Positions 1-64,000 of a DNA stretch of 64,000 bases are shown here, in pieces. This DNA comes from Candidatus Nanoarchaeia archaeon (GTDB lineage Archaea > Nanobdellota > Nanobdellia > SCGC-AAA011-G17 > GW2011-AR18). Location: assembly GCA_035289605.1 (NCBI GenBank), contig DATDWR010000020.1:10921-74920 (forward strand). Reading direction: 5' to 3'. A model generated the notes under the pieces. That model saw nothing but the letters and a program-made list of their open reading frames with translations, had not been told where the DNA came from and did no database searches. Both the position numbers and the translations under genes were made by a program. Positions within the stretch are counted from its first letter, which is position 1, and every line of letters begins with the position of its first letter.

Positions 1-156
1 ATTTATGAAACTACATGCAAAGTTCAAGCCATTTCCAAAAATAGAAATATCCCCGCAACAAACTAACATCTCTGGTTTTTCTTTCAATGCCTTTTTCTTT
101 ATAGAATCCAAGTCCTTAACATCTGCATGAGTATCAGTGAATGCCAGCAATTTCAT
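1..156 (-). CDS. metallophosphoesterase (calcineurin-like), N-terminal part; gene runs off left edge
   Basis: Own minus-strand translation from ATG at 156-154 gives MKLLAFTDTHADVKDLDSIKKKALKEKPEMLVCCGDISIFGNG. This shows the D-x-H and GD metallophosphatase motifs. Confidence 0.5.
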   Translation of the reverse strand, partial: MKLLAFTDTHADVKDLDSIKKKALKEKPEMLVCCGDISIFGNGLNFACSFIN

Positions 157-467
157 AATTAAATAAAAATAAAATAGATAATAAAACTTACTCTTCCAAC
201 TCCAGATAACCAGTCAAAAATGCTTCTTCTTCCAGGGATATCTCATCATTCATCAGCATGTCATCCACCCATCTTCTCAATTTCTTTTTACCACTCATCT
301 TATCCGATGCCTAATCTTAATGTCTTTGTTTATTGGAAGCCTTTTCAACTGTACGCTAAATAACCTAGATATTTGTTCAAGTTCAAGGTCTATTGGCAGC
401 ATCTTTAACACCTCCAAAGTATATGCTGGCAGAATTCTATATAAACCTGGCGCGAGCGTTTGTCGTG

Positions 468-480
468 TCCAGTGGAGAAA
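468..480 (+). promoter_or_regulatory. ORB-like (origin recognition box core-like) sequence TCCAGTGGAGAAA
   Basis: It lies in the ~240 bp non-coding gap just downstream of orc1/cdc6. It resembles the TCCAGTGGAAA-type core of archaeal ORB elements as I remember them. Only one copy was found. Confidence 0.3.
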
Positions 481-542
481 TGGCAGAATTTTAGGACTAA
501 ATCAAATGTTTTAATCTTTCACCTAAGAGAACTAACTCTTTA

Positions 543-1601
543 TTAATAATCCTCAAGAGACCTCTGATTAAACTCAACAACAGTAGATCTCCCTTCCCTT
601 CCCTTGTTAAATTCTTTTAATACAACAAGATTAATTTTCTCTAAGTCCTTTATCTTCCTCTGGAATGTCCTATAGCTTTTTCCAGATTTTATTTCATACT
701 CCTTAAATATTTCAGATGTTGTCCTGCCAGAATTATTCTTTATAAGCTCTATAAATTCAGGATCATTTTCAATTGATGGAATTACATTACTCAAAGACAA
801 TCTCTCCATGGCCTCAATTGAGTGTTCCTTAATTATTTTCCTAGAGCTTTTTGATTCTGCAATCTCCCCAGACTCCTTAAGCAGAAATAAACCAACTCTA
901 AGATCTTTCATGCCAAAAGCCTTAGCAATTATAATATCAAAACATTCCTCATCAAAAACACCCTTCACAAAGGCATATTCTGCTCTTTCTTTTATAATCT
1001 GCTCTGTTTCAGAAAGAGAATAAGGGCGGAACTCTAAAATTTCTGGCAATAACCTGGATTTTATCCTTGGCTCCAAAGCAGCCAAAAAATTATTATTGTT
1101 TGTAATCATAATGACTGTCTTTCTAAAAATATCCTCAAGAACAGAATACAAAATAGAATTGTCAGAAAGCTTATCAATTTCATCCAATACCAGAACTAAT
1201 GACTTTTCATTTATAATCTGAGAAACATCCCTCATCAGAACATCAAAACTTTTATTGTGAATCCATTTATAACCAACTTGCATGCATATCTCATTTAATA
1301 CTTTAAATGAACTTTCTTTTTTCCAGCAGTTAACATAAACACAGAAAATATCATTTGTCTCTGCTTTTAATTCACTAATTACATGAGTTGTTGCCAAGGT
1401 CTTTCCAATTCCAGGAGATCCTTTAATCAGAAGATTCTTTCCGTTCCTTCTACTAAGCATGGGCTTGATGCATTCTGCAATATACTTCTGCTCATTTTCC
1501 CTAAATCTTATTATTGGAGGAGTGAAGTCAATATCCAAAAACTGAGGATTGAGAAACAACGACTCATCTGCCCTCAACATATCCTTAAACAAATCTACCA
1601 T
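543..1601 (-). CDS. cdc6: Orc1/Cdc6 replication initiator (AAA+ ATPase with C-terminal winged helix)
   Basis: Walker A GSPGIGKT and Walker B LVLVLDEID are present. Length and the C-terminal wHTH-like tail are typical of archaeal Orc1/Cdc6. Confidence 0.9.
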   Translation of the reverse strand: MVDLFKDMLRADESLFLNPQFLDIDFTPPIIRFRENEQKYIAECIKPMLSRRNGKNLLIKGSPGIGKTLATTHVISELKAETNDIFCVYVNCWKKESSFKVLNEICMQVGYKWIHNKSFDVLMRDVSQIINEKSLVLVLDEIDKLSDNSILYSVLEDIFRKTVIMITNNNNFLAALEPRIKSRLLPEILEFRPYSLSETEQIIKERAEYAFVKGVFDEECFDIIIAKAFGMKDLRVGLFLLKESGEIAESKSSRKIIKEHSIEAMERLSLSNVIPSIENDPEFIELIKNNSGRTTSEIFKEYEIKSGKSYRTFQRKIKDLEKINLVVLKEFNKGREGRSTVVEFNQRSLEDY

Positions 1602-1647
1602 AAACTAGAACTAGTATTTAGCCTTTTAATAATTTATGTTCTTAACT

Positions 1648-2004
1648 TTATATCTCTTTTATTCCGTCCTTAGTCAATGCAACAAACCTTATGCCAAGAC
1701 CTAACTTAAGAACAGCTCCTAATAAAGCCATGTGTTCCTTTCCTGAACCTGAAACAATATTAAGAGAAACCTCAGTATCACTAATTTTACCTTGCAAAGC
1801 ATTTTTTATATCATCCCTCAAATCTTCCAGTCCTTTATTTTCATCTATAACAATCATCTCAGCATTTTTAACATTAGAAAAATTCTCCTTTCCGAACATG
1901 TTTGTTATAAGAAATATTTTGTCCCAATCGGAATCCTGAATCAATCTAGAAACATGACCCCAAGTTCCCTTTCCTGAAGACAAGCAAGCTACTAAAGTTG
2001 GCAT
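1648..2004 (-). CDS. hypothetical small alpha/beta protein
   Basis: 118-aa ORF with good coding appearance and no motif I can name. Confidence 0.45.
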   Translation of the reverse strand: MPTLVACLSSGKGTWGHVSRLIQDSDWDKIFLITNMFGKENFSNVKNAEMIVIDENKGLEDLRDDIKNALQGKISDTEVSLNIVSGSGKEHMALLGAVLKLGLGIRFVALTKDGIKEI

Positions 2005-2036
2005 AATAAAATAAAAAATAGATTATTTATAAATAT

Positions 2037-2330
2037 TTAGTTATCACTATTTCTAGGAATACAGTTTTTATAATAGAAGTTTTCTGCTACTTCTTTAGTT
2101 CTATAATCATACCAATGACAATATCTTCCTTTTCCCAAAGAAATATCCTGAGAGACAAAACATGCTACTGCTCTGCCGTTTAAAGTTTGTTGAGTTTCAG
2201 GATTTAATTCTGCTTCAAGAGATTTTCTTATACGCATTGGGTTCTCAATTAAAAAATGACCATACCACCCTAATGCGCTTCCCACTCCCACTATAATACT
2301 TAAGCCAAGTACATAATATTTTATTCTCAT
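2037..2330 (-). CDS. hypothetical membrane-anchored protein
   Basis: N-terminal hydrophobic helix (YYVLGLSIIVGVGSALGWYG). Its start abuts the tfb stop. Confidence 0.45.
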   Translation of the reverse strand: MRIKYYVLGLSIIVGVGSALGWYGHFLIENPMRIRKSLEAELNPETQQTLNGRAVACFVSQDISLGKGRYCHWYDYRTKEVAENFYYKNCIPRNSDN

Positions 2331-3274
2331 TATCCTACTTCTTCAGCTTCAATTTCTTTCAACAACTTTTTCTTTAACTTATCCTTAAGATTAAGCTCTT
2401 TCAATAACTCCTTGTATCTGTTTCTTATTGTTACTTCAGTTACGCCAGCAACATCAGCAACTTCTCTCTGGGTTCTCTTCTCATTATTCATCAAAGCTGC
2501 AACATACAAAGAAGCTGCAGCTATGCCTGTCGGTCCACGTCCAGATGTTAATTCTGCTTCTCTTGCTTTGTTCAAAATCTCAACAGCCTTACTTTGAGTT
2601 TCAGCTGACAATTTCAAAGCAGAAACAAACCTAGGCAAATAATCAGTAGGATTGCTAGGAAGTATCCTAATACCTAGTTCTCTTGTAATAAACCTATAAG
2701 TTCTACCTACTTCCTTTTTGTCAATACCAGAAGCCTCAGATAATTCATCTAAAGTTCTTGGAACTTCATGACGCCTGCAAGAAGCATACAATGAACCTGC
2801 AACAACAGATTCCATACTTCTACCTCTAACAAGGCCTCTCTGAACAGCCATAGTATAAATTCTAGCTGCCTCTTCCTCAACAGACTTTGGAAGCTTCAAA
2901 TAAGAACTTACTCTTTTTAACTCTGCTAAAGCTAATTTCAAGTTTCTTTCAATAGCAGTAGAAATTCTATGCTGCCATTTTCTTAATCTGAAGAATTTAT
3001 TTTTTCCCTTTGCGTTTAATTGATAAATATCTCCTTTTGCACCTATATCTGTTCCTAATCCACGGTCGAATTTTGTATAACTCATAGGAGCACCAGTTCT
3101 TCTCTTCTTAGAAGCCTGATCCTCGTTAAATTCTCTCCAGTCCTGGCCAAAGTCAATCATCTTTTCTTCAATAACAAGACCGCAATCTCTGCAAGTAGCC
3201 TCTCCCCTATCCTTTTGAATAAGAAGATTAGATCCGCCGCATTCAGGACATTTTTTAATGTATTCTGATGTCAT
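2330..3274 (-). CDS. tfb: transcription initiation factor TFB (TFIIB)
   Basis: N-terminal Zn ribbon CPECGG...CRDCG followed by two cyclin-like repeats, 314 aa. Confidence 0.92.
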   Translation of the reverse strand: MTSEYIKKCPECGGSNLLIQKDRGEATCRDCGLVIEEKMIDFGQDWREFNEDQASKKRRTGAPMSYTKFDRGLGTDIGAKGDIYQLNAKGKNKFFRLRKWQHRISTAIERNLKLALAELKRVSSYLKLPKSVEEEAARIYTMAVQRGLVRGRSMESVVAGSLYASCRRHEVPRTLDELSEASGIDKKEVGRTYRFITRELGIRILPSNPTDYLPRFVSALKLSAETQSKAVEILNKAREAELTSGRGPTGIAAASLYVAALMNNEKRTQREVADVAGVTEVTIRNRYKELLKELNLKDKLKKKLLKEIEAEEVG

Positions 3275-3434
3275 TTTCTCGACTACAAAACCCCCTGCAA
3301 TTAACTACCCCTCAATAACTTCATGATAAAGTTTATATATGAGTGTAATTTGGACTTTATAAATGTTCCTATAGCTTGCTGCGGGCTTTTTTATGAAGAA
3401 ATAAGCTTATAAAGAAAAATCAAATCCAGGATAT

Positions 3435-4031
3435 ATGATAAAACACCTATTATTAATGATTATATTATGCAGCTCCATAGTATTAGCATACAATCCTTAT
3501 GATCCATTTACTCAAGTTGATTATGGGCAGAATATAACACTAAAATTATATCCTTCTTCAAGACAAAACATCAAAATCCATGAAGGAAGCGCTGTACAAT
3601 TCAGCGTTTACACCCCTGAAGACGCCATAAGATCCTATAATAATATAATAATAAAGGAAATAGGACAAGAAGAAACAATGACACTCCTCTCTGCAAAAGG
3701 GAGAAAATATGAAGAGATAAATTTAAAACTAGGACAAGACTACAAAGTAGACTTCAATGGAAGCATACCTTTCATGTTCATAAAAGAAGACACGCTACAC
3801 TATGAAGAAAATCCAAGAAATAGGTACATTGTATTATATTTCAATGTCCCACAATTTCAAGTGAAAAAAGCAGACTTGCCAACAGGAGATATTGTTATAG
3901 ACTTGCAAGATGTAGAAGGAATAGGCGGCAGAAAAAAAATATTCACACCAATAAGAATAATACTAATAGGATTGGGATTGTTAGCAATAATAGGAACATT
4001 CTTTTTATTCAGGAAATTAGAACAGCATTAA
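3435..4031 (+). CDS. hypothetical secreted protein with C-terminal membrane anchor
   Basis: N-terminal signal-like helix and a C-terminal TM (IILIGLGLLAIIGTFFLF) followed by basic residues. Confidence 0.5.
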   Translation: MIKHLLLMIILCSSIVLAYNPYDPFTQVDYGQNITLKLYPSSRQNIKIHEGSAVQFSVYTPEDAIRSYNNIIIKEIGQEETMTLLSAKGRKYEEINLKLGQDYKVDFNGSIPFMFIKEDTLHYEENPRNRYIVLYFNVPQFQVKKADLPTGDIVIDLQDVEGIGGRKKIFTPIRIILIGLGLLAIIGTFFLFRKLEQH

Positions 4032-4389
4032 GCGAGCCTTCCCTGCCAGGCCTGGAAGTTATCTTAACCTTCCCAAGCTTAGTCTCTACAATAGTACCTC
4101 TAGTTATAATATTCCTTCTGACAAAATGCCTATTAGCAGGACTATCAACAACAGTAACAAGCTCTGTTTTCTGGCACTTTCTTGTTTTAGGGTTTAAAAC
4201 ATTAACAATATTAGAAGACAAAAGGAAAGTATTAACATGGCCTCCCCTAGTTCTTCTCTGCTTAGCAGACAATGCACCAAGACCTGTAAAAGCAGGCAAA
4301 GAACCCTTGTTGTGCTTCTTCTTATTAGAAAAGGCCCTGTATCTTCCGCCTGTAACTTTTCTTAAAGAACGCTTTTGAGATATTGCCAT
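4009..4389 (-). CDS. rps8e: 30S ribosomal protein S8e
   Basis: MAISQKRSLRKVTGGRYRAF... is a typical eS8 N-terminus; 126 aa. Confidence 0.9.
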   Translation of the reverse strand: MAISQKRSLRKVTGGRYRAFSNKKKHNKGSLPAFTGLGALSAKQRRTRGGHVNTFLLSSNIVNVLNPKTRKCQKTELVTVVDSPANRHFVRRNIITRGTIVETKLGKVKITSRPGREGSLNAVLIS

Positions 4390-4497
4390 ACAAAAAAGGA
4401 TTAGCCTGTGATTTATAAATTTTTTTAAAGGAAAACTATCTAAGTTTTATTCAACACTTGAAGGAATACAACAGGAAACTTTAAATACGAAAACCAA

Positions 4498-4731
4498 GTG
4501 CCTACTCGCATGGAATTAAGGCCATTAGATACTTTAAATGAAGCAAGAGGAAAAAACGTAATAGTAGAGTTGAAGAATAACAAGCAGCTAATAGGCAAAC
4601 TAAAGTCATTTGATATACATATCAATACAGTTTTAGAAAGCTGCGAAGAAAAAATAGACGGAGAAACAAGAAGAAAACTAGGAACAGTCTTCATAAGAGG
4701 GGACACAATAATCTTTATATCAACAGCATAA
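4498..4731 (+). CDS. Sm-like (LSm) archaeal protein
   Basis: Sm1/Sm2 pattern: RPLDTLNEARGKNVIVELKNNKQLIGKLKSFDIHINTVLE...FIRGDTIIFIS. It lies upstream of L37e, as in many archaea. Confidence 0.85.
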   Translation: MPTRMELRPLDTLNEARGKNVIVELKNNKQLIGKLKSFDIHINTVLESCEEKIDGETRRKLGTVFIRGDTIIFISTA

Positions 4732-4744
4732 GGAGTTCTAAACA

Positions 4745-4945
4745 ATGACAAAGGGAACAGCGTCCATGGGCAAGAAGTCTGGAAGAAGAAACCTTGTCCA
4801 GAGATGCAGAAGATGCGGAAAAAGAAGCTACCATGTGAGAAACAAGACGTGTGCAAGCTGCGGATACGGAAAAACATCAAAATTAAGAAGATACAACTGG
4901 CAAAACAAGAGAAGAGGAAAAACTGTTGTAAGATATAGACTATGA
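4745..4945 (+). CDS. rpl37e: 50S ribosomal protein L37e
   Basis: MTKGTASMGKKSGRRNLVQRCRRCGKRSYHVRNKTCASCGYG carries the zinc-ribbon eL37 signature. Confidence 0.9.
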   Translation: MTKGTASMGKKSGRRNLVQRCRRCGKRSYHVRNKTCASCGYGKTSKLRRYNWQNKRRGKTVVRYRL

Positions 4946-5092
4946 AACCCTTACCTAAAATTTTTGAAACAAAACATACTAATCTATAGATAATAAATTC
5001 TGAAAACACAAAACTAAGAAGATTCAATAAAGCAGACAAACTGATTAAAAAAGTTCATGATAGTTTGAACAAACAGGAATATAAATAGAGCA

Positions 5093-5452
5093 TTATTTCT
5101 TTTTCTTACTGAAACAAACCCATTCCTGATTGAACCTGCGCTTTTCATCAGCCAATTCCTGGAAATTCCTTTTCAATCTCCAAAGAGCAATGCATATGAA
5201 AATACTGAATACTACTGGAAGAAAAGGTCTGTCGATCACAACCAAAAAATCAGATAAACCTTCTAATTTAAAGATTATATCTAAAAGACCAAGAATTCTG
5301 CGGAAAACTGTCAATAGAAGAGCAAGAGCTATAAGACGCCAAGGCCATGAAAACTTGTTACAGCTATACATTATATAAGCATAATATGTTGCAAGAACTG
5401 CTGTTATTAATGCTATAACTTGTAATAATAATGCCAGTATATCCATCTTCAC
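5093..5452 (-). CDS. hypothetical membrane protein (about 3 TM)
   Basis: Hydrophobic segments run throughout the 119-aa ORF. Confidence 0.45.
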   Translation of the reverse strand: MKMDILALLLQVIALITAVLATYYAYIMYSCNKFSWPWRLIALALLLTVFRRILGLLDIIFKLEGLSDFLVVIDRPFLPVVFSIFICIALWRLKRNFQELADEKRRFNQEWVCFSKKKK

Positions 5453-5547
5453 CTCTTTATTATAATCTACTTAGAATTATTATATATAACACTTTCTAAT
5501 TTTTCAATAAAAAGTATTATAAATTAAGCATTGTGTATAAATATTAT

Positions 5548-5787
5548 GCGGGGATGCCGGAGAACTCACAGAGGTTCGTGCTCCTACAAACTTCGTGTGT
5601 ACGGAGTGGCCAAACGGGCTAGAAGTAAAATTTACTGGCTTAGCTTAGGTTATTTCATAGGTGTTCTGAGCTTAACAGCTATGATATAAAAGACACCTAG
5701 TGGCTTAGTGCCTACGCAGGTTCGAAAGGAATCCTTTTAAAAAAAGCATTCATGGAAAAAGGATTAACGAAAGTCCTGTTCCCCGCA
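5548..5787 (+). tRNA. tRNA gene interrupted by multiple insertions (240 nt; isotype unresolved)
   Basis: The 5' GCGGGGA pairs perfectly with TCCCCGC at 5780-5786, followed by A73. The D-arm pieces GCCGGAG...TGGCCAAACGG are split by ~43 nt. The T arm GCAGG-TTCGAA / T-CCTGT is split by a ~47-nt hairpin-forming insert. Further extra sequence lies in the anticodon/variable region. Confidence 0.7.
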
Positions 5788-5790
5788 TTA
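5777..5790 (+). repeat. candidate attL core TGTTCCCCGCATTA (overlaps tRNA 3' end)
   Basis: Exact 14-mer, also present at 24118-24131 in the same orientation. Confidence 0.6.
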
Positions 5791-5860
5791 ACCCTTCGGG
5801 GTATTGCGTTTTCTGTCCGACAAAAATTTATATGCCAAATCGTCTTAGGAGAAGATAAAC

Positions 5861-7204
5861 ATGGCAGAAAACGACATATACAACAGTCAGGGAAAATATG
5901 AGAAATTTAAGAAAACCCTTAATCTACTAACAATAAAACCAAAAACAGAGAGCACCAGAAAACAATACTATTGCAAAAACAAAGCAAACCTAGAATACTT
6001 CAAAAGAATTTTCGCAGTATTTGAAGCAAAAGATACCAGCTACATAAGAAGACTAAGACTATTACAAACATTCAAGCTAATAAGCTACGCAACAGAAAAA
6101 AATCTAGCAGAATGTGACAGAAATGACATAGGAAAAATTGTAGGATTAATGCACCAGCACTACATAAGCCCAAAAAGCAAACAAGATTTCATAAGAGACC
6201 TAAAATATCTATGGAGAACATTATTCCCCGAAGTAGATGAAAGAGGAAGACCAGACGAAACAATAATGCCCTATGTCGTAAGGCATCTTTCAGCAACAAT
6301 AGACAAAAGTAGAGAGAAACTAAGAAACGACAGACTAACATGGGAAGAATTCGAAAAAATACTAAATTATTTTAATAGCGATACAAGAATGCAAGCTTAC
6401 TTATTTCTAGCTTTAGAAAGTTTAGGAAGACCACAAGAATTATTATACATTAAAGTAAGAGACGTAGAATTATACGACAACTATGCAAAAATCTACATAA
6501 GCGAACATGGAAAGGAAGGAACAGGATTCCTACAATGCATAGACTCATTCCCATACGTAAGCAAATGGTATAACGAACACCCATTCAAGAACAACAAAGA
6601 TACATTATTCTTCATAAACCTAGAAGGATCAACAGGAAGATACGAACAAATCAAGCCCAAAAATATCAATAAAGTATTAAAAACAGCATGCGAAAGACTA
6701 GAAATAAAGAAAAGAATAACTGCTTACAGTCTAAAAAGAAACGGAGTAACCTTCAGAAGACTAAGAGGAGACTCCGATGTTGAAATACAACACGCAGCAA
6801 GATGGACTTCAACTAAACAACTTAAAACATACGACATGAGCAATCAGGAAGACGCATTCAAAATGGAACTCGTAAAAAGAGGAATAATAAATAGCAAAGA
6901 TACAAAATTAGAACATTTAAAGCCAAGAATTAAAATGTGCCTATTCTGCAACACTAATAACAAACTAACAAACGAAGTATGTTCTAATTGTTCGAGACCA
7001 TTAGACCGAGAAAAAATAAGAGAACAAGAAAAGCTGAAGGAAAAATCTTACATTGAATTAAGAGAAGAATTAAATGCTATAAAATCTGAAGAAAATAAGA
7101 AAAGTTTAGAAGTTGTAAACAATTTCTTTCAACATAAAGAAATGCAAGACTTATTAAAAGCAGTTTATAAACTTCAGAAAGAAATGGATTTAATCAAAAG
7201 ATAA
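5861..7204 (+). CDS. tyrosine recombinase / phage-type integrase with C-terminal Zn ribbon
   Basis: Box I-like LESLGRPQELL, box II-like region ...QHAARWTSTKQLKTYD with the terminal catalytic Tyr context, and C-terminal CLFCN...CSNC. The gene starts ~70 nt after the tRNA. Confidence 0.85.
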   Translation: MAENDIYNSQGKYEKFKKTLNLLTIKPKTESTRKQYYCKNKANLEYFKRIFAVFEAKDTSYIRRLRLLQTFKLISYATEKNLAECDRNDIGKIVGLMHQHYISPKSKQDFIRDLKYLWRTLFPEVDERGRPDETIMPYVVRHLSATIDKSREKLRNDRLTWEEFEKILNYFNSDTRMQAYLFLALESLGRPQELLYIKVRDVELYDNYAKIYISEHGKEGTGFLQCIDSFPYVSKWYNEHPFKNNKDTLFFINLEGSTGRYEQIKPKNINKVLKTACERLEIKKRITAYSLKRNGVTFRRLRGDSDVEIQHAARWTSTKQLKTYDMSNQEDAFKMELVKRGIINSKDTKLEHLKPRIKMCLFCNTNNKLTNEVCSNCSRPLDREKIREQEKLKEKSYIELREELNAIKSEENKKSLEVVNNFFQHKEMQDLLKAVYKLQKEMDLIKR

Positions 7205-7372
7205 ATTTTCTTTTCCTTTATTTTTAATAAACCATTTTATAATATCCCGCAGTGTTACTGATAATTCATTATTTCCAGAAATATCTTCTAATTGACTAAA
7301 AGTATTGTTATCTATTCTAAAACTTAATTTTACTTTCTTTCTTTCATCCAACTTTCTATATTTTATAGTCAT
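7190..7372 (-). CDS. small ribbon-helix-helix-like DNA-binding protein (candidate excisionase or regulator)
   Basis: 60 aa with a beta-strand-then-helices pattern (KVKLSFRIDNNTFSQLEDIS...LRDIIKWF). Its start overlaps the stop of an upstream 38-aa ORF (ATGA). Confidence 0.35.
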   Translation of the reverse strand: MTIKYRKLDERKKVKLSFRIDNNTFSQLEDISGNNELSVTLRDIIKWFIKNKGKENLSFD

Positions 7373-7485
7373 TTTTTTAATGCTTGTAATTCAGCCTCAG
7401 CCTCTTCAATAGTCTTCCTAATATTATTCAATAATCTTGAATAGATATCTTCGATATCTTGCTCAGAAAATTTATTTTTACTCAT
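7369..7485 (-). CDS. 38-aa coiled-coil-like small ORF, translationally coupled to the RHH-like gene
   Basis: Own translation: MSKNKFSEQDIEDIYSRLLNNIRKTIEEAEAELQALKK. It is below the ORF-track size cut-off. Confidence 0.2.
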   Translation of the reverse strand: MSKNKFSEQDIEDIYSRLLNNIRKTIEEAEAELQALKK

Positions 7486-7508
7486 TTCTTAATACCTCTT
7501 TTAAGTAA

Positions 7509-7808
7509 TTCATTTTTAATAGACATATTGATAAAGAAGAAATTACAGTAATTATAGATCAAGAGGCTTATGATAAAGATAATGTTATTGAAATAGAGAA
7601 AGACTGGAAAATAATTACTCTAAACATAATATTTCCTATGGATGTTGTTGGAGTTACAGCAAAAATTAGCGGAGCACTAGCAAAAGAAGGAATAAGTATA
7701 ATGCCAATAGCAGCATTTTCCAAAGATCATTTCTTGATCAAAGATAAAGATTTAGATAAGGCAGTAAAAGTTTTAGAAAAAATTGGAGTAAGTGTAAATA
7801 ATAAGTAG
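7509..7808 (+). pseudogene. ACT-domain protein fragment (N-terminally truncated)
   Basis: The frame is open from 7509 with no ATG until 7638. Translation ...WKIITLNIIFPMDVVGVTAKISGALAKEGISIMPIAAFSKDHFLIKDKDLDKAVKVLEKIG looks like the C-terminal half of a small ACT-domain protein. Confidence 0.4.
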
Positions 7809-7814
7809 AAGAGT

Positions 7815-8477
7815 TTATTTTTTTAACTTGCAAATATATCCTATGCCTGCTTTTTTGATTTCTAGCGTTTTTAGTTTTGTTTTTTTGAATATTTCTTGTA
7901 GTTCTTGTTTTGAGAATTGTTCTGATGCGTTTTCTCCTTCTTTCTCTCCAGCAAAAAATACTGTTGTTCCTTTGATTTCTTGTATTGGTGTTTTTATTTT
8001 TTTATATAATTTCATTCTTTCTTCAAAAGCATCTTCGGAATAAACACTTATTATAATAAATCCATTATTTTTGACTACCCTTTTCATTTCTTCCAAAGCT
8101 TTGAACTTATAATTATAGAAGTTTGCAAAAGTCCCAATACACAAAACAAAATCAAAATAATTATCTTCAAATGGTATACTTCTAACGTCAGCCAGTAAAA
8201 ACTTTAGTTCAGGATAAGATTTAAAATTCTCTTTAGCATCTTTAACTGCCTTAGCTTCATTATCTATACCTATTAAATTTTTTGTCTTGTTTAATAATTT
8301 TAGCAATACTCTGCCATTTCCACAACCTACTTCTAGGACTTTTGAATCTTGTGTTATTAGATTATTAAGATATTTTTCTTCTTCATCAAACCATTTCCTG
8401 TAGGACTCTGGCATATCTTTCAGTACTTTTTCCCAAAAAGAAATATTCTTCATTGTCATTATTTTGCTAGTCTCCAT
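7815..8477 (-). CDS. class I SAM-dependent methyltransferase
   Basis: Motif I VLEVGCGNGR plus downstream acidic-loop pattern. It overlaps the upstream TrmB gene by 19 nt. Confidence 0.8.
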   Translation of the reverse strand: METSKIMTMKNISFWEKVLKDMPESYRKWFDEEEKYLNNLITQDSKVLEVGCGNGRVLLKLLNKTKNLIGIDNEAKAVKDAKENFKSYPELKFLLADVRSIPFEDNYFDFVLCIGTFANFYNYKFKALEEMKRVVKNNGFIIISVYSEDAFEERMKLYKKIKTPIQEIKGTTVFFAGEKEGENASEQFSKQELQEIFKKTKLKTLEIKKAGIGYICKLKK

Positions 8478-9199
8478 AGCTCTTCAAAATATCTCTTTTG
8501 GTTTTCTGCCATTTCTTCATCTTCTATCATTACTGCAAATGGCTCTTTAGTCCAAGATTGTAGAACTACTTTATTTCCATAAATTAATGTGGCTGTAGGC
8601 GATTCTAGTTCTATCGGCATAAATTTGTATTCTGTAAGTTTTAATGATTCTGTCCTTGTTTCTACTTTATTTCTGGCTTGTTGTGTGTTGTTATAAAGTA
8701 TTTTCATTACTACTTTTTGTTTTATTCTTTTTTTATGCCATTCCTCCATAAATGCGGGTATTACCTCAAATGATGATCTTGAGCTGCCGTATGCCAAAAA
8801 TTCTTTTACTTTTGATCTTAATATATTGTTCATTACAGTTTTCATTCCCTCTTTTCCTTCAAAGATTTCTACTTTTGGTCTTTTTATTCCTTTTAGTTTA
8901 TGTAATTTTTCAAGTTGAGACATAACTTTATTAATACTCTCTTGTTTTTCTTTTAATATTCTAATTAATTCTTTTGGATCTGCAGCCCGGAAGAATTTTT
9001 TATTGGTCTTTATTGCATAAGAAATCAATCCTAAATCAATTAATCTTTCTAATATATCGTAAACTAATGTTCTTGGAAGATTTGCTTTCAATGATATTTC
9101 GCTTGCTAAAGAATCTCCTAGTTCTAGACATGCTAAATAGGCTTCTGATTCTTTTTTCGATAATCCGAATTTCTCTAAGCTTTCTATTAATTCATTCAT
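8459..9199 (-). CDS. TrmB-family transcriptional regulator (paralog 1)
   Basis: N-terminal wHTH FGLSKKESEAYLACLELGDSLASEISLKANLPRTLVYDILERLIDLGLISY plus a TrmB-type C-terminal domain. Confidence 0.8.
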   Translation of the reverse strand: MNELIESLEKFGLSKKESEAYLACLELGDSLASEISLKANLPRTLVYDILERLIDLGLISYAIKTNKKFFRAADPKELIRILKEKQESINKVMSQLEKLHKLKGIKRPKVEIFEGKEGMKTVMNNILRSKVKEFLAYGSSRSSFEVIPAFMEEWHKKRIKQKVVMKILYNNTQQARNKVETRTESLKLTEYKFMPIELESPTATLIYGNKVVLQSWTKEPFAVMIEDEEMAENQKRYFEELWRLAK

Positions 9200-9201
9200 G
9201 T

Positions 9202-9216
9202 TGTAAATAATTTACA
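9202..9216. promoter_or_regulatory. perfect 7-1-7 palindrome TGTAAATAATTTACA just upstream of TrmB paralog 1 (candidate operator)
   Basis: Read directly, 3 nt from the start codon. It is followed by a TATA-like AAATATTTAAATATTT at 9219-9234. Palindromes are common in AT-rich DNA. Confidence 0.2.
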
Positions 9217-9323
9217 GCAAATATTTAAATATTTCGCTTTAATCTAAATTTTAGGGTGATTAACATATTGAAAGAATACCATATCAGCAAGCGACGGATG
9301 AAAGAGTCAATTATTGGACTGCC

Positions 9324-9926
9324 ATGACGGGTAGGAGATTCCATAAAGAAGTAGATAATACTGCACATGCACGTCTGTTAGAACTAAGAGAGAGGGGTGG
9401 ACTTGGCTCATTATTGTGGTGTTATGACCAAAATGGACGAGAGGGTGAACAGTATAAATGGAACACCGTTGATAGACTTAAAACCACTTATATCATTGCC
9501 CAACAGCTTTTATCTCCAGAAGAAGCAAGAGAAATATTGGATCTTGCAATACATAGTAAAGTTGATTTAACAAGAAGATGGGTTGCAGAATTTAGAAAGA
9601 ATACAAAAAACGGATTATACCAAGTATCAAATGTGAGAACTGGAGATTTAGGCTTAAGAACTCACATGCCTGATCCTCAAACAGGATTTGGTTCTGAGAG
9701 TTATTTTGGTGCATATAGAATAGCTGCTAATGGTGATGATAAACATGGATTAGAGGGATTAACTATGACTGAAATAGAGTACAAAGATGAAGATGGAAGA
9801 GATATCCTCAACTATGTTTCTGCTTCTGAGGAATGGACTCCTAAAGAGAGAACGTTAAGAGAATTTGTAGAAAGAATGGTATCTATTCCTTGCAAAACTT
9901 TCATGCTTGGACTTCCTAGATATTAA
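9324..9926 (+). CDS. hypothetical protein (compositionally atypical: R/G/E/W-rich)
   Basis: 200-aa ORF with no recognisable motif. By eye it is more GC-rich than its neighbours. Confidence 0.5.
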   Translation: MTGRRFHKEVDNTAHARLLELRERGGLGSLLWCYDQNGREGEQYKWNTVDRLKTTYIIAQQLLSPEEAREILDLAIHSKVDLTRRWVAEFRKNTKNGLYQVSNVRTGDLGLRTHMPDPQTGFGSESYFGAYRIAANGDDKHGLEGLTMTEIEYKDEDGRDILNYVSASEEWTPKERTLREFVERMVSIPCKTFMLGLPRY

Positions 9927-10675
9927 ATCTTAACCATGTTCCATATCTTATTAAAAAATTCCCTATAACTCTTAGCAGTTTGTGGGGAAATTATCTCAAC
10001 TGCAAATGTATCTGGATAGGCAGTTTCTATTATTATCCTATTTTTTCCTATTGTTATTCCTTGATTTAGTGTTAACTCATGGAATTTTATTTTGTATTCT
10101 TTTTTTGATGGAAAATGTTTTTTGAATACTTCTCTTAATTCAGGCAAAGCAATCCCTCTGGCAGTAACACCTCTTGCATCCCTTTTTGCATGTATGCTCT
10201 TGAACATTAATTGGACATATTTATTCTGTAAAGCATCTTTTTCAACTGAAAAGAAAACATATTCTTCTCCTTTATTTAATTCATTAATCAAGTTCATATG
10301 TGCTGTTTTTAGTCCCAGCAGTCCTCTGTAGATATTTGCGCTTTCTTCAACATACTTTTTTAAAGATTTTTTTATTGAGTCTATTAATTCCTTTGTATGT
10401 TCTTCTGCTTCTTCCAATTTCTTTTTTTCATCCTTGATAAAATCCAGCAGATTCTCAGGATCAGCTAGATGAAATTCCTTAATGTTATTTTTTACAATAT
10501 AGTTTACTAAGCCCTTGTTTGTTAGTTTATCCAAAATTAAATATACCTTAGAACTAGACACTCCTGAATTTTCTATTATTTTAGTTATTGTACTTTTCCT
10601 TAATTTTATTAAAGATTCATACACTTTTATTTCGCCTTCTGTAAACCCTATTTCTTTTAATTTATTCAAATCCAT
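9923..10675 (-). CDS. TrmB-family transcriptional regulator (paralog 2)
   Basis: IGFTEGEIKVYESLIKLRKSTITKIIENSGVSSSKVYLILDKLTNKGLVNY wHTH. Same length class and C-terminal pattern as paralogs 1 and 3. Confidence 0.8.
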   Translation of the reverse strand: MDLNKLKEIGFTEGEIKVYESLIKLRKSTITKIIENSGVSSSKVYLILDKLTNKGLVNYIVKNNIKEFHLADPENLLDFIKDEKKKLEEAEEHTKELIDSIKKSLKKYVEESANIYRGLLGLKTAHMNLINELNKGEEYVFFSVEKDALQNKYVQLMFKSIHAKRDARGVTARGIALPELREVFKKHFPSKKEYKIKFHELTLNQGITIGKNRIIIETAYPDTFAVEIISPQTAKSYREFFNKIWNMVKI

Positions 10676-10731
10676 TATCTCACTAAGGGGGAGAATACAT
10701 ATATAATACTTTCGATTGTCATTTAACAGTT

Positions 10732-11358
10732 ATGAAAAGAACAAATTGGGATCAGTTAGCTGAAGAATATGCAAGTAGGGACTTTCCGGAAAGAGATTGG
10801 AATTTTGGTTATGAAAATGTTTTAAACCTATTAAGAAAAATTGCTGGGGAAAAAATATTGGATTATGGCTGTGGTTCTGGAAAATTTTCAAGAGTTCTTG
10901 CTGAAAGAGGAGCGCAGGTTTTAGGAATAGATACTAACGAAACAATGTTAGATTTAGCAAGAAGACAAGATTGTAAAAACATATATTATGGATTACCAGA
11001 GGATATTTCAAGTTTAGGCTATTTTGATGGAGCCGTTCTTAATTATGTTATTTGTGGCATGAGAGATGATATAGAAGTAAAAGAGGTTTTAAGAGGCATT
11101 TATACACAATTAAAACTAAACGGTTTACTTATTGTTCTTGATCCGCATCCTGCAACAAGAACCATTAGAACTGATGGAGAACCAAATGAAGTAGTTTTAG
11201 AAGGCATGACGAAACCAGTATTAGACTATTGGCGCCCAGTAGATAAATATATTTCTATTGTTTCTAGGGTAGGATTTACAATAGATAATGTTCTCGAGCC
11301 GAAAAATGAAGAGGGCATTCCTCAAATGCTTATAATAAAAGGAAAGAAAAATGTATAA
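10732..11358 (+). CDS. class I SAM-dependent methyltransferase
   Basis: Motif I ILDYGCGSGKFS. It is divergent from TrmB paralog 2 and overlaps the next gene by 8 nt. Confidence 0.8.
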   Translation: MKRTNWDQLAEEYASRDFPERDWNFGYENVLNLLRKIAGEKILDYGCGSGKFSRVLAERGAQVLGIDTNETMLDLARRQDCKNIYYGLPEDISSLGYFDGAVLNYVICGMRDDIEVKEVLRGIYTQLKLNGLLIVLDPHPATRTIRTDGEPNEVVLEGMTKPVLDYWRPVDKYISIVSRVGFTIDNVLEPKNEEGIPQMLIIKGKKNV

Positions 11359-12073
11359 AAATCATTTTCCGTTTGGAATACAAGTTTATGGAGAAACTAT
11401 AGGCGAAATTTGGATAGATATCATTGAAGCAGTAATCAAAGAAGGAAAAAACTGTTTTGATGAAGGTAGAAAAAGAAAAGCCTTAGAAAATGTTCGATTT
11501 AAGTCAAATACTCAAATAATGCCGGATGAATTAATATTAAAATATGGGGATGAAGAAAACCTTAATTCTATGTTAGATCTTACTTTTAAAGAACCAAAAA
11601 TGTTTGATTGTGATATTACTCCAAGTTTTAGTTCCGGAGCAAAAAGTTATTATCAAAGAATAAAAGAAGGGAAATTAATTGAATATGTAATAAAACGTTT
11701 AAGTCAAATCCCTGAGAGTAAAAAAGCAGTAATAGTATTCCCCAATTATGATGATTATCAACAAGTTCTAAATAATATGAAAGACGATTATTTACCCTGC
11801 TTAATTTCTATACAATTTCGCTTAGTTAAGTCAGATGATAAAAATCATATTCTAAATGCAACTTGTAATTTTAGATCATTAGACATCTTACAAAAAGGAC
11901 ATGGAAATTTATATTCTATAGCAATGATGAGCAAGATTATTGCAGAAGAATTATCTAAAAATTTGAAAACCAATGTGGATGTAGGATTCTTAGATGCCAT
12001 GATAACAGATGTGCATATTTATGAAAATACAATTGAAGAAGCGAATAAAATTTTAAATCCTATAAACAAATAA
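11351..12073 (+). CDS. thymidylate synthase (ThyA)-fold pyrimidine C5-modifying enzyme
   Basis: Motifs align to ThyA: DDYLPCLISIQF (catalytic Cys context PC..QF), NFRSLDILQKGHGNLYS (RS.D..G..N) and DVHIYENT (D.H.Y.N). Confidence 0.6.
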   Translation: MYKNHFPFGIQVYGETIGEIWIDIIEAVIKEGKNCFDEGRKRKALENVRFKSNTQIMPDELILKYGDEENLNSMLDLTFKEPKMFDCDITPSFSSGAKSYYQRIKEGKLIEYVIKRLSQIPESKKAVIVFPNYDDYQQVLNNMKDDYLPCLISIQFRLVKSDDKNHILNATCNFRSLDILQKGHGNLYSIAMMSKIIAEELSKNLKTNVDVGFLDAMITDVHIYENTIEEANKILNPINK

Positions 12074-12086
12074 AGCTATAAATAAG

Positions 12087-12110
12087 AAACACGGAAAGAT
12101 CTCCATGTTT
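12087..12110. terminator. imperfect hairpin between convergent genes (AAACACGGA-AAGATC-TCCATGTTT)
   Basis: 8 of 9 bp stem read by eye, followed by a T-run. It sits between the ThyA-like (+) and VirB4-like (-) stops. Confidence 0.2.
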
Positions 12111-12183
12111 TAGCTTTTTAAGGCTTATAAGTTGAAAGGGACACGGAAAAACCAGCCCTAAATATATCTATATTTTTGTCCGC

Positions 12184-15100
12184 TTACCCGAAGATTTTAT
12201 TGATATATTCTATTATTTGTTCCCTGCCTATTATCTGAATTCCAAATTTTTTGTATAGTTTAGATTTTTTAATTTCAGTAAGAACAATCACACAATTATT
12301 TCCATACTCATTCTTTACTGATGTAAACTTGTCTTTTATTCTGTCTTTATGCTTTTTATATCCTTCTCCTGTTTCAATTTCAATAGCGTATCTCTTTCCT
12401 TTATTGTCTGTAAATATTATGTCTGGTTTTACTGTTAGGTGTCTTTCAACGTTCTTAGTTTTAGTCAAGATATATTGGTAAATAATAGAGGTTACGAATG
12501 AGTGCATGATGCTTTCTGGCAGTTCTTCTTTTACTAAATATTCGTTAGGATTTCCTTTAGTTGTGAACTTATGGAATTTTCCAGGCTTATATCCACGATC
12601 TGTTAAGTATTGTGCTTGTTCTATTGTTATCTTGTTTCTTTCATAATAAGGAATAGCTGTATCTAGTTTTGCATCTATTTTTTTCTTGTCTAAAGGTTTT
12701 CTTTCTTTTCTTCTTTCACTTTCTAGTATTTCATCAGGATTAGTAGTAATTAGTTTATGTTCTTCTTCACTTGCTTTAATCTCTAGTTCCTGATGTTCAT
12801 TATCTAAAATTAATAATCCTGATCCTATGCTGCAAGTTAAAAGAATGTTTTTTTCTGAAGGACTAAGATTGAATACTCTTGCAATACTGTCAATAACAGC
12901 TGGTTTTTGTCTTAACAAAAAAGTATAAGATGAGTTTGCTAGTGCTGCGTGTCCGGCTTTACTATTAACCAAATCAGCAACATCCTGAGTAATCATTAAC
13001 AAACCTAAATTAAATTTTCTGCAAGTTTTTACAATTTCAAAAATGTATCCTTCTTCTTCGCTCCTAGCTAGTAAACTCCATGCTTCATCAAGAACTAAAA
13101 GTTTTCTTGTCAAATCTTTTTTCATTCTAGTATAGATATAATCAAGAACAAGGAACATTATTATTGGCTTTACCTGCTTTGGCATGAAACCTATATTAAA
13201 GCACACAAAATCATTACTGAAATCAATATTAGTCTGCTTGTCTAAGAATCCAAAAACTCCATCTTTAGTATAAATGTATAATCTGTTTATCAAAGCAGTA
13301 TATGTTGACTTTTCAGTATTGTCTGCTTTACTCATCATATCAATTAAGGTGTTGTATAAACTGCTTATTGTTGGTGTTTGTATTCCGTCATAGTTTCCTT
13401 TCTTTCTTATACCGTCTCCATTATATGTTTCATCTACAGCCTTGTCTAAAACTCCTCTTTGAACTTCTGAAAGCTCTCCAAGCATTATCTTGAATAAATC
13501 TATTAACTGTAATCTTTTTTCTTCATAAGAATGCCCCATTAAGTCTAAAGGATTGATTATTGTTGTAGAATCTTTAGAAATTGTTATTATTTGTCCTTTG
13601 CATTCTTTAGTTATTGCTGCATACTCTCCCTGTGGGTCAATAATTAGTATTTTAGTTCCCTGCATGAACAATCTTGTAAGTAATAATTTAGTAAAATAAG
13701 ACTTTCCACCCCCACTAGTAGCTAAAATTAACCCATTAGCATTAGTCAACTTGTAAAGGTCTTTAATGAAAGGTATCTTATTTTTATTTAAACCAAGCAT
13801 TATTCCTTCAGGCTCACAACTCAAAAAAGGGCTAGTAAAAGGAAAGAAAGCACTAAGAGCTTCAGTTGTAATATTTCTTTTTAATTTAAGATAGTCTTCT
13901 CCAACTGGAATTATGCTCTTGTAAGCATCACTTTGCCTGAATATCGGAACTTTAGGCTGAATCATCAAAGAATTTAGTTCACTGGAAACTTTTTGTGATA
14001 ATAAATCCAAATCTTCATATGGCTTAATTTTTTCTTTATACTCTAATAACTTATTTATTCTTTTATTATACTTTTCAGGTTTTTCTTTTTCTCCCTGAGG
14101 ATTTACTTCTTTAATTTTATTAATGTCTTGTTGTGTCAGCTTGTAGTTTTCTGTCTTCTTAGTCTTACAATTAATATAAAGTGAAACGTTGAAAAGTTTT
14201 TGTTTTCCTTTCTGCAACTCTTCCAGAACTTTTCTGGTTCCTGAATACTTTATTTCTAAAGATGGATTTATTATTCCTTTAAGGCTTTCAGAAAACATGT
14301 CAGCTCTCTGCTTTTTTAGTTCATTATTTAATTGTATAAGCATGAATTCTATAGGAAAAGGCTCTAAGTGAATACTAATATCAAAATTATCATTACTACT
14401 AATAATCTTATCCAAGAAACCTTTCTCTACACTATTAGGATAGCCTACAGCTGCAACAACCCTGTTCAAGCAATTATTAACTTCAAGATGATTCTTATTA
14501 TTAATTATAAGTTTAGGACTAACTATACAACCATTCTTTATTTCTCCCTCTTTATTATTTAATGGCTTGAAGTCTTTATACTGGTTAAAATAATTATATA
14601 ACTTGTTTAGCAAAACTTTATTCTTTTCTGTGCTTTCTACCTTGCTTACTTTTAAACCTATACTTCTTAACTTGCTTTCTACTATGTTTACTTCAATATC
14701 TAAGCTATTCTTTTCTTTTACTACAATGTAGAACTTCCTGTTCTTAATTTCATTAACACTAATACTATTATTAATAAAATTCTTATAATCATTAAATAAC
14801 TTGTTAAAATCATTCCTTAACTTATTCTTTAATACATTAAAATGGTCTTCTAAGCTAATATTTTCAGAAGCTATTAATATCTGTACTGGAAAGTCTATAC
14901 TGTTCAAGAATTTCTGGAAACTTTGAATAATAACCTCTTTTTCTTCATCACTCTTAATATTAAAATTGATAGGCTGAACTTCTAATAAAACTATTCTTTG
15001 ATTCTTATTATTAATAATATAACTGTCTGTAACTTCATTAATTCCTATAAAGCTCTTCATTGAACTAGAAAAGTCATCTGTCCTTCTAAACTTGAAAAAA

Positions 15101-15324
15101 TGAATAAAATTCTTAATCCAGACTTTAGCACTAAAAAACATAAATAATATTGCTATAATAGTTATGAAAATAATTAAAGTAAACTTTAGATTATTATTAC
15201 TTATTAACTTGAAAATTATTGTACTAAAACCTAAAGAAACACCTGAATAAATCAACTGTTCGAAAGTCAAACTAAATATGATCTTCTCTTTATGCTGCAA
15301 AGGCGGTGGAATTTCGTAAGACAT
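12184..15324 (-). CDS. VirB4/TrbE/CedB-type conjugation ATPase with N-terminal membrane hairpin and C-terminal PD-(D/E)XK-like domain
   Basis: Walker A ATSGGGKSYF, Walker B LLVLDEAWSLL and MITQDVADL are present. The N-terminus has two TM helices (VirB3-like). The C-terminal ~190 aa contain ESIMHS...VKPDIIFTDNKGKRYAIEIETG. Confidence 0.8.
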   Translation of the reverse strand: MSYEIPPPLQHKEKIIFSLTFEQLIYSGVSLGFSTIIFKLISNNNLKFTLIIFITIIAILFMFFSAKVWIKNFIHFFKFRRTDDFSSSMKSFIGINEVTDSYIINNKNQRIVLLEVQPINFNIKSDEEKEVIIQSFQKFLNSIDFPVQILIASENISLEDHFNVLKNKLRNDFNKLFNDYKNFINNSISVNEIKNRKFYIVVKEKNSLDIEVNIVESKLRSIGLKVSKVESTEKNKVLLNKLYNYFNQYKDFKPLNNKEGEIKNGCIVSPKLIINNKNHLEVNNCLNRVVAAVGYPNSVEKGFLDKIISSNDNFDISIHLEPFPIEFMLIQLNNELKKQRADMFSESLKGIINPSLEIKYSGTRKVLEELQKGKQKLFNVSLYINCKTKKTENYKLTQQDINKIKEVNPQGEKEKPEKYNKRINKLLEYKEKIKPYEDLDLLSQKVSSELNSLMIQPKVPIFRQSDAYKSIIPVGEDYLKLKRNITTEALSAFFPFTSPFLSCEPEGIMLGLNKNKIPFIKDLYKLTNANGLILATSGGGKSYFTKLLLTRLFMQGTKILIIDPQGEYAAITKECKGQIITISKDSTTIINPLDLMGHSYEEKRLQLIDLFKIMLGELSEVQRGVLDKAVDETYNGDGIRKKGNYDGIQTPTISSLYNTLIDMMSKADNTEKSTYTALINRLYIYTKDGVFGFLDKQTNIDFSNDFVCFNIGFMPKQVKPIIMFLVLDYIYTRMKKDLTRKLLVLDEAWSLLARSEEEGYIFEIVKTCRKFNLGLLMITQDVADLVNSKAGHAALANSSYTFLLRQKPAVIDSIARVFNLSPSEKNILLTCSIGSGLLILDNEHQELEIKASEEEHKLITTNPDEILESERRKERKPLDKKKIDAKLDTAIPYYERNKITIEQAQYLTDRGYKPGKFHKFTTKGNPNEYLVKEELPESIMHSFVTSIIYQYILTKTKNVERHLTVKPDIIFTDNKGKRYAIEIETGEGYKKHKDRIKDKFTSVKNEYGNNCVIVLTEIKKSKLYKKFGIQIIGREQIIEYINKIFG

Positions 15325-15338
15325 TAGAAATCAATAAA

Positions 15339-16037
15339 TCAATATTTTTTAGCTACTAAATAAGAAACATCACAATTTTTTATGTAATTCTTCCAGAATT
15401 CTTTTCCATATAATTTAATTCCTTCTGAAGACACTATTGGCTTAAACCATTTGATTGAGTTAAACCCCGCTTCTTTTAGAAGTTTTTCTATATTTTCTTT
15501 TGTATGAAAAAAAGAACTTAAAGTCATTAAATATTTTTTATTGTATAAATGTATTAATATTACGGCTCCTTCTTTTAATTTTGGTGTAACTTCTTTTATT
15601 GAACCATATTCTCTTGAATCTTGATAAGTAGAATTAGGCATATCAAAAATACAGACTATTTTTCCAGATTGGTTTAATGAATTATAAAATTTTTTGAATA
15701 ATCTACTTAAACCATTATACTTTTCATAATTTAATACAAAAGGAGCAACAATAATATCAGATTTAGGATAATCAAAATTATTCATATTAGCAATTATGTA
15801 ATTTGTGTTTGGTAAAGAATTTCTCTTAGCGCTTTCTATAGCTTCTTTTGCTATATCTATACCATAAATTTTCTTAGAATCTCTTGCTAGATTTTTAGTG
15901 AAAAATCCATCACCACAACCAATATCAATTAAAGTTTTATTCTTGATACTGCCACATAGTTTTATGACTGTAGGAAGCATACTATATTTCTTATCTGGCT
16001 TATCGTGAGTCCTATAATATTTATTGAATTTTTGCAC
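15339..16037 (-). CDS. class I SAM-dependent methyltransferase
   Basis: Motif I LIDIGCGDGFF. It overlaps the upstream transporter gene by 17 nt. Confidence 0.75.
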   Translation of the reverse strand: MQKFNKYYRTHDKPDKKYSMLPTVIKLCGSIKNKTLIDIGCGDGFFTKNLARDSKKIYGIDIAKEAIESAKRNSLPNTNYIIANMNNFDYPKSDIIVAPFVLNYEKYNGLSRLFKKFYNSLNQSGKIVCIFDMPNSTYQDSREYGSIKEVTPKLKEGAVILIHLYNKKYLMTLSSFFHTKENIEKLLKEAGFNSIKWFKPIVSSEGIKLYGKEFWKNYIKNCDVSYLVAKKY

Positions 16038-16719
16038 TTTTCCCGTACATTATTATTCTATTTATATACATGAAAGGAATATCTATAACTGCAACAACCC
16101 ATTTGATTACGATTGTCCCTATAATTATCGGAAGTAAGGGTTGAACACCATAGAATGCTATTGAAGCAAAGATTACGCTATCTAACGCCATTGAAGGGAT
16201 AGAACTTAAAGCATTCCTTGCCCATAAATGTTTTCCATTTGTCAGTTTTTTAAATAATGCAAAAATGTAAGCATCAGCATTTTCACTAATTAAGAAAGCG
16301 CACCAACTTGCCAAGATAATTCTTGGAACAAAACCAAAGATTTTCTGAAATATTTCTTGATTATTCCAAAAAGGAGCTGGAGGCAGACTTATAGCAATCC
16401 AAATAAAGAAGGTTACAGCTATTTGTGTTATAAAAGCTATAAAAATCATCTTCTGAGTTTCTTTTCTTCCAAACCTCTCATTTACTATATCTGTTAACAA
16501 AAATGTAAGAGAAAAAACTATGACTGGAGAACCTGTATAAAACGTGACAAATCCAAAATCAAACGCTGCAATCTTAAAAGCAATAATATTACTGATTAAA
16601 ACAAAAGACACATACAAACCAATCAATGCATCAGGAGTGTTATATTTTTTAACATACCAAGAGCCAAAGAATGTAAAAGCACTTACAACCAAAATCCATA
16701 AAATTATAATTAATAACAT
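16021..16719 (-). CDS. YhhQ/VUT-family (queuosine-precursor type) transporter
   Basis: ~6 TM, 232 aa, with LLTDIVNERFGRKETQKMIF and ENADAYIF / ALDSVIF patterns as I recall for the DUF165/YhhQ family. Confidence 0.55.
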   Translation of the reverse strand: MLLIIILWILVVSAFTFFGSWYVKKYNTPDALIGLYVSFVLISNIIAFKIAAFDFGFVTFYTGSPVIVFSLTFLLTDIVNERFGRKETQKMIFIAFITQIAVTFFIWIAISLPPAPFWNNQEIFQKIFGFVPRIILASWCAFLISENADAYIFALFKKLTNGKHLWARNALSSIPSMALDSVIFASIAFYGVQPLLPIIIGTIVIKWVVAVIDIPFMYINRIIMYGKSAKIQ

Positions 16720-16788
16720 TAGTTTTTTAACACTCCAATCTAAAGATTAATACAAAATATTTAAATAATAGTTCTCCCACTTAGGAGT

Positions 16789-17526
16789 ATGGCAATAGAA
16801 GATTTAAAGTTCTTAGACTTGACAGATAATGAAATAAGGGTATATTTAGCCATTCTAAAAAATGGGAAACTTACTGGCACTAAGATAAAACAAATAACCA
16901 GTATAGCCAACTCAAGAGTTTATTCAGCAATAGATTCACTAATATCAAAAGGAATAATTATTTATGAAAAACACCAAAAAGGAAGATTATACGCAGCTAT
17001 TAATCCTGAAATATTAAAAGAATTAATGAAAGAAAGAATGGAAAAAATAGAAAAAACCATACCAATACTAAAAGAATTACAGAGTAATGAAAAAACTGAA
17101 ACAGAAAGTGCAGTATTTGAAGGACTACAAGGATTTAGAACAGCATTAATAAAGTTGGCAAACGAGTGTCCAATAGGAGAAACAATACATATCATAGGAT
17201 TTTCAAATCAAAACTACAAAAATGAAAAACTGGCAGCAATATTAAACACTGTAAACAAAATATCAATGAAAAGAAAACACAAATTCAAAATGATACTGGA
17301 TGACGAAGAAAATAAATTCTTCGAAAAAAGAAAAAAGGAAGGATTATCAGAAATAAGATTCATGGGAAACAACTTCAAAAGTCCAGCAGCAATAGACATA
17401 TTCCAAGACTATGTATACATATTACTATGGGATGAAAACCCCTATGCATTTATAATAAAAAACAAAAACATAGCAGAAGGATTCAAAATATACTTCAACT
17501 TCCTATGGAACATGGCAAAAAAGTAA
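16789..17526 (+). CDS. TrmB-family transcriptional regulator (paralog 3)
   Basis: LDLTDNEIRVYLAILKNGKLTGTKIKQITSIANSRVYSAIDSLISKGIIIY wHTH. It is divergent from the transporter-methyltransferase pair. Confidence 0.8.
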   Translation: MAIEDLKFLDLTDNEIRVYLAILKNGKLTGTKIKQITSIANSRVYSAIDSLISKGIIIYEKHQKGRLYAAINPEILKELMKERMEKIEKTIPILKELQSNEKTETESAVFEGLQGFRTALIKLANECPIGETIHIIGFSNQNYKNEKLAAILNTVNKISMKRKHKFKMILDDEENKFFEKRKKEGLSEIRFMGNNFKSPAAIDIFQDYVYILLWDENPYAFIIKNKNIAEGFKIYFNFLWNMAKK

Positions 17527-18435
17527 TTAAACTCCTCCAGCAGCCATCATAATTCCTGTTTTTATTTCAGAATAGACTTCTCCCATTCCTGATTTGTTAA
17601 TTATGAACTTAATCAGTAATAAGAATACTAAGTCTACAAGCAAAAAACTAACAATGTAAAATATTATTGTAAAGTGTTCTACTATTGGAGCAGTAACAAG
17701 CAAACTACAACCTAAAATTATTATAGAACAAATAAAAGGAATAAAAATAAGCATAACAATCAAGTTAATTATAAGCTTGCCATAACTTCTAAGGAAATGA
17801 ACAAAATAAAGAAATATTCCTATAGGAAAGAATATCACTCCAAGACTAACAAAAACCCATCTGGCTAATAAAAAAATACAAGTAATAATCAAGACTAACA
17901 CATAAGGAATAATCATCAAAATCTGCAATAAAGCATTACCAAAACTATCACTAGTAACAGTAAAAAAAGAAGGACTAACATTACTAAAAACATAACCAGT
18001 CAAGCTAGAATTTAATTCAATTAGTAAATTGTATAAATAAAAACTAGAACTAACCAAAACCAAAGCAATAATCATGTTCTTTATTGATTCTTTAGCATGA
18101 TGTCTTTTAACTATATCTTCACTGTTCAAAATAAAAACACTACCTGAATACAAAAGAAAGAAGATATAGAATACACTAATAATCCCAATAATAGTAAACC
18201 AGGCACTCTCAAAAACACCAGTATTGGGAATAGTAGTCATCAAGTCAACAACCCAACTAATAAAAGGCTGAGCAGCTAATCCTGTAGTATGAGAAACTAT
18301 TCTTGCTACATCACCAAGACAACTCAAAAGAGAGAAAAAAGAACAACCAGAATCATTACTATCTGAAGAATCAGCTAAAGACATAGGCAAGACTAAAAGA
18401 AGAACTACAAATAAAGTTAGAAGTTTAGATTTCAT
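17527..18435 (-). CDS. polytopic membrane protein with signal peptide (VirB6/TrbL/CedA-like candidate)
   Basis: Signal peptide, a short Ser/Asp/Cys-rich ectodomain, then ~6-7 TM helices. The assignment rests on topology and context only. Confidence 0.4.
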   Translation of the reverse strand: MKSKLLTLFVVLLLVLPMSLADSSDSNDSGCSFFSLLSCLGDVARIVSHTTGLAAQPFISWVVDLMTTIPNTGVFESAWFTIIGIISVFYIFFLLYSGSVFILNSEDIVKRHHAKESIKNMIIALVLVSSSFYLYNLLIELNSSLTGYVFSNVSPSFFTVTSDSFGNALLQILMIIPYVLVLIITCIFLLARWVFVSLGVIFFPIGIFLYFVHFLRSYGKLIINLIVMLIFIPFICSIIILGCSLLVTAPIVEHFTIIFYIVSFLLVDLVFLLLIKFIINKSGMGEVYSEIKTGIMMAAGGV

Positions 18436-18575
18436 TTTTAGAAAGAAAATTTATTTTATAATAATCATTAGAATTTTCAGGCACAAACCAAATGGTTTTT
18501 GCATTTTCCTAATACTTTGATCTAGATTAAAGTTATAGTTAATTATTTAAACTAGAATAAACCTAAAATCTTGAT

Positions 18576-18779
18576 ATGAAAAATAAAGTCATCATTTTTG
18601 TTATTTTGTTGATAATATTGAGTTTGTTTTTGTTCGGTTGTAATGATAAATTTGAAAATCCTGAATGTCAAAATGATCTAGATTGTAAAGATATGGGTGC
18701 TCTAGGTGGTCAATGTATAAATAATCATTGTCAACTAAACCCTGAACCTACATCACCACCAGCCTTACCGGAGGAATAA
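18576..18779 (+). CDS. small secreted Cys-rich protein (lipobox-like LFGC)
   Basis: Signal peptide ending LFLFGC, then 6 Cys in 40 aa and a Pro-rich tail. Confidence 0.5.
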   Translation: MKNKVIIFVILLIILSLFLFGCNDKFENPECQNDLDCKDMGALGGQCINNHCQLNPEPTSPPALPEE

Positions 18780-18782
18780 AAT

Positions 18783-19481
18783 ATGAAAAAAATAATCGCT
18801 CTAATTTTAGTATTAATAATTTCTAGTTTGTCAGTTTTAGCAATAATTAATGGAATGACTCCTGGAGATAGGCTAGGAGATAAAACAAAGTATGAGATAG
18901 GTGTAAAAGTTGAGAAAGGTTGGAACTTATTAGTCGCAGCAACTCCAGACTTAATATCACAAGACAGGATTTATGGCGGAGGAGACATAAAAAAGGAGAA
19001 TATAAAGATGATTTATGTATTTAATCCGTTTATTCAGCAGTATGCAAGAGTATTCCCAAATCCAGAACAGGAAAAAATTCATAAATTAGTGGAATCGTTT
19101 CCTCAAGACTCTGACTTATTAGCTAATTCTGCATGGGTTTACAGCGACAAAGCAGGATATTTAAGATTTAGACCTGATGAATACTTACTGGATTTAGAAG
19201 ATAGAAAATTAGTTCTTGGGTGGAATTTTGTGGGAATTACTCCAGAATTTACAGGTAAAAAATTCAAAGAAATGACAGGAAACTGCATTATAGAAAAGGC
19301 TTACGTATATGTCTACCAGGATGGGACAAACCCTCACTGGGAAAAGATAGTGCAAGAAAAAGATTCTTTAATACCCAAAGAATTCGAAGGAATGGGAATG
19401 GTTGTAAAAGTAAAGGGCGAACCATGTAGTATGGGTGGAATGAAAACTGCAGAAAATACAGTGCCATCATTACCTGCTTAA
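18783..19481 (+). CDS. hypothetical secreted protein
   Basis: Signal peptide MKKIIALILVLIISSLSVLA; 232 aa. Confidence 0.5.
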   Translation: MKKIIALILVLIISSLSVLAIINGMTPGDRLGDKTKYEIGVKVEKGWNLLVAATPDLISQDRIYGGGDIKKENIKMIYVFNPFIQQYARVFPNPEQEKIHKLVESFPQDSDLLANSAWVYSDKAGYLRFRPDEYLLDLEDRKLVLGWNFVGITPEFTGKKFKEMTGNCIIEKAYVYVYQDGTNPHWEKIVQEKDSLIPKEFEGMGMVVKVKGEPCSMGGMKTAENTVPSLPA

Positions 19482-19486
19482 AAATT

Positions 19487-19999
19487 ATGAAAACTAAAAC
19501 CCTAATAATAACTGTAGTTGTAATAATTTTTATTTTAATTGCAGTTCTTGCTACAGCCTATCTAAAACCCTATTATGATTACAATCAGGATAAGAAAAAA
19601 GCATACGATAAAACAAAAACCTATCCCTCAGTTTTAGACTTTAAAGAAATTACAATAAGTGAAATTAATAATAAAAATTTAACTGGAAATTTTAATGTTG
19701 AAGCCTTTGTAATACAAAAATTTGTTTGTGCACCATGTTCACCTTATATGTTCTGTAAAATATGTAAACCTGATGGAATATTAATTTCAGAAAATTTAAT
19801 TCAAAAAGGAGACTATATTCAATTAAATAAAGAAAGAATAAAACTATTAGATTTAGAAACAACAAACCCCAACCAATTTGAAATCGGGCAAAAGTATAAA
19901 TTCTCAATAGAAATAATTGAAAAAGAAAAAGTCTATAGTGATAAAGAAAGAATAGTATTAAAATTAATAAGATTATTAGGATATGAAAAATTAATTTAA
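19487..19999 (+). CDS. hypothetical N-terminally anchored protein
   Basis: Single N-terminal TM; contains a CxxC...CxxC cluster (CAPCSPYMFCKIC). Confidence 0.5.
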   Translation: MKTKTLIITVVVIIFILIAVLATAYLKPYYDYNQDKKKAYDKTKTYPSVLDFKEITISEINNKNLTGNFNVEAFVIQKFVCAPCSPYMFCKICKPDGILISENLIQKGDYIQLNKERIKLLDLETTNPNQFEIGQKYKFSIEIIEKEKVYSDKERIVLKLIRLLGYEKLI

Positions 20000-21181
20000 A
20001 CTTCTCACAACAAAATGCTTAATTATTCTATAAACCAAATACAAGATAAATAATAGCGCAATTAGTTTTAGTATCCATGTTAAGTCATAATTGAATTCTC
20101 TTACTTGATAATTGCTTACAGTGTTATTCTCTAAATTAATGTTTAAGTTACAATCATGATTAAGATTATAAAAATGATTAAACAATATTAGTTTACAGTT
20201 ATTAATATTTTTAACATATAAACTGTTGTCTGTTCCTGCAATTAAGTTATCAGTTTTCTTAATGTTTACTTTGTCAGCTTTCAAAACTGCAATATAAAAT
20301 GGTTTTTTAGTAAATTCTACTGAGTATATATATTTTTGTTCTTTATAGTAAGAATTGTCAAACTTTATTATCAAACTTGAATAGTCTTTTGCTTCATAGT
20401 TTAACTTTATTGTATTAAAATTGTTTTCTACTGCTTTAATGCTAGCGCTTGGTTTATTATCATAATACTTTACATTAATACTGTCATTTAATTCTATATT
20501 ATCTTTAAGATATTCTTTATTCTTGTACTCACACTTGTAATTGTAACTCGTGCACTGCCCTCTTCTGTTCCTATTAGTGCAATACTTATTCCATACACTA
20601 TTATCTTTCTTAATATTAACACTAACTTCTAATTTAGTGGTTATTAATGAATCCTGATTTACACTTATAGCTTGTACTTTATTACTTCCTTGCACCTGAT
20701 TATTAACTAAAATGCTTAATTTAGAATTGTTTTCTATTAACTCATAAGTTATCTTACAATAACCATTACTGTTTTCTTGATAATTATTGGCTTGATAATC
20801 TTGTGGGACTATAACTTTATAATAATAATCACTTAACACTAAAGAATTACTAGTGACGTATAAATTATTATTTTCTAAAACACTAGGACTTATAGCATTC
20901 AAAGAAACCCAAGCAGACTTAATATAAATAGAGTCTACTACTAATAAATTTTCCAGACTAGAATTAACTTTAATATTAGAGTTATAATTTAGAATGAAAT
21001 CATGATTAGGGAAACTAGAATAATTATAAAACAAACCTGAAAGTAAGAAATATTTTTGGGATTCATTCATTGAAGAACTTAATATATTATTGCACTGTTG
21101 CAAGTTAGAAGCTAAAGAACAATCAAAAGAAGCAGAAGCTAAAGGAAGAATTACTAAGAAAATTAAGAGAAAATATTTCAT
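19991..21181 (-). CDS. Asn/Ser-rich secreted protein with C-terminal TM anchor
   Basis: Signal peptide and a C-terminal helix (WILKLIALLFILYLVYRII) followed by basic residues; 396 aa. Confidence 0.55.
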   Translation of the reverse strand: MKYFLLIFLVILPLASASFDCSLASNLQQCNNILSSSMNESQKYFLLSGLFYNYSSFPNHDFILNYNSNIKVNSSLENLLVVDSIYIKSAWVSLNAISPSVLENNNLYVTSNSLVLSDYYYKVIVPQDYQANNYQENSNGYCKITYELIENNSKLSILVNNQVQGSNKVQAISVNQDSLITTKLEVSVNIKKDNSVWNKYCTNRNRRGQCTSYNYKCEYKNKEYLKDNIELNDSINVKYYDNKPSASIKAVENNFNTIKLNYEAKDYSSLIIKFDNSYYKEQKYIYSVEFTKKPFYIAVLKADKVNIKKTDNLIAGTDNSLYVKNINNCKLILFNHFYNLNHDCNLNINLENNTVSNYQVREFNYDLTWILKLIALLFILYLVYRIIKHFVVRSLN

Positions 21182-21203
21182 TAGAAGAAGATTTCTGGTG
21201 ATT

Positions 21204-21932
21204 TTACTTTTGCTTTAGAAATTCGCTTACTTCTCTTGCTTTTCTCATTAAATTATCTAAATCCATAGAGTTTAATGTTTGCCAATACATTGGATGGTGA
21301 TTTATATAAAAAATTTCTCTATTTTCACATGTTGCTACCATAAGTCTGATTGGAACTATTCCAGGCGGAGAATTACAATGATATTCATTATACGGGCTAA
21401 CTATTTCTCCTAAGTGATGTCTTAAACTCGCAAATTCATTTGGTCTTCCTTTTGATTTGTTCACATCTACTACCATAGCAATCATAGGAGACCTTATCGC
21501 ATAAGACCTACTTCCATCTCCATTTAAATAGGCATATCCTTGTGAACCATATATAACAATTCTTCCTAAATCTTTGTTTATTTCAGAAAGTGGATGATAT
21601 CTCAATCCAGTAAGCTCAATTAATCCATCAATACCTTCAGATTCTCCTACTTTTAGGCTTTCTTTAATGCTTTTTCTTATGAACTTTTCTGATAATTCAT
21701 CTGAATCCATTGCATCTTGGCGTTCTTCTTCAAAGGTTGGTTGTCCTCTCCTCATTGCTACGCTTAATCCTTCTGGTGAAGAAAAGAAAACCCCTGTATG
21801 TTGAAGAGTAGTTTGCATACTTAAGATACCCCTAACATCTTTATGACCTTTAAGATAGCGAACAATCTGGATATAAGATTCTGTATGCTCCCTGTTATAA
21901 GCTTCCTTTTTGTCAGTTTTTCTTATTAGCAT
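21204..21932 (-). CDS. hypothetical protein (compositionally atypical)
   Basis: 242-aa ORF, richer in G/R/H/P than its neighbours, with no motif recognised. Confidence 0.5.
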   Translation of the reverse strand: MLIRKTDKKEAYNREHTESYIQIVRYLKGHKDVRGILSMQTTLQHTGVFFSSPEGLSVAMRRGQPTFEEERQDAMDSDELSEKFIRKSIKESLKVGESEGIDGLIELTGLRYHPLSEINKDLGRIVIYGSQGYAYLNGDGSRSYAIRSPMIAMVVDVNKSKGRPNEFASLRHHLGEIVSPYNEYHCNSPPGIVPIRLMVATCENREIFYINHHPMYWQTLNSMDLDNLMRKAREVSEFLKQK

Positions 21933-22018
21933 TAAATGCTTAAATTTATATTATTAATAAATATTATTATATAATTATACACAAAAACGATAAATATATA
22001 AATATTAATATATTTTAT

Positions 22019-23005
22019 GTGTATATGAAGGAATTAGACCTTAAAGACTATAAAATTTTGTATGAACTAGATGTTAATGCCAGACAAAATGATTCTGAAA
22101 TAGCCAAAAAAGTAGGCTTAACAAGAGACTCAACCAGATACAGAATAAACAAATTAGTCGAAGAAGGTTATATCTATTATTTTATGACACTAATTAATTC
22201 AATGAAATTAGGTTACAATTGGTATAGGACATTTTTCAAATTTCAAAACTTAACAATTGAGAAAGAAAAAGAAATTATTGATTATCTAAAAGAAAAAACA
22301 AGCTGGATTTCCAAAGTAGAAGGATTTTGGGATCTAAACACAGGAATTTTTCTCGAAAACGTTTATGAGTACCGTGATTTTATTAATGAATTTTTATTGA
22401 AATATAGTTTATTCATCGAAAGATACAATGTTTCTATTGTTACAAGAGAATGGATTTACTGCCATGATTATCTTCTTAATAAAAAACAAAAGACCAACAA
22501 ACCAATTTTAATGGGATTTAATAATAAAAGTGAATATAAAGCAGAGAATATAGATAAAATGGATTATAAAATTCTCAAAACAATACTGAAAAATGCCAGA
22601 ATGAAAAGTATCGATATAGCAAGAGAAATAGGAACAACAGAAATAGTTATTAGATATCGTATCAAAAAGTTAATACAAAAAGGAATAATAATAGGATTCA
22701 AGCCATTTCTTAATATCAATAAACTTGGTTATACCTATTTTAAGCTTCATATAACATTACAAAATTTAACTAAAGAAAAAAAGAACTCTATTATAAATAA
22801 TATTCACCAACATCCCAACACAATCCACATGACAGAACTAGTGGGTGGTGCTGATATAGAATGCGAGTTTCAAGTAAAGACTAACGAAGAATTTTATCAA
22901 CATATACAAGAATTAAGAACAAAATTCAGTGATATTATAAGAGATTACAAATTTATGCAGTATACTAAAGAGTACAAATTTACTTATCTTCCTGAAATTT
23001 TTTAA
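22019..23005 (+). CDS. tandem double Lrp/AsnC-type HTH regulator
   Basis: Two repeats of the pattern D.KIL..L..NAR....IA...G.....YRI.KL...G.I (aa ~6-55 and ~180-230). The likely ATG is at 22025. Confidence 0.65.
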   Translation: MYMKELDLKDYKILYELDVNARQNDSEIAKKVGLTRDSTRYRINKLVEEGYIYYFMTLINSMKLGYNWYRTFFKFQNLTIEKEKEIIDYLKEKTSWISKVEGFWDLNTGIFLENVYEYRDFINEFLLKYSLFIERYNVSIVTREWIYCHDYLLNKKQKTNKPILMGFNNKSEYKAENIDKMDYKILKTILKNARMKSIDIAREIGTTEIVIRYRIKKLIQKGIIIGFKPFLNINKLGYTYFKLHITLQNLTKEKKNSIINNIHQHPNTIHMTELVGGADIECEFQVKTNEEFYQHIQELRTKFSDIIRDYKFMQYTKEYKFTYLPEIF

Positions 23006-23132
23006 AAAAATTATTCCTTTCTAGTCACTATACCTTCGCTATATTTGTGAAGAGAACAGTTATAGTTCCTTCTAGCTCAAGCGGTACAGTCACACACGTT
23101 ATAAAAAAGTCCAAAGAATAAACAAGGGACTT

Positions 23133-23468
23133 TTATGTTGTCAAATAATTGACTATTATTGGTGCTACCCAGATTAATCCTAGACCTATTACTATGTACA
23201 TTACTTTTGTTTTAGCTTGTTCTTTTTCTGAAGGATTATTGTTCATGAACATCTGAACAGCTGCAAATACTATAAACAGTAAAGCTAAGACACTAGCAGC
23301 ATACTTTACAAAATTATAGACTTTCATTACAGGTGCTAATATCTGGTTGAATGTGTTAACATCTGTTGAGCTTGGCCCTGTTATTGTTACAGCATGAACA
23401 CTATAGGCTAAAGGCAATACCATTAGTATTAGTGCTATTGTGCAGTTAAGCAGGTTGTTTTTCTTCAT
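23133..23468 (-). CDS. VirB2/TrbC/CedA1-like pilin candidate
   Basis: 111 aa with a signal peptide ending VHA. Two hydrophobic helices (AASVLALLFIVFAAVQMF and VMYIVIGLGLIWVAPIIV) are separated by a short charged loop. This is the conjugative-pilin topology. Confidence 0.5.
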   Translation of the reverse strand: MKKNNLLNCTIALILMVLPLAYSVHAVTITGPSSTDVNTFNQILAPVMKVYNFVKYAASVLALLFIVFAAVQMFMNNNPSEKEQAKTKVMYIVIGLGLIWVAPIIVNYLTT

Positions 23469-23757
23469 TATTATTCACCTCCACGAACATTTTTCTAAAG
23501 CCTTCAAACTCGTCTTTAGGCATTAGAGTTTCACTACTGCCAGCATTCTCAACTTTAGGAGTGATTTTACCATGAACTTTTTTCTTAACAAGCAAGAACT
23601 TAACTGTCAAGAACACCAGCAGTAAAAGTGCTCCAATACCCAAAAATATGAAAAAAGTCTCTAAATCCAACTTGAACAGTAAACTAACAGTTATGCTTAA
23701 CGGAAGATACAATATCCAAAACATGAAATAATAAGCTATTAGTTTGCTAGTTTTCAT
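23446..23757 (-). CDS. small 2-3 TM membrane protein
   Basis: The likely start MKTSKLIAYYF at 23757 overlaps the stop of the upstream Zn-ribbon ORF. The ORF track extends it to 23787. Confidence 0.4.
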   Translation of the reverse strand: MKTSKLIAYYFMFWILYLPLSITVSLLFKLDLETFFIFLGIGALLLLVFLTVKFLLVKKKVHGKITPKVENAGSSETLMPKDEFEGFRKMFVEVNNNEEKQPA

Positions 23758-23923
23758 ATTTGCCTCCTTTCTTGTAAGCTTTGACAATTCTAGCTACTTT
23801 TTTCACGCTTCCATACTTTGATAATAAAAAATCAAAACAAGTCTTGCACAAAGTAAACCTGTCAAGTATAATGCTAAAATTTCCTGACTCTCTTTTGCAT
23901 AATTTGCACATTTTTGTTTTCAT
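23747..23923 (-). CDS. 58-aa zinc-ribbon protein
   Basis: Own translation: MKTKMCKLCKRESGNFSIILDRFTLCKTCFDFLLSKYGSVKKVARIVKAYKKGGKYEN (CxxC...CxxC). It is below the ORF-track cut-off. Confidence 0.35.
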   Translation of the reverse strand: MKTKMCKLCKRESGNFSIILDRFTLCKTCFDFLLSKYGSVKKVARIVKAYKKGGKYEN

Positions 23924-24117
23924 AAAAGTAAATTGGCATAGAGAAATATAAATGTCCTTAACAATTTTGGAGCAAAAATGGAGTCAACAGCGTTGCAACT
24001 AGAATGTAGCAAGACACTTTAGAAAGATATTTAAAGAAAATTCAACCTATAATTATATTAAAAAATTAGACGATTTACTTTTCAGGCGATAACGCTATAC
24101 ACCGGCGGGCTTTTGCA

Positions 24118-24131
24118 TGTTCCCCGCATTA
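24118..24131 (+). repeat. candidate attR core TGTTCCCCGCATTA
   Basis: Exact copy of 5777-5790. Its last 3 nt are the stop codon (complement) of the 248-aa membrane-protein gene. Confidence 0.6.
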
Positions 24132-24875
24132 CATTTTAGAAACTTTCTTGACAAAATACAATCTTTGAAAATTTATCAAAATCAACAAAATAACTAACAA
24201 AACAGAAGGAACAACTATAGAATATTCAGCAAACGACAACACAAAAATAACCAATATTAGGAACAAGAAAAGAGCATTTGTCAATAATACTAAGATATAA
24301 AAAAATATAAATCTCCTGAAATTTTTTACTGCAAAAACAATTGACTGTTTGAATTTTGAATTCCTTGACAACAACACCAACAAAAAGTAATATGATATAA
24401 GCAGTAAAACAACAGAAACAACAAGTAATATAATATTATTAGAACCTAAATCCAGATAAACAAAAGCCAAATAATTAAGAAACTGCACAATAGAAAAGAA
24501 AAACAAGAGCAAAGGAAGAATTGAATAAACAAAAAAGTTCTTTATAGAAATTCCGCTAGAAATTTTCCATAATAAAGAATAGAATATTAAAGATAAAACT
24601 AACAAAACAATAGGAATAATAACCTGATTCAAAAGAATAGCCTTATCCAAAGTCTTTTCTACAGTGTCAAGCCTGTTCTGAACCTCTTCCTTATTATAAG
24701 ATGTTAAAGATTCTTTTCCTAAATTTTCTTGAAGCTGAGATAATTCAGGAGTAAACTCTTGGACTTCTATTAAATAATTTCTAGTCTTGTCTCTTGCATA
24801 AAACAATAATGAAATTAAAATTACAGCAAAGAGGAGTTCTATAAGAAAAGTGAATAATAGTTTTTTATTTTTCAT
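24129..24875 (-). CDS. polytopic membrane protein (last gene of surface-protein operon)
   Basis: ~6 TM helices. Its start overlaps the upstream stop by 4 nt (ATGA). Confidence 0.6.
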   Translation of the reverse strand: MKNKKLLFTFLIELLFAVILISLLFYARDKTRNYLIEVQEFTPELSQLQENLGKESLTSYNKEEVQNRLDTVEKTLDKAILLNQVIIPIVLLVLSLIFYSLLWKISSGISIKNFFVYSILPLLLFFFSIVQFLNYLAFVYLDLGSNNIILLVVSVVLLLISYYFLLVLLSRNSKFKQSIVFAVKNFRRFIFFYILVLLTNALFLFLILVIFVLSFAEYSIVVPSVLLVILLILINFQRLYFVKKVSKM

Positions 24876-26314
24876 TGTGCCGTACTTATAGAGCTCTGAG
24901 TCGCATATTTTACTGAAAATGCTATTTCATTGTAATCAATAGCTTTACTTTTTTGCACTTGGAAAACTTTTCTTTGTGCGCCTTTCATAATAATTATTTT
25001 GGGGAAGTTTGGTTCTATAAATACCCCTCCCTCTCTTGGTAAAAATGGTTCTTTTTTATTTACTTCTTCTACAATTACACTCAATCCCCCTTCTATGGTG
25101 TTTTCTTTTTCTAGTCTATTTAATACATTTTTAAACCAATTATCAGGAGTAAAATCAAACTCAAATGAAAAAAATGGAGCGTTAATTTCCTTAGTTTTAG
25201 CACTTAAAAACTTTTTGTCTTTTGCTCTTTTCCATTTCCATTCATCAGAGAATATAAATTGCAAATTAGTTACTGAAGGATTTCCATCTTCTATTTCTAT
25301 TAATGTTTGTGAAAGCTCTTTTTTCTGTTCCTCTCTTTCTTGCACTTCTTGTTTTTTCTCTTTCTCTATAGCTTGAGACCTTTCATATACCCTACTTATT
25401 ACGGTATTATAAATAATTTTTTGTTTTTTACCTGATGGATAAGCCTCAAAAGTTTGTAATTTTTCATTTTCTGGATCCTGGCTTAATAAAATTAATTTAG
25501 AAGAAATTTCTCCTTCTACGAAGTTTGGTTTTTTATTATTCACTTGCTCTATCATAATTTTTATTCCTTCTTCAAAACTAAATCTATTTTTTCTAAGATT
25601 GATTATAATTGATTTAAACCATTCAGAAGATAAACCATCATTTGATATATCTAAATCATTAAATTCCTTTTTATTTTTAGTTCTCCACTTCCACGAGCCA
25701 TCAAACATAAATTGTAAGTTCGGTTCTCTTAAGTTACCATCTTCTATTTCTATTATTATATTATTAACCAAATTTGTGACACTCTCTTTAGTTTCCTGTT
25801 CTTCTGTAACTTCTATACTCTCACCAAAACCTTCTGCGCAACAATACAGATCACCTTCACCACAACAATATTCTCCATTACAAGACCTGCCTGTGATACA
25901 ATTACTCGGATCTGGTTTTTGTCCTGGAGAAAGTTTCTGGCAAGAGAAAGGCTTTCCATAAGTTGCAGTGACTTCTGCACACAAAGATTTTTTTTGAAGC
26001 TTTTCAGTCTTAGCTTCTTTCTTAATCTCATCAACAGGAAGTGCTTGAAATTCCCTTCTTAGCTCAGCAATTTGCTTAAACCCGAGAGCATTATTATACA
26101 AAGCCTGGGCACGAACATCAGGATCAAGAGAAGCTCTCTCAAGGGTGTTATAAGAATAAGCATTAGCTGCAGTTTCAGGAGCCTTTAGAGTAGAATATTT
26201 ATCAAGCAAATCTTTTACATTTGCAGTGCCGTCAGTTAAAGATTCAAAATCTTCTTTAGCATAAGCAACATTCAATATTAATATTAATAAAATAAATGGA
26301 ATCAACTTTTTCAT
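24872..26314 (-). CDS. secreted protein with Cys-rich module and internal duplication
   Basis: Signal peptide MKKLIPFILLILILNVAYA, module SCQK...CITGRSCNGEYCCGEGDLYCC, and two ~85-aa repeats (IEIEDGN...NLQF.F...WKW). Confidence 0.7.
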   Translation of the reverse strand: MKKLIPFILLILILNVAYAKEDFESLTDGTANVKDLLDKYSTLKAPETAANAYSYNTLERASLDPDVRAQALYNNALGFKQIAELRREFQALPVDEIKKEAKTEKLQKKSLCAEVTATYGKPFSCQKLSPGQKPDPSNCITGRSCNGEYCCGEGDLYCCAEGFGESIEVTEEQETKESVTNLVNNIIIEIEDGNLREPNLQFMFDGSWKWRTKNKKEFNDLDISNDGLSSEWFKSIIINLRKNRFSFEEGIKIMIEQVNNKKPNFVEGEISSKLILLSQDPENEKLQTFEAYPSGKKQKIIYNTVISRVYERSQAIEKEKKQEVQEREEQKKELSQTLIEIEDGNPSVTNLQFIFSDEWKWKRAKDKKFLSAKTKEINAPFFSFEFDFTPDNWFKNVLNRLEKENTIEGGLSVIVEEVNKKEPFLPREGGVFIEPNFPKIIIMKGAQRKVFQVQKSKAIDYNEIAFSVKYATQSSISTAQ

Positions 26315-29300
26315 GGCTTCACCTCAGCAGCCGGGCAGCAATATAAATTACCCTTGCCACAACAGTATTTACCATCACACTGCGGACCTGTGATACATCT
26401 CTTACTTTCAGCTTCACTTAATGTACTTTTCTGGCAGCTGTAAGATTGGCCTAAAGAACTATATAATTTATTAACATCATCACAATTTTTAGGCTTCTCC
26501 TGAACAGTAGCTGAAGCCTTTCCTTTCTTAGCATTTTCAAGTAAATTTCTCAAAGCAAGAAGCAAACTATTTCTTTGTTCATTCAATAAATACAATATTT
26601 CCCTGCTTCTTTCCTTATCAAGAAGAGTGATAGCCTTATCAATATCACCACGCTCAGCCAATGCCTTAAACAAATCACTTCTAACTTCAGCATCATCAAT
26701 ATTAATAGAGTGAGTATCAAGCCAGCAATCACCAAGATCTCTTCCCTGAGCATTCTTGCCACAAGTACCAACATCCTTCCATCTTCCAGGCTCAGGAGTA
26801 GGCTCTGTATTGCTGCAAACCCTAATAATACCAGTAGACAACAAACCTTGCTCAGCGTTTGACGTCAAAAGACCTACAGTTGGAGTTGGAGTTGCAAGAC
26901 CAGCAGCAAAAGGACTAGCAGCAGCAAGCTTAGCCAAAGAGTAAGAAGCAGAACGTCTTTGATTAGGACTGCACTGATCAACAGACTTAATCTCTTCCTT
27001 AGCTTCACTGGCAGTCAAGAAATCATTAGCTTCCTTAATTCCGAAAGAACTGCTAACCTTGCCAAAACCGCACTGCTCAACACCATTAATGTTAACACAA
27101 ACTTCATTGTAGCCTTTAATTGCAGGCTTCTGAACTGTCTGCTGCGCATATTTTCCAGGCTCAATAGTTCCCTGAGTCTGAACAGCAAAATCTCCAGGGA
27201 ATGTAACAGAGAGAGGAGGCAAGTTTGACTGCCTATTGACAAGATAAACAGAATATGAAACAGGCCTCTGCTGTCCAGGCTGGACACTAGGAATAAGAAC
27301 ATTATTATTTGAATTCAAAACACCATAAGACTGAGAATAACTTCCCTTGTAAAATCCTGTTCCTGCATAAATATGATAAAATACTTTATACAAAGACAAT
27401 TCCTGAGCGCCGAAAACTCCAGGAGCAAAACCAGCACTCTGGCCAGGAGAAGCATAAGGAGCCTCATCAAAGAAAGCCTCAAACTGAGGAGGATCTTCAG
27501 GCTCAGTCAACTGGTCAATAATCTTTCCGATACTAGGAAGCTTTCCATTAACACTCAACCTGCAAATCTGTGTACCTATCTCATCAGTGGATTGGGACAA
27601 GAACTGAGCAGTATAAGTTGCTTCATACTCCTTTGTGAAAACATTGACTGAGTTGCCAACATTATCAAAGCTGGACTTAAACTTCAAGTACTCGCCGCCA
27701 CCCTCTGCCTCGCCAAATACTTTTCCTGAAACCCAATCAACAATTCCCCTTCCACCAATATCCAACAAATTATAGGTTTCTCTCCAAACTAACTCACAAA
27801 TACCAACAGACCTTATATAATCACAGAAGCCAACATCACGATTCTGCTTCAACTTAATTTCAAGACAGTCAACATAACCCTGTAAGATACTTCTAATTCC
27901 TTTGAGGCCAGCATCTATGCCAGTTAAGCACACAGGAACAGCAATACCCTCCTTGATATTTGGGAGACACAATAATGTGGAGCCTGCAATACCAGACTGA
28001 ATAACATTTCTTGGAGGAACCCTGCCGCCTAAAGTACATCTAGAGCCGGGACACATGACAGGATCACAAGCATTAAACAACAACTTGCAATCACTAGGAT
28101 CCATGACATCAATGCATTTCGGCTGCAAAGCTGAAGACAAAGTTTCAGATGAAGACTTCCTGCACCTAACTGGTTTGCCATCAACATTTCCAACAGTCTC
28201 GCTACCATCACCTTTCTTGCACTGCCTCAAGCCATTCCCAATCACAACAGCCTTGCTCTTCAAAGCAGTATTAATCTCCAAAGCAGAAACATGACCACCA
28301 GGCTTTGCAACATCATCACCTGCAGCACACTCTATCCTTCCATTAGGACCAACATTCCAGAGACTAATCTTGCTAATTAATTTATTGCCCTTGAACCCTT
28401 CCTCAACAACAGCATAATCTCCCTTACCAACAGGATAACAGTAAGGAAACCCGTTCTCGTCATGGAAAGACTCTAAAGACTCTCCGTAAGAATAAGAACT
28501 GCTAAGGAAACCAGCATCTGAAAAACCTATTGTAGAAGCAAGAAGCTTAGGCTTACAAAATTCCCCCTCTATAACACCAACAGCATCACATCTTGCACGA
28601 TCAATTTCAGTATTTAATTTTAAGTTGACAAGCTTTTCGTTTTTAATAAATTCAGAAGGAACAAAAATCCTATGGCCTGAAGAATGAACATACTGATCTT
28701 TTTCCATCTGCTGCCTTACACTTTCTGTTTTAATTTCCTTACTTTTTTTATCCATGCATTTACCATTGGAAAATTTTCCGCCACTTCTTTCACATAATTC
28801 TTGACTCAAAATATTTTCATCAGGATACCCAAGTTCATACTTATAATGATCAAGCTGGCTTATTCTACTAATGCTAACAGGCTGATCACCAAGAACAACA
28901 GAACCTTTCTTGCCATCATTATCTATCTTAGGCCTTACAAGAAGAATATCCTTAAAGCCTTCAGCTTTCTTCTGCTCCAAAGAATATATAATATCCTGGA
29001 CATCATCTTCCTTTTCAGGATTGTAAAGACCATTAGATGCCTGAGCAATTTCCTTAGCTTTATTGTACAAAGCGACTTTTTCATTAACACCAACAGCCAA
29101 AATTTTTTCATTAAGATAATTCTTGTAATTACTGTCAACAGAAGCATCAGACTGAACTTTAGAATTCAAAAGACAATCCCTATATTCTCTAATAATATTC
29201 TGATCATTAGCACCTGAGCTTTTGCTAGCAACCCAAAACTCCTTAAAGCTTTTACAATTAGCATCTGCAAGACCTGAGTCAGCAAGATCCTGAGCAGTTT

Positions 29301-31965
29301 TTCCTTTAATCACATCCTGAACTTCACCCATATGTTTCTGAGTTGAGTCAACAGAAGATTTAATCTCATCAGAATAATGATTCAAACAACGATCAACAGT
29401 CTTGAATTCAGGATGAGCATCAGTCCTACCTTCAATCTTTTCTTGAGTGCATCTTTCCTTAAAGCTATCAGAAACATATTTTCTAGCCAAAGATCTTCCT
29501 GTGCCCTGCAGGAAAGAACTTTTTACAGTCAGGAAAGCAAATGTTGCCAAGCAAACTTTCTTCCAGGTTTTTATAACATCATCCATCTTCTTAATAATCC
29601 TGTCAAGCTGTTCGATAATTTTTCTTGTAGTCTTTATATGAGACTCAAGCTGTTCAGGAGTCCACTCAAAAGGCCTAGGATCTACAGGAATATTTACTCT
29701 AAAACTTGAAGTAGTGAAAGCCCTGCCAGTTCCAGGAATAATAGTAATGTAAGCCTCATAATCAGTCTCGATTCTGTCAACCTTAATTTTAACAACTTTT
29801 GAATTACCAAATCTTTCCTGTGAAGTAGGATTGACATACTCGAAAGAAGAAGGAATTTCAACAATCTCATTAGGCTTAAGAGTTATAGATGAAACTTTAT
29901 CCTGAGGAGCAGGAGCATTTGTTTCCTTGTTGTAAAGCCTGATAGTAACTGCAGTAGGCTGAATCCTCTCAACACGCCACTCCCACTTAGACTTTGGAAT
30001 TTTTATGTCCTGCATATTCAAAGGAAGAAAAACATTTGCAAGATCCTTTATTGTTGAACCTTCAATCACAGAACCAGGAGACAAAAATTCTGGCTTAGGA
30101 GAATTCCTTTCATCAAGAGCAGACTCTATTTTATCATTCTCACCTTCTTTAGATATAAGGCTGAATTCAACTTTTCCCTGCTTTCTAGGATCAATCTTCT
30201 CAACCTGCTTCAAAGTCAAGGACATGCCCTCATCAACAAGATACACTGGGGTGCTCTTAGACAAGAACCATTCCTTTAATCTGTCTTTATTATCAACTTT
30301 GGAATAATAATAGTAAGCAAGAGAATCCATATCAGCCTTGAATTTTCTGCAATCATCCAATACCTTTGTATTTTCAACAAAGCAAGCCTTGTAATTAATT
30401 AATTTCTTCTCGTATAATTCGGCAAGATCATTCATAGATTTCTTAGATTCTGGACTGCTTGAATATTCTTTCAATAATCTTTTGTATCTTAGCACAGCAT
30501 TGCATGCAACATCCTCATTCTCATCTTCAGGACAGTACTCTCTTTCAAGAGCCTCTGCCTCATCATCAGAAACAGGAGACAAATTAATATTCATAGGCTT
30601 GCCATTAACAGAAATCACATCAGAAGTTACAGTTTTTACTTCATCGCTGAACTGGTTCTCTATATCAGCAACATGATGCATAACAGAAACATCATTCAGA
30701 ACTCCCTCAGCATTTTTTTCAGAAACTATTTTTAATATAAATTCCCTATTTTTAGAATCAAGATTAAAATCCTTAGCAATCTTGTCAATATTCACAGATG
30801 TTACTTGTTCAGATTTCCTAGCAGAAACACTCTTTACAACCCAAGGAGAACGAGCAAAAATCTTGGCTCCTACAGAAATTTTTCTAGTAAACTGCTTTCC
30901 ATTAACTTCAAAAGTCAATTCTGCCCTATCCTGAGGAGTGGCTATATCATCCAGCCTTACCTGAAAAAAATCCTGCAAAGAATTTCCAGAATATCCAAAA
31001 GAAATAGGCTGAGAAACTTGACCCTTTGTCAAACGCAAAAAGCTCCTAGTCTGCAAGCCCTGAGACTGAGAAGCTGTCTGCTGCTGCAACGGAGCAAAGG
31101 AAATAGGGAAAAGATTTTTGTTATAGACCTGCAAAGTAACAGAATCCTGAGTAATAGCAGTTGATCTTACAAAGCCCTTGCCAGAAAAGAATGAAAACCC
31201 TTCTTTATTTTCCAGAAATTCCTTTTCATCAGGACTAATTTTCAATGCAAGGGACTGCTCAGAAACACCAAACAAAGTGCTTTCCTCAAGATCAAGATAA
31301 ATTTTTGCATCAAGATCAAGGACAATATTATTATCAGGAGGAGTAGCATTCTGGGATGGCAGCTTCCTCAAGTAAACAATAAGGAATCCCAAATTATCCA
31401 AAGAATATCTCTCTCTTTGAGGAGGTACATAATTAATTGACCTTACATACTGAGAATATTTTGAAGAAGCATTAGGAAGAACCTGAATATACTGAATACG
31501 AGGAATTTGGGTAATACCTGAAAAAATATCTCCAGATGAAGGATCATTAGTAAACGGAGAAAGAGCAGTTCCGAGAGTAGTTCCCTTAAGGTAAACAAAA
31601 ACAGGAGCATCCTGCTGCTCCAATAAAGACTGCCTGACTTGTTTTGGCTCATAGTCAGCAACATTTACGATAATAGCCTCTCCCAAATTCTGCTCGAAAC
31701 CATAGCTGTAACCACCTGTCTGCCTTCTAACAGCATCTGCGAAAGGATCATTGTATGCATAGCCGCCAAGAGAACTTCCAAAAATAGGATCTTTGTTAAA
31801 ACTAGCTGGAGTTGAATAAGAATTAGGATTAGAATAAAACGGACCGTAAGGAGAAGCTCCTTGAACATTAGAAGGATAAGGCTGCTGGAAATACTGAGCA
31901 GAAACAATAGGAAGAGAAACTATCAAAAACATGCAAAACATTGAAATAAAAATTTTAGACTTCAT
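26311..31965 (-). CDS. giant (1884 aa) secreted Cys-rich surface protein
   Basis: Uninterrupted 5.65 kb ORF with a Sec signal ending VSAQ and many Cys. The C-terminal module is SCQK...CITGPQCDGKYCCGKGNLYCC. No known domain recognised. Confidence 0.8.
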   Translation of the reverse strand: MKSKIFISMFCMFLIVSLPIVSAQYFQQPYPSNVQGASPYGPFYSNPNSYSTPASFNKDPIFGSSLGGYAYNDPFADAVRRQTGGYSYGFEQNLGEAIIVNVADYEPKQVRQSLLEQQDAPVFVYLKGTTLGTALSPFTNDPSSGDIFSGITQIPRIQYIQVLPNASSKYSQYVRSINYVPPQRERYSLDNLGFLIVYLRKLPSQNATPPDNNIVLDLDAKIYLDLEESTLFGVSEQSLALKISPDEKEFLENKEGFSFFSGKGFVRSTAITQDSVTLQVYNKNLFPISFAPLQQQTASQSQGLQTRSFLRLTKGQVSQPISFGYSGNSLQDFFQVRLDDIATPQDRAELTFEVNGKQFTRKISVGAKIFARSPWVVKSVSARKSEQVTSVNIDKIAKDFNLDSKNREFILKIVSEKNAEGVLNDVSVMHHVADIENQFSDEVKTVTSDVISVNGKPMNINLSPVSDDEAEALEREYCPEDENEDVACNAVLRYKRLLKEYSSSPESKKSMNDLAELYEKKLINYKACFVENTKVLDDCRKFKADMDSLAYYYYSKVDNKDRLKEWFLSKSTPVYLVDEGMSLTLKQVEKIDPRKQGKVEFSLISKEGENDKIESALDERNSPKPEFLSPGSVIEGSTIKDLANVFLPLNMQDIKIPKSKWEWRVERIQPTAVTIRLYNKETNAPAPQDKVSSITLKPNEIVEIPSSFEYVNPTSQERFGNSKVVKIKVDRIETDYEAYITIIPGTGRAFTTSSFRVNIPVDPRPFEWTPEQLESHIKTTRKIIEQLDRIIKKMDDVIKTWKKVCLATFAFLTVKSSFLQGTGRSLARKYVSDSFKERCTQEKIEGRTDAHPEFKTVDRCLNHYSDEIKSSVDSTQKHMGEVQDVIKGKTAQDLADSGLADANCKSFKEFWVASKSSGANDQNIIREYRDCLLNSKVQSDASVDSNYKNYLNEKILAVGVNEKVALYNKAKEIAQASNGLYNPEKEDDVQDIIYSLEQKKAEGFKDILLVRPKIDNDGKKGSVVLGDQPVSISRISQLDHYKYELGYPDENILSQELCERSGGKFSNGKCMDKKSKEIKTESVRQQMEKDQYVHSSGHRIFVPSEFIKNEKLVNLKLNTEIDRARCDAVGVIEGEFCKPKLLASTIGFSDAGFLSSSYSYGESLESFHDENGFPYCYPVGKGDYAVVEEGFKGNKLISKISLWNVGPNGRIECAAGDDVAKPGGHVSALEINTALKSKAVVIGNGLRQCKKGDGSETVGNVDGKPVRCRKSSSETLSSALQPKCIDVMDPSDCKLLFNACDPVMCPGSRCTLGGRVPPRNVIQSGIAGSTLLCLPNIKEGIAVPVCLTGIDAGLKGIRSILQGYVDCLEIKLKQNRDVGFCDYIRSVGICELVWRETYNLLDIGGRGIVDWVSGKVFGEAEGGGEYLKFKSSFDNVGNSVNVFTKEYEATYTAQFLSQSTDEIGTQICRLSVNGKLPSIGKIIDQLTEPEDPPQFEAFFDEAPYASPGQSAGFAPGVFGAQELSLYKVFYHIYAGTGFYKGSYSQSYGVLNSNNNVLIPSVQPGQQRPVSYSVYLVNRQSNLPPLSVTFPGDFAVQTQGTIEPGKYAQQTVQKPAIKGYNEVCVNINGVEQCGFGKVSSSFGIKEANDFLTASEAKEEIKSVDQCSPNQRRSASYSLAKLAAASPFAAGLATPTPTVGLLTSNAEQGLLSTGIIRVCSNTEPTPEPGRWKDVGTCGKNAQGRDLGDCWLDTHSINIDDAEVRSDLFKALAERGDIDKAITLLDKERSREILYLLNEQRNSLLLALRNLLENAKKGKASATVQEKPKNCDDVNKLYSSLGQSYSCQKSTLSEAESKRCITGPQCDGKYCCGKGNLYCCPAAEVKP

Positions 31966-33992
31966 GATGCAGGACCTACATTAGGATACTTGAACAACTG
32001 ATGATCATTATTAGTTTCAACTTCTAACTGAATTCTCTGCAAACCCTCAATACTAGAAGGCATAGGAGAAGACAATATGTAAAGATTCAAAGGCTCATCA
32101 GACGACAACTGGCTTCTGTCAAATGACACTTCGAAATTAGCACCTCCAGTCAAAACATAATCAAGCTCCAAAGGCTCAGTTTCTGTGCTAAAACATTTCT
32201 TAGTAGTCTTGAACAAGCCAAGAAGACCTGGAGATCTAGTGTCAACACAAGTCTCAACCTCCTCCTTATCTAAAATAATTTTCCAAGTGCTATTTCTTAC
32301 AACGAAAGAATTTACTTTATAATCACCAATTAATAAATTAACTTCATTATTCTCAGGATAATTAAAATTAGAATTATATGTTGCTAATTTATGAATGAAC
32401 TGAAAACTAACCTGCTCAGAATCATAAGGATCTCTAAACTCTCCAGTATCCTTATCAATTACAAAAACATTTACTTTCTTCTTGTACAAAGGCTCTAATA
32501 CTACTAATGCTTCTGGAGGAGTGTTCGGATCATTAGACGAGTACAAAGTCTTTCCTGCAAAATAACCTTCCTTCTTTCCTTCAATAATTCCATTATAGCA
32601 CAAAGGAAGAGCTGCTTTTAATGAAGGTTCACTTTCTGCTGACGAAACTCCCAAAGGACATGAAGCAGGGAAGCACTTAAAGCTCAAGCTAACTTCCTTC
32701 AAAGGAACAGTATTCTCAGAATCATCAACAGTTCCAGTAAATACCTTAACAGGCTTTTGGGGATACTGACAGAGCTGAGTTGAAGGATCTGGAACGTCTA
32801 GAGATGTGAGACGATTAATACGAGGCTGATTATTATCAACTATAACCTGAGTAGCAAACTGGAAGATCAAGCCATCTGGAGATCTTAGCGTAACTAGTAC
32901 GGGATATTTAATATCATAAACAAACCTGTAAGAATTAAGACAAAAAATAGAAGACAGGAAAGAAGAAGCAAAACCTCCTGTTTTTTTCGTAACCTGATCT
33001 GATCTAAGAATATCTTCCTCTGAAGGGTTTATTTCAATAAGAGTAGGCCAATTAGGAATATAGCTTAATGAAGCAGTAACATCCTTGCGTGAAGACTTGA
33101 GAGCATTGAATTCCATATACTTTAATTTTTTATTTATCAATTCAACATTTGTGTCCTTAACAGAAACAGCAGCAACATTCTCATAAATAATATTTTTCAA
33201 TCTTCTGGAAACATCTGATTTGTACCAGATTTTTTCATTACAACTAAAATCAGTACCAGAAAAAGGGACTTCCTCATTATAAGCAACAAGCATATTAATA
33301 GTCTGGTTCTCTAAAAAATAACCAGTGTTCTCGGCATCAAAAATTTCACGAGCCATATCAAAGAGTTCTCCAAAACTTGAACCTACGCTAGCCTTGTGCT
33401 CAACCAAGTTAAAATCTGCATCCTGAATTTTTACCTTTACAGGATACCTAACACTAATGTCTACTTTTTTATCAGATATTCCAGACTGCGTCAAAGGAAA
33501 TGGAGACAAAGTAATTTCGTAACCTTTCTCCTCAAAGGAAGTAAGATTATTAATACAAGAAGCAAAATTCCTGTCAACATAAGAAGAAATCTGCTTCTCA
33601 ACCTGCTGCTTGGAAGGAACATTAATTTCCTGCAAGCCATTGCCCCTTTCCCTAAACCAAACAGAAGTCCTGAAATCAGAGCCAGGTATTATTTCCAAAG
33701 TTGATGACAAAGGAGAAAATTCTGTAGAAGGAACATCATCTGTCGGCAAATCCAAATAACCTCCTTGAAAAGCCACGGTCTGAATAGCCTGCTGACCGAG
33801 ATTATGGACACAAGTATTCAAAGAATCCTGCACAGGAGCAATCTGCAAAGGAACTAATTGCCTTTCTTTGGTTATCTTCTCAAACAGGCTTTTGAAAAAC
33901 CCTTGCTTTACTGCGACAATACCAACAACAATAATTATTATTATGATTCCAAGTATTACAAAAGCTGTAGCTTGTCCCCTCTTTTTCATCAA
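31962..33992 (-). CDS. large (676 aa) extracellular protein with pilin-like (class III-like) N-terminus
   Basis: The N-terminus MMKKRGQATAFVILGIIIIIIVVGIVAV has a basic stretch, G-Q, then a ~20-residue hydrophobic helix. It is the first gene of the operon. Confidence 0.7.
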   Translation of the reverse strand: MMKKRGQATAFVILGIIIIIIVVGIVAVKQGFFKSLFEKITKERQLVPLQIAPVQDSLNTCVHNLGQQAIQTVAFQGGYLDLPTDDVPSTEFSPLSSTLEIIPGSDFRTSVWFRERGNGLQEINVPSKQQVEKQISSYVDRNFASCINNLTSFEEKGYEITLSPFPLTQSGISDKKVDISVRYPVKVKIQDADFNLVEHKASVGSSFGELFDMAREIFDAENTGYFLENQTINMLVAYNEEVPFSGTDFSCNEKIWYKSDVSRRLKNIIYENVAAVSVKDTNVELINKKLKYMEFNALKSSRKDVTASLSYIPNWPTLIEINPSEEDILRSDQVTKKTGGFASSFLSSIFCLNSYRFVYDIKYPVLVTLRSPDGLIFQFATQVIVDNNQPRINRLTSLDVPDPSTQLCQYPQKPVKVFTGTVDDSENTVPLKEVSLSFKCFPASCPLGVSSAESEPSLKAALPLCYNGIIEGKKEGYFAGKTLYSSNDPNTPPEALVVLEPLYKKKVNVFVIDKDTGEFRDPYDSEQVSFQFIHKLATYNSNFNYPENNEVNLLIGDYKVNSFVVRNSTWKIILDKEEVETCVDTRSPGLLGLFKTTKKCFSTETEPLELDYVLTGGANFEVSFDRSQLSSDEPLNLYILSSPMPSSIEGLQRIQLEVETNNDHQLFKYPNVGPAS

Positions 33993-34064
33993 GAAAATAA
34001 GCCATTTTTATGTATATAAATATACCGCTAGTTTTTTAAATAGTTAGAATATGTTTTTTATAAA

Positions 34065-34259
34065 ATGACGCACAAGATACATGGAAGGAAAAGAAGATAC
34101 CTGGCAAGAGGGCCTGAAAGAAACAGAAAAGCAAGACCTAAAACCTTTAAAAGTGAAGCAGAAGCAAGAAAGTACGCAGAAAAACATGTTATAAAAGAAT
34201 ACCTGATAGAAAGAATGAATTATGGGTTAAGCAAGAAATTTAGAATTGTGAAAAAATAA
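34065..34259 (+). CDS. small basic hypothetical protein
   Basis: 64 aa, Lys/Arg-rich. Its stop overlaps the start of the Nudix gene. Confidence 0.35.
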   Translation: MTHKIHGRKRRYLARGPERNRKARPKTFKSEAEARKYAEKHVIKEYLIERMNYGLSKKFRIVKK

Positions 34260-34762
34260 TGCCAACTGATGGATTATTAGATTTGATAGATGATAACGAA
34301 CAAGTAATAGATACTAAACCAAGATCTGAAGTTTATAAGCATGGATTAAACAATTTTCAAGTAATCAATGTTTTTGTAAAAAATTCTGAAGGAAAACTAT
34401 GGATACCTAGAAGAGGACCGAACAAAAGAATTTTTCCCTTGTGTTTAGATGTGAGTGTTGGAGGCCATGTTGAAAGTGGTGAAAGTTATTATGAAGCTTT
34501 TAAGCGTGAAACAAAAGAAGAAATTGATGTAGACATAATAACAAATGGTTTTACATATTTAGGACATTTAACACCTCAACAATATGGAGTCTCTGCATAT
34601 ATGGAAGTGTATGAAATAAAACTTGATGAAGTAAAAAATTATAATAAAGATGACTTTGTTGAATATTATTGGCTTTATCCGAAAGAAGTAATTGAAAGAC
34701 TGACAAATGGAGACAAAGCTAAAGACGACCTGCCAAAATTAGTCAAGCATTTTTATCTTTAA
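34259..34762 (+). CDS. Nudix hydrolase
   Basis: Nudix box GGHVESGESYYEAFKRETKEEIDV. Confidence 0.8.
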   Translation: MPTDGLLDLIDDNEQVIDTKPRSEVYKHGLNNFQVINVFVKNSEGKLWIPRRGPNKRIFPLCLDVSVGGHVESGESYYEAFKRETKEEIDVDIITNGFTYLGHLTPQQYGVSAYMEVYEIKLDEVKNYNKDDFVEYYWLYPKEVIERLTNGDKAKDDLPKLVKHFYL

Positions 34763-34828
34763 AATGAAAGAAGATTTTGAAAAAAATATTTACGAAAACT
34801 ATAAAAACCTTGAAAGCTTAAATAAAAT

Positions 34829-35332
34829 ATGGCAGAAAAGATGAAGTTTAGAACAATTATAGAACAATTAGTTTCTTTATATTGTTATTTATCAGCATTC
34901 CTTTTATTGTTTCTTGTTTTCGAGGATTTATTAAGAAAATATTTTAACTTATCAATAATGAAAGATGTACCTGAAATTGTTTTTCAAGCTATCTCATATT
35001 TACCTGCTGTTTTTGGGCTAACCCCTATCATTTTAATTGCGGAATTAGCAGGACTTTTACAAAGCATTTTAATTACTGCCGTTGTTACAGTTCTATTTGC
35101 AATAGTATACTTATTTATAGGAATAAAAATAATAAAATCTTGGGCTAAATTTGTACTTACTATTTTATTAGTTTTCAGCCTATTATTTGGGGCAGTATTT
35201 ACTATTTTAAATCTTAGAGATTATGGTTGGAGCTTCTTGCTTCTATTAAATGCTTTAACCATTTTAGTTCCTGGAATAATCTTGTATCTGCTTCGTTCAA
35301 AAGCAGGTTTAAAAATTAAGAAATCAAGGTAA
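34829..35332 (+). CDS. hypothetical membrane protein (~5 TM)
   Basis: Hydrophobic throughout; 167 aa. Confidence 0.5.
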   Translation: MAEKMKFRTIIEQLVSLYCYLSAFLLLFLVFEDLLRKYFNLSIMKDVPEIVFQAISYLPAVFGLTPIILIAELAGLLQSILITAVVTVLFAIVYLFIGIKIIKSWAKFVLTILLVFSLLFGAVFTILNLRDYGWSFLLLLNALTILVPGIILYLLRSKAGLKIKKSR

Positions 35333-35339
35333 AAATAAA

Positions 35340-35434
35340 TGGGCCCACCCAGATTCGAATTCCCCGATCATTTTCAGATCTCTGGGGACCTCTTCGACGT
35401 CAACGAAGTGTCATAACCACTAGACCATGAGCCC
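35340..35434 (-). tRNA. tRNA-Val(GAC) with 22-nt insertion at the T-stem/T-loop junction
   Basis: Reverse complement folds as GGGCUCA UG GUCU AGUGGUUA UGAC A CUUCG UUGACGU CGAAG AGGUC CCCAG [agatctgaaaatgatcggggaa] UUCGAAU CUGGG UGGGCCC A. Confidence 0.85.
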
Positions 35435-35502
35435 TTAAAAGATATAAAAAACATTTTATTTTTAAATCCTTTTAAAATGGAAAAGCTTATAAGTTTAGAC
35501 AT

Positions 35503-35760
35503 ATGTTTAAATGTATGGTAAAGACAATAACAGTAATGGATGATGCATATGAAATGCTTAAAAGAATGAAAAATAAAGATGAAAGTTTTAGTGATGTAAT
35601 AAGAAAGTGTGTGTCATGTAGATCTACAGACTTAAAAAAATGGCTTGGAATATTAGGGAAAGATGAATCAAGAACAAAAGAATTTAAAGAATTTTTAACA
35701 AAAACAAGAAAAGAAACATCAAAAGATATAGAGACTAGAATTTTCAAACTAAAGAGGTAA
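35503..35760 (+). CDS. antitoxin (VapB-like, archaeal small antitoxin family)
   Basis: KTITVMDDAYEMLKRMKNKDESFSDVIRK pattern, immediately upstream of a PIN gene. Confidence 0.6.
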   Translation: MFKCMVKTITVMDDAYEMLKRMKNKDESFSDVIRKCVSCRSTDLKKWLGILGKDESRTKEFKEFLTKTRKETSKDIETRIFKLKR

Positions 35761-35762
35761 AA

Positions 35763-36140
35763 ATGTTTATTTTAGATAGTTCAGCAATAATAGAAATATT
35801 AAATGGTACAAACATTGGAAAGAATTTGGCAAATGAGCTAAAAGATGGTATTGTTTCAACCACTGTTTTTAGTTTATATGAAATTTTACTTGGAGCAAAA
35901 CCAAAAGAAACTGCAAAGATAAATGATTTTTTTGAAAGCATGTCAATATTAAATTTTGAAAATTCTGCTGCAAAGGAATCCTCAAATATAGAAAGAGATT
36001 TAGCAAAGAAAGGAGAATTAATAAATAAAGTAGATATATTTATCGCTTCTATATGCAAATTAAATGATAGAACTTTAATTACAGGCGATAAAGATTTTAA
36101 AAAAGTTCCAAATCTTAAAATAAAATTAATTGATATTTAA
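35763..36140 (+). CDS. vapC: PIN-domain toxin (VapC)
   Basis: MFILDSSAIIEIL (first acidic residue), later acidic positions and a C-terminal TGDKDF. Confidence 0.8.
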   Translation: MFILDSSAIIEILNGTNIGKNLANELKDGIVSTTVFSLYEILLGAKPKETAKINDFFESMSILNFENSAAKESSNIERDLAKKGELINKVDIFIASICKLNDRTLITGDKDFKKVPNLKIKLIDI

Positions 36141-36213
36141 TACATTTTTAATCATAATTATTTTTAAAAATCAAATAGCAAAGTATAAATAGAAGTATTA
36201 CTTAGTATAACTT

Positions 36214-36495
36214 ATGGTAGGAATAAAAACTTCAATTGGAGAAAAGGGCCAAGTAGTTATACCTAAGCAGTTAAGGGATGAATTTAATTTAGTTCCTGGA
36301 GAAACAGTAGAATTTGATAAAGAAGATGATAGAATAACAATAAAGAGAGCACCTAAAAAAGATTCCACTAAAATTTTTATTGAAATCAAGGAAATGATAA
36401 AGAAAAAAGGAGGATTTTCAAAAGAAGATTATAAGAAAATAAATTGGAGCAAACTATATGAAGAAGAAATAGAGGAAAGGACAATTAAAAGATGA
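36214..36495 (+). CDS. AbrB/MazE/SpoVT-type antitoxin
   Basis: GEKGQVVIPKQLRDEFNLVPGETVEFD looped-hinge-helix motif. It overlaps the next PIN gene by 4 nt. Confidence 0.75.
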   Translation: MVGIKTSIGEKGQVVIPKQLRDEFNLVPGETVEFDKEDDRITIKRAPKKDSTKIFIEIKEMIKKKGGFSKEDYKKINWSKLYEEEIEERTIKR

Positions 36496-36908
36496 CTGAA
36501 TTGTTATATCTTGATACAAATTTCTTTGTGTACCTTCTTACTCAAGAGACTGAGAATTTAGAAAAAATAAAGAAAAAATTAAATGCACAAAAAGTATATA
36601 CTTCATGTTTAACATATGATGAGTTTGTTTGGGCAGTAAGAAAATTGCTAGGAAAAGAAATTTCTATAAAATCAGCAGAATTTATACTTAATTTAGAATT
36701 TTTACATTTTGTAGATTTAAATAAAATTATCCTATCAATTTCAAAAGAGATAATAGAAAACTTGGATTTAAAACCTAGAGATAGTTTACATTATGCTACA
36801 TTACAAGTTATGAATATAAAAAATTTAATAAGTGATGATAGAGATTTCAGTAAATTAAAGAACGATATAAAGACTATAAATGTTGAGAATTTTATAAAAA
36901 ATTTATAA
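36492..36908 (+). CDS. vapC: PIN-domain toxin (VapC)
   Basis: LYLDTNFFVYLL ... RDSLHYA ... ISDDRDF. Confidence 0.75.
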   Translation: MTELLYLDTNFFVYLLTQETENLEKIKKKLNAQKVYTSCLTYDEFVWAVRKLLGKEISIKSAEFILNLEFLHFVDLNKIILSISKEIIENLDLKPRDSLHYATLQVMNIKNLISDDRDFSKLKNDIKTINVENFIKNL

Positions 36909-37457
36909 TATTTTATCTATATAATAGTTAAGAATAGTAATGCAATCTGTAGCCAAATATTTTGTCCTGCCCAAGGATATTTTCTTGCCGTGCCTCAAAA
37001 CAAAACTTTCTTCTTTCTTAGGCAAACCAACTTGGTCACCGATAACGAAAACACAGTTCTCTTTTATTTTAATATTATCAATTAATTCTCCCTTTTCTTC
37101 CAATACAAAAATCTGGTTATTTCTTGATAAAAATTTTATTAACTCTTGTAAACTTTGTTTAGATAATTCAAAACCTGGATGAGAACCACCATTAAGAACT
37201 TTCTTTAAGATTTCACCTGCAGTAAATTCATCACACCTCATATCATACAATAAATCGCCTTGGACTCTAATACAAATTGGAGGATTAGGCGGACCTGTTA
37301 GAAGCAAATAAATAACTACGTCTTTACGCAAAGCATGAGATAAGAAAAAGGCAGAGTTTAAACAATTAGCTACAATGTCCATTCTCCCTGCATCTCTTAA
37401 ATTAGTAAAATTACCATTAGTCTGGCCTTGACGTGAATACAAGATAAAAGTTTTCAT
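36903..37457 (-). CDS. trmY: SPOUT methyltransferase, TrmY-like (tRNA pseudouridine54 N1-methyltransferase family)
   Basis: The 184-aa pattern FILYSRQG...NLRDAGRMDIVANCLNSAFFLSHALRKDV matches my memory of the DUF358/TrmY family. Confidence 0.55.
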   Translation of the reverse strand: MKTFILYSRQGQTNGNFTNLRDAGRMDIVANCLNSAFFLSHALRKDVVIYLLLTGPPNPPICIRVQGDLLYDMRCDEFTAGEILKKVLNGGSHPGFELSKQSLQELIKFLSRNNQIFVLEEKGELIDNIKIKENCVFVIGDQVGLPKKEESFVLRHGKKISLGRTKYLATDCITILNYYIDKIL

Positions 37458-37459
37458 AG

Positions 37460-37729
37460 TTAAAATCTCAAATTTTCTATTTCTTTTGTTATTTTAATTA
37501 AATGTAATCTAAATTTTTTCATTAATAATAAAATAGATCCGAGAAATGTTAGAGAAAAGATAAATACTAAAACTAAATGCCATAAATTTTCATAATTTAT
37601 TTGCTTACTAAATAAAGCAATAACTAGCCCTATAAAATAGGTAAAAAGTAAGATTATACAAGTATTAAAATATTGCAAATATTTATTATAATTTAAATCC
37701 AGTAAATTCTTTCTAACTTTATCATCCAT
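37460..37729 (-). CDS. 2-TM membrane protein, paralog of 60717-60953
   Basis: LDLNYNKYLQYFNTCIILLFTYFIGLVIALFSKQINY compares with LEYNKNLQYFNTCIIIMFTYFIAVIVAFITKQIDY. The ATG at 37729 is preferred over the TTG at 37741. Confidence 0.5.
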   Translation of the reverse strand: MDDKVRKNLLDLNYNKYLQYFNTCIILLFTYFIGLVIALFSKQINYENLWHLVLVFIFSLTFLGSILLLMKKFRLHLIKITKEIENLRF

Positions 37730-37730
37730 A

Positions 37731-37898
37731 CTAATCACCAAATCCTATTGCTAATAAAATCAATCCTAAAACAATTAAGATTGAAAATAAAACTGCAAAA
37801 GCGAGTTTTTCTTGAAGAAATGAAGGTATTGCTCCCACAATCCCCAACATCAGACCTATCAATCCTGCAATAATTAAAATATTCTTTTGAACTTTCAT
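37731..37898 (-). CDS. 55-aa 2-TM peptide, paralog of 60511-60681
   Basis: Own translation: MKVQKNILIIAGLIGLMLGIVGAIPSFLQEKLAFAVLFSILIVLGLILLAIGFGD. It shares NIL..AG....LGI..AIPSF with the partner. Confidence 0.45.
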   Translation of the reverse strand: MKVQKNILIIAGLIGLMLGIVGAIPSFLQEKLAFAVLFSILIVLGLILLAIGFGD

Positions 37899-37972
37899 GA
37901 ATAAAAAATGTATATTAAAGTTTATTAATCTTGCCTATAATTTTATGTAAGATTTTCAAAAAAATAGAAAAA

Positions 37973-38112
37973 AGCCACCGGAGAGACTTGAACTCCCAAC
38001 CTGCTGATCACTTTAAGATCATTTACCAATCAAGGCATCAGATGATCAGCATACAAGTTACAGCTAATCAATAAATTGATTACCAGCTGCTCTGCCATTG
38101 AGCTACGGTGGC
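37973..38112 (-). tRNA. tRNA gene (140 nt) with ~68 nt of extra sequence in the anticodon region; possibly Thr
   Basis: Reverse complement folds as GCCACCG UA GCUC AAUGGCA GAGC A GCUGG ...(75 nt)... UCAGC AGGUU GGGAG UUCAAGU CUCUC CGGUGGC U. U73 and the GCC.CCG acceptor resemble archaeal tRNA-Thr. Candidate loops are UUGGUAA or CUUGUAU. Confidence 0.65.
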
Positions 38113-38194
38113 TTCAAAGAAAATGAATAAAGAAGCAGTTTAAAAAAGTTTCTAAGAACACCAGTAGATCGCAAAGTGCAAAAGTGGGAACTGA

Positions 38195-38716
38195 ATGGAA
38201 TATATCCTCTTTAGAAGGGCATATTCTATAAATCAGCAAAGCAATTTACATATTCTTCTCAAATCAAGAATTATTCAAGAAGCATTATACGCGCTTTCTG
38301 CAAGAACAAATTTAAAATCTTGCAAAAGAAATAACACTGAACTGCTTCTTTCAGATAGGAGTATTGTTACAGCATATGCAAGTCATTTGAATGATGTTCC
38401 AGAATGGTTTATTTCATTAATAGAACCTCCGACTACTCCTAATATGGTTATTTATTTAGACATTCCTCCCGAAGTAGGATTAAGACATATAAATGATAGA
38501 TACAGTAAATTCAAGGATGAGGACTTAGAATCACTTACTGAATTTAGATATTTATACAGGCATATAATGTTAGAAAAAAGACCAAAAAGATTAAAAAATA
38601 CTGAATTTGTTATGATTGATGCAACAAGATCGTTAGAAGAAGTTACTTTAGAAGCAACAGAGGTTATTGATAAATTTATGAGAAAAAAAAATGGAAAGAA
38701 AAAATTTATCATTTAG
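38195..38716 (+). CDS. thymidylate kinase-like protein lacking a recognisable P-loop (possibly truncated)
   Basis: LYALSARTNL...LLSDRSIVTAYASHLN...PNMVIYLDIPPEVGLRHINDR matches the middle and C-terminal Tmk patterns. No GxxGxGKT is present, and a stop lies directly upstream in frame. Confidence 0.45.
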   Translation: MEYILFRRAYSINQQSNLHILLKSRIIQEALYALSARTNLKSCKRNNTELLLSDRSIVTAYASHLNDVPEWFISLIEPPTTPNMVIYLDIPPEVGLRHINDRYSKFKDEDLESLTEFRYLYRHIMLEKRPKRLKNTEFVMIDATRSLEEVTLEATEVIDKFMRKKNGKKKFII

Positions 38717-39176
38717 AATTAATTGTGAAGGATATTTTTTAGATAATAAAGGAAATATTATTGCAAAAGAATCTAATGGCCTTGTTTTATTTCCTGGTGG
38801 AGGGATAGACGAAAATGAAGAAGTTACTGGGGCAATGATTAGAGAAACAAAAGAAGAAACTGGTGCGATTGTAAATAACATTAGGAAATTAGGTACAATA
38901 AAAATTGTTTGGGGCACAAATTGGGCTAAAACGGAAAAACAAAAATCAAGATATAACACATTTCAAGGAGATGAGATGCACTTTTTTATAGGGAACATAG
39001 AAAGTTTTGAAGAACCTCAAATTAAAGAAGAAGATTTCTGGGATGGAAATAAATTAATGAACATAAGTGAAATTATTAAAAAAATTGAGGAAAAAGCACC
39101 CTTTGATGAAGACATAAAAGAATACCGTGAAGCACAATTAAAATTTTTAAAAGAGATAGCTAAAGATGAAAAGTAA
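38691..39176 (+). CDS. Nudix hydrolase
   Basis: Nudix box GGGIDENEEVTGAMIRETKEETGA. Confidence 0.75.
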   Translation: MERKNLSFRINCEGYFLDNKGNIIAKESNGLVLFPGGGIDENEEVTGAMIRETKEETGAIVNNIRKLGTIKIVWGTNWAKTEKQKSRYNTFQGDEMHFFIGNIESFEEPQIKEEDFWDGNKLMNISEIIKKIEEKAPFDEDIKEYREAQLKFLKEIAKDEK

Positions 39177-39420
39177 ACTAGCAATTAATGGGGGAGAAAA
39201 AGCAGTCAATATCGATAGGCCGCATTATGTCTGGCCACCGATTACAGAAAGAATAAGAAAAGCGGTTTTGAGGCAATTAGAGGAAAGTATATCTATTTAT
39301 GATAGATCTGGAATTATAAAAATATTAGAAGACAAATTCGCCCAGTATCATGGGAAAAAACATGCCCTCTTAACTAACTCTGGAACTTCTGCATTACATT
39401 CAATGTATGTTGGTGCAGTA
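39166..39420 (+). pseudogene. DegT/DnrJ/EryC1-type aminotransferase, N-terminal ~85-aa fragment only
   Basis: LAINGGEKAV...WPPITERIRKAVLRQL...LEDKFAQYHGKKHALLTNSGTSALHSMYVGA, after which the frame runs into unrelated (Nudix) sequence. Confidence 0.6.
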
Positions 39421-39786
39421 ATTCAAAGAGATTCATCTGTTCTTCTATTAAAAAGACCTAAAGACGATTTTATGGGGGGATTTATGAACTTCCAAGTGGT
39501 AGAGTTGAAGATGATGAGTCACTTGACATAGCTCTTTATCGAGAAGTTGAGGAAGAAACTGGATTAAGAATAAGAGAAATAAGAGATATTTAGGTCATTT
39601 TGATTATAAGTCTAAAAGTAGGAAAAAACGAGACAATTTAATTTTGTGGTGGCTGTTGGAGAACCTCTTGAGATTAAGTTACAAGAGCATGATTATTTTG
39701 TCTGGACCGATAAAAATCAATTACAGCAATATCCAGTTACAGATAGTGTAAAACAGATATTAGACTCTCTTTTTCGAAATATTTGA
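39421..39786 (+). pseudogene. Nudix hydrolase pseudogene (three or more frame disruptions)
   Basis: Own three-frame reading pieces it together as [21 protein letters not shown] / [36 protein letters not shown] / GHFDYKSKS / QFNFVVAVGEPLEIKLQEHDYFVWTDKNQLQQYPV... Confidence 0.6.
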
Positions 39787-39969
39787 TTATTCCCCCATCT
39801 CCTTCACAGCTTCAGCAGGATCCTTTAATTTATATAATCTTTTTCTGGAGTCTTCAGGATCAAGAGTTAAATCCAGCCAGCCGAATTTTTTAAGCCTTGA
39901 GAGCACAATGCTGGTATTGGTTATCTTAAGCAAATCCTCTTTGAAATGACTGAAAATCTGCTCTTTCAA
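39787..39969 (-). CDS. winged-helix fragment-like ORF (TTG start; possibly part of a degraded gene extending to ~40139)
   Basis: LSRLKKFGWLDLTLDPEDSRKRLYKL resembles the wing of an ArsR/MarR-type wHTH. The upstream 39970-40139 region has a broken ORF starting MSVERIARYDPRNV. Confidence 0.3.
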   Translation of the reverse strand: MKEQIFSHFKEDLLKITNTSIVLSRLKKFGWLDLTLDPEDSRKRLYKLKDPAEAVKEMGE

Positions 39970-40156
39970 CCTCTATTCTGCCAACATGCACACCATAAAC
40001 TCTAGCAAATGCCACATCTAACAGCCATAAAAATAGAATCATCAGTTTCCACAACAAGCTCCCCATTTCTTAGGTGAACTCTTCCACTAGCAGCACACAC
40101 ATTTCTTGGATCATACCTTGCAATTCTTTCTACGCTCATGTTCAATCCAAAAAAAA

Positions 40157-40732
40157 TTATTCCTTCATCCCAGCAGACTTTACAAGAACAGAATTAACAG
40201 GATAAAATTTCTTAACAGCATTCTTAACTTCCCTCTGGAAATTTCCATCAATAATCTCTCTCATCAATGAAGAAAAATTAATAGTCTTAAGAGCATCTTC
40301 TATAAACTTTCTGGACTGGTTTCTTATCAATGCGTGCCTGGACTTGTAAGTCATAGCCTTAGTAGTGAATACAGGCTTAATAACAACATGAACATTATCC
40401 TTTGTTTTATATTCAAAAGAGTCCTCAAGCTTGTCCTTATTTTTCTTTGAAAGCCTCTTCTTCTGGGCTACCTGCAAAAAATAACCAACAAGATCAGCAT
40501 GCAACTGATTATTCTTGGCTTCTCTTATCTTAAATTTAACATTAAAATTCTGCCTCTTAGGATCGCCAGTCAAAGACATAAGATTGATAGTAACAGTTTT
40601 TCCTACAGCAGATTCAGCCTCATCAACATATGTCTCTCCAATCTCCTTATTATTAAACTCCCTGCCTGCAAGAATAGAAACCCATTTCTTCTTTTTCTTC
40701 AATTCCTTTGCAGTTTTAATATCCTTAGCCAT
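40157..40732 (-). CDS. rps3ae: 30S ribosomal protein S3Ae (eS1)
   Basis: KKKKKWVSILAGREFNNKEIGETYVDEAESAVGKTVTINLMSLTGD is typical of S3Ae. Confidence 0.9.
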   Translation of the reverse strand: MAKDIKTAKELKKKKKWVSILAGREFNNKEIGETYVDEAESAVGKTVTINLMSLTGDPKRQNFNVKFKIREAKNNQLHADLVGYFLQVAQKKRLSKKNKDKLEDSFEYKTKDNVHVVIKPVFTTKAMTYKSRHALIRNQSRKFIEDALKTINFSSLMREIIDGNFQREVKNAVKKFYPVNSVLVKSAGMKE

Positions 40733-40757
40733 TAAATTGAAGTGATAAAAGAAGGAT

Positions 40758-42053
40758 TTATAAAGGTTTTTGTGGACTGACCTGCTCTATTTTAACTTTT
40801 TCCAAATTTTCCATTGCAGCCACCATAAAATCATTTTCTTCAGACATATCAAAAGAGAATGAACATATTTCATTGTTTTTAGAATAAGCAATATTAAATT
40901 TTGAGAACAAGCTAGAAGAGTTCATGTCAAGAGAAGATTCAGGCATGCAGCACTTTATCTTGTTTGACGAGTAAGCCATAAGCAGCAACCTTTTTTCAGG
41001 CATAGAATTCTTGCATATCAAAAAAGCAATTTTTTCGAGCAATTCTGAATTAATACTATCCCTAAAATTAGCCATAATAAAATTTTCTCCTTTTGAAACA
41101 ACATTGTCAGCCTCTATAAAAAAAAGATTCAAAGCCCTAATAATCTCAAGCTTATAATCCTTCAAAATCTCCAAAGCCCTGTTCTTGAATTCCTTAGACC
41201 CCAAGCACTTGGCAACAGCAACAGAGGGTTTATCAAAAGCAATACATGCCTCCAAAAACTGCCTGAATTCTCCAATATCTGCCAGAGGACTGTTAGCCTC
41301 CTCACAGTTCAAAAGAAAAATATCTTCCTTTTTTATAATACCTATTTTAATTCCCAAAGTCGAAACAAGCCTTGAAATATCTTCCTCATCGAGAGACATC
41401 ATGTTGCTAAAACCTTCTTCTGCAGAACTTATCCCAAGCTCCTTTACCAGATTGATAGAATTATCTTCAGAACCTGAAACCCCAAGAATAAATGGGTCAG
41501 TAGAATATTCCAAAACCTTGTGGAACTGCCTTGTATTTGAGCCGAACAACTTAAAGCCCTGAAACTTTGAAATTAACTTAGACTCCAAAGCAGCCTTGGT
41601 TATATCATGCAAAATTTCATTATCATTACATAAAAGCGCCAAGTGAGAAACTTCAACAGAACTGTCAAGCTGCTTCGCCAAAAGATATGAAATAACTGGA
41701 AGAGGAAGATCTATCTTAATGCTTATAACTTCAGAAAGAGAAACTATAGAAGAAGAGAGAATAAACACCTTCTTTTCTATCAATTTCAATTTATCATCAT
41801 TAAATCCTACAAGGAAAACTATTTTGCATGGATCAAGATTAACCTCTTTAACAATAGAATCGTCTAAAAATTTGGCAAATGACAAGGAAAAATTAACATT
41901 CTTTTTCAGCAATGCTTTTAGCAAAATCGAAGCAGAAACAATGCCCTCAACATTCTTCTCGACTAAAATTTTTATCGGAGAATGAATTACTGTAAGTATG
42001 TTATTTGCAATAATATCTATGTCCTTCTGAAAATTACCTGATTCATTCATCAT
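40758..42053 (-). CDS. RecJ/Cdc45-like DHH-superfamily homolog with degenerate catalytic motifs
   Basis: VEKNVEGIVSASILLKAL aligns to RecJ motif I (D.DG..S) with the acidic residues replaced. No DHH tripeptide is present. It sits between S15 and S3Ae, a neighbourhood I recall for inactivated archaeal RecJ homologs. Confidence 0.45.
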   Translation of the reverse strand: MMNESGNFQKDIDIIANNILTVIHSPIKILVEKNVEGIVSASILLKALLKKNVNFSLSFAKFLDDSIVKEVNLDPCKIVFLVGFNDDKLKLIEKKVFILSSSIVSLSEVISIKIDLPLPVISYLLAKQLDSSVEVSHLALLCNDNEILHDITKAALESKLISKFQGFKLFGSNTRQFHKVLEYSTDPFILGVSGSEDNSINLVKELGISSAEEGFSNMMSLDEEDISRLVSTLGIKIGIIKKEDIFLLNCEEANSPLADIGEFRQFLEACIAFDKPSVAVAKCLGSKEFKNRALEILKDYKLEIIRALNLFFIEADNVVSKGENFIMANFRDSINSELLEKIAFLICKNSMPEKRLLLMAYSSNKIKCCMPESSLDMNSSSLFSKFNIAYSKNNEICSFSFDMSEENDFMVAAMENLEKVKIEQVSPQKPL

Positions 42054-42502
42054 TAAGCAACTTTGATCTGCTCTTTGTCATATGCCCAGCCAACAGGAAG
42101 CACCTTAGTCCTTTGATAATACCTTACTAAGTTTCTAATTTTTGAATTTGTTAGCAACAACCCTCTCCTTGTAGGCATATCCTTCTTGTTTTTTACCAAG
42201 TGCTTTGTCAATTTAATTTCCTTCTTTATCAAAAACATCAACTGTTCAGGAATTTCATGACTAAGCTTGTGATCCTTAAGTATTTTAGAAATCTTCTTCT
42301 TAGCAACTGCCTTAATGTCTGGAATGCCATACTGATCCCTCAATACCAATCCAATAACAGCTGAGCCCTTGCCCTGCTTGCTAAGCTTGACAACCAACTG
42401 CTCAACTTCCTCACTAGTATAAGTAATCCATGGCTTTGCTATATTAGTATCAGGCTTTTTAGAACCTGCCTTACCACGCTTTCCTGAATACATTCTTGCC
42501 AT
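42053..42502 (-). CDS. rps15: 30S ribosomal protein S15 (uS15/S13e)
   Basis: MARMYSGKRGKAGSKKP...LVLRDQYGIPDIK... Confidence 0.9.
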   Translation of the reverse strand: MARMYSGKRGKAGSKKPDTNIAKPWITYTSEEVEQLVVKLSKQGKGSAVIGLVLRDQYGIPDIKAVAKKKISKILKDHKLSHEIPEQLMFLIKKEIKLTKHLVKNKKDMPTRRGLLLTNSKIRNLVRYYQRTKVLPVGWAYDKEQIKVA

Positions 42503-42553
42503 TGAATTAAGGATTTTGAAAGGATTTATAAAGTTTTTTAGATTTCGAACTTC

Positions 42554-43006
42554 ATGATAAGCCAGTCAACAGACAATTTATTTGATTTAAAAGTAGACGC
42601 TCTAGCACATGGATGCAATACACAAGGGATTATGAATGCAGGTATTTCTAGAGAATTCAGAGAAAGATATCCTAAAATGTATAAAGAATATAGAGATTAC
42701 TGTAAGAGCGGAAATTTTAATGTTGGAGATGTTCATTTTTACGAAAGCAGAGAAGAAAAGCCACATGTGATAAACATAGCTGTTCAGTTTGATACTCACA
42801 CTGGTGCAATACTAGAATATATAGAAGGAGGATTGTTAAAAATTGAAGAATTATACAGAGGATGGGAGATAAAAAGTTTAGGAATTCCCCACATCGGTTG
42901 CGGTTTAGGTAATTTGAAATGGGGAGATGTAAGAGAAGTTGTGAGAAAAATATTTGGCACATCTGACTTAGAAGTTATTGTTACATCAGGAAGAAAGCCT
43001 CTCTAA
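42554..43006 (+). CDS. macro-domain protein (ADP-ribose binding/hydrolase)
   Basis: DALAHGCNTQGIMNAGISREFRERYP and IGCGLGNLKW patterns. Confidence 0.6.
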   Translation: MISQSTDNLFDLKVDALAHGCNTQGIMNAGISREFRERYPKMYKEYRDYCKSGNFNVGDVHFYESREEKPHVINIAVQFDTHTGAILEYIEGGLLKIEELYRGWEIKSLGIPHIGCGLGNLKWGDVREVVRKIFGTSDLEVIVTSGRKPL

Positions 43007-43465
43007 AGAGATCTCAATTATTTCATCAGTATATAGTCCATCCCAAATTGCAAACTTTACAGGATGCCTCTTTTCTAACTTTAACCAGACACGTTCTGCT
43101 TCTACTCTAAATGTGACTTGAAATTTTGTTTCTACACTTGTAGCTCCAGAAATATGTCTAATTTCTTGCTTTGAAATATCATAAAAACCATCCTCTAAAA
43201 AATAGATATAGTTATCTACATATCCTGGAATAAACCTCCTCAGCATCCTAACTTCGCTGGTCTTTTCTCTTGATGTAAAGTGCTGACCTGTTATTATTAC
43301 AAAGCCATCTTTTAGCTCAAAACCATTCACTTCTCTTCCGTCAATATATATCCTATTATTAATAATTTCAATAAAACACTTATTTACATTCAGTCTATTT
43401 TCACCTAGAACTTGCAATAAATGGGTATATTCCCTTCCTTTTGTTTTCGGAGGCTGCATATTCAA
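42986..43465 (-). CDS. hypothetical protein
   Basis: 159-aa ORF with no recognisable motif. Confidence 0.45.
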   Translation of the reverse strand: MNMQPPKTKGREYTHLLQVLGENRLNVNKCFIEIINNRIYIDGREVNGFELKDGFVIITGQHFTSREKTSEVRMLRRFIPGYVDNYIYFLEDGFYDISKQEIRHISGATSVETKFQVTFRVEAERVWLKLEKRHPVKFAIWDGLYTDEIIEISLERLSS

Positions 43466-43510
43466 TTATTATTTTATTGTATTTATAATAATTTTGATGT
43501 TTTATTAGAA

Positions 43511-43598
43511 TAGCCCCGCCAGGATTTGAACCTGGGTTGCAAGGTCCAGAGCCTTATGCTATAAATAATCGCATGCTTGGCCGCTACATTACAGGGCT
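43511..43598 (-). tRNA. tRNA-Gln(CUG) with 15-nt insertion between D arm and anticodon stem
   Basis: Reverse complement folds as AGCCCUG UA AUGU AGCGGCCAA GCAU G [cgattatttatagca] UAAGG CUCUGGA CCUUG CAAC CCAGG UUCAAAU CCUGG CGGGGCU A. The A1-U72 pair is typical of archaeal Gln. Confidence 0.8.
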
Positions 43599-44266
43599 AT
43601 AAATTCATTTAGTCTGTCTAAATGTTTTTTATTTGAAAATCCTATTTCACTTAAATATTTATTTATTTCATCTTGTCTTGATAATACAAAGTAGGCACCA
43701 CATATTATTTTTGATGGATGAAAACCTAATTTTATGAATGCTTCTCTAGTATCATCTAATAATTTTTTATTGAAATTCTTAAAACCTATTCTAATTAAAT
43801 TTGGATCTTTCTTAGACATCCTGAAAACTGAACCATCTGTGTCTATTAAACCCCTAATACATCTTTTTAAAAAAAAATTATTTTCTTTAATCCAAAGTGG
43901 TATTGTTACTTTATTTTTAATTTTATTTCCTGCTGGAAACCCTATACTTTCAAAAAATTCAACTAAATTTTTGCTATATACCACCACAAATCTTTCGTTC
44001 ATTTTAGGAGTCAAGATTATATTTACTTTTAAGTGAAATATCTTCTCGCAAAGTATTTTAAGAAAGTTTTCATGATAATCTTTATCTTTTATTAAATCAC
44101 CAGCAATTTTAATATGATAAGTTCTTATCTTTTTACCTTTTTTATAAGAGTTAATATTTCCATCACCTAATAAAACCCCATATATTTCTGCTAGATACTT
44201 ATTTAATTGAGGTACTTGTATCTGAATAGTATTACCATAAACACTATTTTGAAATATTTTATCCAT
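43589..44266 (-). CDS. LAGLIDADG homing endonuclease (two-motif, free-standing)
   Basis: LAEIYGVLLGDGNI and IRGLIDTDGSV motifs. Its last codons and stop overlap the first 10 nt of tRNA-Gln(CUG). Confidence 0.8.
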   Translation of the reverse strand: MDKIFQNSVYGNTIQIQVPQLNKYLAEIYGVLLGDGNINSYKKGKKIRTYHIKIAGDLIKDKDYHENFLKILCEKIFHLKVNIILTPKMNERFVVVYSKNLVEFFESIGFPAGNKIKNKVTIPLWIKENNFFLKRCIRGLIDTDGSVFRMSKKDPNLIRIGFKNFNKKLLDDTREAFIKLGFHPSKIICGAYFVLSRQDEINKYLSEIGFSNKKHLDRLNEFIAL

Positions 44267-44382
44267 ATAATATTATAAGTTTTTGAAGTTTATATGTTCT
44301 ACTAAAAAATTAAAGAATTTATAAAATTATTCAAATAAAAATAAGCTAGATATACAGATATTTGCGGTGAATAATACAACTA

Positions 44383-44775
44383 CTACCTAACAACAAGCCT
44401 TGTCTGTATTCTCTTACTATAGGACAAAGGATCTTTTTTAGAAATAACATCAATGACATTAATATAAGGAGAAAGCCCTTTCTTTATTTTATTAAAGGCG
44501 TTAAAGCCTTTGCTCGTTAATACAATATTTTTATTATTATAACTAATAAATCTCTTCCTTTCCAGCAATTCCAGGTTTTTATATAAAGCCCTTTCCTCTT
44601 TCTCAACCATTCTTGCTTTTCTAACAACTTCAATAAATACAACTTTAGAAATAAAAACTTCCAGATCCTTGTCCTTTAATTTCCTGTTAGCCTCCTCATA
44701 CCATATACCTAAAGTAAATAAAATAAATCTTTGGGTGCTAGTTAAGTCCATAATGAATATTCTGAATAAATACAT
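44383..44775 (-). CDS. hypothetical DNA-binding-like (wHTH-like) protein
   Basis: 130-aa ORF. The LELLERKRFISY...LTSKG pattern resembles a winged-helix wing. Weak. Confidence 0.4.
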   Translation of the reverse strand: MYLFRIFIMDLTSTQRFILFTLGIWYEEANRKLKDKDLEVFISKVVFIEVVRKARMVEKEERALYKNLELLERKRFISYNNKNIVLTSKGFNAFNKIKKGLSPYINVIDVISKKDPLSYSKRIQTRLVVR

Positions 44776-44784
44776 ATTTAATTA

Positions 44785-45252
44785 TTACTGTAAGCCTAAT
44801 CTTGATGTTATATCCATTATAGCCCCATTTCTTTTCAAGTTAGCTTTAACAGCCTTGAAGCTTGAATCTCTTTTGGAATCATAAGTAAAACCTTCACAAT
44901 TCAAATATTCTTTGGCACCCATGCGAATTAAGTACTCATCGGCTACAGAATCAAAACCATCAGAATTAAGATCAAGAAAAGAAACACTACCTTTTACTTT
45001 AATATGATACCTTACATTACTAGATCCAATAGGCCTTCGCACACCTGGAATATTTGACAATAAAGCAACTTCAGTTCCATTATCTAGTGTAATTAATTTT
45101 TTTGGAGAAGCCTTAACTATATATTCAATTAATTTGTCTACTTGATTTTCTTTAGGCTTTTTAGGACAGGCATAATTATTAAGCCATATTCCAAATCCTA
45201 TAGCAGCTGTCCAAAGGGCAACTTTAGGAAAATATCTTCTTAGCAATCCCAT
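44785..45252 (-). CDS. hypothetical N-terminally anchored protein
   Basis: N-terminal hydrophobic helix (VALWTAAIGFGIWL). Confidence 0.45.
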   Translation of the reverse strand: MGLLRRYFPKVALWTAAIGFGIWLNNYACPKKPKENQVDKLIEYIVKASPKKLITLDNGTEVALLSNIPGVRRPIGSSNVRYHIKVKGSVSFLDLNSDGFDSVADEYLIRMGAKEYLNCEGFTYDSKRDSSFKAVKANLKRNGAIMDITSRLGLQ

Positions 45253-45263
45253 TTTAGTTAAAA

Positions 45264-45397
45264 TAGCCCCGCCAGGATTTGAATTCCCAAACTAATTCCT
45301 GGGTCAATGGCTCCAAAGGCCACCTAGGATATATTTTTATTATCCTTGGCCGTTGTCTCTAACCTATAAAAAAAAGATTAGTCTAGACGACGGGGCT
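45264..45397 (-). tRNA. tRNA-Gln(UUG) with three insertions (D loop, 26/27 junction, T-stem/loop junction)
   Basis: Reverse complement folds as AGCCCCG UC GUCU AG [30 nt] CGGCCAA GGAU [~17 nt] GUGGC CUUUGGA GCCAU UGAC CCAGG [aattagtttgggaa] UUCAAAU CCUGG CGGGGCU A. Confidence 0.75.
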
Positions 45398-45439
45398 CTG
45401 GTAAAAATAGAGAGAACTCCCTTTTAAAAAGTTATCCTA

Positions 45440-45877
45440 TCAAACAACCTGTCTTGACCTTGCTATCTTTACTTTTTGAAGCTTAGAAGACCTATCACCT
45501 GAAATAAGCCCATATTTTTGGTCGAGCCTGATCTTTGCTATCTTAAAATATCCACTAATACTTACAGGCATTAAAGCAAGATTCTCTGGTACTACTTCGC
45601 CAAGCATGTTTCTAGTTTTTTCTACCATTTTGAGAAGATTTTTCAGTTTATTATATTCAGCCTTGTTTTCTTTTTTTAAATGCTCCAAACTCGTACCAAG
45701 ATTATAAGCATGAGAGATTTCAGCCTGATTTTTATTAATTATTTTCAACCATTCTTCTATTTGTAAAAGCTTTTCCCTAAGCTCAGTATACTCAGGATCA
45801 ACATCATCCATTATCTTTTGTTCTATAGAGCGAGCATCTTCCCTGTGAGAAGATCTGAACCAGTCAAGAAAAGCCAT
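45440..45877 (-). CDS. hypothetical coiled-coil protein
   Basis: 145-aa ORF with no motif. Confidence 0.45.
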   Translation of the reverse strand: MAFLDWFRSSHREDARSIEQKIMDDVDPEYTELREKLLQIEEWLKIINKNQAEISHAYNLGTSLEHLKKENKAEYNKLKNLLKMVEKTRNMLGEVVPENLALMPVSISGYFKIAKIRLDQKYGLISGDRSSKLQKVKIARSRQVV

Positions 45878-45891
45878 AATCTTTTATTACT

Positions 45892-46509
45892 TCATCTATT
45901 TTTATATCTTCCTCTTTTCTCAACCTTAGCAAACCTTTCAATAATCTTACTGTAATCCTTACAAAATTCTTTGTATCCGTGAAGAACAGCACCAAAACTA
46001 GATTCAAAATGCCTGTAGTGCTTACTTTCCAATGCCTGCTTCAACAAATGTAAGTCAACTGCCTTATGCTCATCTTTCTGGTCGATGAATCCAAGACCAA
46101 AATCAATAAAGTAAACCTTATTGCCTTTTAAAATCATGTTTGAAGTTGTCAAATCCCCATGCACAATATTATTATTGTGGAGAAAGGCAACATTTTTTCC
46201 GACCTCTCTGCATATTTCCAATCTTTTATTTTCAGAAAAATCGTCCAAAGTCTCTGACAGTCTTTTTCCTTCAATAAAATCCATTACAAAAGAAAATTCT
46301 TCACTTTCAATTATCTTTGGAACTTGAATAATTCCTGAAGCCCTTGACAACAAACTTATTTCTCTTCTATTCCTAGACCTCCTTATTTTATCATCCAATT
46401 CCTTAATCCTGTAAGATTTCGGAATTCTTTCCTTAATAATTAAAATATTATTATTTTCTTTAATCTTGTAAAGTTTAGCTTCAGCACCATGCGCAATTAA
46501 TGTTTTCAT
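45892..46509 (-). CDS. bud32: Bud32/PRPK atypical kinase (KEOPS subunit)
   Basis: GAEAKLYK glycine-loop equivalent, HNNNIVHGDLTTSNMIL catalytic loop and YFIDFGLG. Confidence 0.85.
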   Translation of the reverse strand: MKTLIAHGAEAKLYKIKENNNILIIKERIPKSYRIKELDDKIRRSRNRREISLLSRASGIIQVPKIIESEEFSFVMDFIEGKRLSETLDDFSENKRLEICREVGKNVAFLHNNNIVHGDLTTSNMILKGNKVYFIDFGLGFIDQKDEHKAVDLHLLKQALESKHYRHFESSFGAVLHGYKEFCKDYSKIIERFAKVEKRGRYKNR

Positions 46510-46560
46510 ACAAAAAATATAAACAGCAAAGTTTATAATATTTTTTAAGGATATTAAATA

Positions 46561-46857
46561 ATGGGTATTGAAAACAAATTTGAAGATAGCGACGGATATC
46601 TAGTAACAAACAAGAAAAGAAGAACAGCACTCTTTATAAACAAAAGAGGAATCAGAAAACCAGTTCTAGAAGTATACTTCCTCAAGCTCGAAGATATAGG
46701 AAGCAATAAAGACATTAATAATTATAAGCTAATTGGAATCGACTATTATAGAGGAAATTTAGTGGCTGCAACAATTGAAGCATACAGAGAATGGAAAGAA
46801 AACAGTGATTCACAAATCGAAAGAGAAAAAACAGGAAGAAGAGACCTAATTAGATAA
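46561..46857 (+). CDS. hypothetical protein
   Basis: 98-aa ORF in a clean intergenic position. Confidence 0.4.
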   Translation: MGIENKFEDSDGYLVTNKKRRTALFINKRGIRKPVLEVYFLKLEDIGSNKDINNYKLIGIDYYRGNLVAATIEAYREWKENSDSQIEREKTGRRDLIR

Positions 46858-46866
46858 TTTAATTAT

Positions 46867-48228
46867 TTACGCTGCAAATCCTTTAGGCAATTTTCCTTTA
46901 AATTTTTTCATTATCTTATCCATATCCTGCTCAGAACCCATTCCCTTCATCATCTTCATCACTTTTTTACTTTGTTTGTATTGTTTTAACAAATCACGAA
47001 CATCAGAAACAGGCAAACCAGAGCCATTAGCAATACGCTCAACACGACTAAAATCTATTATTTCTGGGTCTTCCAGTTCCTTTTTTGACATTGACTGAAG
47101 AGCAAACTTCCATTTCTTTAATTTACCTTCCTGAACTTCAAGCATTTCCTTAGGAATCTTTACATTTCCAAATCCTGGAATTAATTCAGCAATTTTAGAG
47201 AGAGAACCCATCTTTGACATTGATTCCATCTGCTCATAAAGATCAATAAAATTAAACTCGCCTTTGATTAATTTCTTAGACATTTCCTTAGCGCTCTTTT
47301 CATCAACTGCTTCGCTTGCCTTTTCTAGTAACATTTCAATATCACCCATACCTAAAAGCCTAGAAACAAAACCTTTAGGACTGAAAGTTTCCAAGTCATC
47401 AACTTTTTCTCCAACACCAATGAACTTAATAGGGGCTCCTGAAACTGAACATGCAGAAATAGCTCCGCCTCCCTTAGCAGTGCCATCTAATTTCGTAACT
47501 ATAATACCTGTAATATGACATGCGTCGTGGAAAGCTTGAGCCTGAGACTGGATTGTCTGACCAATATCTGCTGAAATAACCAATAAATTTTCATCAGGCT
47601 TAATTGAATTATTCAAGTCTTCAATCTCTTTAATTAAATCCTTAGACAAAGCATCCCTTCCTGAAGTATCAATGATAACAATATCATAGTTATTTAATTC
47701 ATTTTCAAAATTTTTGTAAATTTTAATAGGATTTTTCTCTTTCTTATCTATAAAAGAAGGAATATTAATTTGCCTGCAAACTTGTTCCAACTGATCCATC
47801 GCAGCTGGACGATAAACATCCAAACCTAAAGCACAAACCTTGTAGCCCTTCTTAATAAAATATTTTGCAATTTTTCCTATTGTCGTCGTCTTTCCACTTC
47901 CGAAAATTCCCACCATCATAATCTTGAAAGGCTTTTTGTTAATTTCAATCTTAGAACCTTCGCCACCCATAAACTTGACTAGTTCTTCGTAAACAATTTT
48001 AATCAAATATTCTTTCTGAGTAACACCAGACGGAGGCTTTTCTTTCAATGCCCTATCTTTAATAGTCTTAGATATATCAAATACTAATTTCACATTAACA
48101 TCGGAACCTAGCAAGGCTCTTTGAATATCTTTAACTAATTCATCTATCAACTTTTCATCAACAAACATAGACTTAGCTATCTTAGATAAAGTGTTCTTCA
48201 ATGATTCTGAAAGTTTGTCTAATACCAT
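46867..48228 (-). CDS. srp54: signal recognition particle protein SRP54
   Basis: N-G domains with GIFGSGKTTT and DTSGR, plus a Met-rich M domain (MMKGMGSEQDMDKIMKKF). Confidence 0.95.
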   Translation of the reverse strand: MVLDKLSESLKNTLSKIAKSMFVDEKLIDELVKDIQRALLGSDVNVKLVFDISKTIKDRALKEKPPSGVTQKEYLIKIVYEELVKFMGGEGSKIEINKKPFKIMMVGIFGSGKTTTIGKIAKYFIKKGYKVCALGLDVYRPAAMDQLEQVCRQINIPSFIDKKEKNPIKIYKNFENELNNYDIVIIDTSGRDALSKDLIKEIEDLNNSIKPDENLLVISADIGQTIQSQAQAFHDACHITGIIVTKLDGTAKGGGAISACSVSGAPIKFIGVGEKVDDLETFSPKGFVSRLLGMGDIEMLLEKASEAVDEKSAKEMSKKLIKGEFNFIDLYEQMESMSKMGSLSKIAELIPGFGNVKIPKEMLEVQEGKLKKWKFALQSMSKKELEDPEIIDFSRVERIANGSGLPVSDVRDLLKQYKQSKKVMKMMKGMGSEQDMDKIMKKFKGKLPKGFAA

Positions 48229-48306
48229 GTCAAATTAGTATTAAACAAGATTTAAAAGTATTTGGTTTAGAAACTTTTATATTCAAACTAAATTAAATAA
48301 TATCCA

Positions 48307-48996
48307 ATGCAGAACCACACAAAAAAGGTGAACTTCAGAGAATTTATTCTAGGAGGACAGGACGGGCTAGTCAACGTCTTGGGGCTGGTGCTTGGAGTGG
48401 CTAGCGCTACACTAAACACAAACATAGTGCTAATTTCTGGAACAGTAGCAACAGTAGCAGAAAGCGTTTCAATGGCTGCAGTAGCATACACATCATCAAA
48501 AGCTGCAAAAGACTACTATAACAGCATAATAAAAGAAGAAGAAAAGGTATGGAAGAAGAAGCCGAAGATAGCTGAAAAAGAAATAAGAGAAGTATTTGAA
48601 AGAAAAGGATTCAAAGGAAAAGACTTAGATATAATTGTAAGCAAGATATGCAAAGACAAAAAAATATGCGTGGAAACAATGCTGCTGGAAGAACATAGAA
48701 TGTCACCTGCAGAATTTGAAAGCCCTTTAAGAAGCGCATGGATAGTCGGAACTTCAACAGTCATAGGAAGCATAATCCCACTATTACCATTTTTCTTTTT
48801 AAGCGTGAAAACAGGAATAATCACTTCATTAGTATTTTCTGCAATAATGCTATTTATTGTTGGTGTACTAAAAGCAAGACTAAGCATAGGAAGCTGGAAA
48901 AGAAGCGGACTAGAATTAATGATTATAGGAATAATAGCTGCACTATTAGGATATGGAGTTGGATTATTATTGAAAGGATATGGAGTTGTTGCATAG
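48307..48996 (+). CDS. VIT1/CCC1-family iron/manganese transporter
   Basis: ILGGQDGLVNVLGLVLGVA N-terminal motif, a central soluble region and C-terminal TM helices. Confidence 0.75.
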   Translation: MQNHTKKVNFREFILGGQDGLVNVLGLVLGVASATLNTNIVLISGTVATVAESVSMAAVAYTSSKAAKDYYNSIIKEEEKVWKKKPKIAEKEIREVFERKGFKGKDLDIIVSKICKDKKICVETMLLEEHRMSPAEFESPLRSAWIVGTSTVIGSIIPLLPFFFLSVKTGIITSLVFSAIMLFIVGVLKARLSIGSWKRSGLELMIIGIIAALLGYGVGLLLKGYGVVA

Positions 48997-49031
48997 AAAG
49001 ATATATATATATCCTAGACTAATAATAAGTC

Positions 49032-49415
49032 ATGTTGAATAAAAAAGGAAATAAATTCTATTTAATAGTAATATGCGTATTGCTACTTTCAATTACTGCA
49101 GTAATTGCGGTATGGCCCTTTAGTAAACCTCAAGCAGTTGCCAATGCTTCAAAAGGCTTTACAATAGAATGCAACACATTTAGTTTAAACCCGAGTGTAT
49201 ATCTAGGAAAAACAGGAAATCAAGTATGTAAGAGTTTAGGATATGCAACCTGCGTTTCTTTAAATGATGCTACATTAATAAATGGTGGAGAAAACAGAGC
49301 AGAATCTGCTGGACCTTGTACTGGAGATAGTGTTGTAATTAATGATATTAAAGTAGTAGAAAGGCATCAAGAAGGAACATATACCAGCTCGGTATCATGT
49401 TGCAGACTAAAATAG
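49032..49415 (+). CDS. hypothetical secreted Cys-containing protein
   Basis: N-terminal TM or signal sequence; 7 Cys. Confidence 0.45.
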   Translation: MLNKKGNKFYLIVICVLLLSITAVIAVWPFSKPQAVANASKGFTIECNTFSLNPSVYLGKTGNQVCKSLGYATCVSLNDATLINGGENRAESAGPCTGDSVVINDIKVVERHQEGTYTSSVSCCRLK

Positions 49416-49429
49416 ATTTTTATTTTAAA

Positions 49430-50701
49430 TTATAACCCCAGACTAGAAACCAATTCCTTAACATCAAATTCTTTTAAGTCATCTAAAGATTGACCAATAC
49501 CTAAATAAATAATAGGCCTATGAGTAATATAAGAAGTAGAAATTATAGCTCCACCCTTTTCATCAACATCAGCCTTAGACAGAATAATGCCATCAATCCC
49601 TATTACCTTATGAAATTCCTTTGACTGCTCAACACAATCATTTCCAGTAATTGCCTCACCAACAAATAATTTTAAATCAGGCTTAGCAACCCTAACAATT
49701 TTTTCCATCTCCCTAAGAAGATCTTTGTTACTATGCTGTCTTCCTGCAGTGTCTATTAAAACAACATCAATCTTGTGAGCTTTGGCATAAGAAACAGCAT
49801 CAAAAGAAACAGCTGCAGGATCACTTCCGTAATCATGAGCAATAACCTTAACGTTCAGCCTTTCACCCCACTGCTTTATCTGCTGAATCGCAGCAGCACG
49901 AAAAGTATCAGAAGCTGAAAGCACTACTGAAAGATTATTTTTCTTCAATAAGTTAGCAACCTTTGCAATAGTTGTAGTCTTTCCCGCACCATTTATGCCT
50001 ACAAAGCATATTACAAAAGGCTTGTCCTGCTTTTCTTTAATTTTCTCAATCAAATTTACTTTTGGAGTTAGGAATAAGTCCTCAATACTCTCCCTCAGCC
50101 CGCTTGTTATTTCATCTTCAACTTTTCCTCTTTTTATAGGCTTGTCAACTATATTTTTTTTGAGATCTTCCTTGATCTTGTCAATAACTTCAAGAGCAAC
50201 ATTATTTTCCAACAATGTCATTTCAAGTTCTGAAAACAATTCCTCAAATTTATCTTCAGAAATCTTTGTTGTTGTAACTTTCTCTTTTATTAACCCAAAT
50301 ATACCTTTCTTTTCTTCTTCTACCTCAACCTCTATTTTTTCAGATTCAGGCTTGACTTCTTCTTTAAGCTCTTCAAGTTTTTCTACAGGTTTAACCTCTT
50401 CTTCTTTTACAGCAAACTTTTCCTTTAATTTAGCAAAAAATCCTTTCTTTTCAGGAACTAATTCTTCAGCCTCCTTAATCTCTTCAATAACCTCTTCCTT
50501 AGCTTCAGATTTTTCCCCTGCTTTTTCTTTTTTCTTAGTTTTAGGCTCTTTTTTAGGCTTCTCTTCAACATGAACTTCTTTTTTTTCCTCAAACTGCTCC
50601 TTAATCTCTTCTAATTTTTCATCTTTCTGAGGCTCTTCTTCAACATTCTTAGAAATACTGCTAATTACTTTCTTCAGTTTGTCTTTCAAAAAGCTAAACA
50701 T
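49430..50701 (-). CDS. ftsY: SRP receptor FtsY
   Basis: E/K-rich acidic N-terminal region followed by an NG domain with GINGAGKTTT and DTAGR. Confidence 0.92.
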   Translation of the reverse strand: MFSFLKDKLKKVISSISKNVEEEPQKDEKLEEIKEQFEEKKEVHVEEKPKKEPKTKKKEKAGEKSEAKEEVIEEIKEAEELVPEKKGFFAKLKEKFAVKEEEVKPVEKLEELKEEVKPESEKIEVEVEEEKKGIFGLIKEKVTTTKISEDKFEELFSELEMTLLENNVALEVIDKIKEDLKKNIVDKPIKRGKVEDEITSGLRESIEDLFLTPKVNLIEKIKEKQDKPFVICFVGINGAGKTTTIAKVANLLKKNNLSVVLSASDTFRAAAIQQIKQWGERLNVKVIAHDYGSDPAAVSFDAVSYAKAHKIDVVLIDTAGRQHSNKDLLREMEKIVRVAKPDLKLFVGEAITGNDCVEQSKEFHKVIGIDGIILSKADVDEKGGAIISTSYITHRPIIYLGIGQSLDDLKEFDVKELVSSLGL

Positions 50702-50741
50702 GAGAATATATCCTGGTCAAATATTTAAAAGGTTTACTAAA

Positions 50742-52622
50742 CTAAAGTTTCTTGCATATCAAAGAAGCTTTCTTGTAATTCCCCCTCTCCAACAGACTCC
50801 TTATTTTAGAAAATTCGGAAGGATATTTAACATTACTGACAGGAATACTATTTATTTTATGATAAATGCTTATCTTTCTTGATTTCAGCTTTACAGTCTT
50901 CACGTTTGCTTCTTTTACCAAGTCAGGATCTCCAAGAATAAGACCTGCACCTACAAAGTCATTACTCTTCAATTTTTTATGCACCAGACTCATTTCCTTA
51001 GGATAAACAACAACATCTGAAACAACAACTTCTCTTGCTTGTACTTTATGGTTTGGTATGACTATTTTTAGAATTTTGGAAGTTTTTTTGAATAGTTTAT
51101 TATTATCTATTTTCTCATGCATCTTACTATATTCTTTGGTGTATTTTACAGTGTCTTGAGGAACTACTACGGGAACAGAAACTTTGTGAGACTTTATATC
51201 AATCTTAACCTTTTGCGGAGGATTCAAATATTTGCCCCCAAACAAAGAGACTGCATCGTTATACTTGTCATATTTCAAACTTCTGTGAGCCTTATGATAT
51301 TCTGATGAATAGAATACAGTCTCTGGAATACTTATCTCAGGTATTATGTTCTTATGATTAGGAACATCAATTTTAGTAATTTCCATATTCTCTTTCAGGA
51401 AATCTCTAGGCACATAATTATGCATTATCTCTCTTTCGTAAAAACTGACAGCATCAGCATATTTTCCCTTCATTACCAGCTTATGTATCTTGTTATAATC
51501 CTTTGAATACATTATAACATCATCTAATTTAATAATTGGCAAGACAATAAATTTCTCATGAAACGGCAACTGAATTGAAGGGCGCTTAAATCCAGACCTC
51601 AGCATGCCTTCGGGAATAAAATTATTCATAAGCCTTTCCTCAAATTTTGAGAAAGAGGCATAATATTTATTCTTTTTAATCAATGCTGCAACATTATTGT
51701 ACACTTCAGGGAATTTAAAGTTAGAAATTTTAGCCTTTCTGTGCAGAATAATCTTCCTATTGGGTATATTTATCTTCGGAACTGTAAACCCAGAAAACAA
51801 CATGTGGTCAGGAACAGGCTCGTTCAACAAACTATTGCTATACTGCTCGAAAGCCTCAAAGTATTTATCATTTGATATTAATCTTCTTACTTCAGAGTAT
51901 ATACCATCAAACTTCTGAACAGGCTGATTAATGTTAAGCTCTGGAATTCTGATATATTTCTCATTATTAGGCATGTCTACACTCTGCATATTATAGAATA
52001 TAGGAGAGCTCCTTACATGAGCTTTTTTCAAAAGATATTTAATTGAATATTCCTTGTACAAAGACTTAAGCATTGAATAAAGCTCCAGCTGCTCCCCTTT
52101 ATTCAGCATCGTACTAATATTGTGATAATGAATAATTAAATGATGCATCTTATCAGCAGCTTTTGCAAGATTGCTATTATTCAAATCATTCTTTAATATT
52201 TTGTAGTCAGCTATAAAATTCTGCTTTGAAACCCTAAATTTGTACATATTCGCAAAGAAATTATAGTATTTTGCTGTTGATTTTATCAAAGGCGGAATAT
52301 CCTCATGATGATCTTCCTTAAGATTATAAATAAGGTCATGAATATGCTTCAGCTCTTCACCTAATTTTGATAAATTTCCATTATTAGCCAAGATATAAGC
52401 CTCATTTATGTTAGTATACAAATTTAATTTTTTATATATTAATTTCAGGTCATCCTTCATCTCTTTTGTTCTTTTAAATTTCGGAATAGAATTAAAGCAC
52501 TTATTCAATAGGTTGTAATATTCAATTGCATCAGAGAATTTTCCCTCTTTCAACAATCTTTTAGCAGACTTTATGTCAGTATTAAACTCCCTCACCTTTT
52601 TATTAAACAAAGACTCAAGCAT
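50742..52622 (-). CDS. hypothetical protein built from ~7 degenerate ~55-60-aa repeats
   Basis: Recurrent unit: Y..(V/I)(H/R)(K/R)L(I/V)...KY..A...(Y/F)......(V/I)P......(I/V)P(N/F)(H/R)K... Confidence 0.6.
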   Translation of the reverse strand: MLESLFNKKVREFNTDIKSAKRLLKEGKFSDAIEYYNLLNKCFNSIPKFKRTKEMKDDLKLIYKKLNLYTNINEAYILANNGNLSKLGEELKHIHDLIYNLKEDHHEDIPPLIKSTAKYYNFFANMYKFRVSKQNFIADYKILKNDLNNSNLAKAADKMHHLIIHYHNISTMLNKGEQLELYSMLKSLYKEYSIKYLLKKAHVRSSPIFYNMQSVDMPNNEKYIRIPELNINQPVQKFDGIYSEVRRLISNDKYFEAFEQYSNSLLNEPVPDHMLFSGFTVPKINIPNRKIILHRKAKISNFKFPEVYNNVAALIKKNKYYASFSKFEERLMNNFIPEGMLRSGFKRPSIQLPFHEKFIVLPIIKLDDVIMYSKDYNKIHKLVMKGKYADAVSFYEREIMHNYVPRDFLKENMEITKIDVPNHKNIIPEISIPETVFYSSEYHKAHRSLKYDKYNDAVSLFGGKYLNPPQKVKIDIKSHKVSVPVVVPQDTVKYTKEYSKMHEKIDNNKLFKKTSKILKIVIPNHKVQAREVVVSDVVVYPKEMSLVHKKLKSNDFVGAGLILGDPDLVKEANVKTVKLKSRKISIYHKINSIPVSNVKYPSEFSKIRSLLERGNYKKASLICKKL

Positions 52623-52639
52623 GATTATTAATTAAATTT

Positions 52640-53620
52640 TTAGTTTAAATAAGTTTCTAATTTTTTAATGAGCATTGTTGCATAACAACCTTTTGGGAGG
52701 AAGAATTTTATTACTACTTTCAGTTTATTCTTGTTCAACTCGTCTTCTGAATATTCTGATATTATGTTTTTAACTTCAATGAAGGCTTTTCTCATCACAG
52801 TCTCTGTAGTTAGCTCCGGCATCTGCGAAATTATAAATTCTCTTAATAAGATATTTTCTTCTTTTAGAATATTTTCCAATTCTTCATTTGATTCTGAATC
52901 AAAACTAACCAAAGGAACTTCAAAATTATCTAATTTACTTTTAATGAAAACCAATTCACCCAATTCTGTTTTAACTGATAATTTATCCTTTTCTTTGCTT
53001 AGTCTAGCTGATAACAGCCTGTTCCACAAAAAGGCCTGATAACTTGATATATAAAATCTCAACAATCTTCTTGGCTGCTTTCTTAACTCACCAACATAAT
53101 CATTATTTGAAACTTTTAAATCCAATAATTCGCATGCCTTCTTGAAATCTTTTTTAATAATTGCCTTTCCGACCAAATGAGTATTAGACTTGTTTCCGAA
53201 TCTCTGCTCTCCAAAATAATTCTCTAAATTCAAAGAACCTGGAATTTTAGACTTTTTATTTAATCCCCTTATTGTAATTGTAAAATTATTTCCCTCCAAA
53301 TCACCCAAATTAATCCTTTCATAAGAATGGCCTTGAAACTCCAATTTAACACCATTAATTTTAGTCCTTTCAATTCTTTCTTTAGGAATTTTGTAAAATG
53401 AAATGCATTGAGTTGTAATTGCTAATTTGTCCTTGTTTCCCGCATAGCCGATAAATTTATTCTTAGTGTTAAGGTTTCTTGAAAGAACATCTATAATCTT
53501 GAACATATCCCAATTAGTTTTTGTTAATTTGAAAATAGAGTAATTTGTTTTCTTGTTTGTCAACTTTAGATTAATAACTTCATCAACAATAAAATCTTCT
53601 GGAATCTGCTTGATTATCAT
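52640..53620 (-). CDS. truD: tRNA pseudouridine synthase TruD/Pus7 family
   Basis: MIIKQIPEDFIVDEV N-terminus and GYAGNKDKLAITTQ (catalytic Asp context). Confidence 0.8.
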   Translation of the reverse strand: MIIKQIPEDFIVDEVINLKLTNKKTNYSIFKLTKTNWDMFKIIDVLSRNLNTKNKFIGYAGNKDKLAITTQCISFYKIPKERIERTKINGVKLEFQGHSYERINLGDLEGNNFTITIRGLNKKSKIPGSLNLENYFGEQRFGNKSNTHLVGKAIIKKDFKKACELLDLKVSNNDYVGELRKQPRRLLRFYISSYQAFLWNRLLSARLSKEKDKLSVKTELGELVFIKSKLDNFEVPLVSFDSESNEELENILKEENILLREFIISQMPELTTETVMRKAFIEVKNIISEYSEDELNKNKLKVVIKFFLPKGCYATMLIKKLETYLN

Positions 53621-53670
53621 ATATTTTGAAAATGAGATATTAATATAAATTTAATTAAAATTAATGTGAG

Positions 53671-53844
53671 ATGCAAGATTTATATTCTATGCAATGGGGA
53701 AAATTAGAAAAATTAGCAGCAAAACATGAAATAACACCTTTGAAATTTTCCGCTGGAGAAATTGAAGAAGTAATAGAAAATGAAAAATTAAGATTTAAAA
53801 CGATAGCATTAAATATCAAAATAAAACAAAATAAAACATGGTAA
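53671..53844 (+). CDS. 57-aa hypothetical small ORF overlapping the apgM start
   Basis: Own translation: MQDLYSMQWGKLEKLAAKHEITPLKFSAGEIEEVIENEKLRFKTIALNIKIKQNKTW. It is below the track cut-off. Confidence 0.25.
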   Translation: MQDLYSMQWGKLEKLAAKHEITPLKFSAGEIEEVIENEKLRFKTIALNIKIKQNKTW

Positions 53845-55091
53845 AAATTTTTGTAATTCTTGACGGAATAGGAGACAGGGGATGCAAAGCGCTGGATGGA
53901 CTTACACCTCTAGAAGCTGCAAAAACAAAAAATCTAGACTACTTCTCAAGCAAAGGAAACGGAGGATATGTATACACAGTCCATGAAAGCATTGCACCGG
54001 AAAGCGATGAAGCAATAATGGCACTTTTAGGCTATGACCCTTCAAAGTATTACTATGGAAGAGGGCCACTAGAAGCTTACGGAGCAGGAATGGAATTCAA
54101 AGAAGGATGGCTTGCACTAAGAGCAAATTTTGCAACATTAGAAGGAAAAAAAATAATAGACAGAAGAGCAGGAAGAACATTAACAACAAAGGAAGCAAAA
54201 GAACTAGAAAAAACAATAAATGAAAAAGTAAAATTAGAATACCCATTTGAATTCAAAGCAACAGTTGGCCACAGAGGAATATTAATAATAAAAGAAGGAG
54301 AATTTTCTGAAAACATAAGCAATGTTGATCCTGCATACAAAAAAATAGGCAAATTCGGAGTTGCAGCACAAGGAACAATAAATAATATTGATGCAGCAAG
54401 ACCTCTAGATCCCAACAAAAGAACAAAAACAAGCGCAGACCTAGTTAATGACTTTGTAAAGCAGAGCATGGAAATACTAAGAGACCATCCAGTAAACAAA
54501 CAAAGAAACAAAAAATACCTTCTAAGCGCTAATGCAATACTTCTCAGAGATGCGGGAACAATACTTCCAGAACTACCACAAAAAACAGGATGGGGAGCTG
54601 TAGTAAGCATGCCACTAGAAATAGGAATATCAAAATTGTCAGGGATGAATATAATAAAGTTTGAATATCCTGAAACAACAAGCAAAGGACTAATTAATAA
54701 TTTATACAATGGACTGAATGAAACAATAAAACACAGCAAATCAGCAATAAAAGAAGGCAAATATAAAAAATATTTAATACACTTCAAAGAAACAGACGTG
54801 ATGGGACATGACAACAATCCTGAAGAAAAGAAAAAAATGATAGAACTGATAGACAAAGAGTTCTTCGGATTTTTGAGAGAGATAAATGATACAGAACTTG
54901 TTGTTACTGGAGATCATGCAAGTCCCTGTGAGATAAGAGGACATGCTGCTGATGCAGTGCCTTTATTGCATTTTAATTTAAAAAAAGAAAAGAAAGATAC
55001 TGTGCAAAGGTTCAATGAAAGCGAATGCCAGGACGGATACTACGGGCAGATGTATGGAAAGGACGTGTTAAGCAAGACAGGATTTGATTAG
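53838..55091 (+). CDS. apgM: 2,3-bisphosphoglycerate-independent phosphoglycerate mutase, archaeal type
   Basis: ILDGIGDR N-terminus, VTGDHASP and 417-aa length. Confidence 0.88.
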   Translation: MVKIFVILDGIGDRGCKALDGLTPLEAAKTKNLDYFSSKGNGGYVYTVHESIAPESDEAIMALLGYDPSKYYYGRGPLEAYGAGMEFKEGWLALRANFATLEGKKIIDRRAGRTLTTKEAKELEKTINEKVKLEYPFEFKATVGHRGILIIKEGEFSENISNVDPAYKKIGKFGVAAQGTINNIDAARPLDPNKRTKTSADLVNDFVKQSMEILRDHPVNKQRNKKYLLSANAILLRDAGTILPELPQKTGWGAVVSMPLEIGISKLSGMNIIKFEYPETTSKGLINNLYNGLNETIKHSKSAIKEGKYKKYLIHFKETDVMGHDNNPEEKKKMIELIDKEFFGFLREINDTELVVTGDHASPCEIRGHAADAVPLLHFNLKKEKKDTVQRFNESECQDGYYGQMYGKDVLSKTGFD

Positions 55092-55142
55092 TATACTACA
55101 ATATAAAAAATCTTAAAAATCCTAAAAACTCATCTTGAGCAC

Positions 55143-55754
55143 ATGGAAGAAGAAGGTGTAATAACATTTGACAGCCTTTATGAAGCATTAAGGCTTGAGA
55201 AATACAAGACAGAGCTTCAAAAACTTGACAAAAACTTCTACAAGAAAAGCGTGAAATACCTTGAAGAGAAAAAGGCGATACTAAAAAGCCAAGAGTCCAA
55301 AGACAGCGTATTTGCCAATGAAAGCATAATAAAAACAAAAAGGCAGCTAGAAAACACAAGAATGATAATAAAAGAACTCTATGAAAAAAGAGAGGCCAAA
55401 ATAATAAACATGGCATTATTCAACTCAAGATCAGCAGGAAGCGTCCAAGATACAGAGTCACTGCTTGAAGAAGAAAAAGACATGTACAACACAATTCTGG
55501 GAATTTTTAACAATTTCAGAATCAATGTATTATACAACCTGCTAGAAGGAAAAGGACCACAAAAAGTAAAGGAGACAAACACAACAACAGAAGAAGTAAA
55601 AAGCAACAAACTTGTTAGGTTCACAGAAGCAGTGCCAAAATTTGTAGGTAATGACTTAAACATTTACGGGCCTTATGAGGCAGAAGACGTAGCTAATTTA
55701 CCTGGAAAAGTAGCTGAAATACTGGTTAAAAACAGAAGAGCTGAAGGAATTTAA
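55143..55754 (+). CDS. GINS subunit (Gins51/Gins15-like) candidate
   Basis: The pattern L..L...FY......L ... R..KI...A ... VRFTEAVPKFVGNDLNIYGPYEAEDVANLPGKVAEILVKNRRAE matches my memory of archaeal Gins51. Confidence 0.5.
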   Translation: MEEEGVITFDSLYEALRLEKYKTELQKLDKNFYKKSVKYLEEKKAILKSQESKDSVFANESIIKTKRQLENTRMIIKELYEKREAKIINMALFNSRSAGSVQDTESLLEEEKDMYNTILGIFNNFRINVLYNLLEGKGPQKVKETNTTTEEVKSNKLVRFTEAVPKFVGNDLNIYGPYEAEDVANLPGKVAEILVKNRRAEGI

Positions 55755-56156
55755 TTACGTTAAATTTTTAGACAAATATACTAAAACACTTTTTACTATT
55801 TTATCGAGTTTCTTTTTTATTTCGCTTTTTGTAAAAACCTCTCCAGCTATTTTTTCTTTCCATTCTTCATTTTTAATTTTTAACGCTTCCCTGCCTCTAG
55901 TTTTTTGTTCTTTTTTTAAAACTAAACTTATACTTATATCCAAAGCGAATGAGACATCAGAGAACACAGGATTTAATTTTATGACTATTTTTTTGTTTTT
56001 AGATTCTAGCTCAAAAGGAGGTTCATTACTAAAGATACTAAAATTAAGATTTTTGCCTAACCATTTATCACTGTTTAAATTTTTAACAAATTCAGGCAAT
56101 AACGCTTTTAGGCAGGAGATATATTCACTGTCACTATAATATATATTCTCATCCAT
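55755..56156 (-). CDS. hypothetical protein (shortened from the 251-aa track ORF)
   Basis: The start at MDENIYY (56156) is taken because the upstream part of the track ORF is antisense to rpl44e. Confidence 0.4.
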   Translation of the reverse strand: MDENIYYSDSEYISCLKALLPEFVKNLNSDKWLGKNLNFSIFSNEPPFELESKNKKIVIKLNPVFSDVSFALDISISLVLKKEQKTRGREALKIKNEEWKEKIAGEVFTKSEIKKKLDKIVKSVLVYLSKNLT

Positions 56157-56247
56157 ATTTAAAAAATAAAAATAGAAGTTTTTAAACTTTTTGAAATTGA
56201 AATTTATACTACAAAGATTTATAAATTCTAGACTTTTGCTTGAACTT

Positions 56248-56562
56248 ATGAAGCTACCAAAATCAATGAAAAAATACTGCCCAAAATGCAAGGCAAAAAC
56301 AGAGCATAAAGTATCACAAGTAAAGGCAAAAACTAGAAGCGGGACACACCCATTATCAAAAGGATCAGACTCAAGACTAAGAAAGAAAGGGCAGAAAAGA
56401 GGGGCTGGAAATCTAGGAAGGTACTCAAAGCCACCGATAGCAAGATGGAAAAGAACAGGAGCAAAAACAAGCAAGGTCATAGCACTAAGAATGGAATGCA
56501 CACAATGCAAAAAAAGCTGGCAGACAACGCTTGGAAGATCAAAGAAGGTTGAATTCGTATGA
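56248..56562 (+). CDS. rpl44e: 50S ribosomal protein L44e (eL42)
   Basis: MKLPKSMKKYCPKCKAKTEHKVSQVK...ECTQCKK zinc-ribbon eL42 pattern. Confidence 0.9.
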   Translation: MKLPKSMKKYCPKCKAKTEHKVSQVKAKTRSGTHPLSKGSDSRLRKKGQKRGAGNLGRYSKPPIARWKRTGAKTSKVIALRMECTQCKKSWQTTLGRSKKVEFV

Positions 56563-56747
56563 AAGCAAAAAAAGAAACAAAAACAAAATTCGTGAAAGTG
56601 AGATGCAACAAATGCAAAAACGAGCAGAACATTTATAGTGCTGTAACTACAAAAACAGTATGCCTAGTCTGCGAAGAAGTGCTTGCAGAGCCTACAGGCG
56701 GAAAAAGCAGAATACACGCAAAACAGCTGGAAATTTTATCTTCCTAA
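56559..56747 (+). CDS. rps27e: 30S ribosomal protein S27e
   Basis: FVKVRCNKCKNEQNIYSAVTTKTVCLVCEEVLAEPTGGK. Confidence 0.9.
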   Translation: MKAKKETKTKFVKVRCNKCKNEQNIYSAVTTKTVCLVCEEVLAEPTGGKSRIHAKQLEILSS

Positions 56748-56783
56748 CCTGAATATTCTCTTTCTGCTAACTTCTGCTCTAGT

Positions 56784-57182
56784 TCAGATTTTGTGGTACT
56801 TCAAATTATTAATTATTGTAAATGCCCTGTAAACCTGCTCCATAACTATCAGTCTAGCCAATTCATGAGTAAAGGTCATTCTTGATATAGAAACAACCAT
56901 ATTAGCTTTTTTCTTCAATTCCTCATTTAATCCTTTTTCATCGCCTAATATTATTATAATATTCTTATTAACATGCTTAAATGTTGCTGCAAGCTCTTCG
57001 CTAGAAAGCATTTTTCCATTAACATCAAAAACAATCACAAATTCATCCTTAAAATCAAAGTTCAAGTTTTTAACTTCTACAATCTCAATTTTTGTGAATC
57101 TTCTAAGTCTTTTAAAATACTCTTCTATCCCTAAAAAAATAAATCTCTCCCTGGTCTTTCCTAAAAATAGAATCTTAATCAT
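56784..57182 (-). CDS. rlmH: RlmH-like SPOUT rRNA (pseudouridine) methyltransferase
   Basis: The C-terminal ILGDEKGL...ISRMTFTHELARLIVMEQVYRAFTIINNLKYH matches the RlmH family signature. Confidence 0.75.
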   Translation of the reverse strand: MIKILFLGKTRERFIFLGIEEYFKRLRRFTKIEIVEVKNLNFDFKDEFVIVFDVNGKMLSSEELAATFKHVNKNIIIILGDEKGLNEELKKKANMVVSISRMTFTHELARLIVMEQVYRAFTIINNLKYHKI

Positions 57183-57379
57183 CTTCTACAATAATTTATT
57201 ATCCTACTAAAAGCATTTAGTATATAACCAACATAATTATCTAATGCTGATAATGCCTTTAAGTCATTCTGACACATGCCACAATCAAGATCTTCTTCAT
57301 GAGATTCTCTAGCTGTTTTAATTAATGAATTAGATCTATCATCTACAATTCCAAATTTAGACTCTATTCCTTGTTCCAT
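57179..57379 (-). CDS. hypothetical small protein
   Basis: 66-aa ORF whose stop overlaps the rlmH-like start. Confidence 0.3.
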   Translation of the reverse strand: MEQGIESKFGIVDDRSNSLIKTARESHEEDLDCGMCQNDLKALSALDNYVGYILNAFSRIINYCRR

Positions 57380-57431
57380 AAGATAAAAAGCCTTGGTAAA
57401 CTATATAAACATTACCAGTTCTCTGCTAAGC

Positions 57432-58205
57432 ATGTTCTACAAGAAGAAAGGAAAACCAGAAGAAGGAGAAATATTAATCTGCACAGTAAAAAGAATACTT
57501 CCACATGCAGTATTTGCAAATATTGATGAATATGAGCATGCTGAAGGAATGATACACATCTCAGAAATAGCACCAGGAAGAATAAGAAACCTAAGGGACT
57601 ATGTAATTGAAGGAAAAAGAATAGTCTGCAAAGTAATAAATGTAAACAAACAAGGAAACATAGACCTTTCATTAAGAAGAGTTCCCACATCATTAATGGT
57701 AAGCAAATTAAATTACTACAAACAAGAAGAAAAAGCAGAAAAATTAGTAGAACAAATAGGAAAAGAAGCAAGCTATGATATAAAAAAATTCTATGAAGAA
57801 ATAGGCTATAAAATAATAGAAAAACATGGAAGTCTGTACGAATTCTTCAATGAAGTAGTAAGAAAAGGCAAGGCTATTGTAGACGAGCTAAAACCTAGCC
57901 AAAAATTTGGAGATGCACTATTCAAAACCATAAAGGAAAAAATAAAGCTTCCAGAAGTAACACTCAGCTATGAACTAGTATTGAAGACATACAAAGAAGA
58001 CGGAATAGAAAACATAAAGCAAATACTAACAGAAGCAGAAAAAGAAGGCACAAGCATAATATACCTAGGAGCGCCAAAATACAAAGTGTACATAAAATCA
58101 AGCGATTACAAAAAAGCTGAAACAACACTCAACAGAATAATACAAAAAATAGAAGAATCTGCAAAAAAATTAGGATGCGAGTTCTCGTACAGCAAAAGTG
58201 GTTGA
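57432..58205 (+). CDS. eif2a: translation initiation factor aIF2 alpha
   Basis: S1 domain EGEILICTVKRILPHAVFANIDEYEHAEGMIHISEIAPGRIRNLRDYV. The ATG at 57432 is preferred over the TTG at 57393. Confidence 0.9.
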   Translation: MFYKKKGKPEEGEILICTVKRILPHAVFANIDEYEHAEGMIHISEIAPGRIRNLRDYVIEGKRIVCKVINVNKQGNIDLSLRRVPTSLMVSKLNYYKQEEKAEKLVEQIGKEASYDIKKFYEEIGYKIIEKHGSLYEFFNEVVRKGKAIVDELKPSQKFGDALFKTIKEKIKLPEVTLSYELVLKTYKEDGIENIKQILTEAEKEGTSIIYLGAPKYKVYIKSSDYKKAETTLNRIIQKIEESAKKLGCEFSYSKSG

Positions 58206-58362
58206 ACAAATACTAAGATGCAACAAGTGCGGGAAGTACAGCCTTAAAAAAATCTGCGAGTGCGGAGGAGAGTTTATAAACCCTAAACCAGCTAAATACA
58301 GCAAAGAAGACAAATATGCAAAATATAGGCTAGAATATAAAAGAAAAAGCCAAAATATTTAA
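58198..58362 (+). CDS. nop10: H/ACA RNP protein Nop10
   Basis: Own translation from the GTG overlapping the aIF2-alpha stop: VVEQILRCNKCGKYSLKKICECGGEFINPKPAKYSKEDKYAKYRLEYKRK. It is not in the ORF track. Confidence 0.8.
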   Translation: MVEQILRCNKCGKYSLKKICECGGEFINPKPAKYSKEDKYAKYRLEYKRKSQNI

Positions 58363-58384
58363 ACTTAAAAATTAATATAAGTGC

Positions 58385-59158
58385 ATGGAAAAGGTCTGGA
58401 ACATTAAAAAGCTAAAAAATATAAAATTCAACAAGCCTGTATTAGTTGAAGGATTGCCTGGAATAGGCAATGTAGGCAAAATAGCAGTAGACTTCATAAT
58501 AGAAACGCTTGGAGCAAAAAAAATATATGAAATATATTCTGACACATTTCCAAACTGCGTATTTGTGAATGAAAAAGGAGTTGCAGAACTTCCAAGAGTT
58601 GAAGTATACCATAAAAAACTAAAAGAAAACGACCTATTACTAGTATCTGGAGATGCACAGCCCATAGATGAAAGAGGATGCTATGACTTCTGCGACAAAT
58701 TGTTAGAATTGTTCCAAAATAACAAAGGAAAAGAAATTATATCATTGGGAGGGCTTGGGATGAAGGATGTACCAAAAAGCCCTAGAATATACTGCGCAGG
58801 GACAGACAAAGAAATACTACAAAAATACAAAACTCAAGGCGTGAACAATTCTGCAGGAATGGTAGGACCAATAGTAGGCGTAAGTGGATTGCTGATAGGG
58901 CTTGCAAGAAAAAGAGGACTGAAAGGAGCAACATTACTTGTTGAGACATTGGGGCATCCTACATATTTGGGAATAAAAGAAGCAAGAGAGCTGCTAAAAG
59001 TAGTAAACAAGACACTTAAACTCGGGCTTGACATGAACAGCCTGAACCAAGAAGTAAAGATAATAGAAAAGGAAATAAAAGAAAGAATAGAAAAATCTGT
59101 AGCAATAAAAGAAGACAAGCGAAAAGCTAAGAAAGAAACACTGAACTATATAGGCTAA
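58385..59158 (+). CDS. PAC2-family proteasome assembly chaperone-like protein
   Basis: PVLVEGLPGIGNVGKIA motif, with the conserved position after aIF2-alpha and Nop10. Confidence 0.7.
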   Translation: MEKVWNIKKLKNIKFNKPVLVEGLPGIGNVGKIAVDFIIETLGAKKIYEIYSDTFPNCVFVNEKGVAELPRVEVYHKKLKENDLLLVSGDAQPIDERGCYDFCDKLLELFQNNKGKEIISLGGLGMKDVPKSPRIYCAGTDKEILQKYKTQGVNNSAGMVGPIVGVSGLLIGLARKRGLKGATLLVETLGHPTYLGIKEARELLKVVNKTLKLGLDMNSLNQEVKIIEKEIKERIEKSVAIKEDKRKAKKETLNYIG

Positions 59159-60384
59159 AAATCTGCAATTGATTTTTGTTTTACTATCTTTTCAGAATCA
59201 TTAATTATTATCTTTCCGTAAACACCATCAAAACCAGGCTCAATTTTTAATTTATTATTTCTGTTTAATAATATAAGGTTAGCTAATTTTTCATCAACAA
59301 CAGTTTTAAGCTTGTCAAACGAAGCCTCAAGCAAGATATTATACTCGTTGCCGAACACTTTGACAAGTTTTTCATAAACATCAGAAACCTTCCTAGAATG
59401 CAACTGCTTAATATTATAAATTGAACATATCAGCTCATGCAAAGGCAGAACTTCTACATAATAAGGAGTATTCTTAGGCTCCTTACGGTCAGCTAATTCT
59501 TCTATTCTATACTCTACACCAATTGTTAACTCTTTTTGGCATACAGGGCAGATCTTATTTAATTTTTTACTTTGTTCAAAATTCATGAAGACATTGCAGT
59601 TTCTATGACCATCAATATGATACTTTCCATATTCTGGATTTACCTCTATAGTTCCTTTCAAACCTTCACCAGTTCTTATTGCATTTAAAATTGATTTATA
59701 TTTTAATTCACAGTCAAAAATTGTTGCTTCTCTGCCGAGCCTTGAAGGATGAGAAGAATGAGGATCTGAAAATGAAACTAAATTATATTTATCCAAACTG
59801 GAAACCCTCCTGTTCATAGTAGGATCTGAAGAAATTCCTGTTTCTAAAGCATGAATATATCTAGAGCGATCTTCAAAACATTCCTCAACAGAGTTGAAAC
59901 CAGACTTGCTTCCAAAAATAGACATCCATGCCGTCCACGCATGTGCGGGAATTATTTCTATATCATGAGAAACAGAACGCATCATATCTACAAACTCAAT
60001 GCTATTAATACCAAAAATAGGCCTACCATCATAGTCTAATCTTCCTCTTTTTAACAATAGATCAATAACTTGAGACACAACTTCTTTGTTTGGAAACAAC
60101 AAAACATGATGAATCCTTCTGCCTTTTCCATTATGAGTATACATCAACGATATTTCAGCCTGCCAAATAAAAGGAAACTTATTTTTAGACCATAAAATGC
60201 CATTTTCGTCCTCTGTTAATTCAGTTCTTATCAAGGAATTCCACTTGGGGTGCAGACAATCACCTGTACCTATTATATTCAATCCTTTTATTTTAGCGTT
60301 GTCTTCTAATAATTTTAAAGTTGTGTTCTTGCTGCATGCCTGAGCATAACAACCATGTATGTGGAAGTCTCCTATTAATTTCAT
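59155..60384 (-). CDS. PHP-domain endonuclease Q (EndoQ)-like protein
   Basis: GDFHIHGCYAQACS N-terminal PHP metal site, later H/D motifs and the Zn finger CPVCQKELTIGVEYRIEELA. Confidence 0.65.
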   Translation of the reverse strand: MKLIGDFHIHGCYAQACSKNTTLKLLEDNAKIKGLNIIGTGDCLHPKWNSLIRTELTEDENGILWSKNKFPFIWQAEISLMYTHNGKGRRIHHVLLFPNKEVVSQVIDLLLKRGRLDYDGRPIFGINSIEFVDMMRSVSHDIEIIPAHAWTAWMSIFGSKSGFNSVEECFEDRSRYIHALETGISSDPTMNRRVSSLDKYNLVSFSDPHSSHPSRLGREATIFDCELKYKSILNAIRTGEGLKGTIEVNPEYGKYHIDGHRNCNVFMNFEQSKKLNKICPVCQKELTIGVEYRIEELADRKEPKNTPYYVEVLPLHELICSIYNIKQLHSRKVSDVYEKLVKVFGNEYNILLEASFDKLKTVVDEKLANLILLNRNNKLKIEPGFDGVYGKIIINDSEKIVKQKSIADF

Positions 60385-60510
60385 AAAAATAAAAATTCTT
60401 AGTTATTTATAATATTTGTTAATTTAAGACTCTAACTTCTCTGCAAAAATTGAAAATCTTTCGAATAATTTTAGATAAGATTAATAAACTTTAACTGATG
60501 TTAATTTTGT

Positions 60511-60681
60511 ATGAAAAGATCAGCAAAAAATATATTACTTGCAGCAGGAGTTTTATCATCTATTCTTGGTATTACATTTGCAATTCCATCTTTCATAAAA
60601 GAAATATACAGCGTTGCAATAATTTCTACAATATTCATAATTGGAGGAATGATTATAATAGCTTTTTCCTTGGGAGAATAA
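60511..60681 (+). CDS. 56-aa 2-TM peptide, paralog of 37731-37898
   Basis: Own translation: MKRSAKNILLAAGVLSSILGITFAIPSFIKEIYSVAIISTIFIIGGMIIIAFSLGE. Confidence 0.45.
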   Translation: MKRSAKNILLAAGVLSSILGITFAIPSFIKEIYSVAIISTIFIIGGMIIIAFSLGE

Positions 60682-60716
60682 ATGAAAACCAACCTACTAA
60701 ATAAGAAAAGAACATT

Positions 60717-60953
60717 TTGGACTTAGAGTATAATAAAAACTTACAATATTTCAATACCTGCATAATTATAATGTTTACATATTTCATTGCAGTAATTGTT
60801 GCTTTTATTACAAAACAAATAGATTACACAAGTTTGAAAGAATTTAGCATTGTTGGAATAATCTCTTCATTATTTTTAATTATTTGCATTACCTTACTTA
60901 GAGAATTCAAATTAAAACAAAAAAATATTTTAGAAGATATAAAAAGAATATAG
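60717..60953 (+). CDS. 2-TM membrane protein, paralog of 37460-37729
   Basis: See the paralog entry; shares the NK.LQYFNTCII..FTYFI core. Confidence 0.5.
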   Translation: MDLEYNKNLQYFNTCIIIMFTYFIAVIVAFITKQIDYTSLKEFSIVGIISSLFLIICITLLREFKLKQKNILEDIKRI

Positions 60954-61005
60954 AATATAATGTATATTCGCAAGATTTATATACAAGTTTTACTTGTTTT
61001 ACTTT

Positions 61006-61245
61006 ATGGCAAAAACACAAATAACTGTAAAGGAAGTTGAAGAAAAAACATTTCAAGAATTGAAAGCAGAAGCAGTAAGAAGGAAATTAACAGTTGGCAC
61101 AGCATTGACCCTAGCTATTGAAAACTGGCTGTCCTCCTTAAAAAAACCAAAAGAAAGCCTACTAAAGTGGAAACCTACAAATTGGGGTCCAGGAACAGAG
61201 AGATTGAGTGAACAGGTAGATGAAGTATTATATGGTGATGATTAA
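61006..61245 (+). CDS. antitoxin (RHH/VapB-like)
   Basis: MAKTQITVKEVEEKTFQELKAEAVRRKLTVGTALTLAIENWL. Its stop overlaps the PIN gene start. Confidence 0.6.
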   Translation: MAKTQITVKEVEEKTFQELKAEAVRRKLTVGTALTLAIENWLSSLKKPKESLLKWKPTNWGPGTERLSEQVDEVLYGDD

Positions 61246-61646
61246 TGCCTATTTTTTTAGACGCTTCTTTTATTTTAGCTTTCGATAATGAAGCAGATAT
61301 TCATCACAAAAAGACGTTTCCTTTATGGATTAAAATAGCGAATGAAGAATATGGTCAATATTTTATATCAGATTATGTATTCGATGAAATAGCAGGTGTT
61401 TCTATGAGGAAAATAGGAAAAGAAAAAACCATTGAACTTTGCAGTAAAATAATAAAGGGCATTCCAATAATAAATATCGACCAGCATATGTTTGACGAAT
61501 CCTGGAAAATATTTAAAGAAACTAAACTAAATTTAAGCTTTACAGAATGCACAAGCTTAGCGCTACTTAAACTAATTAATACTAATAGAATAGCAACTTT
61601 TGACAAGGCTTTTGAAAAAATAGACGGAATCGAAGTTTTAAATTAA
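61245..61646 (+). CDS. vapC: PIN-domain toxin (VapC)
   Basis: IFLDASFILAFDNEADIHH ... SDYVFDEI ... SFTECTSLAL ... IATFDKAF. Confidence 0.8.
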   Translation: MPIFLDASFILAFDNEADIHHKKTFPLWIKIANEEYGQYFISDYVFDEIAGVSMRKIGKEKTIELCSKIIKGIPIINIDQHMFDESWKIFKETKLNLSFTECTSLALLKLINTNRIATFDKAFEKIDGIEVLN

Positions 61647-61657
61647 TTATAAAAAAA

Positions 61658-62605
61658 TTAACTTACAGCATTCTTAATCTTCAACTGTGTAGAAACTCCA
61701 TCCTTGTAAACATAATCAAAAGCAACCCTCAAAGGAGTTTCAAATGCTGAATCCTGCATTCCAGAAGTATCAACAGTACAAGACAAAGAAACCTTATTCT
61801 GAATAACACTTAAAGTACCTTCATTTCCATCCAAACTGCTGCACTTAATTATATTAGCACTATTAGGAAATTCCGTAAGCTCAACCTTAACATTAACCTT
61901 ATTTTTCAACTTGTCATCATCAACACACTTACCTTTGGACAAGAAGTCTCTAATATACAAAGTTCCCTTACCCTGGTTAAGCGCTTCCAAGAAAACAGAA
62001 ACCTTATTCTCTCCAGCAGGCCTCTGAGCAAAACTAGTAACTTGGAAAGGCGCACCAGAATTCTCCTGAAGCTTAGTCTCATCAATCTTGCAAACAGTAG
62101 ATAAAGGACCTGTAACTTTTTTTCTTAAGCATAAATCCTTAACCCTGGAAATTGTCTGATATTTATAACAAACATTAGCAGCAATATCAAGACTACGATC
62201 AGCATCCTCATCAGGCTTGTAACGAGCCTCATACTGAATAATATTCTGAGAAGCAGAAGTAACTTTATCAGCTTCCTTCCTTAACTTTTCAAGAGGAACT
62301 TCATTAAGCTTTGTAGGATTAGCTATCTGAAATGCATTATAGTTAATTCCATCAAGAGTAACCATTGCCTCACTTTCCTTTACAGCATACTCACCTTTAT
62401 TTTCAAGTGTAACATCAATGTTAAATGTCTCAAGGTCATTATCAAGAATAGTATTTGCACTGCTAGAAGATTCAACAGCAATCTTAGAAACAACGCCTTC
62501 CTTTCCGCCAATAAATCCAGAAGGAGGAGCTTTACCACTACCTCCCTTACATGCTGAAAGCAAAACTAGTGATAATAAAATAAGCAATAACACCTTTTTA
62601 TTCAT
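61658..62605 (-). CDS. secreted lipobox-type protein (paralog A)
   Basis: The signal ends LLSAC followed by a Gly/Ser linker; 315 aa; conserved Cys pairs. Confidence 0.6.
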   Translation of the reverse strand: MNKKVLLLILLSLVLLSACKGGSGKAPPSGFIGGKEGVVSKIAVESSSSANTILDNDLETFNIDVTLENKGEYAVKESEAMVTLDGINYNAFQIANPTKLNEVPLEKLRKEADKVTSASQNIIQYEARYKPDEDADRSLDIAANVCYKYQTISRVKDLCLRKKVTGPLSTVCKIDETKLQENSGAPFQVTSFAQRPAGENKVSVFLEALNQGKGTLYIRDFLSKGKCVDDDKLKNKVNVKVELTEFPNSANIIKCSSLDGNEGTLSVIQNKVSLSCTVDTSGMQDSAFETPLRVAFDYVYKDGVSTQLKIKNAVS

Positions 62606-63525
62606 GCTACCAATACACCTTCCTCACTTTTTATCAAGTCAACATCAGTGCCAACAACAGACTGAATGAAACCATATCCAATCTTTACTATTACAGGCAC
62701 ATTAACTTGCTCCTGATTAGATAAGTCTATAGACACAGCGCACTTAATAACCTTTTCGTTTTCATTAGGCCTGAATGAGACAATTCCCCGAGGAGCACCA
62801 ATGCACTGCGCATCTCTTTGGTTTGCTAGAACTTGCAAGCTAATATCTGCAGAACCTTGAGAAGACTGAAGAACATTTCCCCTGCCAACTAGCTGACCAT
62901 CTTTAGATTTTGTTAAAACTAATTCAAGATTAAGCCTTATAGAACTGTCACCAGAACGAGAAGGAGTAGATGTCAGTCTAGAAATTTTTAGGGGCATATT
63001 AGGCTGCTGAACAGCAAGATTTTGTTTAGTGCCGCATTCCTTAGAAATATACGGAGCTGTAGATCCCGGCCTTTTCAAACAAGCAAATGCACCAGCAGTA
63101 GTCTCTACCTCGTACTTAAAGTCACCAATTATAGGAATATTCTCATACCTAATCTGATCCAATCTCTGATAAGGAAATATTTGGCTGTCCCTGGGAAAAT
63201 TCATCTCATGAAAGTAAGGAGATATTTTGCCCTTGCTGTCAACACTTGCAGGAGCAAGATTAACATCAACACATGCACGATCTGGAATTCCGCCATAGGT
63301 TTCAGTAAGAGTATCTCTCAGACAAAACAAGCCATGAACATCATTGGAAAGCGAATTTGACAACAAGACAGTTACTGAAAATTGTTCACCTTCATAAAGT
63401 TCACTAGGTGGTAACTCTGTAAACTTGATGTCAATGCCGCCAGATGAAGAGCCTGATGGACCTTTAGAACAAGCAAACAAAATAATTACTAAAAATAATA
63501 TAATCACTAGATTTCTTGATTTCAT
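62602..63525 (-). CDS. secreted lipobox-type protein (paralog B)
   Basis: The signal ends ILFAC followed by a Gly/Ser linker; 307 aa. It has a 4-nt overlap with paralog A. Confidence 0.6.
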   Translation of the reverse strand: MKSRNLVIILFLVIILFACSKGPSGSSSGGIDIKFTELPPSELYEGEQFSVTVLLSNSLSNDVHGLFCLRDTLTETYGGIPDRACVDVNLAPASVDSKGKISPYFHEMNFPRDSQIFPYQRLDQIRYENIPIIGDFKYEVETTAGAFACLKRPGSTAPYISKECGTKQNLAVQQPNMPLKISRLTSTPSRSGDSSIRLNLELVLTKSKDGQLVGRGNVLQSSQGSADISLQVLANQRDAQCIGAPRGIVSFRPNENEKVIKCAVSIDLSNQEQVNVPVIVKIGYGFIQSVVGTDVDLIKSEEGVLVA

Positions 63526-64000
63526 AACAAACTAAAACTAGACAATGTTTTATAAAAAGCTTTCTTTATTTAATGGAACTTACTACAAGATATACTAAAT
63601 ATATAATTAGGACAACAATAACAATGATTAGTACTGTTTTATCTGCCTGCGCTTTTCTTTCCATTTATAATCACCATTGAAATTTTGCCTTTTTGTTCAT
63701 AAATCTCCTTTTCCAGATTATTTAATCTTTTCTCGATATCTAATTTCTTGTTCAATTCTCTTATATTATTTGTGTTTTCTTCCAATTGATTAAATTTTTC
63801 AATTAAAATTATTGTTGTTATTATTATAGCTATAGCAATTATTAGCTTTGTTTAATAAGTGCTTAAAAATAGTCTCAATTAAATTTTTCTTCTAGTCATA
63901 ACATTAGAATGGCATCAAAGATTTCACTTTTTACACAAAGCCGCAATTATTATATAACCTGCATTCTAGGGAGTAATTACGATTCCTGCACCTGCAAGGA

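Follow-up and report, generated by a model that had tools for sequence, protein, structure and literature searches.

Thaumarchaeal ICEs (PMC6563490; Nitrosocaldus ICEs, PMC5797428) are archaeal chromosomal elements with att direct repeats and a tyrosine integrase; they encode VirB4 along with proteins resembling VirB6, VirB3 and pilins, but nothing recognisable as a relaxase (PMC6563490), and their boundaries have been validated against related genomes (Krupovic et al. 2019, PMC6563490). The locus described here shares these features at a much smaller size, 18.3 kb against a median of 64 kb (PMC6563490). It lies in a 64,000-nucleotide stretch of DNA from a Candidatus Nanoarchaeia archaeon (GCA_035289605.1, DATDWR010000020.1:10921-74920; hereafter the window, with coordinates counted from its first letter), in which the interval 5791-24131 very likely represents a mobile element that has integrated into the chromosome of a member of the Woesearchaeota (DPANN). 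Insertion at a tRNA end is of the classic kind; the host is a tiny groundwater archaeon, and we found no published description of such an island in the woesearchaeotal lineage.

The target tRNA gene

The apparent target is a tRNA-Leu(UAG) gene (5548-5787, + strand), recognized by in silico splicing, orthologue alignment and ARAGORN. Its exons (5548-5562, 5607-5622, 5643-5650, 5696-5726 and 5774-5787) are interrupted by four introns, located in the D-loop (5563-5606), in the anticodon stem (5623-5642), after position 38 (5651-5695) and in the T-loop (5727-5773), with junctions that are ambiguous by 1-3 nt. Because of these introns, neither ARAGORN nor Rfam calls a tRNA at 5548-5787 in the unspliced sequence, even at E<=10; once all four are removed in silico, ARAGORN accepts the resulting 84-nt tRNA-Leu(UAG), and in its MFE fold the acceptor stem is closed. 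Syntenic orthologues in relatives are tRNA-Leu(UAG) genes, uninterrupted or less interrupted, whose exons align with those of the window (ARAGORN calls the uninterrupted ones, in L037, L041 and L045), and on these sequence grounds we judge the gene at 5548-5787 to be genuine.

Element boundaries

Within the 64-kb window there are exactly two copies of the 14-mer TGTTCCCCGCATTA, both on the + strand (5777-5790 and 24118-24131), in agreement with the initial annotation, which had reported a perfect direct repeat at these positions; no third copy was found in the window even when 2 mismatches were allowed, and the worry that the 14-mer might be a common motif finds no support in a window that holds only these two. 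The first copy, the attL core, sits entirely in the 14-nt terminal tRNA exon and trailer, and begins with the final 3 nt of the T-stem, continues through the 3' acceptor strand (7 nt) and the discriminator, and ends with 3 nt of trailer; the spliced tRNA thus bears out the earlier reading of the repeat as 11 nt of tRNA end followed by 3 more nt. The attR core, located by sequence search, is identical to it and overlaps the first gene of the chromosomal flank, whose stop codon (TAA on the - strand) is made up of the final 3 nt of this core. Counting one core copy, the island extends over 5791-24131 (18,341 bp), and the discontinuity in gene content coincides exactly with both repeat copies.

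A core of only 14 bp and a modest compositional contrast are what might be expected if this were an ordinary variable region beside a tRNA, with a coincidental second 14-mer. That reading is extremely unlikely. With base composition taken into account, 8.8e-5 chance copies of this 14-mer are expected in 58 kb on one strand; the figure rises to 4e-3 when all 14-mers of a 46-nt probe at the tRNA end are allowed, and none of 300 Markov simulations yielded a repeat match. Moreover, the second copy is positioned exactly at the synteny break described below, where it overlaps the stop of the first gene conserved near tRNA-Leu, and members of the integrase family recur at the 3' ends of tRNA genes, accompanied by short repeats of the tRNA end. 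Composition, which had been put forward as a further check on the insertion, agrees in part: GC content is lower in the element than elsewhere (29.3% versus 32.9%, p = 3e-4), but the GC and tetranucleotide contrast is modest, being equalled in other parts of the window (28-32 kb and 36-40 kb), and the shift is not sharp at the right edge, as 24-26 kb is AT-rich too.

Comparison with related genomes

The left flank encodes S8e, LSm and L37e, all three as initially annotated. To the right, and outside the element, lies a chromosomal operon (24129-33992, - strand) encoding a 248-aa polytopic membrane protein (R248) and secreted proteins of 480, 1884 and 676 aa (R480, R1884, R676). In 16 related Woesearchaeota species, homologues of R676, R1884, R480 and R248 are found 1.7-8.1 kb from S8e/TFB, a gap that measures 19.7 kb in the window, and in 6 of these 16 (L018, L019, L022, L037, L041, L045) a tRNA-Leu(UAG) is recognisable between S8e and the right operon. 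The order in relatives is S8e-LSm-L37e-tRNA-Leu(UAG), at most one or two genes, and then the right-operon homologues. The island's VirB4, its pilin, and the membrane and secreted proteins we call o302 and o396 occur in 0 of 80 related loci. The integrase is likewise absent from these 80, with the exception of L019, which retains a 33-aa N-terminal remnant immediately after its own tRNA-Leu; it appears that the same insertion site has been used in that second species.

The proposed search for an empty site thus revealed an empty arrangement in related genomes, which carry tRNA-Leu near the right operon and have neither integrase nor T4SS there. These relatives are other species, not strains (S8e <=67% aa identity), and in them one or two genes separate the tRNA from the R248 homologue; that the stop codon of R248 directly adjoined the tRNA in the ancestral attB is what we infer. 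We regard this comparison of sequences as the decisive evidence for insertion, and taken with the two-copy 14-mer, the synteny break and the tRNA-linked homologues of the integrase it supports the attL-int...attR layout that had been suggested. We are confident that the island arose by integrase-mediated insertion at the tRNA-Leu site.

A larger element, in which 24118-24131 would be internal and which would run through the 24129-33992 operon or as far as the intron-bearing tRNAs at 35.3-38.1 kb, was also considered. The operon and the pilin genes share a strand, the operon products include a polytopic membrane protein and giant secreted ones without a Pfam match, and 24-26 kb and 34-38 kb are AT-rich; all of this could suit such an extension. 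Yet the right operon adjoins S8e/TFB in 16 relatives that have no integrase or T4SS there, and the tRNA end is not repeated downstream even with 2 mismatches, making the longer element very unlikely and leaving 24131 as the preferred right boundary.

The integrase and its upstream arm

An intact 447-aa tyrosine integrase (5861-7204, + strand; PF00589, E 1.2e-10; phrog_1 integrase) starts 73 nt downstream of the tRNA and 71 nt from the core, matching the tyrosine recombinase previously placed about 70 nt after the tRNA. It is one unbroken ORF whose length matches that of its homologues (410-469 aa); these form 81 representative clusters at E<=1e-30. In a 12-sequence alignment, R190, K218, R293, H311, W315 and Y324 are family-invariant, as are C360, C363, C374 and C377 of a C-terminal CxxC...CxxC zinc-ribbon-like motif. 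An SSV-type (type I) arrangement, with attP within int, was considered and rejected: int is unsplit at 447 aa and the core lies upstream of its start codon.

In other Woesearchaeota, integrases with 56-65% identity to this one are found immediately 3' of tRNA-Glu, tRNA-Gly (x2) and tRNA-Leu (x2). In one such element (L100) an 11-nt tRNA-end repeat recurs 9.36 kb downstream, and a second copy appeared in 0 of 100 shuffles.

Between the core and int lies an element-side arm (5804-5845, + strand), delineated by tRNA-to-int spacer alignment and inverted-repeat search. The alignment reveals a box, TTGCGTTTTCTGTCCGACA (5804-5822), that is also conserved ahead of the homologous integrases; a TATA-like AAATTTATAT follows at 5824-5833. 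In the reconstructed attP, inverted-repeat search pairs AAATCGTCT (5837-5845), 46 nt inside attL, with AGACGATTT (24068-24076, + strand), 41 nt inside attR, and this pair is a candidate arm site; a role in binding or as a promoter may be proposed for the elements of the 5804-5845 arm.

Type IV secretion genes

The initial annotation had noted conjugation-like genes in the interval, and VirB4 and pilin profiles from Pfam do match. The largest of these genes encodes a VirB4-type T4SS ATPase of 1046 aa (12184-15324, - strand; PF19044, E 4.9e-28; PF01935, PF12846, PF12666) that also matches the VirB4 structure PDB 4AG5 (E 5e-32). Its N-terminus is a PrgI/VirB3-like membrane segment, with a TM-like stretch at residues 43-72, such that the protein is a VirB3/4 fusion. 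The best NCBIfam profiles are those of the CD1110 and Mbov_0397 ICE ATPases (E about 1e-86), with scores under the curated equivalog cut-offs (292.6 versus 590 and 289.6 versus 325). A VirB2/TrbC-type T4SS pilin of 111 aa (23133-23468, - strand; PF18895, E 7e-15; PF04956) has the mycoplasma ICE pilin family (Mbov_0395) among its best profiles, and adjoins a 113-aa, two-TM pilin partner (o113; 23446-23787, - strand) that is conserved beside the pilin in L097.

The 302-aa polytopic membrane protein o302 (17527-18435, - strand) is TrbL/VirB6-like by a weak precomputed match to PF19590 TrbL_3, which is found also on a 58%-identical homologue adjoining VirB4 in L101/L102; with about 6-7 TM-like segments and conservation together with VirB4 in L097, L101 and L104, it is a candidate mating-channel protein. 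The 396-aa o396 (19991-21181, - strand), secreted and C-terminally anchored as judged by hydropathy, is conserved alongside T4SS genes (tblastn to L101/L104). The island encodes a minimal monoderm-type T4SS set, consisting of a VirB3/4 fusion, a VirB2 pilin with its small membrane partner, a VirB6/TrbL-like protein and an anchored surface protein.

Among ORFs >=70 aa within 5791-24117, no coupling protein (VirD4/TraG) family of Pfam or NCBIfam was found, the sole trace being a sub-threshold TrwB_AAD_bind match inside VirB4 itself; nor did ORFs of this size yield a relaxase (Pfam, PHROGs, NCBIfam) or a replication protein. Because neither coupling protein nor relaxase was found, 'conjugative' is a description that we only infer. 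The predicted structures of two cytoplasmic unknowns are of low confidence (pLDDT 33 and 38).

The integrase beside a tRNA, and a match of the large ATPase to the PHROG 'terminase large subunit', would also suit an integrated provirus. That ATPase is, however, VirB4, and the terminase hit a P-loop match; capsid, portal and tail families were not found in PHROGs or Pfam searches, the integrase family has no relatives in IMG/VR, and no similar phage record was seen beyond integrases at about 23% identity. We assign a provirus next to no probability, and continue with a T4SS-bearing integrative element.

Regulators and other cargo

Of the five transcription regulators initially proposed, four are supported and the fifth is not: TrmB regulators at 8459-9199 and 9923-10675 (both - strand; Pfam/NCBIfam) and at 16789-17526 (+ strand; profile match), and a 328-aa double winged-helix (HTH_24/AsnC-type) regulator (22019-23005, + strand; profile match). 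The three methyltransferases fared better, all being confirmed by profile search as SAM-methyltransferases (7815-8477, - strand, and 10732-11358, + strand, by Pfam/NCBIfam; 15339-16037, - strand, by profile match), predicted to be of the small-molecule type. Metabolic cargo includes a 240-aa thymidylate-synthase-like (ThyA-like) protein (11351-12073, + strand; Pfam/NCBIfam), a Vut_1 vitamin/queuosine-precursor-type transporter (16021-16719, - strand; profile match) and a 56-aa ACT-domain protein (7638-7808, + strand). The remaining ORFs encode a 200-aa protein with no assigned family (9324-9926, + strand), two proteins with an N-terminal hydrophobic segment by hydropathy (18783-19481 and 19487-19999, both + strand), a 242-aa ORFan (21204-21932, - strand), and, all on the - strand, small products of 60 aa (7190-7372), 38 aa (7369-7485) and 58 aa, the last with a CxxC...CxxC motif (23747-23923).

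Proposed life cycle and present mobility

We propose that the element existed as a circle whose attP held the 14-bp core, and that the integrase recombined this core with its exact 14-bp counterpart at the tRNA 3' end (attB). Since the final 11 nt of the tRNA are part of the core, insertion would rebuild the tRNA gene at attL and keep it functional. It would also leave int whole, a feature of pNOB8-type and bacterial layouts but not of the SSV type. Most likely the island has the life cycle of an integrative element of the conjugation type, which would be excised as a circle, transferred or taken up via the T4SS, and re-integrated at tRNA-Leu.

Whether this cycle still operates is a separate matter. 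Searches of JGI metagenome contigs and IMG/VR for the exact attB (empty-site) and attP (circle) junctions gave no match, and the island is present, with both of its junctions, in all the same-population contigs shown; it may therefore be fixed and no longer mobile, which leaves current mobility and true conjugation hypothetical. A domesticated island, which entered by tRNA-Leu integration and is now immobile, with a T4SS that serves the cell through Ced/Ted-like DNA import or Patescibacteria-like host contact and is not its own conjugation machine, shares its origin with the preferred explanation and differs only on present function. It accords with the occupied contigs and missing junctions, and with the failure to find a coupling protein or relaxase. 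VirB4 homologues of about 1000 aa are, in addition, very common in Woesearchaeota/Nanoarchaeota genomes, and 3 of 5 examined contexts of VirB4-type T4SS genes have no integrase within 10 kb (L101, L103, L104), so the island may carry a host T4SS as cargo; Ced and Ted comprise nothing beyond homologues of VirB2, VirB6 and VirB4 (PMC9905601), and most Patescibacteria T4SS are missing a relaxase (PMC12102498).

Other observations argue against domestication. The integrase is full length with all family-invariant residues, both cores are identical, and archaeal conjugative plasmids and thaumarchaeal ICEs as a rule lack a relaxase too (PMC6563490). An integrase at tRNA-Glu in L097 is linked to the same T4SS genes (o113, pilin, o302 and VirB4), and a relative whose tRNA-Leu site is empty (L022, JAGVZG01) carries the T4SS at a different locus: a 68%-identical VirB4 on another contig (L101), accompanied by pilin, o396 and o302 homologues amid restriction-modification genes. 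This linkage and relocation fit a T4SS that travels with the element. On balance, we consider domestication a real possibility that falls somewhat below even. By analogy with what has been proposed for Ced/Ted and Patescibacteria, it is close to an even call that the T4SS may now serve mainly the cell, in DNA uptake or cell-cell contact, while it is rather doubtful that the element is still self-transmissible.

Comparison with known systems

The annotated plasmid and virus integrases found share only about 23% identity with that of the island; tblastn against PLSDB plasmids returned only haloarchaeal integrases (23-24% identity), and no sequence-level link to pNOB8-type elements or Sulfolobus plasmids. 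In organization, the pNOB8-type (type II) elements and Sulfolobus conjugative plasmids do resemble the island, with a tRNA target, an intact int and relaxase-less conjugation genes, but TraG and TrbE ATPases occur together in the Sulfolobus systems, and the C-terminal zinc-ribbon-like motif of the island integrase is specific to its family. Similarly, most thaumarchaeal ICEs carry a VirD4/TraG partner ATPase, TFIIB and ParB, whereas the island has no VirD4 and its host is a DPANN archaeon.

The Ced (Sulfolobales) and Ted (Thermoproteales) DNA import systems have the same minimal VirB2-like, VirB6-like and VirB4-like parts, and, like the island, neither coupling protein nor relaxase (PMC9905601). 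They are described as domesticated chromosomal systems (PMC9905601), whereas the island's genes lie inside an integrase-bounded element, and both its pilin and its VirB4 give direct matches to ICE families of monoderm bacteria. Indeed, the best profiles for both ATPase and pilin are those of monoderm bacterial ICE T4SS (CD1110, Mbov_0397, Mbov_0395), from which the island differs in its archaeal host and in the VirB3-like segment fused to the ATPase N-terminus. The relaxase-poor T4SS of Patescibacteria (PMC12102498) offer a parallel in biology: there, as here, the host is ultra-small and probably episymbiotic, and VirB4 is very common in the lineage.

The target tRNA gene and the direct repeat

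The window is 99.5-100% identical to groundwater metagenome contigs, and its host is a member of the Woesearchaeota/Nanoarchaeota (DPANN). The tRNA that the initial annotation placed at 5548-5787 (+) is not called on the raw locus by ARAGORN, nor by Rfam at the gathering threshold or at E<=10. When four insertions are taken out manually, in the D-loop (5563-5606, +), the anticodon stem (5623-5642, +), after position 38 (5651-5695, +) and in the T-loop (5727-5773, +), the remaining 84 nt are folded by ARAGORN as a standard class II tRNA-Leu with anticodon UAG. The exons match, column for column, the tRNA-Leu(UAG) genes at the same genomic position of related species, orthologs of which at three loci (L037, L041, L045) are intronless and called directly by ARAGORN; the 240-nt precursor has a closed acceptor stem in its minimum free energy fold. 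Judged from sequence, the locus is a real tRNA-Leu(UAG) gene, though one that with its four introns escapes both ARAGORN and Rfam. Island finders based on tRNA annotation would miss this element and similar ones.

In this genome tRNA genes appear, as a rule, to be heavily interrupted. Three further tRNAs in the window carry insertions, all at non-canonical places: ~22 nt between T-stem and T-loop (35340-35434, -), ~68 nt in the anticodon region (37973-38112, -) and ~21 nt in the D-loop (43511-43598, -). Only the last of these is found by ARAGORN, which labels it tRNA-Tyr(ata), probably in error because of the insertion. A contig from the same population (ANAN16 scaffold_2674, L004:3596-3856, equivalent to window 5540-5800) has outer exons and introns identical to those of the tRNA-Leu locus but differs in a ~70-nt segment of the anticodon region (GCTAAGGAG versus GCTTAGGTT in the window), where the intron is shorter and the anticodon would change; this variant could be an allele, could stem from gene conversion by a second tRNA-Leu gene, or could be a chimera of the assembly.

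The 14-mer TGTTCCCCGCATTA occurs exactly twice in the window, at 5777-5790 (attL) and 24118-24131 (attR), both on the plus strand, which bears out the exact, same-orientation repeat first noticed there. The reconstructed exon structure agrees with its description as the last 11 nt of the tRNA plus 3 nt: it begins 3 nt before the end of the T-stem, runs through the 3' acceptor strand and the discriminator and takes in 3 trailer nt, and it lies wholly inside the 14-nt terminal exon and trailer. The attR copy overlaps the stop codon of the 248-aa flank gene. Nothing repeats beyond the 14 nt, either as a longer or as a degenerate match around the core, and no third copy exists in the 64-kb window with up to 2 mismatches allowed, which speaks against a common motif. 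The initial annotation had judged a chance match improbable, and explicit calculation agrees: given the base composition of the window, 8.8e-5 matches to TGTTCCCCGCATTA are expected in 58 kb of one strand, 4e-3 for any 14-mer from a 46-nt probe around the tRNA end, and 0/300 first-order Markov simulations contained a match. A chance repeat is disfavored as a reading, the repeat coinciding with a synteny boundary that related species set independently; a short exact repeat sitting precisely on such a boundary is not credibly accidental.

Insertion relative to related species

A synteny search of GTDB genomes with TFIIB as probe supplied the 80 closest loci; the 117-aa tRNA-adjacent gene, used as a probe of the same genomes, had no relatives. 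The left flank runs Cdc6-TFIIB-S8e-LSm-L37e, adding Cdc6 and TFIIB to the core housekeeping genes (S8e, LSm, L37e) already recognized there, and the right flank is a minus-strand operon (24129-33992) encoding the 248-aa polytopic membrane protein and three secreted proteins (480, 1884 and 676 aa). Homologs of this operon lie in the same orientation 1.7-8.1 kb from S8e in 16 related species, compared with 19.7 kb in the window, and at L018, L019, L022, L037, L041 and L045 tRNA-Leu(UAG) comes after L37e, with no more than 1-2 genes separating it from the operon. Homologs of VirB4, the pilin, the VirB6-like protein (o302) and the secreted anchored protein (o396) are absent from all 80 closest TFIIB loci, as is the integrase except for one remnant (L019). 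Because related species keep both neighbors without the island, the synteny break falls in the stretch that runs from the tRNA 3' end to where the 248-aa gene has its stop codon. The search for an empty site that had been proposed is answered by these 16 species, all of them other species, which lack the island at the orthologous position. At the level of genomic comparison we regard this as the decisive evidence that the interval 5791-24131 (~18.3 kb) is an insertion at tRNA-Leu. A larger element that would include the secreted-protein operon is excluded by synteny, because the operon is ancestral at the locus.

That operon is conserved beside S8e/TFB in many Woesearchaeota, and none of its proteins has a Pfam match. 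Its 480-aa and 1884-aa products share a Cys-rich motif, CITGxxCxGxYCCGxGxLYCC (window 25838-25900 and 26335-26397), and it may constitute a cell-surface or host-contact system.

At L019, in another species, a 33-codon N-terminal remnant of a homologous integrase (7968-8066, -) directly follows the orthologous tRNA-Leu (8181-8335, -), with ~3.4 kb of unrelated ORFs beyond it and no second copy of the tRNA end. The remnant looks like a decayed earlier insertion, and therefore the same site would have been used before. The L022 MAG has an empty tRNA-Leu site and its own T4SS cluster on another contig (L101), among restriction-modification genes and with a VirB4 68% identical to that of the island; the T4SS module thus resides at different loci in related genomes.

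All contexts retrieved from the same population by exact-protein look-ups of the integrase and the 248-aa protein carry the island, with both junctions and identical sequence; no context shows an empty site. These contigs are uninformative on insertion, because every one of them has the island at both junctions. Exact searches for the reconstructed attB junction (...ACGAAAGTCCTGTTCCCCGCATTACATTTTAGAAACTT...) in JGI metagenome contigs, and for the reconstructed attP junction (...GGCGGGCTTTTGCATGTTCCCCGCATTAACCCTTCGGGGTAT...) in IMG/VR and JGI metagenome contigs, each gave 0 matches. One contig from the same sample, L007, is 99.6% identical to the window between positions 30075 and 22464, read in that direction, and then diverges, the break at ~22464 falling inside an HTH regulator gene (22019-23005). 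Past the break lies an 8.3-kb cluster (L007:7589-15924) of genes for a carbamoyltransferase, two GT2 glycosyltransferases, a methyltransferase, an epimerase and QueC, which has no match among the other fetched sequences; the divergence represents either alternative island cargo or a mis-join.

Composition, which the initial annotation had proposed to compare with the flanks, agrees in part with a discontinuity. The island has a significant, modest GC drop (29.3% vs 32.9% elsewhere in the window; p = 3e-4 by Mann-Whitney test on 1-kb windows), and tetranucleotide distance is raised in its 12-24 kb part. The right edge is not diagnostic, the first 2 kb of the right flank being AT-rich too, and equal deviation occurs elsewhere in the window. 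Composition is therefore consistent with insertion without being diagnostic of it.

Gene content of the island

A tyrosine recombinase of 447 aa (5861-7204, +; PF00589, PHROG integrase) begins 73 nt past the tRNA, close to the ~70 nt first estimated. In an alignment with 11 homologs R190, K218, R293, H311, W315 and Y324 are invariant, as is a C-terminal CxxC...CxxC motif. Of the features that define a tRNA-targeting integrated element, the island has the recombinase and the att repeats and is missing at the orthologous site of related species, while the excision junctions had no exact match in the assembled contigs searched. The synteny break, the position of the repeat and the intact integrase uphold the attL-int...attR reading; the interpretation as a tRNA-Leu island is supported as a whole.

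Conjugation-like genes, which had been reported in general terms, can be named. The VirB4 ATPase (12184-15324, -; 1046 aa) has a PrgI/VirB3-like N-terminus and matches PF19044 (E 4.9e-28) and PDB 4AG5 (E 5e-32), as well as the NCBIfam CD1110 and Mbov_0397 ICE ATPases at ~1e-86, under their equivalog cut-offs. It is accompanied by a VirB2/TrbC pilin (PF18895, E 7e-15), a polytopic TrbL/VirB6-like protein (17527-18435, -), a small 2-TM pilin partner (23446-23787) and a secreted, C-terminally anchored 396-aa protein (19991-21181, -). These secretion genes are found together with VirB4 at further loci of Woesearchaeota (L097, L101, L104); the pilin and the VirB6-like protein have no significant pairwise similarity. 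Searches of the interval found neither a coupling protein nor a relaxase, a replication protein or a virion protein. Two ORFs considered as relaxase or Rep candidates, of 242 aa (21204-21932, -) and 200 aa (9324-9926, +), gave unusable single-sequence AlphaFold models (pLDDT 33 and 38, respectively), and the former is an ORFan with no homolog in a 5.8-billion-protein collection.

The cargo comprises three class I SAM methyltransferases, the number originally counted, three TrmB regulators, a ThyA-like protein, a Vut_1 transporter and a double-HTH regulator. A reading of this cargo as a defense system was discarded, PADLOC matching only generic methyltransferase, HTH and P-loop domains. Just inside attR a 58-aa ORF with a CxxC...CxxC motif (23747-23923, -) is kept in all population contigs and has no Pfam match; that it is a small DNA-binding or directionality factor is pure speculation.

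The integrase family

Close relatives of the integrase number in the hundreds; the top 120 are at least 52% identical and, where named, mostly from Nanoarchaeota/Woesearchaeota. An index-free search returned 81 representative clusters at E<=1e-30, a family of ~80 clusters at 50% identity. Identity to annotated integrases of plasmids and viruses is only ~23%, and no relatives were found in IMG/VR. In 6/8 contexts examined, the window counted, the integrase lies directly downstream of a tRNA: Leu-UAG in the window, Glu at L097, Gly at L099 and L106, Leu at L100 and L108. At L100 the 11 nt that end the tRNA are found again 9.36 kb downstream, before an unrelated transporter gene (second copy in 0/100 shuffles), and at L097 a 65%-identical integrase is linked to the same pilin, partner, VirB6-like and VirB4 genes. 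Rfam at the gathering threshold detected no tRNA within 10 kb of VirB4 at L101, L103 or L104.

Several of these loci have features of their own. A degenerate second copy of a tRNA 3' end at L100 (TTCCCCGCATTTATATT, ~19385-19400), ~90 nt past the 11-nt attR-like repeat (19281-19291), may be a scar that an earlier element left at this tRNA-Leu(UAA). At L105 the homologous integrase stands head to head with a second one (8538-9773, -; 10001-11344, +), with no complete tRNA recognized upstream of the homologous gene; ~4 kb away are an RT-16 RNA (Rfam RF03019, 92 bits; 4425-4604) and then a reverse-transcriptase ORF (5350-6333). L097 carries genes for tRNA ligase RtcB and two Archeases (6550-9358) directly upstream of two intron-bearing tRNA genes, one without assigned identity (9440-9565) and the other the tRNA-Glu that is the integration site of the L097 element.

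Integration and T-arm introns

In the mechanism we propose, a circular form with attP would recombine through the 14-bp core with the tRNA end, and the tRNA gene would be regenerated at attL upon integration, because the core holds its last 11 nt. The integrase gene is unsplit, and the layout is therefore of the pNOB8 or bacterial kind, unlike the SSV kind. In the reconstructed attP the halves of a 9-bp inverted repeat (AGACGATTT/AAATCGTCT) flank the core at 41 and 46 nt, and L100 shows a comparable 8-bp pair at 18 and 14 nt. Several family members share, between tRNA and integrase, a box, (A)ATGCGT...TGTCTGACA, with a TATA-like element after it. We tentatively put these forward as candidate integrase arm sites and integrase promoter.

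T-arm introns occur in 4/7 integrase-adjacent tRNAs (window, L019, L097, L099) vs 0/5 orthologous integrase-free tRNA-Leu genes. The sequence GCRTTCAYGGAAA is common to the T-arm introns of the window tRNA-Leu (5746-5758), the L019 tRNA-Leu (8212-8224, -) and the L097 tRNA-Glu (9890-9902), all of which adjoin an integrase or integrase remnant, and is also found once in an intergenic spacer (L042:4739-4751). The shared motif suggests that a family of introns is spreading, perhaps in connection with att sites. The counts are small, and the T-arm insertion in the window tRNA at 35340-35434, with no integrase nearby, is a counter-case. An intron directly 5' of the core could, by analogy, arise from integration, select against it or lock it in. 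Randau and Söll reportedly proposed a model relating tRNA gene disruption and integration. Sugahara et al. (PMC3293823) offer a model of tRNA introns and integration. A joint reading, in which a DPANN-specific integrase family with a C-terminal zinc-ribbon-like motif would carry a minimal T4SS without relaxase, and further cargo, from one Woesearchaeota tRNA 3' end to another, with T-arm introns functionally linked to att sites, strikes us as rather unlikely to hold.

Comparison with known systems

We consider the island of moderate interest, for its host lineage, its uncharacterized integrase family, its minimal T4SS and a four-intron target tRNA missed by standard tools. It is a cleanly delimited case, with exact att cores, integrase, cargo and flanks; it points to a sizeable uncharacterized integrase family aimed at tRNA 3' ends, and indicates that VirB4/VirB2/VirB6-like machinery, very common in these ultra-small archaea, can ride on mobile DNA. 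It bears on gene exchange by genome-reduced symbionts and on whether their T4SS serve export, import or attachment only. By analogy, the T4SS could export the element (as an ICE), import DNA as do the Ced/Ted systems, which bring DNA in (PMC9905601), or mediate host-cell contact as discussed for the T4SS of Patescibacteria (PMC12102498).

Measured against an ICE, the island has integration and VirB4/MPF genes and lacks a coupling protein and relaxase. We accordingly describe it as an integrated element of conjugation type that bears a T4SS, rather than as a proven ICE. Such elements are documented in Sulfolobales and Nitrososphaeria (PMC9905601, PMC6563490); we found no literature description of one in Woesearchaeota or other DPANN. 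The missing relaxase is uninformative, because archaeal conjugative plasmids and thaumarchaeal ICEs are also without one (PMC6563490); where the island truly differs from both is in its missing VirD4 homolog. Among described systems, those that come closest are the ICEs of thaumarchaea, the pNOB8-type integrative and conjugative plasmids of Sulfolobus, Ced/Ted import and the T4SS of monoderm bacterial ICEs (CD1110 and mycoplasma ICE families).

Follow-up and report, generated by a model that had tools for sequence, protein, structure and literature searches.

Archaeal tRNA genes with several introns have been described before, with up to three introns per gene in the peer-reviewed literature and up to five in a 2026 preprint on Asgard archaea. 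In the Thermoproteales, where 71 introns were counted in 46 genes, the published maximum is likewise three per gene (PMC8450103). Splicing endonucleases (EndA) of the α4 type are reported to require strict bulge-helix-bulge (BHB) motifs, and the same study found the predicted tRNA sets of Woesearchaeota and Pacearchaeota genomes to be incomplete and suspected undetected disrupted genes (PMC5829648). It has also been hypothesized that tRNA genes are shielded from integration by their introns, at least as the idea of Randau and Soll (2008) is cited in PMC4090602.

The locus studied here occupies 240 nt (5548-5787) of the window, by which we mean the whole 64,000-nt stretch of DNA that was analysed; all window features given below lie on the plus strand. 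We are confident, judging from the sequence, that it is a functional-looking chromosomal tRNA-Leu(UAG) gene of a Woesearchaeota-type (DPANN) archaeon, composed of five exons and four introns and giving a mature RNA of 84 nt. In silico removal of the four inserts leaves a perfect cloverleaf of type II, called by ARAGORN as tRNA-Leu(tag), and an independent reference-guided spliced alignment placed the genome-wide best match for a four-intron Leu(UAG) at this same locus. The spliced product has U33, G37, A73, the T-loop UUCGAAU, a 5-bp Watson-Crick anticodon stem (CUAGG/CCUAG) and a variable arm (UGGCUUAGUGCCUAC) whose stem has 3 bp, and no exon base breaks the cloverleaf. The long variable arm, the discriminator A73 and a Leu anticodon (UAG with G37) place it in the tRNA-Leu class.

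A preliminary description of this DNA had recognized a tRNA gene with arms split by "at least three" insertions, the actual number being four. The 7-bp acceptor stem (GCGGGGA/TCCCCGC) with A73 that it reported across the 240 nt is found at 5548-5787, the long variable arm (GGC-UUAGU-GCC) is present, and its Leu-like reading of A73 and the D-arm proved correct. Its tentative anticodons, CUG or UCU, were wrong: the anticodon is UAG, in the loop CUUAGGA formed by a 7-nt micro-exon (5643-5649) and A5695. The exons are 62% GC and the introns 35%, the genome as a whole being at about 33%, and the fold of the 240-nt locus has z = -2.55 relative to shuffled sequences. The unspliced locus was missed by ARAGORN with its intron mode on or off, and by the Rfam tRNA model at both the gathering threshold and E <= 10. 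Nor did Rfam find any of the Leu orthologues with introns, including those that have just one.

Exon 1 (5548-5562, 15 nt, GCGGGGATGCCGGAG) carries the acceptor 5' strand, U8 and G9, the D-stem 5' strand and the start of the D-loop. It is followed by intron 1 (5563-5606, 44 nt) at D-loop position 15/16, which corresponds to the insert of about 43 nt that had been seen to part the D-arm halves between CGGAG repeats; owing to this repeat, six cut positions are equivalent and give an identical mature RNA. Exon 2 (5607-5622, 16 nt, TGGCCAAACGGGCTAG) supplies the remaining D-arm, position 26 and anticodon-stem positions 27-30, and intron 2 (5623-5642, 20 nt) lies at 30/31, within the anticodon-stem 5' strand. 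Exon 3 is the micro-exon GCTTAGG (5643-5649), which represents positions 31-37 and so holds U33, the anticodon and G37. Intron 3 (5650-5694, 45 nt) occupies the canonical position 37/38. Exon 4 (5695-5726, 32 nt) contains A38, the anticodon-stem 3' strand, the long variable arm, the T-stem 5' strand and T-loop positions 54-59. Intron 4 (5727-5773, 47 nt) splits the T-loop at 59/60, after TTCGAA, and contains the previously noted 9-bp hairpin (AATCCTTTT/AAAAGGATT). Exon 5 (5774-5787, 14 nt) completes the gene with U60, the T-stem 3' strand, the acceptor 3' strand and A73.

For each junction we looked for a BHB motif, defined as a 4-bp helix between two 3-nt bulges at the boundaries of exon and intron (hBHBh', or the relaxed HBh' and hBH forms). 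BHB-compatible sites were found at all four, with central helices of 3/4, 4/4, 3/4 and 4/4 and flanking intron helices of 6/8, 5/5, 7/8 and 6/8 for introns 1 to 4, respectively. Only introns 3 and 4 have a strong outer helix; in introns 1 and 2 it is weak, which makes these of the relaxed HBh' type. Intron 1 is best at 15/16 (CCGG/ACGG), intron 2 pairs GGCU with GGCU (bulges AG|a and UA|G) above an intron hairpin, intron 3 pairs CUUA with AAAG (bulges GG|u and AC|A), and intron 4 pairs UUCG with CGAA, with the T-stem (5/6) as outer helix and the 9-bp hairpin inside the intron. Pairing of this quality at random genome positions is expected with p = 0.037 for intron 1 (corrected for the six equivalent shifts), 1.8e-4 for intron 2, 1.1e-3 for intron 3 and 8.4e-4 for intron 4. 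Sliding the boundaries by 1-4 nt lowered the score in every case at all four junctions.

The comparison with orthologous tRNAs bears this map out, as each of the four introns is absent, exactly at its predicted junction, from the orthologue of at least one related genome (related genomes are numbered G, contigs of this assembly C). Exon 1 is joined directly to exon 2 (CCGGAGTGGCC) in G003, G009 and G024, and is also uninterrupted in the paralogue Leu(CAA) (C12:9062-9197). The same-genus G003 lacks introns 1 and 2, G009 has intron 3 alone, G002 and G024 lack intron 1 alone, and in G041, where introns 1 and 4 are missing, the stem is compensated (CUGGG/CCCAG). In G044 intron 2 is the sole insert, and GCTTAGGACCTAG reads unbroken across the intron-3 site. 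The intron-2 site is likewise unbroken in G003 (GGGCTAGGCTTAGG) and G009 (GGGCTGGGCTTAGG), as is the intron-4 site in G009 and G041 (GGTTCGAAyCCTGT). The spliced product of our locus, with all its stems intact, has its junctions as in the intron-less orthologues, and ARAGORN called all spliced orthologue products as Leu. The 7-mer GCTTAGG also lies between introns 2 and 3 in G002, G024, G041, G016, G007 and G010. In G002 the central helix of intron 2 covaries (GAUC/GGUC). The paralogue Leu(AAG) (C3:8872-9084) is interrupted at the same four positions; the sequences of its introns 2 and 3 bear no relation to those of Leu(UAG), yet the BHB is kept (GGCU/GGUC 4/4 and CUAA/UUAG 4/4).

An 18.3-kb element with an integrase gene is also confirmed to use the last exon of the tRNA gene, that is its 3' acceptor strand, as its attachment site. 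The attL core (TGTTCCCCGCATTA, 5777-5790) comprises the last 11 nt of the tRNA and 3 further nt, and an identical 14-mer (attR, 24118-24131) is followed by the chromosomal sequence that originally flanked the tRNA. A 14-mer repeat of this kind would be expected by chance about 1e-4 times in the window, as estimated from base composition. A tyrosine recombinase gene (5861-7204; Pfam Phage_integrase PF00589, E = 1.2e-10) starts 73 nt past the tRNA, and homologous integrase-side flanks adjoin the same tRNA in G024 and G007. Same-genus G002 retains the empty site, in which tRNA-Leu(UAG) runs directly into a homologue of window positions 24129-24890 (by nucleotide and tblastx comparison). The earlier suggestion that the tRNA is the integration target of the adjacent element thus holds. 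A search for relatives of the integrase returned only one named relative, in which the integrase adjoins a tRNA-Gly.

Given the ambiguity at introns 1 and 2, the same gene might be spliced differently. Intron 2 could lie at 31/32, which would also give an 84-nt product, with a CUAGA/CCUAG stem and an A31-C39 mismatch; A31 occurs in the paralogue Leu(CAA) (AUAGA). Intron 1 could occupy another of its equivalent positions, since the CGGAG repeat leaves its place indeterminate from the mature sequence alone. We think it very unlikely that either applies: intron 2 pairs 4/4 and 5/5 at 30/31 against at most 1/4 one base further on, and orthologues without it have G31, while intron 1 has its 3/4 central pairs in the 15/16 register only, the other five shifts giving at most 1/4. 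More distant architectures were rejected. A single large middle intron would remove the anticodon, and the 7-mer is exonic in orthologues; a split or permuted gene does not fit five exons that are collinear within 240 nt. Self-splicing group I or II introns gave no Rfam match at E <= 10 beyond a chance sRNA match, the inserts being 20-47 nt long, and a C/D-box guide in intron 3 is countered by the variation of its CUGA and AUGAUA motifs among orthologues.

That the locus might be a decayed pseudo-tRNA, with the inserts as junk in a dead gene beside the integrated element and the real Leu(UAG) elsewhere, would sit well with its invisibility to ARAGORN and Rfam, with the adjoining mobile element and with an assembly (genome 0.84 Mb) that is only 86% complete. 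This seems extremely unlikely to us, as the unbroken cloverleaf, the splice motifs kept in all four inserts and a design preserved in orthologues and a paralogue, with compensatory changes, all argue against decay, and nearly all tRNA genes of the genome are similarly interrupted. Moreover, the Leu loci of the genome are UAG on C20, AAG on C3, CAA on C12 and UAA on C10, so that the present locus is the only UAG or CAG Leu tRNA found in the 86% complete assembly, and the functional copy elsewhere that the pseudo-tRNA view needs was not found there; yet 26% of the Leu codons in 352 long ORFs are CUA or CUG. The missing 14% could hold a further EndA subunit, or another Leu(UAG) or Leu(CAG) gene of compact form. 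We give still less credence to the idea that the tRNA is an element-borne copy or an attP-derived chimaera rather than the chromosomal target. The closeness of the integrase gene might suggest it, as might copying implied by the 5' 77 nt of the gene, which another Leu gene, on a different contig, matches with 100% identity. Against this, the order LSm-L37e-tRNA-Leu is shared by G002, G003, G024, G040 and G041, with and without the element, and the upstream L37e gene (4745-4945) has 88% identity to that of G003 by tblastn. This synteny indicates that the tRNA gene is chromosomal and was not carried in by the element, and both the G002 arrangement, with the sequence found here after attR, and a repeat whose overlap with the tRNA is limited to the final 11 nt agree with it.

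The chromosomal tRNA-Leu(UAG) gene is accompanied in the genome by the enzymes its splicing would need, as a splicing endonuclease and an RtcB-type ligase are both encoded. EndA (PF01974, 104 bits; C10:16605-16865, in an ORF of about 220-240 aa) has its best PDB matches in the Nanoarchaeum equitans α subunit (1.7e-34) and the Methanocaldococcus jannaschii enzyme (1.7e-31); it is the single EndA found, and is a plain α-type subunit in appearance. When it was compared with the M. jannaschii enzyme, no insertion was seen at the site of the extra residues of the N. equitans protein. Three points weigh against the proposed splicing: this plain α type, given the strict motifs reported for α4 enzymes, the imperfect BHB motifs described above and the competing helix described below. 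RtcB (PF01139, 501 bits) is encoded on C11; the rtcB gene is itself broken by two mini-inserts.

Based on these data, we propose that a precursor of about 240 nt would be transcribed from an A/T-rich, TATA-like box some 28 nt upstream, and that the five exons (15, 16, 7, 32 and 14 nt) would be ligated by RtcB into the 84-nt type-II tRNA. At each BHB, exon bases would pair with a short complementary stretch at the 3' end of the intron: the D-stem 5' strand with ACGG (intron 1), positions 25-28 with GGCU (intron 2), the anticodon loop CUU(A) with AAAG (intron 3) and the T-loop UUCG with CGAA (intron 4), a hairpin within each intron providing additional pairing. With only 7 nt in exon 3, the anticodon piece would be lost if introns 2 and 3 were both cut before one ligation had taken place. 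We infer that splicing of this tRNA is ordered.

A possible basis for such an order lies in the 7-bp helix TAGGTGT/ACACCTA, which the preliminary description had placed in the middle of the gene. The helix is present (UAGGUGU at 5658-5664, its partner at 5693-5699), although the middle consists of two introns around exon 3 and not of one. It is not a tRNA arm: intron 3 pairs here with its own 3' splice site and the anticodon-stem 3' strand, the partner being the last two intron-3 bases plus positions 38-42. Across eight genomes, pairing holds in 94% of cells, compared with 34-49% in slid controls, with compensatory changes at two pairs, and the helix dominates thermodynamic predictions in several genomes. 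Because it covers the 3' splice site of intron 3, it is incompatible with the intron-3 BHB, and in this model would have to open before intron 3 is cleaved. ViennaRNA pairing probabilities showed no shift from the helix to the anticodon stem on removal of intron 2, so the splicing-order hypothesis takes its whole basis from logic and co-occurrence.

One joint reading, which we put forward tentatively and regard as improbable overall, is that the 7-bp helix is an intron-encoded timing device, that the introns have spread among the tRNA genes of the lineage by transposition and gene conversion, and that a plain α-type endonuclease processes them. During formation of the intron-2 BHB, which needs positions 25-30 free, the helix would keep the 3' strand of the anticodon stem out of the way; the 3' splice site of intron 3 would stay masked until exons 2 and 3 are ligated, and the micro-exon would never be a free fragment. 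If this were true, the splicing order of a multi-intron tRNA would be programmed by the introns themselves.

The introns appear to be evolutionarily young and mobile, since members of the genus differ in which introns they have, intron 1 is genome-specific and the intron 4 family also occurs in tRNA-Val. Intron 1 is found in this genome only among 27 family genomes, in two Leu genes and 100% identical; as to its origin, no further copies were detected in the genome or the 26 other family genomes. Intron 4 has a homologue at position 37/38 of tRNA-Val(UAC) (C8:8300-8454). The D-arm and variable arm of Leu(UAG) are identical to those of Leu(CAA) in the same genome. A census by spliced alignment, using a stricter intron penalty and ARAGORN validation as a low penalty gave mostly noise, recovered about 28 tRNA loci with a mean of about two introns per gene and only one intronless, these counts being approximate and about 15 tRNAs unfound. 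Orthologues with one, two, three or four introns within the genus and family offer a natural series for intron gain, which includes a very recent gain common to two paralogues and an intron family at two tRNA positions.

Compared with the systems outlined at the start, this locus adds a Woesearchaeota lineage to the Thermoproteales and some Asgard archaea as intron-rich, and its four introns exceed the peer-reviewed ceiling of three. Like Pyrobaculum, Thermofilum and Caldivirga among the Thermoproteales, it has nested or adjacent introns needing ordered removal, and related intron sequences at different positions of different tRNAs, the intron transposition of Fujishima 2010 as far as it is relayed in PMC4090602. 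In contrast to the three-intron maximum of the Thermoproteales, four introns are found here, in a DPANN archaeon with a small (0.84 Mb), mesophile-like genome of 33% GC; and whereas their EndA is of the (αβ)2 type with a specific loop, a single α-type gene without obvious insertion is present here. This raises the question of how a simple-looking α-type EndA copes with relaxed motifs and a 7-nt exon.

As in the Asgard preprint, most tRNA genes here are interrupted, with about two introns per gene and many D-arm introns missed by standard annotators, and introns have been gained repeatedly and lineage-specifically at BHB-capable sites. The Asgard archaea are an unrelated phylum in which, according to the preprint, nothing pointed in general to introns being copied from one tRNA gene to another, whereas in the present genome two Leu genes have an identical intron 1, and Leu (59/60) and Val (37/38) have intron 4 in common. 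Other DPANN archaea (Nanoarchaeum with its split tRNAs, ARMAN-2 with its ε2 EndA, and those with α4 EndAs carrying an L3 loop; PMC5829648) share small genomes and raised tRNA gene disruption. Unlike the split tRNAs of Nanoarchaeum, this gene is a cis-spliced multi-intron one, neither split nor permuted, and the extra residues of the N. equitans α subunit have no counterpart in its EndA. An essential tRNA can thus be wholly invisible to standard annotation in DPANN genomes, so that "missing" tRNAs in such MAGs would be an artefact of intron load and not a biological loss.

The element, finally, resembles other tRNA-targeting tyrosine-recombinase elements (SSV-type, pTN3-like and bacterial genomic islands) in having its integrase by the tRNA 3' end, a direct repeat that restores the tRNA end and an empty site in relatives. 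That integration still takes place in an intron-rich gene, by way of a 14-nt terminal exon, bears on the intron-protection hypothesis. Unlike those elements, the repeat here is only 14 nt long (11 nt from the tRNA end and 3 nt beyond it) and lies downstream of a T-loop intron, and the target is a four-intron gene.

The locus at 5548-5787 had been described as a 240-nt tRNA gene with at least three insertions, and the parts named in that preliminary description are all present: a 7-bp acceptor stem with A73, a D-arm split with a CGGAG repeat, a T-loop broken after TTCGAA by 47 nt holding a 9-bp hairpin, and a 7-bp helix (TAGGTGT/ACACCTA) and variable arm. The locus was missed by both ARAGORN and Rfam, even at E <= 10, while other tRNAs of the window were detected. 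A paralogous tRNA-Leu(CAA), called by ARAGORN at C12:9062-9197 (C numbers denote contigs of the same genome), reads CCGGAGTGGCCAAACGG in the D-arm and TGGCTTAGTGCC in the variable arm; with the D-arm insert taken out, our locus yields exactly these two strings. Archaeal splice sites consist of a 4-bp helix between two bulges of 3 nt, with cleavage after the second base of each bulge. When this rule, its geometry verified on the canonical 37/38 site, is applied to the middle of the locus, two introns around a 7-nt exon emerge.

The complete gene thus comprises exon 1 (5548-5562, 15 nt), intron 1 (5563-5606, 44 nt, position 15/16), exon 2 (5607-5622, 16 nt), intron 2 (5623-5642, 20 nt, position 30/31), exon 3 (5643-5649, 7 nt, GCTTAGG), intron 3 (5650-5694, 45 nt, position 37/38), exon 4 (5695-5726, 32 nt), intron 4 (5727-5773, 47 nt, position 59/60) and exon 5 (5774-5787, 14 nt). 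In-silico splicing, bulge-helix-bulge (BHB) motifs and orthologues all support four introns. GC content is 62% in the exons and 35% in the introns. ARAGORN calls the spliced 84-mer GCGGGGATGCCGGAGTGGCCAAACGGGCTAGGCTTAGGACCTAGTGGCTTAGTGCCTACGCAGGTTCGAATCCTGTTCCCCGCA as tRNA-Leu(tag) with all stems intact, which bears out the Leu-like identity proposed earlier but replaces its candidate anticodons, CUG and UCU, with UAG. Spliced alignment, with compact tRNAs of two same-order genomes as queries and no use of our manual parse, ranked Leu(UAG) with four introns as the top locus in the whole genome.

Each intron is framed by a BHB motif. The central helices are CCGG/ACGG (3/4) for intron 1, GGCU/GGCU (4/4) for intron 2, CUUA/AAAG (3/4) for intron 3 and UUCG/CGAA (4/4) for intron 4, with intron helices of 6/8, 5/5, 7/8 and 6/8 respectively, the last leading into the 9-bp hairpin past a 2-nt mismatch. 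The outer helix is weak for introns 1 and 2, which are of the relaxed HBh' type, and is formed by the anticodon stem for intron 3 and by the T-stem (5/6) for intron 4. Equal or better pairing at random positions had p = 0.006, 1.8e-4, 1.1e-3 and 8.4e-4 for introns 1-4 (300,000 genome positions per intron length; the intron 1 value is still to be multiplied by 6 for equivalent registers), and shifting the boundaries by 1-4 nt gave a poorer pairing score in every case. Judged from its sequence, the locus is in mechanistic terms a normal archaeal substrate of BHB splicing, but one interrupted to an unusual extent.

The intron sets of relatives vary, and each intron is missing at the exact predicted bonds in at least one orthologue. 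Within the genus, G003 has introns 3 and 4, with CCGGAGTGGCC and GGGCTAGGCTTAGG each contiguous, and G002 has introns 2, 3 and 4, its intron-2 central helix altered on both sides (GAUC/GGUC, 4/4). Within the family, G024 has introns 2, 3 and 4, three genomes (G016, G007 and G010) have introns 2 and 3, and G009 has intron 3 only. Two genomes of the order from outside the family carry introns 2 and 3 with a compensated anticodon stem (CUGGG/CCCAG) and GGTTCGAATCCTGT contiguous (G041), or intron 2 only with GCTTAGGACCTAG contiguous (G044). The gene studied here carries more introns than any other of the series. ARAGORN called Leu for 10/10 spliced genes (seven UAG, two AAG, one GAG), a set outside which lie the genes of G016, G007, G010 and G044, parsed by eye.

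The tRNA-Leu(AAG) gene of the same genome (C3:8872-9084, 213 nt) has introns at the same four positions. It matches the UAG gene at 100% identity over its first 77 nt, intron 1 included, and at 94% in intron 4; introns 2 (20 nt) and 3 (19 nt) show no sequence relationship to those of the UAG gene, yet their central helices are still 4/4. The orthologue in same-genus G001, behind the same upstream gene, has intron 4 only, and no further copy of intron 1 was found elsewhere in the genome or in 26 other species genomes of the family. We infer that intron 1 was gained very recently and that gene conversion then took place between the UAG and AAG genes. The whole body of intron 4 shows homology to the canonical 37/38 intron of a tRNA at C8:8300-8454, called Glu(UUC) by ARAGORN, which when spliced is Val(UAC) with a D-arm intron and a canonical intron. 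One intron family therefore occupies two tRNA positions, with the exon-pairing 3' segment reading CGAA in Leu (opposite T-loop UUCG) and UAAG in Val (opposite anticodon-loop CUUA). The summary in PMC4090602 terms such a pattern in Thermoproteales intron transposition (Fujishima 2010).

The 7-bp helix joins 5658-5664 in intron 3 to 5693-5699 (the final two bases of the intron and positions 38-42), and is present in the minimum-energy structure predicted for the precursor. In an eight-genome alignment it pairs in 94% of cells, against 34-49% for slid-partner controls, and two pairs have changed on both sides (A-U to G-C, with exon U41 becoming C41, and G-C to A-U via G-U); the helix is therefore conserved rather than accidental. 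It occurs in 7/7 genes that have both introns 2 and 3 of the Leu(UAG)-locus type. Among genes without intron 2, it has 5 bp in G009 and is absent from G003, and the C3 paralogue, whose intron 3 is short, has none. Since the helix buries the 3' splice site of intron 3 and crosses the BHB intron helix, the two structures are mutually exclusive. As a hypothesis, the helix would prevent pairing between 39-43 and 27-30 during formation of the intron-2 BHB, in which positions 25-28 are paired and 29-30 bulged. It would also delay intron-3 cleavage, so that the 7-nt exon may be ligated on one side before being cut on the other. No switch in folding probabilities was seen upon removal of intron 2.

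The proposal that this tRNA is an integration target was upheld. A tyrosine recombinase gene (PF00589, 1.2e-10) starts 73 nt past the tRNA, and copies of TGTTCCCCGCATTA lie at 5777-5790 and 24118-24131. Upstream, LSm (4498-4731) and L37e (4745-4945) are kept neighbours of tRNA-Leu(UAG) in relatives, and in G002 the tRNA, free of the element, directly adjoins the homologue of the sequence past 24131; homology to this post-attR flank holds at the nucleotide level (AACTTTCTTGACAAAATA...AACAGAAGGAA) and in the next gene, over 24129-24890. Repeats, integrase, synteny and the G002 junction therefore indicate that about 18.3 kb (5788-24117) was inserted at the tRNA 3' end. As the tRNA part of the repeat is confined to the 14-nt exon 5, the four introns did not stop the gene from serving as a target. 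G024 and G007 carry related elements at their copies of this tRNA gene, and a 60%-identical integrase directly follows a tRNA-Gly(UCC) with a 15-nt canonical intron (L062, 1020-1125; Candidatus Woesearchaeota MAG CAZCCK010000019.1), so this integrase family targets different tRNA genes. The L37e-tRNA gap (4946-5547, about 600 nt) holds an ORF of 119 aa on the minus strand (5093-5452) that matched no Pfam family; the gap is below 200 nt in G003 and similarly long in G002.

Leu loci were recovered for UAG (the locus at window 5548-5787), AAG (C3), CAA (C12) and UAA (C10:46635-46754), and neither a CAG gene nor a second UAG gene was found in the 86%-complete assembly. CUA makes up 17.4% and CUG 8.6% of Leu codons, counted in 352 ORFs of 250 aa or longer. 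The splicing endonuclease EndA is encoded by a single gene (C10:16605-16865), in an ORF of 240 aa if it starts at the first GTG and about 219 aa if at a later ATG, with a charged N-terminal extension. Among proteins of solved structure, it matches best the N. equitans alpha subunit (3iey_A, 1.7e-34) and the M. jannaschii alpha4 enzyme (1a79, 1.7e-31). Its alignment with the latter has no gaps; N. equitans EndA has six extra residues, lacking here, in the loop that precedes the conserved His. The RNA ligase RtcB is also encoded, in a gene (C11, minus strand) broken by two BHB-like mini-inserts. Taking out the 32-nt insert (40146-40177) restores MPDGHWG-YGFPIGG; taking out the 30-nt insert (~40039-40068), which has two TAA codons and the central helix UUCG/CGAA, restores GGIGFD-INCGMR. 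In G001 rtcB is uninterrupted. The rtcB match is split near profile position 50 in G005, G006, G015, G018, G029 and G032, where open frames of about 950-1010 aa suggest an intein near that position. In G010, G016 and G038, rtcB has a stop codon or short gaps that break the frame, resembling the mini-inserts.

The source genome, of which the window is C20:10921-74920, comprises 839 kb in 22 contigs (about 33% GC; completeness estimated at 86%; same-order relatives, 0.5-1.2 Mb), and a neighbouring gene has its closest named relative in a 'Candidatus Woesearchaeota archaeon' MAG. Rfam found 14 tRNAs above threshold and ARAGORN 15, several of the latter miscalled; same-order G060 and G027 have 35-37 each, compact for the most part. 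Reference-guided spliced alignment yielded about 28 loci with a tRNA fold once spliced, with 0 to 4 introns per gene (mean about 2) and Ala(GGC) alone uninterrupted; the counts are approximate minimum values, with about 15 tRNAs still unfound. Spliced alignment in the window gave Val(GAC) with one intron (35337-35435), Thr(GGU) with two (37973-38112; miscalled Asp(AUC) by ARAGORN), Gln(CUG) with one (43511-43598; miscalled Tyr(AUA)) and Gln(UUG) with three (45264-45397). A34 anticodons occur in Leu(AAG) and Arg(ACG), here (C3:8872-9084, C12:45845-45929) and in G001 (L006), G040 (L017) and G060 (L038), whose Leu(AAG) is 84 nt without an intron. Archaea normally have G34 at such anticodons, and a search of the 86%-complete genome for a TadA-like deaminase (PF14437) gave no hit.

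We found no published description of multi-intron tRNA genes in this DPANN lineage. DPANN alpha4-type EndAs with an 'L3' loop accompany increased tRNA disruption, and the predicted tRNA set of a Woesearchaeota genome was incomplete (Kaneta et al. 2018, PMC5829648). Four introns exceed the ceiling of three per gene in the peer-reviewed literature and fall within the range of a 2026 Asgard preprint, in which intron-rich families average 2.2 introns per gene with a maximum of five in one (10.64898/2026.10.13.758758).

What the first reader, a model, noticed from the sequence alone, without database searches (positions are those of the whole stretch)
12184..23923. Conjugation / Ced-like DNA-transfer gene set in a DPANN-like archaeon, with no relaxase or coupling protein
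The element carries several parts of such a system. There is a 1046-aa VirB4/TrbE-type ATPase (GGGKS, DEAW, ITQD motifs). There is a 302-aa signal-peptide polytopic membrane protein with VirB6/TrbL/CedA-like topology. There is a 111-aa protein with the exact conjugative-pilin layout: signal peptide, then two hydrophobic helices joined by a short charged loop, as in VirB2/TrbC/CedA1. Another small 2-3 TM protein, a 58-aa Zn ribbon and four secreted or anchored proteins (18576-21181) are also present. I see no HUH/MOB relaxase, no VirD4/TraG coupling ATPase and no VirB11. That minimal composition resembles the crenarchaeal Ced/Ted DNA-import systems more than a bacterial T4SS. Here, however, it rides on an integrative element in what looks like an episymbiont-type genome. 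It could mediate DNA exchange with a host cell.
Basis: partly seen in the sequence, partly recalled or inferred. Interest (0 to 1): 0.85.

Follow-up and report, generated by a model that had tools for sequence, protein, structure and literature searches.

The report
Pilus-type DNA-transfer element in nanoarchaeon
An ~18-kb island beside a tRNA-like gene in a tiny DPANN archaeon carries a stripped-down conjugation-type machine (pilin, channel protein, motor ATPase) whose motor is fused to a predicted DNA-cutting domain; the design recurs in hundreds of related genomes and may explain DNA transfer without a relaxase.

Summary
The 1046-aa protein is a VirB4 ATPase of the Gram-positive (MPF-FATA, CD1110-like) type. 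The 111-aa protein scores above Pfam thresholds for T4SS_pilin and TrbC/VirB2. The 302-aa protein is VirB6-like on weak evidence. I found no relaxase, coupling protein or VirB11.

New findings:
- The VirB4 has an N-terminal membrane anchor (weakly VirB3/PrgI-like) and a conserved C-terminal domain of about 185 aa. This domain is predicted to have a PD-(D/E)xK nuclease fold, and its putative catalytic residues are kept in 73-75 of 76 homologues.
- The core is a conserved co-directional operon: Zn-ribbon, pilin, 396-aa surface protein, VirB6-like, VirB4. It occurs in Woese-/Pacearchaeota genomes (430 hits in GTDB species representatives). The 396-aa and VirB6-like proteins are one fused protein in about 19-25 loci.
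- The module usually travels with a tyrosine integrase that sits next to a tRNA gene. In this window a multi-intron tRNA-like gene precedes the integrase, and 14-bp direct repeats (5777 and 24118) bound a low-GC island of about 18.3 kb holding the whole set.

Verdict: an integrated, probably self-transmissible element with a minimal pilus-forming T4SS. By sequence it is closer to bacterial and Patescibacteria-type systems than to Ced/Ted. It is a new variant of a known kind.

The parts
5548..5787 (+). tRNA-like gene with several introns; probable integration target (attL side)
   Evidence: A 7-bp acceptor stem (GCGGGGA/UCCCCGC) with discriminator A. A T-arm (GCAGG-UUCGAAA...CCUGU) interrupted by a 47-nt hairpin. 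The minimum-energy fold pairs the two ends, z = -2.4. ARAGORN and Rfam do not call it. In 7 related loci a canonical tRNA ends 70-160 bp before the integrase on the same strand, and two more have a tRNA beside an integrase in another arrangement.
5777..5790 (+). attL candidate: 14-bp direct repeat TGTTCCCCGCATTA overlapping the 3' end of the tRNA-like gene
   Evidence: Exact second copy at 24118-24131. With up to 1 mismatch, 0.02 matches are expected per shuffled window.
5861..7204 (+). Tyrosine integrase (447 aa)
   Evidence: Pfam Phage_integrase, 1.2e-10. Integrase homologues lie within 10 kb of VirB4 in 24 of 50 well-flanked related loci, and in 20 of them upstream on the same strand.
12187..12744 (-). 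C-terminal domain of VirB4 (residues 861-1046): small N-terminal subdomain plus predicted PD-(D/E)xK nuclease fold
   Evidence: AF2 model with pLDDT 89.5. Foldseek against PDB: NucS/EndoMS at E 3e-4 and probability 0.99, then YaeQ, Card1/Can2 nuclease, Hjc and Mus81. Foldseek against the viral library: restriction endonuclease, endonuclease I, VRR-NUC, ERCC4. E937, H941, D968, E982, E984 and K999 are conserved in 73-75 of 76 homologues. No Pfam family covers it.
12745..15114 (-). VirB4 N-terminal (TraC-like) domain and P-loop ATPase domain
   Evidence: Walker A SGGGKS and Walker B DE are invariant in 76 of 76 homologues. Closest plasmid homologues are CD1110-family VirB4s of Firmicutes and Actinobacteria, at about 30% identity.
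15115..15324 (-). N-terminal membrane anchor of VirB4, VirB3/PrgI-like
   Evidence: Pfam PrgI at E 6e-4, residues 9-70, below the cutoff. Hydrophobic helix at 48-66. The N-terminal motif is conserved in homologues. Some homologues carry a precomputed PF12666 hit.
17527..18435 (-). VirB6/TrbL-like polytopic membrane protein (302 aa)
   Evidence: Precomputed Pfam TrbL_3, weak. AF2 model with pLDDT 80. Its top three PDB matches are TrwI/VirB6 of R388, but at E 0.17-0.26 and TM 0.31-0.38. Directly upstream of VirB4 in 47 of 50 loci. TM1-2 hits T4SS_pilin in 16 of 25 family members.
19991..21181 (-). Surface protein 'S' (396 aa; signal peptide, Cys-rich ectodomain, C-terminal TM anchor); the detached ectodomain of an extended VirB6
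   Evidence: Aligns to residues 61-355 of a 693-aa fused protein (33%, 1e-49). The 302-aa protein aligns to residues 419-690 of the same protein (40%, 1e-63). S or the S-VirB6 fusion is present in 39 of 50 loci. No Pfam hit here. A homologue carries DUF8186.
22019..23005 (+). Double winged-helix Lrp/AsnC-type regulator (328 aa); recurrent accessory gene
   Evidence: Pfam HTH_24 and HTH_AsnC, twice. Its family (cluster c18) occurs in 9 loci including this window, and an HMM built from the non-window members hits this ORF at 2.4e-45.
23133..23468 (-). VirB2-type pilin (111 aa)
   Evidence: PF18895 at 7.2e-15 and PF04956 at 1.5e-7, both above cutoff. More than 1000 homologues, named 'pilin' or 'VirB2 component' by NCBI and JGI in Woese-/Pace-/Nanoarchaeia.
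23446..23757 (-). Small 2-TM protein (103 aa from the ATG); optional component
   Evidence: Homologues lie between the Zn-ribbon and pilin genes in 15 loci. No family match.
23747..23923 (-). Zn-ribbon protein (58 aa); first gene of the operon
   Evidence: CxxC...CxxC motif. A homologue immediately precedes the pilin in 35 of 50 loci.
24118..24131 (+). attR candidate: second copy of TGTTCCCCGCATTA
   Evidence: It lies 195 bp beyond the Zn-ribbon gene. GC is 0.293 inside 5777-24131, against 0.337 to the left and 0.359 to the right.

Best explanation
The region is the transfer module of an integrated mobile element of about 18.3 kb (5777-24131). The element sits at the 3' end of a tRNA-like gene and belongs to a family that is widespread in Nanoarchaeota (Woese-/Pacearchaeales).

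The module is a minimal, monoderm-type T4SS:
- a Sec-exported VirB2-type pilin;
- an 'extended VirB6', here split into a 396-aa anchored ectodomain and a 302-aa polytopic platform;
- a single membrane-anchored VirB4 motor.

Inferred mechanism:
1. The VirB4 hexamer, tethered by its own VirB3-like N-terminus, extracts pilin from the membrane and polymerises it on the VirB6 platform. This builds a conjugative-type pilus that contacts another cell.
2. The PD-(D/E)xK domain fused to the cytoplasmic end of VirB4 nicks or cuts the excised element at the channel entrance.
3. The same ATPase then feeds the DNA into the channel.

One protein would thereby replace both the relaxase and the coupling protein. 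The integrase handles excision and integration at the tRNA.

Shown: the gene identities, the conserved operon, the fusion architecture, the integrase/tRNA linkage and the candidate att repeats. Inferred: pilus formation, nuclease activity, the substrate and the direction of transfer.
For: Component identity.

Conserved operon Zn-ribbon, pilin, S, VirB6, VirB4:
- Pilin and VirB6-like are present in 47 of 50 well-flanked loci.
- There are 430 hits among GTDB species genomes, the best 80 nearly all labelled Woese-/Pace-/Nanoarchaeota.
- S and VirB6 are fused in 19 of the 50 well-flanked loci, about 25 over all loci (alignment).

Nuclease domain: confident model, PD-(D/E)xK matches in two structure libraries, and near-invariant acidic/Lys residues.

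Mobile-element context:
- Integrase near 24 of 50 loci.
- A canonical tRNA immediately upstream of that integrase in 7 loci, and beside an integrase in two more.
- The recurrent compact layout is tRNA, INT, DNA methyltransferase, NikA-like RHH protein, operon, then type I R-M.
- Single MAGs, and even one contig, hold 2-3 copies that are only 45-76% identical, as divergent as copies from different genomes.

In this window: tRNA-like gene, integrase, 14-bp flanking repeats and a GC dip.

No second VirB4/VirD4-like ATPase occurs within 10 kb in 83 loci.

Literature: archaeal conjugative plasmids also lack recognisable relaxases (PMC9905601, PMC12857230).
Against: - No transfer, excision or pilus has been observed.
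- A junction pattern for the empty site, and then the tRNA 3'-end/attL sequence alone, found nothing in the metagenome collection. No related contig is circular.
- The att repeat is only 14 bp (BLAST E 0.03 for the 161-nt query), and the tRNA-like gene is not recognised by ARAGORN or Rfam.
- attR repeats were not found in related loci.
- In this window the module is inverted relative to the integrase and is interrupted by regulators, methyltransferases and a transporter. This copy may be rearranged or domesticated.
- The canonical Lys of the (D/E)xK motif is a Glu (E982-x-E984). Activity is unproven, and Foldseek TM-scores are low (0.3-0.46).
- The VirB6 assignment is weak.
- A T4CP or relaxase could be encoded elsewhere in the genome.
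Confidence: 0.5

Rival explanations
1. Host-interaction or scavenging T4SS, the DPANN counterpart of the Patescibacteria system. The pilus connects the episymbiont to its host cell and imports macromolecules. The nuclease fused to VirB4 degrades incoming host DNA or RNA at the channel exit to supply nucleotides. The integrase linkage would reflect how the system spreads, not what it does.
For: - It has the same unusual combination as in Patescibacteria: an MPF-FATA-like VirB4 plus PF18895 pilins, with no relaxase (PMC12102498).
- That bacterial system is essential for epibiotic growth (PMC12857230). T4SS-like tubes and host RNA feeding are reported for a Patescibacteria parasite (bioRxiv 10.64898/2026.06.21.733656).
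- The module is very widespread in a reduced-genome lineage.
- A cytoplasmic nuclease at the motor fits degradation of imported nucleic acid.
- Large secreted Cys-rich proteins lie next to the island.
Against: - The module is accessory, not universal. It is multi-copy with divergent paralogues and linked to tRNA-integrase junctions, DNA methyltransferases and R-M systems, which is typical of self-transmissible islands.
- The neighbouring giant proteins are not conserved next to VirB4.
- No host-contact data exist.
Confidence: 0.25
2. Ced/Ted-like DNA import between cells of the same species, for recombination or repair. The pilus imports DNA, and VirB4 acts as the import motor.
For: It has the same minimal parts list as Ced/Ted: a VirB2-like pilin, a VirB6-like protein and a VirB4-like ATPase, with no relaxase (PMC9905601).
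Against: - By sequence it groups with bacterial MPF-FATA and T4SS_pilin families.
- The pilin profile finds no solved pilin at E<=10.
- Linkage to integrase, tRNA and methyltransferase, and divergent multi-copies, are unlike the chromosomal Ced/Ted loci described in PMC9905601.
- A nuclease at the cytoplasmic exit would damage imported DNA meant for recombination.
Confidence: 0.12
3. This particular copy is a decaying or domesticated remnant. The element integrated and was then rearranged and invaded by unrelated genes, and it no longer transfers.
For: - The module is inverted relative to the integrase, unlike the canonical layout.
- About 11.7 kb of the region carries interspersed TrmB and Lrp regulators, SAM methyltransferases, a Vut_1 transporter and non-conserved secreted proteins.
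- The NikA-like RHH protein, the N6/N4 DNA methyltransferase and the c7 family found in compact relatives are absent. The only TFB homologue (2330-3274) lies outside the proposed island.
Against: - All five core ORFs are full length compared with homologues: 1046 vs 1036, 302 vs 298, 396 vs 400, 111 vs 111 and 58 vs 56 aa.
- ATPase and nuclease motifs are intact.
- An identical VirB4 is seen on 14 contigs from several samples.
Confidence: 0.1
4. It is not a transfer system but a membrane-associated defence system built on a HerA/VirB4-like ATPase with a nuclease effector.
For: - PADLOC models mad8 (8.6e-13) and HerA (5.9e-8) hit the P-loop region.
- ATPase-nuclease fusions are common in defence systems.
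- R-M systems, DUF2779 and reverse transcriptases are frequent neighbours.
Against: - VirB4 family scores are far higher: about 290 bits against 46.
- The obligatory partnership with a VirB2-type pilin and a VirB6-like protein in 47 of 50 loci is the signature of a T4SS.
- No PADLOC hit for the partner proteins.
Confidence: 0.03

Closest known systems
Patescibacteria (CPR) T4SS (Quinonero-Coronel et al. 2025, PMC12102498; Wang et al. 2023, PMC10633639)
   Same: - A monoderm MPF-FATA-like VirB4 combined with VirB2-like pilins of Pfam PF18895/PF04956.
- A VirB6-like protein is present.
- No relaxase.
- The host is an ultrasmall, reduced-genome organism presumed to be an episymbiont.
   Different: - The host here is archaeal.
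- VirB3 is fused to VirB4; that study found no such fusions in 2,474 proteins.
- VirB4 carries a C-terminal nuclease-like domain.
- There is one pilin gene, not a multi-pilin cluster.
- VirB6 carries or partners a large ectodomain.
- No TrsD, VirB1 or VirB8 homologues were seen.
- The module is linked to a tRNA and an integrase rather than to the origin region.
- Whether the VirB4s are sister clades was not tested.
Ced (Sulfolobales) and Ted (Thermoproteales) DNA-import systems (PMC9905601)
   Same: An archaeal, minimal set of a VirB2-like pilin, a VirB6-like membrane protein and a VirB4-like ATPase. No relaxase and no VirB11.
   Different: - The pilin profile gave no sequence-level match to any solved pilin.
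- The ATPase is best matched by bacterial CD1110 and Mbov_0397 families.
- It is carried on an integrase-bearing island, not a fixed chromosomal locus.
- The nuclease is fused to the ATPase, whereas a separate HerA-NurA is proposed for Ced/Ted.
- Direction of transport is unknown here.
MPF-FATA conjugation modules of Firmicutes/Actinobacteria ICEs and plasmids (CD1110-family VirB4; structure 4AG5)
   Same: - The best-scoring VirB4 families: 4.9e-86 for conju_CD1110 and about 30% identity over the ATPase domain.
- Monoderm architecture.
- ICE-like integration next to a tRNA.
   Different: - Those systems have a relaxase, a T4CP, VirB8-like and cell-wall hydrolase components, and no VirB2 pilin.
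- Their family models and the solved VirB4 domain end about where the nuclease-like extension begins.
Archaeal conjugative plasmids (pNOB8/pING family; pT33-3 of Thermococcus) as reviewed in PMC12857230
   Same: Archaeal, VirB4-dependent DNA transfer with no recognisable relaxase.
   Different: - Those plasmids encode a VirD4-like T4CP. No recognisable pilin homologue has been found on archaeal conjugative plasmids (PMC9905601).
- This element has a pilin and no T4CP, and it is integrated.
Nanohaloarchaeal giant 'SPEARE' proteins with an adjacent VirB4 (PMC10266531)
   Same: DPANN archaea with VirB4/TraG-like ATPases, interpreted as part of a T4SS used on the host.
   Different: - There the ATPase domain is embedded in a giant surface protein rich in Ig-like domains.
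- No pilin/VirB6 operon or nuclease domain is described.
- The lineage and architecture are different.
NucS/EndoMS, Hjc and other PD-(D/E)xK nucleases (structural neighbours of the C-terminal domain)
   Same: The predicted core fold, and the placement of conserved acidic residues on the first helix and on strands beta2 and beta3.
   Different: - No detectable sequence similarity.
- The motif is D...ExE with a downstream Lys rather than (D/E)xK.
- The domain is fused to a secretion ATPase, or elsewhere to a TM plus coiled-coil anchor.

Membership tests
Type IV secretion / conjugative mating-pair-formation system (monoderm MPF-FATA class) | VirB4-family ATPase with Walker A/B motifs | tested here: met
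   NCBIfam VirB4_plasma 4.7e-87 and conju_CD1110 4.9e-86; PF19044 at 4.9e-28; PDB 4AG5 at 5e-32. Motifs are invariant in 76 of 76 homologues.
Type IV secretion / conjugative mating-pair-formation system (monoderm MPF-FATA class) | VirB6/TrbL-like polytopic membrane protein | tested here: inconclusive
   Precomputed TrbL_3 hit is only 'weak' and was not reproduced by my own Pfam scan. The top three Foldseek PDB hits are TrwI/VirB6, but at E 0.17-0.26. The position next to VirB4 in 47 of 50 loci supports the assignment.
Type IV secretion / conjugative mating-pair-formation system (monoderm MPF-FATA class) | VirB3/PrgI-like small membrane protein (separate or fused to VirB4) | tested here: inconclusive
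   PrgI PF12666 at E 6e-4 and 20.7 bits against a cutoff of 27, on residues 9-70 of VirB4. A few homologues carry the hit precomputed.
Type IV secretion / conjugative mating-pair-formation system (monoderm MPF-FATA class) | Type IV coupling protein (VirD4/TcpA) | tested here: not met
   None among about 65 window ORFs scanned. No second VirB4/VirD4-like ATPase within 10 kb in 83 loci. The rest of the genome was not examined.
Type IV secretion / conjugative mating-pair-formation system (monoderm MPF-FATA class) | Relaxase (MOB/HUH or Rep_trans) | tested here: not met
   No relaxase family was hit in the window (same calls). None occurs among the recurrent neighbour clusters, which include only NikA-like RHH accessory proteins in relatives.
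VirB2/TrbC conjugative pilins | Signal peptide plus two hydrophobic helices joined by a short charged loop, with a match to the pilin families | tested here: met
   PF18895 at 55.3 bits (cutoff 26.6) and PF04956 at 32.0 bits (cutoff 27.9). Topology.
Integrative and conjugative element (ICE) | Site-specific recombinase at the element border next to the target (often a tRNA) | tested here: met
   Integrase at 5861-7204, 73 bp after a tRNA-like gene. The same tRNA-integrase junction occurs in 7 relatives.
Integrative and conjugative element (ICE) | Flanking direct repeats (attL/attR) | tested here: inconclusive
   A 14-bp exact repeat at 5777 and 24118, with 0.02 expected by chance and coinciding with a GC step. 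It is short, and it was not found in relatives.
Integrative and conjugative element (ICE) | Excision and transfer (circular form, empty sites) | tested here: inconclusive
   The scans for an empty-site junction pattern and for the tRNA 3'-end sequence found nothing, not even the occupied site, so the collection does not contain this population. No related contig has terminal overlaps.
Ced/Ted archaeal DNA-import systems | Pilin homologous to CedA1/TedC | tested here: not met
   The pilin-family profile finds no pilin of any kind among PDB chain sequences at E<=10. I did not verify that the CedA1/TedC chains are in that copy. The fold was not compared.
Ced/Ted archaeal DNA-import systems | ATPase belonging to the CedB/TedB clades | not tested
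The best family matches are bacterial VirB4 models.
Ced/Ted archaeal DNA-import systems | Import of DNA, DNA-damage induction, chromosomal (non-mobile) locus | not testable with these tools
   Direction and regulation need experiments. The locus here is linked to an integrase and tRNA, unlike the chromosomal loci described in PMC9905601.
Patescibacteria-type T4SS | MPF-FATA-like VirB4 with PF18895/PF04956 pilins nearby and no relaxase | tested here: met
   criteria as used in PMC12102498.
Patescibacteria-type T4SS | Membership of the monophyletic Patescibacteria VirB4 clade in a bacterial host | tested here: not met
   The host is archaeal, and the top 120 homologues that carry names are nearly all archaeal. 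Clade placement by phylogeny was not done.
PD-(D/E)xK nuclease superfamily (C-terminal domain of VirB4) | Core alpha-beta-beta-beta-alpha-beta fold | tested here: met
   AF2 model with pLDDT 89.5. Foldseek probability 0.95-0.99 to NucS/EndoMS, plus YaeQ, Can2/Card1, Hjc, Mus81, T7 endonuclease I-like and VRR-NUC proteins. TM-scores are only 0.3-0.46.
PD-(D/E)xK nuclease superfamily (C-terminal domain of VirB4) | Catalytic D...(D/E)xK residues | tested here: inconclusive
   E937, D968, E982 and E984 are conserved in 73-75 of 76 homologues, and K999 in 74 of 76. The motif reads ExE rather than ExK. From my own knowledge, BamHI has such a variant. Activity is untested.

The most novel reading that the evidence does not exclude
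The VirB3-VirB4-nuclease fusion is a self-sufficient DNA-processing and DNA-pumping motor. If so, this would be the first recognisable mechanism for relaxase- and coupling-protein-independent conjugation in Archaea. Alternatively, running in reverse, it would be an import-and-shred machine that lets DPANN cells feed on host nucleic acids. Either way it would be a DPANN-wide counterpart of the essential Patescibacteria T4SS, spread by tRNA-targeting integrative elements.
Probability: 0.35. Interest if true: 0.85.

Novelty: new variant of a known kind. Interest (0 to 1): 0.7.

Why it matters
Archaeal conjugation has no known relaxase, so how transfer starts is an open question (PMC9905601, PMC12857230). 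Here a nuclease-fold domain with a conserved active-site-like constellation is fused to the only ATPase of a minimal pilus-forming T4SS. The fusion is kept across hundreds of genomes. That gives a concrete, testable candidate for the missing DNA-processing step.

It also shows that DPANN archaea, like Patescibacteria, widely carry a T4SS with VirB2-type pilins. This is relevant to how ultrasmall episymbionts exchange DNA or exploit hosts. The papers I could search, including a December 2025 T4SS review, do not describe it. The compact five-gene operon is small enough for heterologous reconstitution.

Tried and rejected
- **Sequence search of the C-terminal domain.** PDB and Pfam, with 30 members scanned, gave nothing. 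The fold assignment rests on AF2 plus Foldseek only.
- **Profile of the VirB6-like family against PDB sequences.** Only noise (spidroin).
- **Own Pfam scan of the VirB6-like family.** It did not reproduce the precomputed TrbL_3 hit. It hit T4SS_pilin on TM1-2 instead.
- **Pilin profile against PDB sequences.** No pilin matched, only RNase kappa noise.
- **Generic direct-repeat scan of the window.** The tRNAs at 35340 and 37973 were tested as att sites and rejected, because their 3' ends are not repeated.
- **att repeats in six related loci and tRNA 3'-end repeats in seven.** None was convincing. One 15-nt T-arm match in L077 lies inside the operon and remains unexplained.
- **Circular contigs among 96 loci.** None.
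- **IMG/VR scan for the VirB4.** Only two short P-loop matches, so there is no evidence for a virus or plasmid-like form in that collection.
- **Metagenome scans for an empty-site junction and for the tRNA 3' end.** No match at all, so they are uninformative.
- **Genomic context of stand-alone nuclease-domain proteins.** Two contigs were too short. One protein lies between integrase genes with no VirB4 nearby.
- **Iterative HMM searches.** They merged the pilin, VirB6 and S families, because of the S-VirB6 fusions and the pilin-like TM1-2 of VirB6. I separated them by length and by BLAST clustering instead.
- **Defence-system reading (PADLOC).** Considered and rejected.
- **Giant secreted proteins at 24872-33992 as part of the system.** Rejected, because they lie outside the repeats and are not conserved next to VirB4.

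Full report
**Observation check.** These are VirB4 at 12184-15324(-), 1046 aa, with SGGGKS, DEAW and ITQD; a 302-aa polytopic protein at 17527-18435(-); a 111-aa protein at 23133-23468(-); a 103/113-aa two-TM protein; a 58-aa four-Cys protein; and four signal-peptide or anchored proteins at 18576-21181. Hydropathy confirms the topologies. The window is archaeal, with TFIIB, S8e and Cdc6/Orc1 and S3Ae, SRP54, FtsY, TruD, eIF2-alpha and GINS. The identical VirB4 is deposited as 'Candidatus Nanoarchaeia archaeon'.

**Component identity.** The ATPase matches NCBIfam VirB4_plasma (4.7e-87) and conju_CD1110 (4.9e-86). It matches TraC-F and VirB4_CagE far less well, and HerA hardly at all. It also matches Pfam P-loop_TraG, DUF87 and AAA_10 and the solved VirB4 domain 4AG5 (5e-32, residues 506-860). 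Against PLSDB, the closest plasmid homologues are CD1110-family VirB4s of Bacillales, Clostridia and Actinobacteria, at about 30% identity. It is therefore an MPF-FATA-type VirB4, not a HerA or FtsK.

The 111-aa protein exceeds the curated cutoffs of both T4SS_pilin (55.3 bits against 26.6) and TrbC/VirB2 (32.0 against 27.9). More than 1000 homologues exist. NCBI and JGI already label them 'pilin' or 'VirB2 component' in Woese-, Pace- and Nanoarchaeia.

The 302-aa protein is VirB6-like on weaker grounds. It has a precomputed weak TrbL_3 hit. Its AF2 model (pLDDT 80) has TrwI/VirB6 of plasmid R388 as its three best PDB matches, but only at E 0.17-0.26. Its first two helices resemble a pilin hairpin in 16 of 25 family members.

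VirB4 has two extensions. Its first ~70 residues form a membrane anchor with a sub-threshold PrgI/VirB3 match. Its last ~185 residues extend beyond the end of the bacterial VirB4 family matches. This extension is present in essentially all of the top 120 homologues, which are 914-1092 aa long with mostly 97-100% query coverage.

An alignment-based AF2 model of this C-terminal domain is confident (pLDDT 89.5). Foldseek places it with NucS/EndoMS (E 3e-4, probability 0.99), YaeQ, the Can2/Card1 nuclease domains, Hjc and Mus81 in the PDB. In the viral library it matches restriction endonucleases, endonuclease I, VRR-NUC and ERCC4 proteins. All of these are PD-(D/E)xK folds. E937, H941, D968, E982, E984 and K999 are conserved in 73-75 of 76 homologues, nearly as strictly as the Walker motifs.

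No Pfam or PDB sequence match exists for this domain. An exhaustive profile search finds 644 cluster representatives. These include VirB4 C-termini and a second architecture, a TM plus coiled-coil plus this domain.

The 396-aa secreted protein is not an accessory. It aligns to the N-terminal half of 660-704-aa proteins whose C-terminal half is the VirB6-like protein. Together the two are a split 'extended VirB6'.

**Comparative genomics.** A scan of one genome per GTDB species found 430 stretches encoding a relative. The best 80 are almost all labelled Woese-, Pace- or Nanoarchaeota. I called ORFs in these loci and clustered them. This revealed a co-directional operon: Zn-ribbon, an optional small TM protein, pilin, S, VirB6 (or the S-VirB6 fusion), then VirB4.

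Among 50 non-redundant loci with at least 5 kb of upstream sequence:
- 47 have the pilin and 47 have the VirB6-like gene;
- 39 have the S domain;
- 35 have the Zn-ribbon;
- 24 have a tyrosine integrase within 10 kb, in 20 of them upstream on the same strand.

The recurrent compact layout is tRNA, integrase, N6/N4 DNA methyltransferase, a small RHH protein (NikA-like, 30 bits against a cutoff of 27), the operon, and then a type I R-M system or a c7 plus TFB-paralogue pair. ARAGORN finds a canonical tRNA ending 70-160 bp before the integrase in seven loci, and beside an integrase in two more.

Several MAGs hold two or three copies, and one contig holds two. These copies are only 45-76% identical, the same range as between genomes, where the median is 50%. 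That pattern points to independent acquisitions. No second VirB4/VirD4-like ATPase and no recurrent P-loop family occurs in these neighbourhoods.

**The island in this window.** The 400-bp gap before the integrase (5861-7204) contains a GC-rich segment that neither ARAGORN nor Rfam recognises. It nonetheless has a 7-bp acceptor stem, a discriminator A and a T-arm interrupted by a hairpin. Its minimum-energy fold pairs the two ends (z = -2.4). I read it as a multi-intron tRNA gene, in the position that canonical tRNAs occupy in relatives.

Its 3' end, TGTTCCCCGCATTA, recurs exactly once, at 24118-24131. Shuffled windows give 0.02 matches, and the BLAST E-value for the 161-nt query is 0.03. The second copy lies 195 bp beyond the Zn-ribbon gene. 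The repeats bound 18.35 kb with GC 0.293, against 0.337 on the left and 0.359 on the right. Every gene of the finding lies inside.

Relative to the canonical layout, the T4SS module here is inverted. It is also interrupted by TrmB and Lrp-type regulators, SAM methyltransferases, a Vut_1 transporter and non-conserved secreted proteins. All five core ORFs are nevertheless full length.

The giant Cys-rich secreted proteins to the right (24872-33992) lie outside the repeats. They are not conserved next to VirB4.

**Interpretation.** The best-supported reading is an integrated, probably self-transmissible element. Its transfer apparatus is a minimal monoderm T4SS that makes a VirB2-type pilus. Its single motor carries its own membrane anchor and a nuclease-fold domain.

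I infer that the nuclease substitutes for the relaxase, and together with the ATPase for the coupling protein, by cutting or nicking the excised element at the channel entrance. This fits the known absence of relaxases from archaeal conjugative plasmids (PMC9905601, PMC12857230). It is unproven. The motif is ExE rather than ExK, no excision products were found, and this copy is rearranged.

The main rival is a host-directed uptake system like the essential Patescibacteria T4SS (PMC12102498, PMC12857230, and the RNA-feeding preprint). There the nuclease would shred imported nucleic acid. The Ced/Ted-like import reading is weaker, because sequence affinities are bacterial-type and the locus is mobile. 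A defence reading is unlikely.

**Novelty.** Annotation pipelines already name the individual proteins. The system-level picture is absent from the literature I could search: a DPANN-wide, integrase-borne, five-gene T4SS with a VirB3-VirB4-nuclease fusion and a split or fused extended VirB6. That literature includes a December 2025 T4SS review and the Patescibacteria survey, which reports no VirB3-VirB4 fusions. Subscription journals are not covered. I rate it a new variant of a known kind, with an interest of about 0.7.

Noticed in passing
window 24872-33992 (-): Three consecutive secreted proteins of 480, 1884 and 676 aa have no Pfam match. The 480-aa protein and the C-terminus of the 1884-aa protein share a Cys-rich motif (C..SCQK..CITG..C.G.YCCG.G.LYCC). 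GC is 0.36-0.40 against about 0.29 in the adjacent island. They may be DPANN surface or adhesion proteins. They lie just outside the island's attR repeat.
   Followed up: partly
window 35340-35434 (-) and 37973-38112 (-): Rfam detects two intron-containing tRNA genes that ARAGORN missed. Their 3' ends are not repeated elsewhere in the window.
   Followed up: yes
window 43511-43598 and 45262-45283: The 3' end of a tRNA has an exact 22-nt copy 1.75 kb away. Between the two copies lie a LAGLIDADG-domain ORF (43589-44266) and two small ORFs. This may be a small second integrated island or a remnant of one.
   Followed up: no
window 35763-36140 (+) and 36492-36908 (+): Two PIN-domain proteins (toxin-like) lie in a low-GC stretch (0.27) between the giant-protein genes and the housekeeping genes.
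   Followed up: no
window 7815-17526: There is an unusual density of paralogues inside the island: three TrmB-family regulators (8459, 9923, 16789), three SAM methyltransferases (7815, 10732, 15339), a short thymidylate-synthase-like protein (11351-12073) and a Vut_1/queuosine-precursor transporter (16021-16719).
   Followed up: no
related loci, e.g. L089:6982-7173, L059:4460-4651, L010:5894-6067: Small RHH proteins of about 60 aa match the relaxosome accessory family NikA-like (PF21983). They recur between the integrase or methyltransferase and the pilin operon in 12 loci (cluster c13) and 10 loci (cluster c15). None is detectable in this window.
   Followed up: partly
related loci, e.g. L008:13409-14501, L010:14712-15500: A TFB (TFIIB) paralogue occurs near VirB4 in 16 loci, usually downstream and usually preceded by an ~89-aa protein of unknown function. 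It suggests an element-encoded transcription initiation factor. The window's TFIIB (2330-3274) lies outside the proposed island.
   Followed up: no
L092:8001-9188 / L093:4251-5438 (protein P0148) and P0149, P0150, P0153, P0155, P0158: The VirB4 C-terminal nuclease-like domain also exists as stand-alone proteins with N-terminal TM helices and a coiled coil. One of them sits between two integrase genes next to a reverse transcriptase, with no VirB4 nearby.
   Followed up: partly
L008 and L009 (flanks of the operon): A conserved gene set travels with the T4SS operon but on opposite sides in the two genomes. It comprises a reverse transcriptase, a radical-SAM protein, a double-AAA (Cdc48-like) ATPase and three unknown proteins. 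It may be a defence or retroelement cassette.
   Followed up: no
L001, L003, L027, L059, L068, L075, L083, L087: DUF2779 proteins of about 480-500 aa recur near the VirB4 module in 8 loci, usually together with type I or type III R-M genes.
   Followed up: no
L077:8675: A 15-nt exact copy of the T-arm of the tRNA-Glu that precedes the integrase lies inside the pilin-VirB6 region of the same locus. It is too GC-rich to be an obvious chance match, and it is unexplained.
   Followed up: no
L061, L062, L065, L082: In a subgroup of loci the large S ectodomain protein is replaced by a protein of about 130 aa (cluster c31; signal peptide, Cys-rich, C-terminal TM) between the pilin and VirB6.
   Followed up: no
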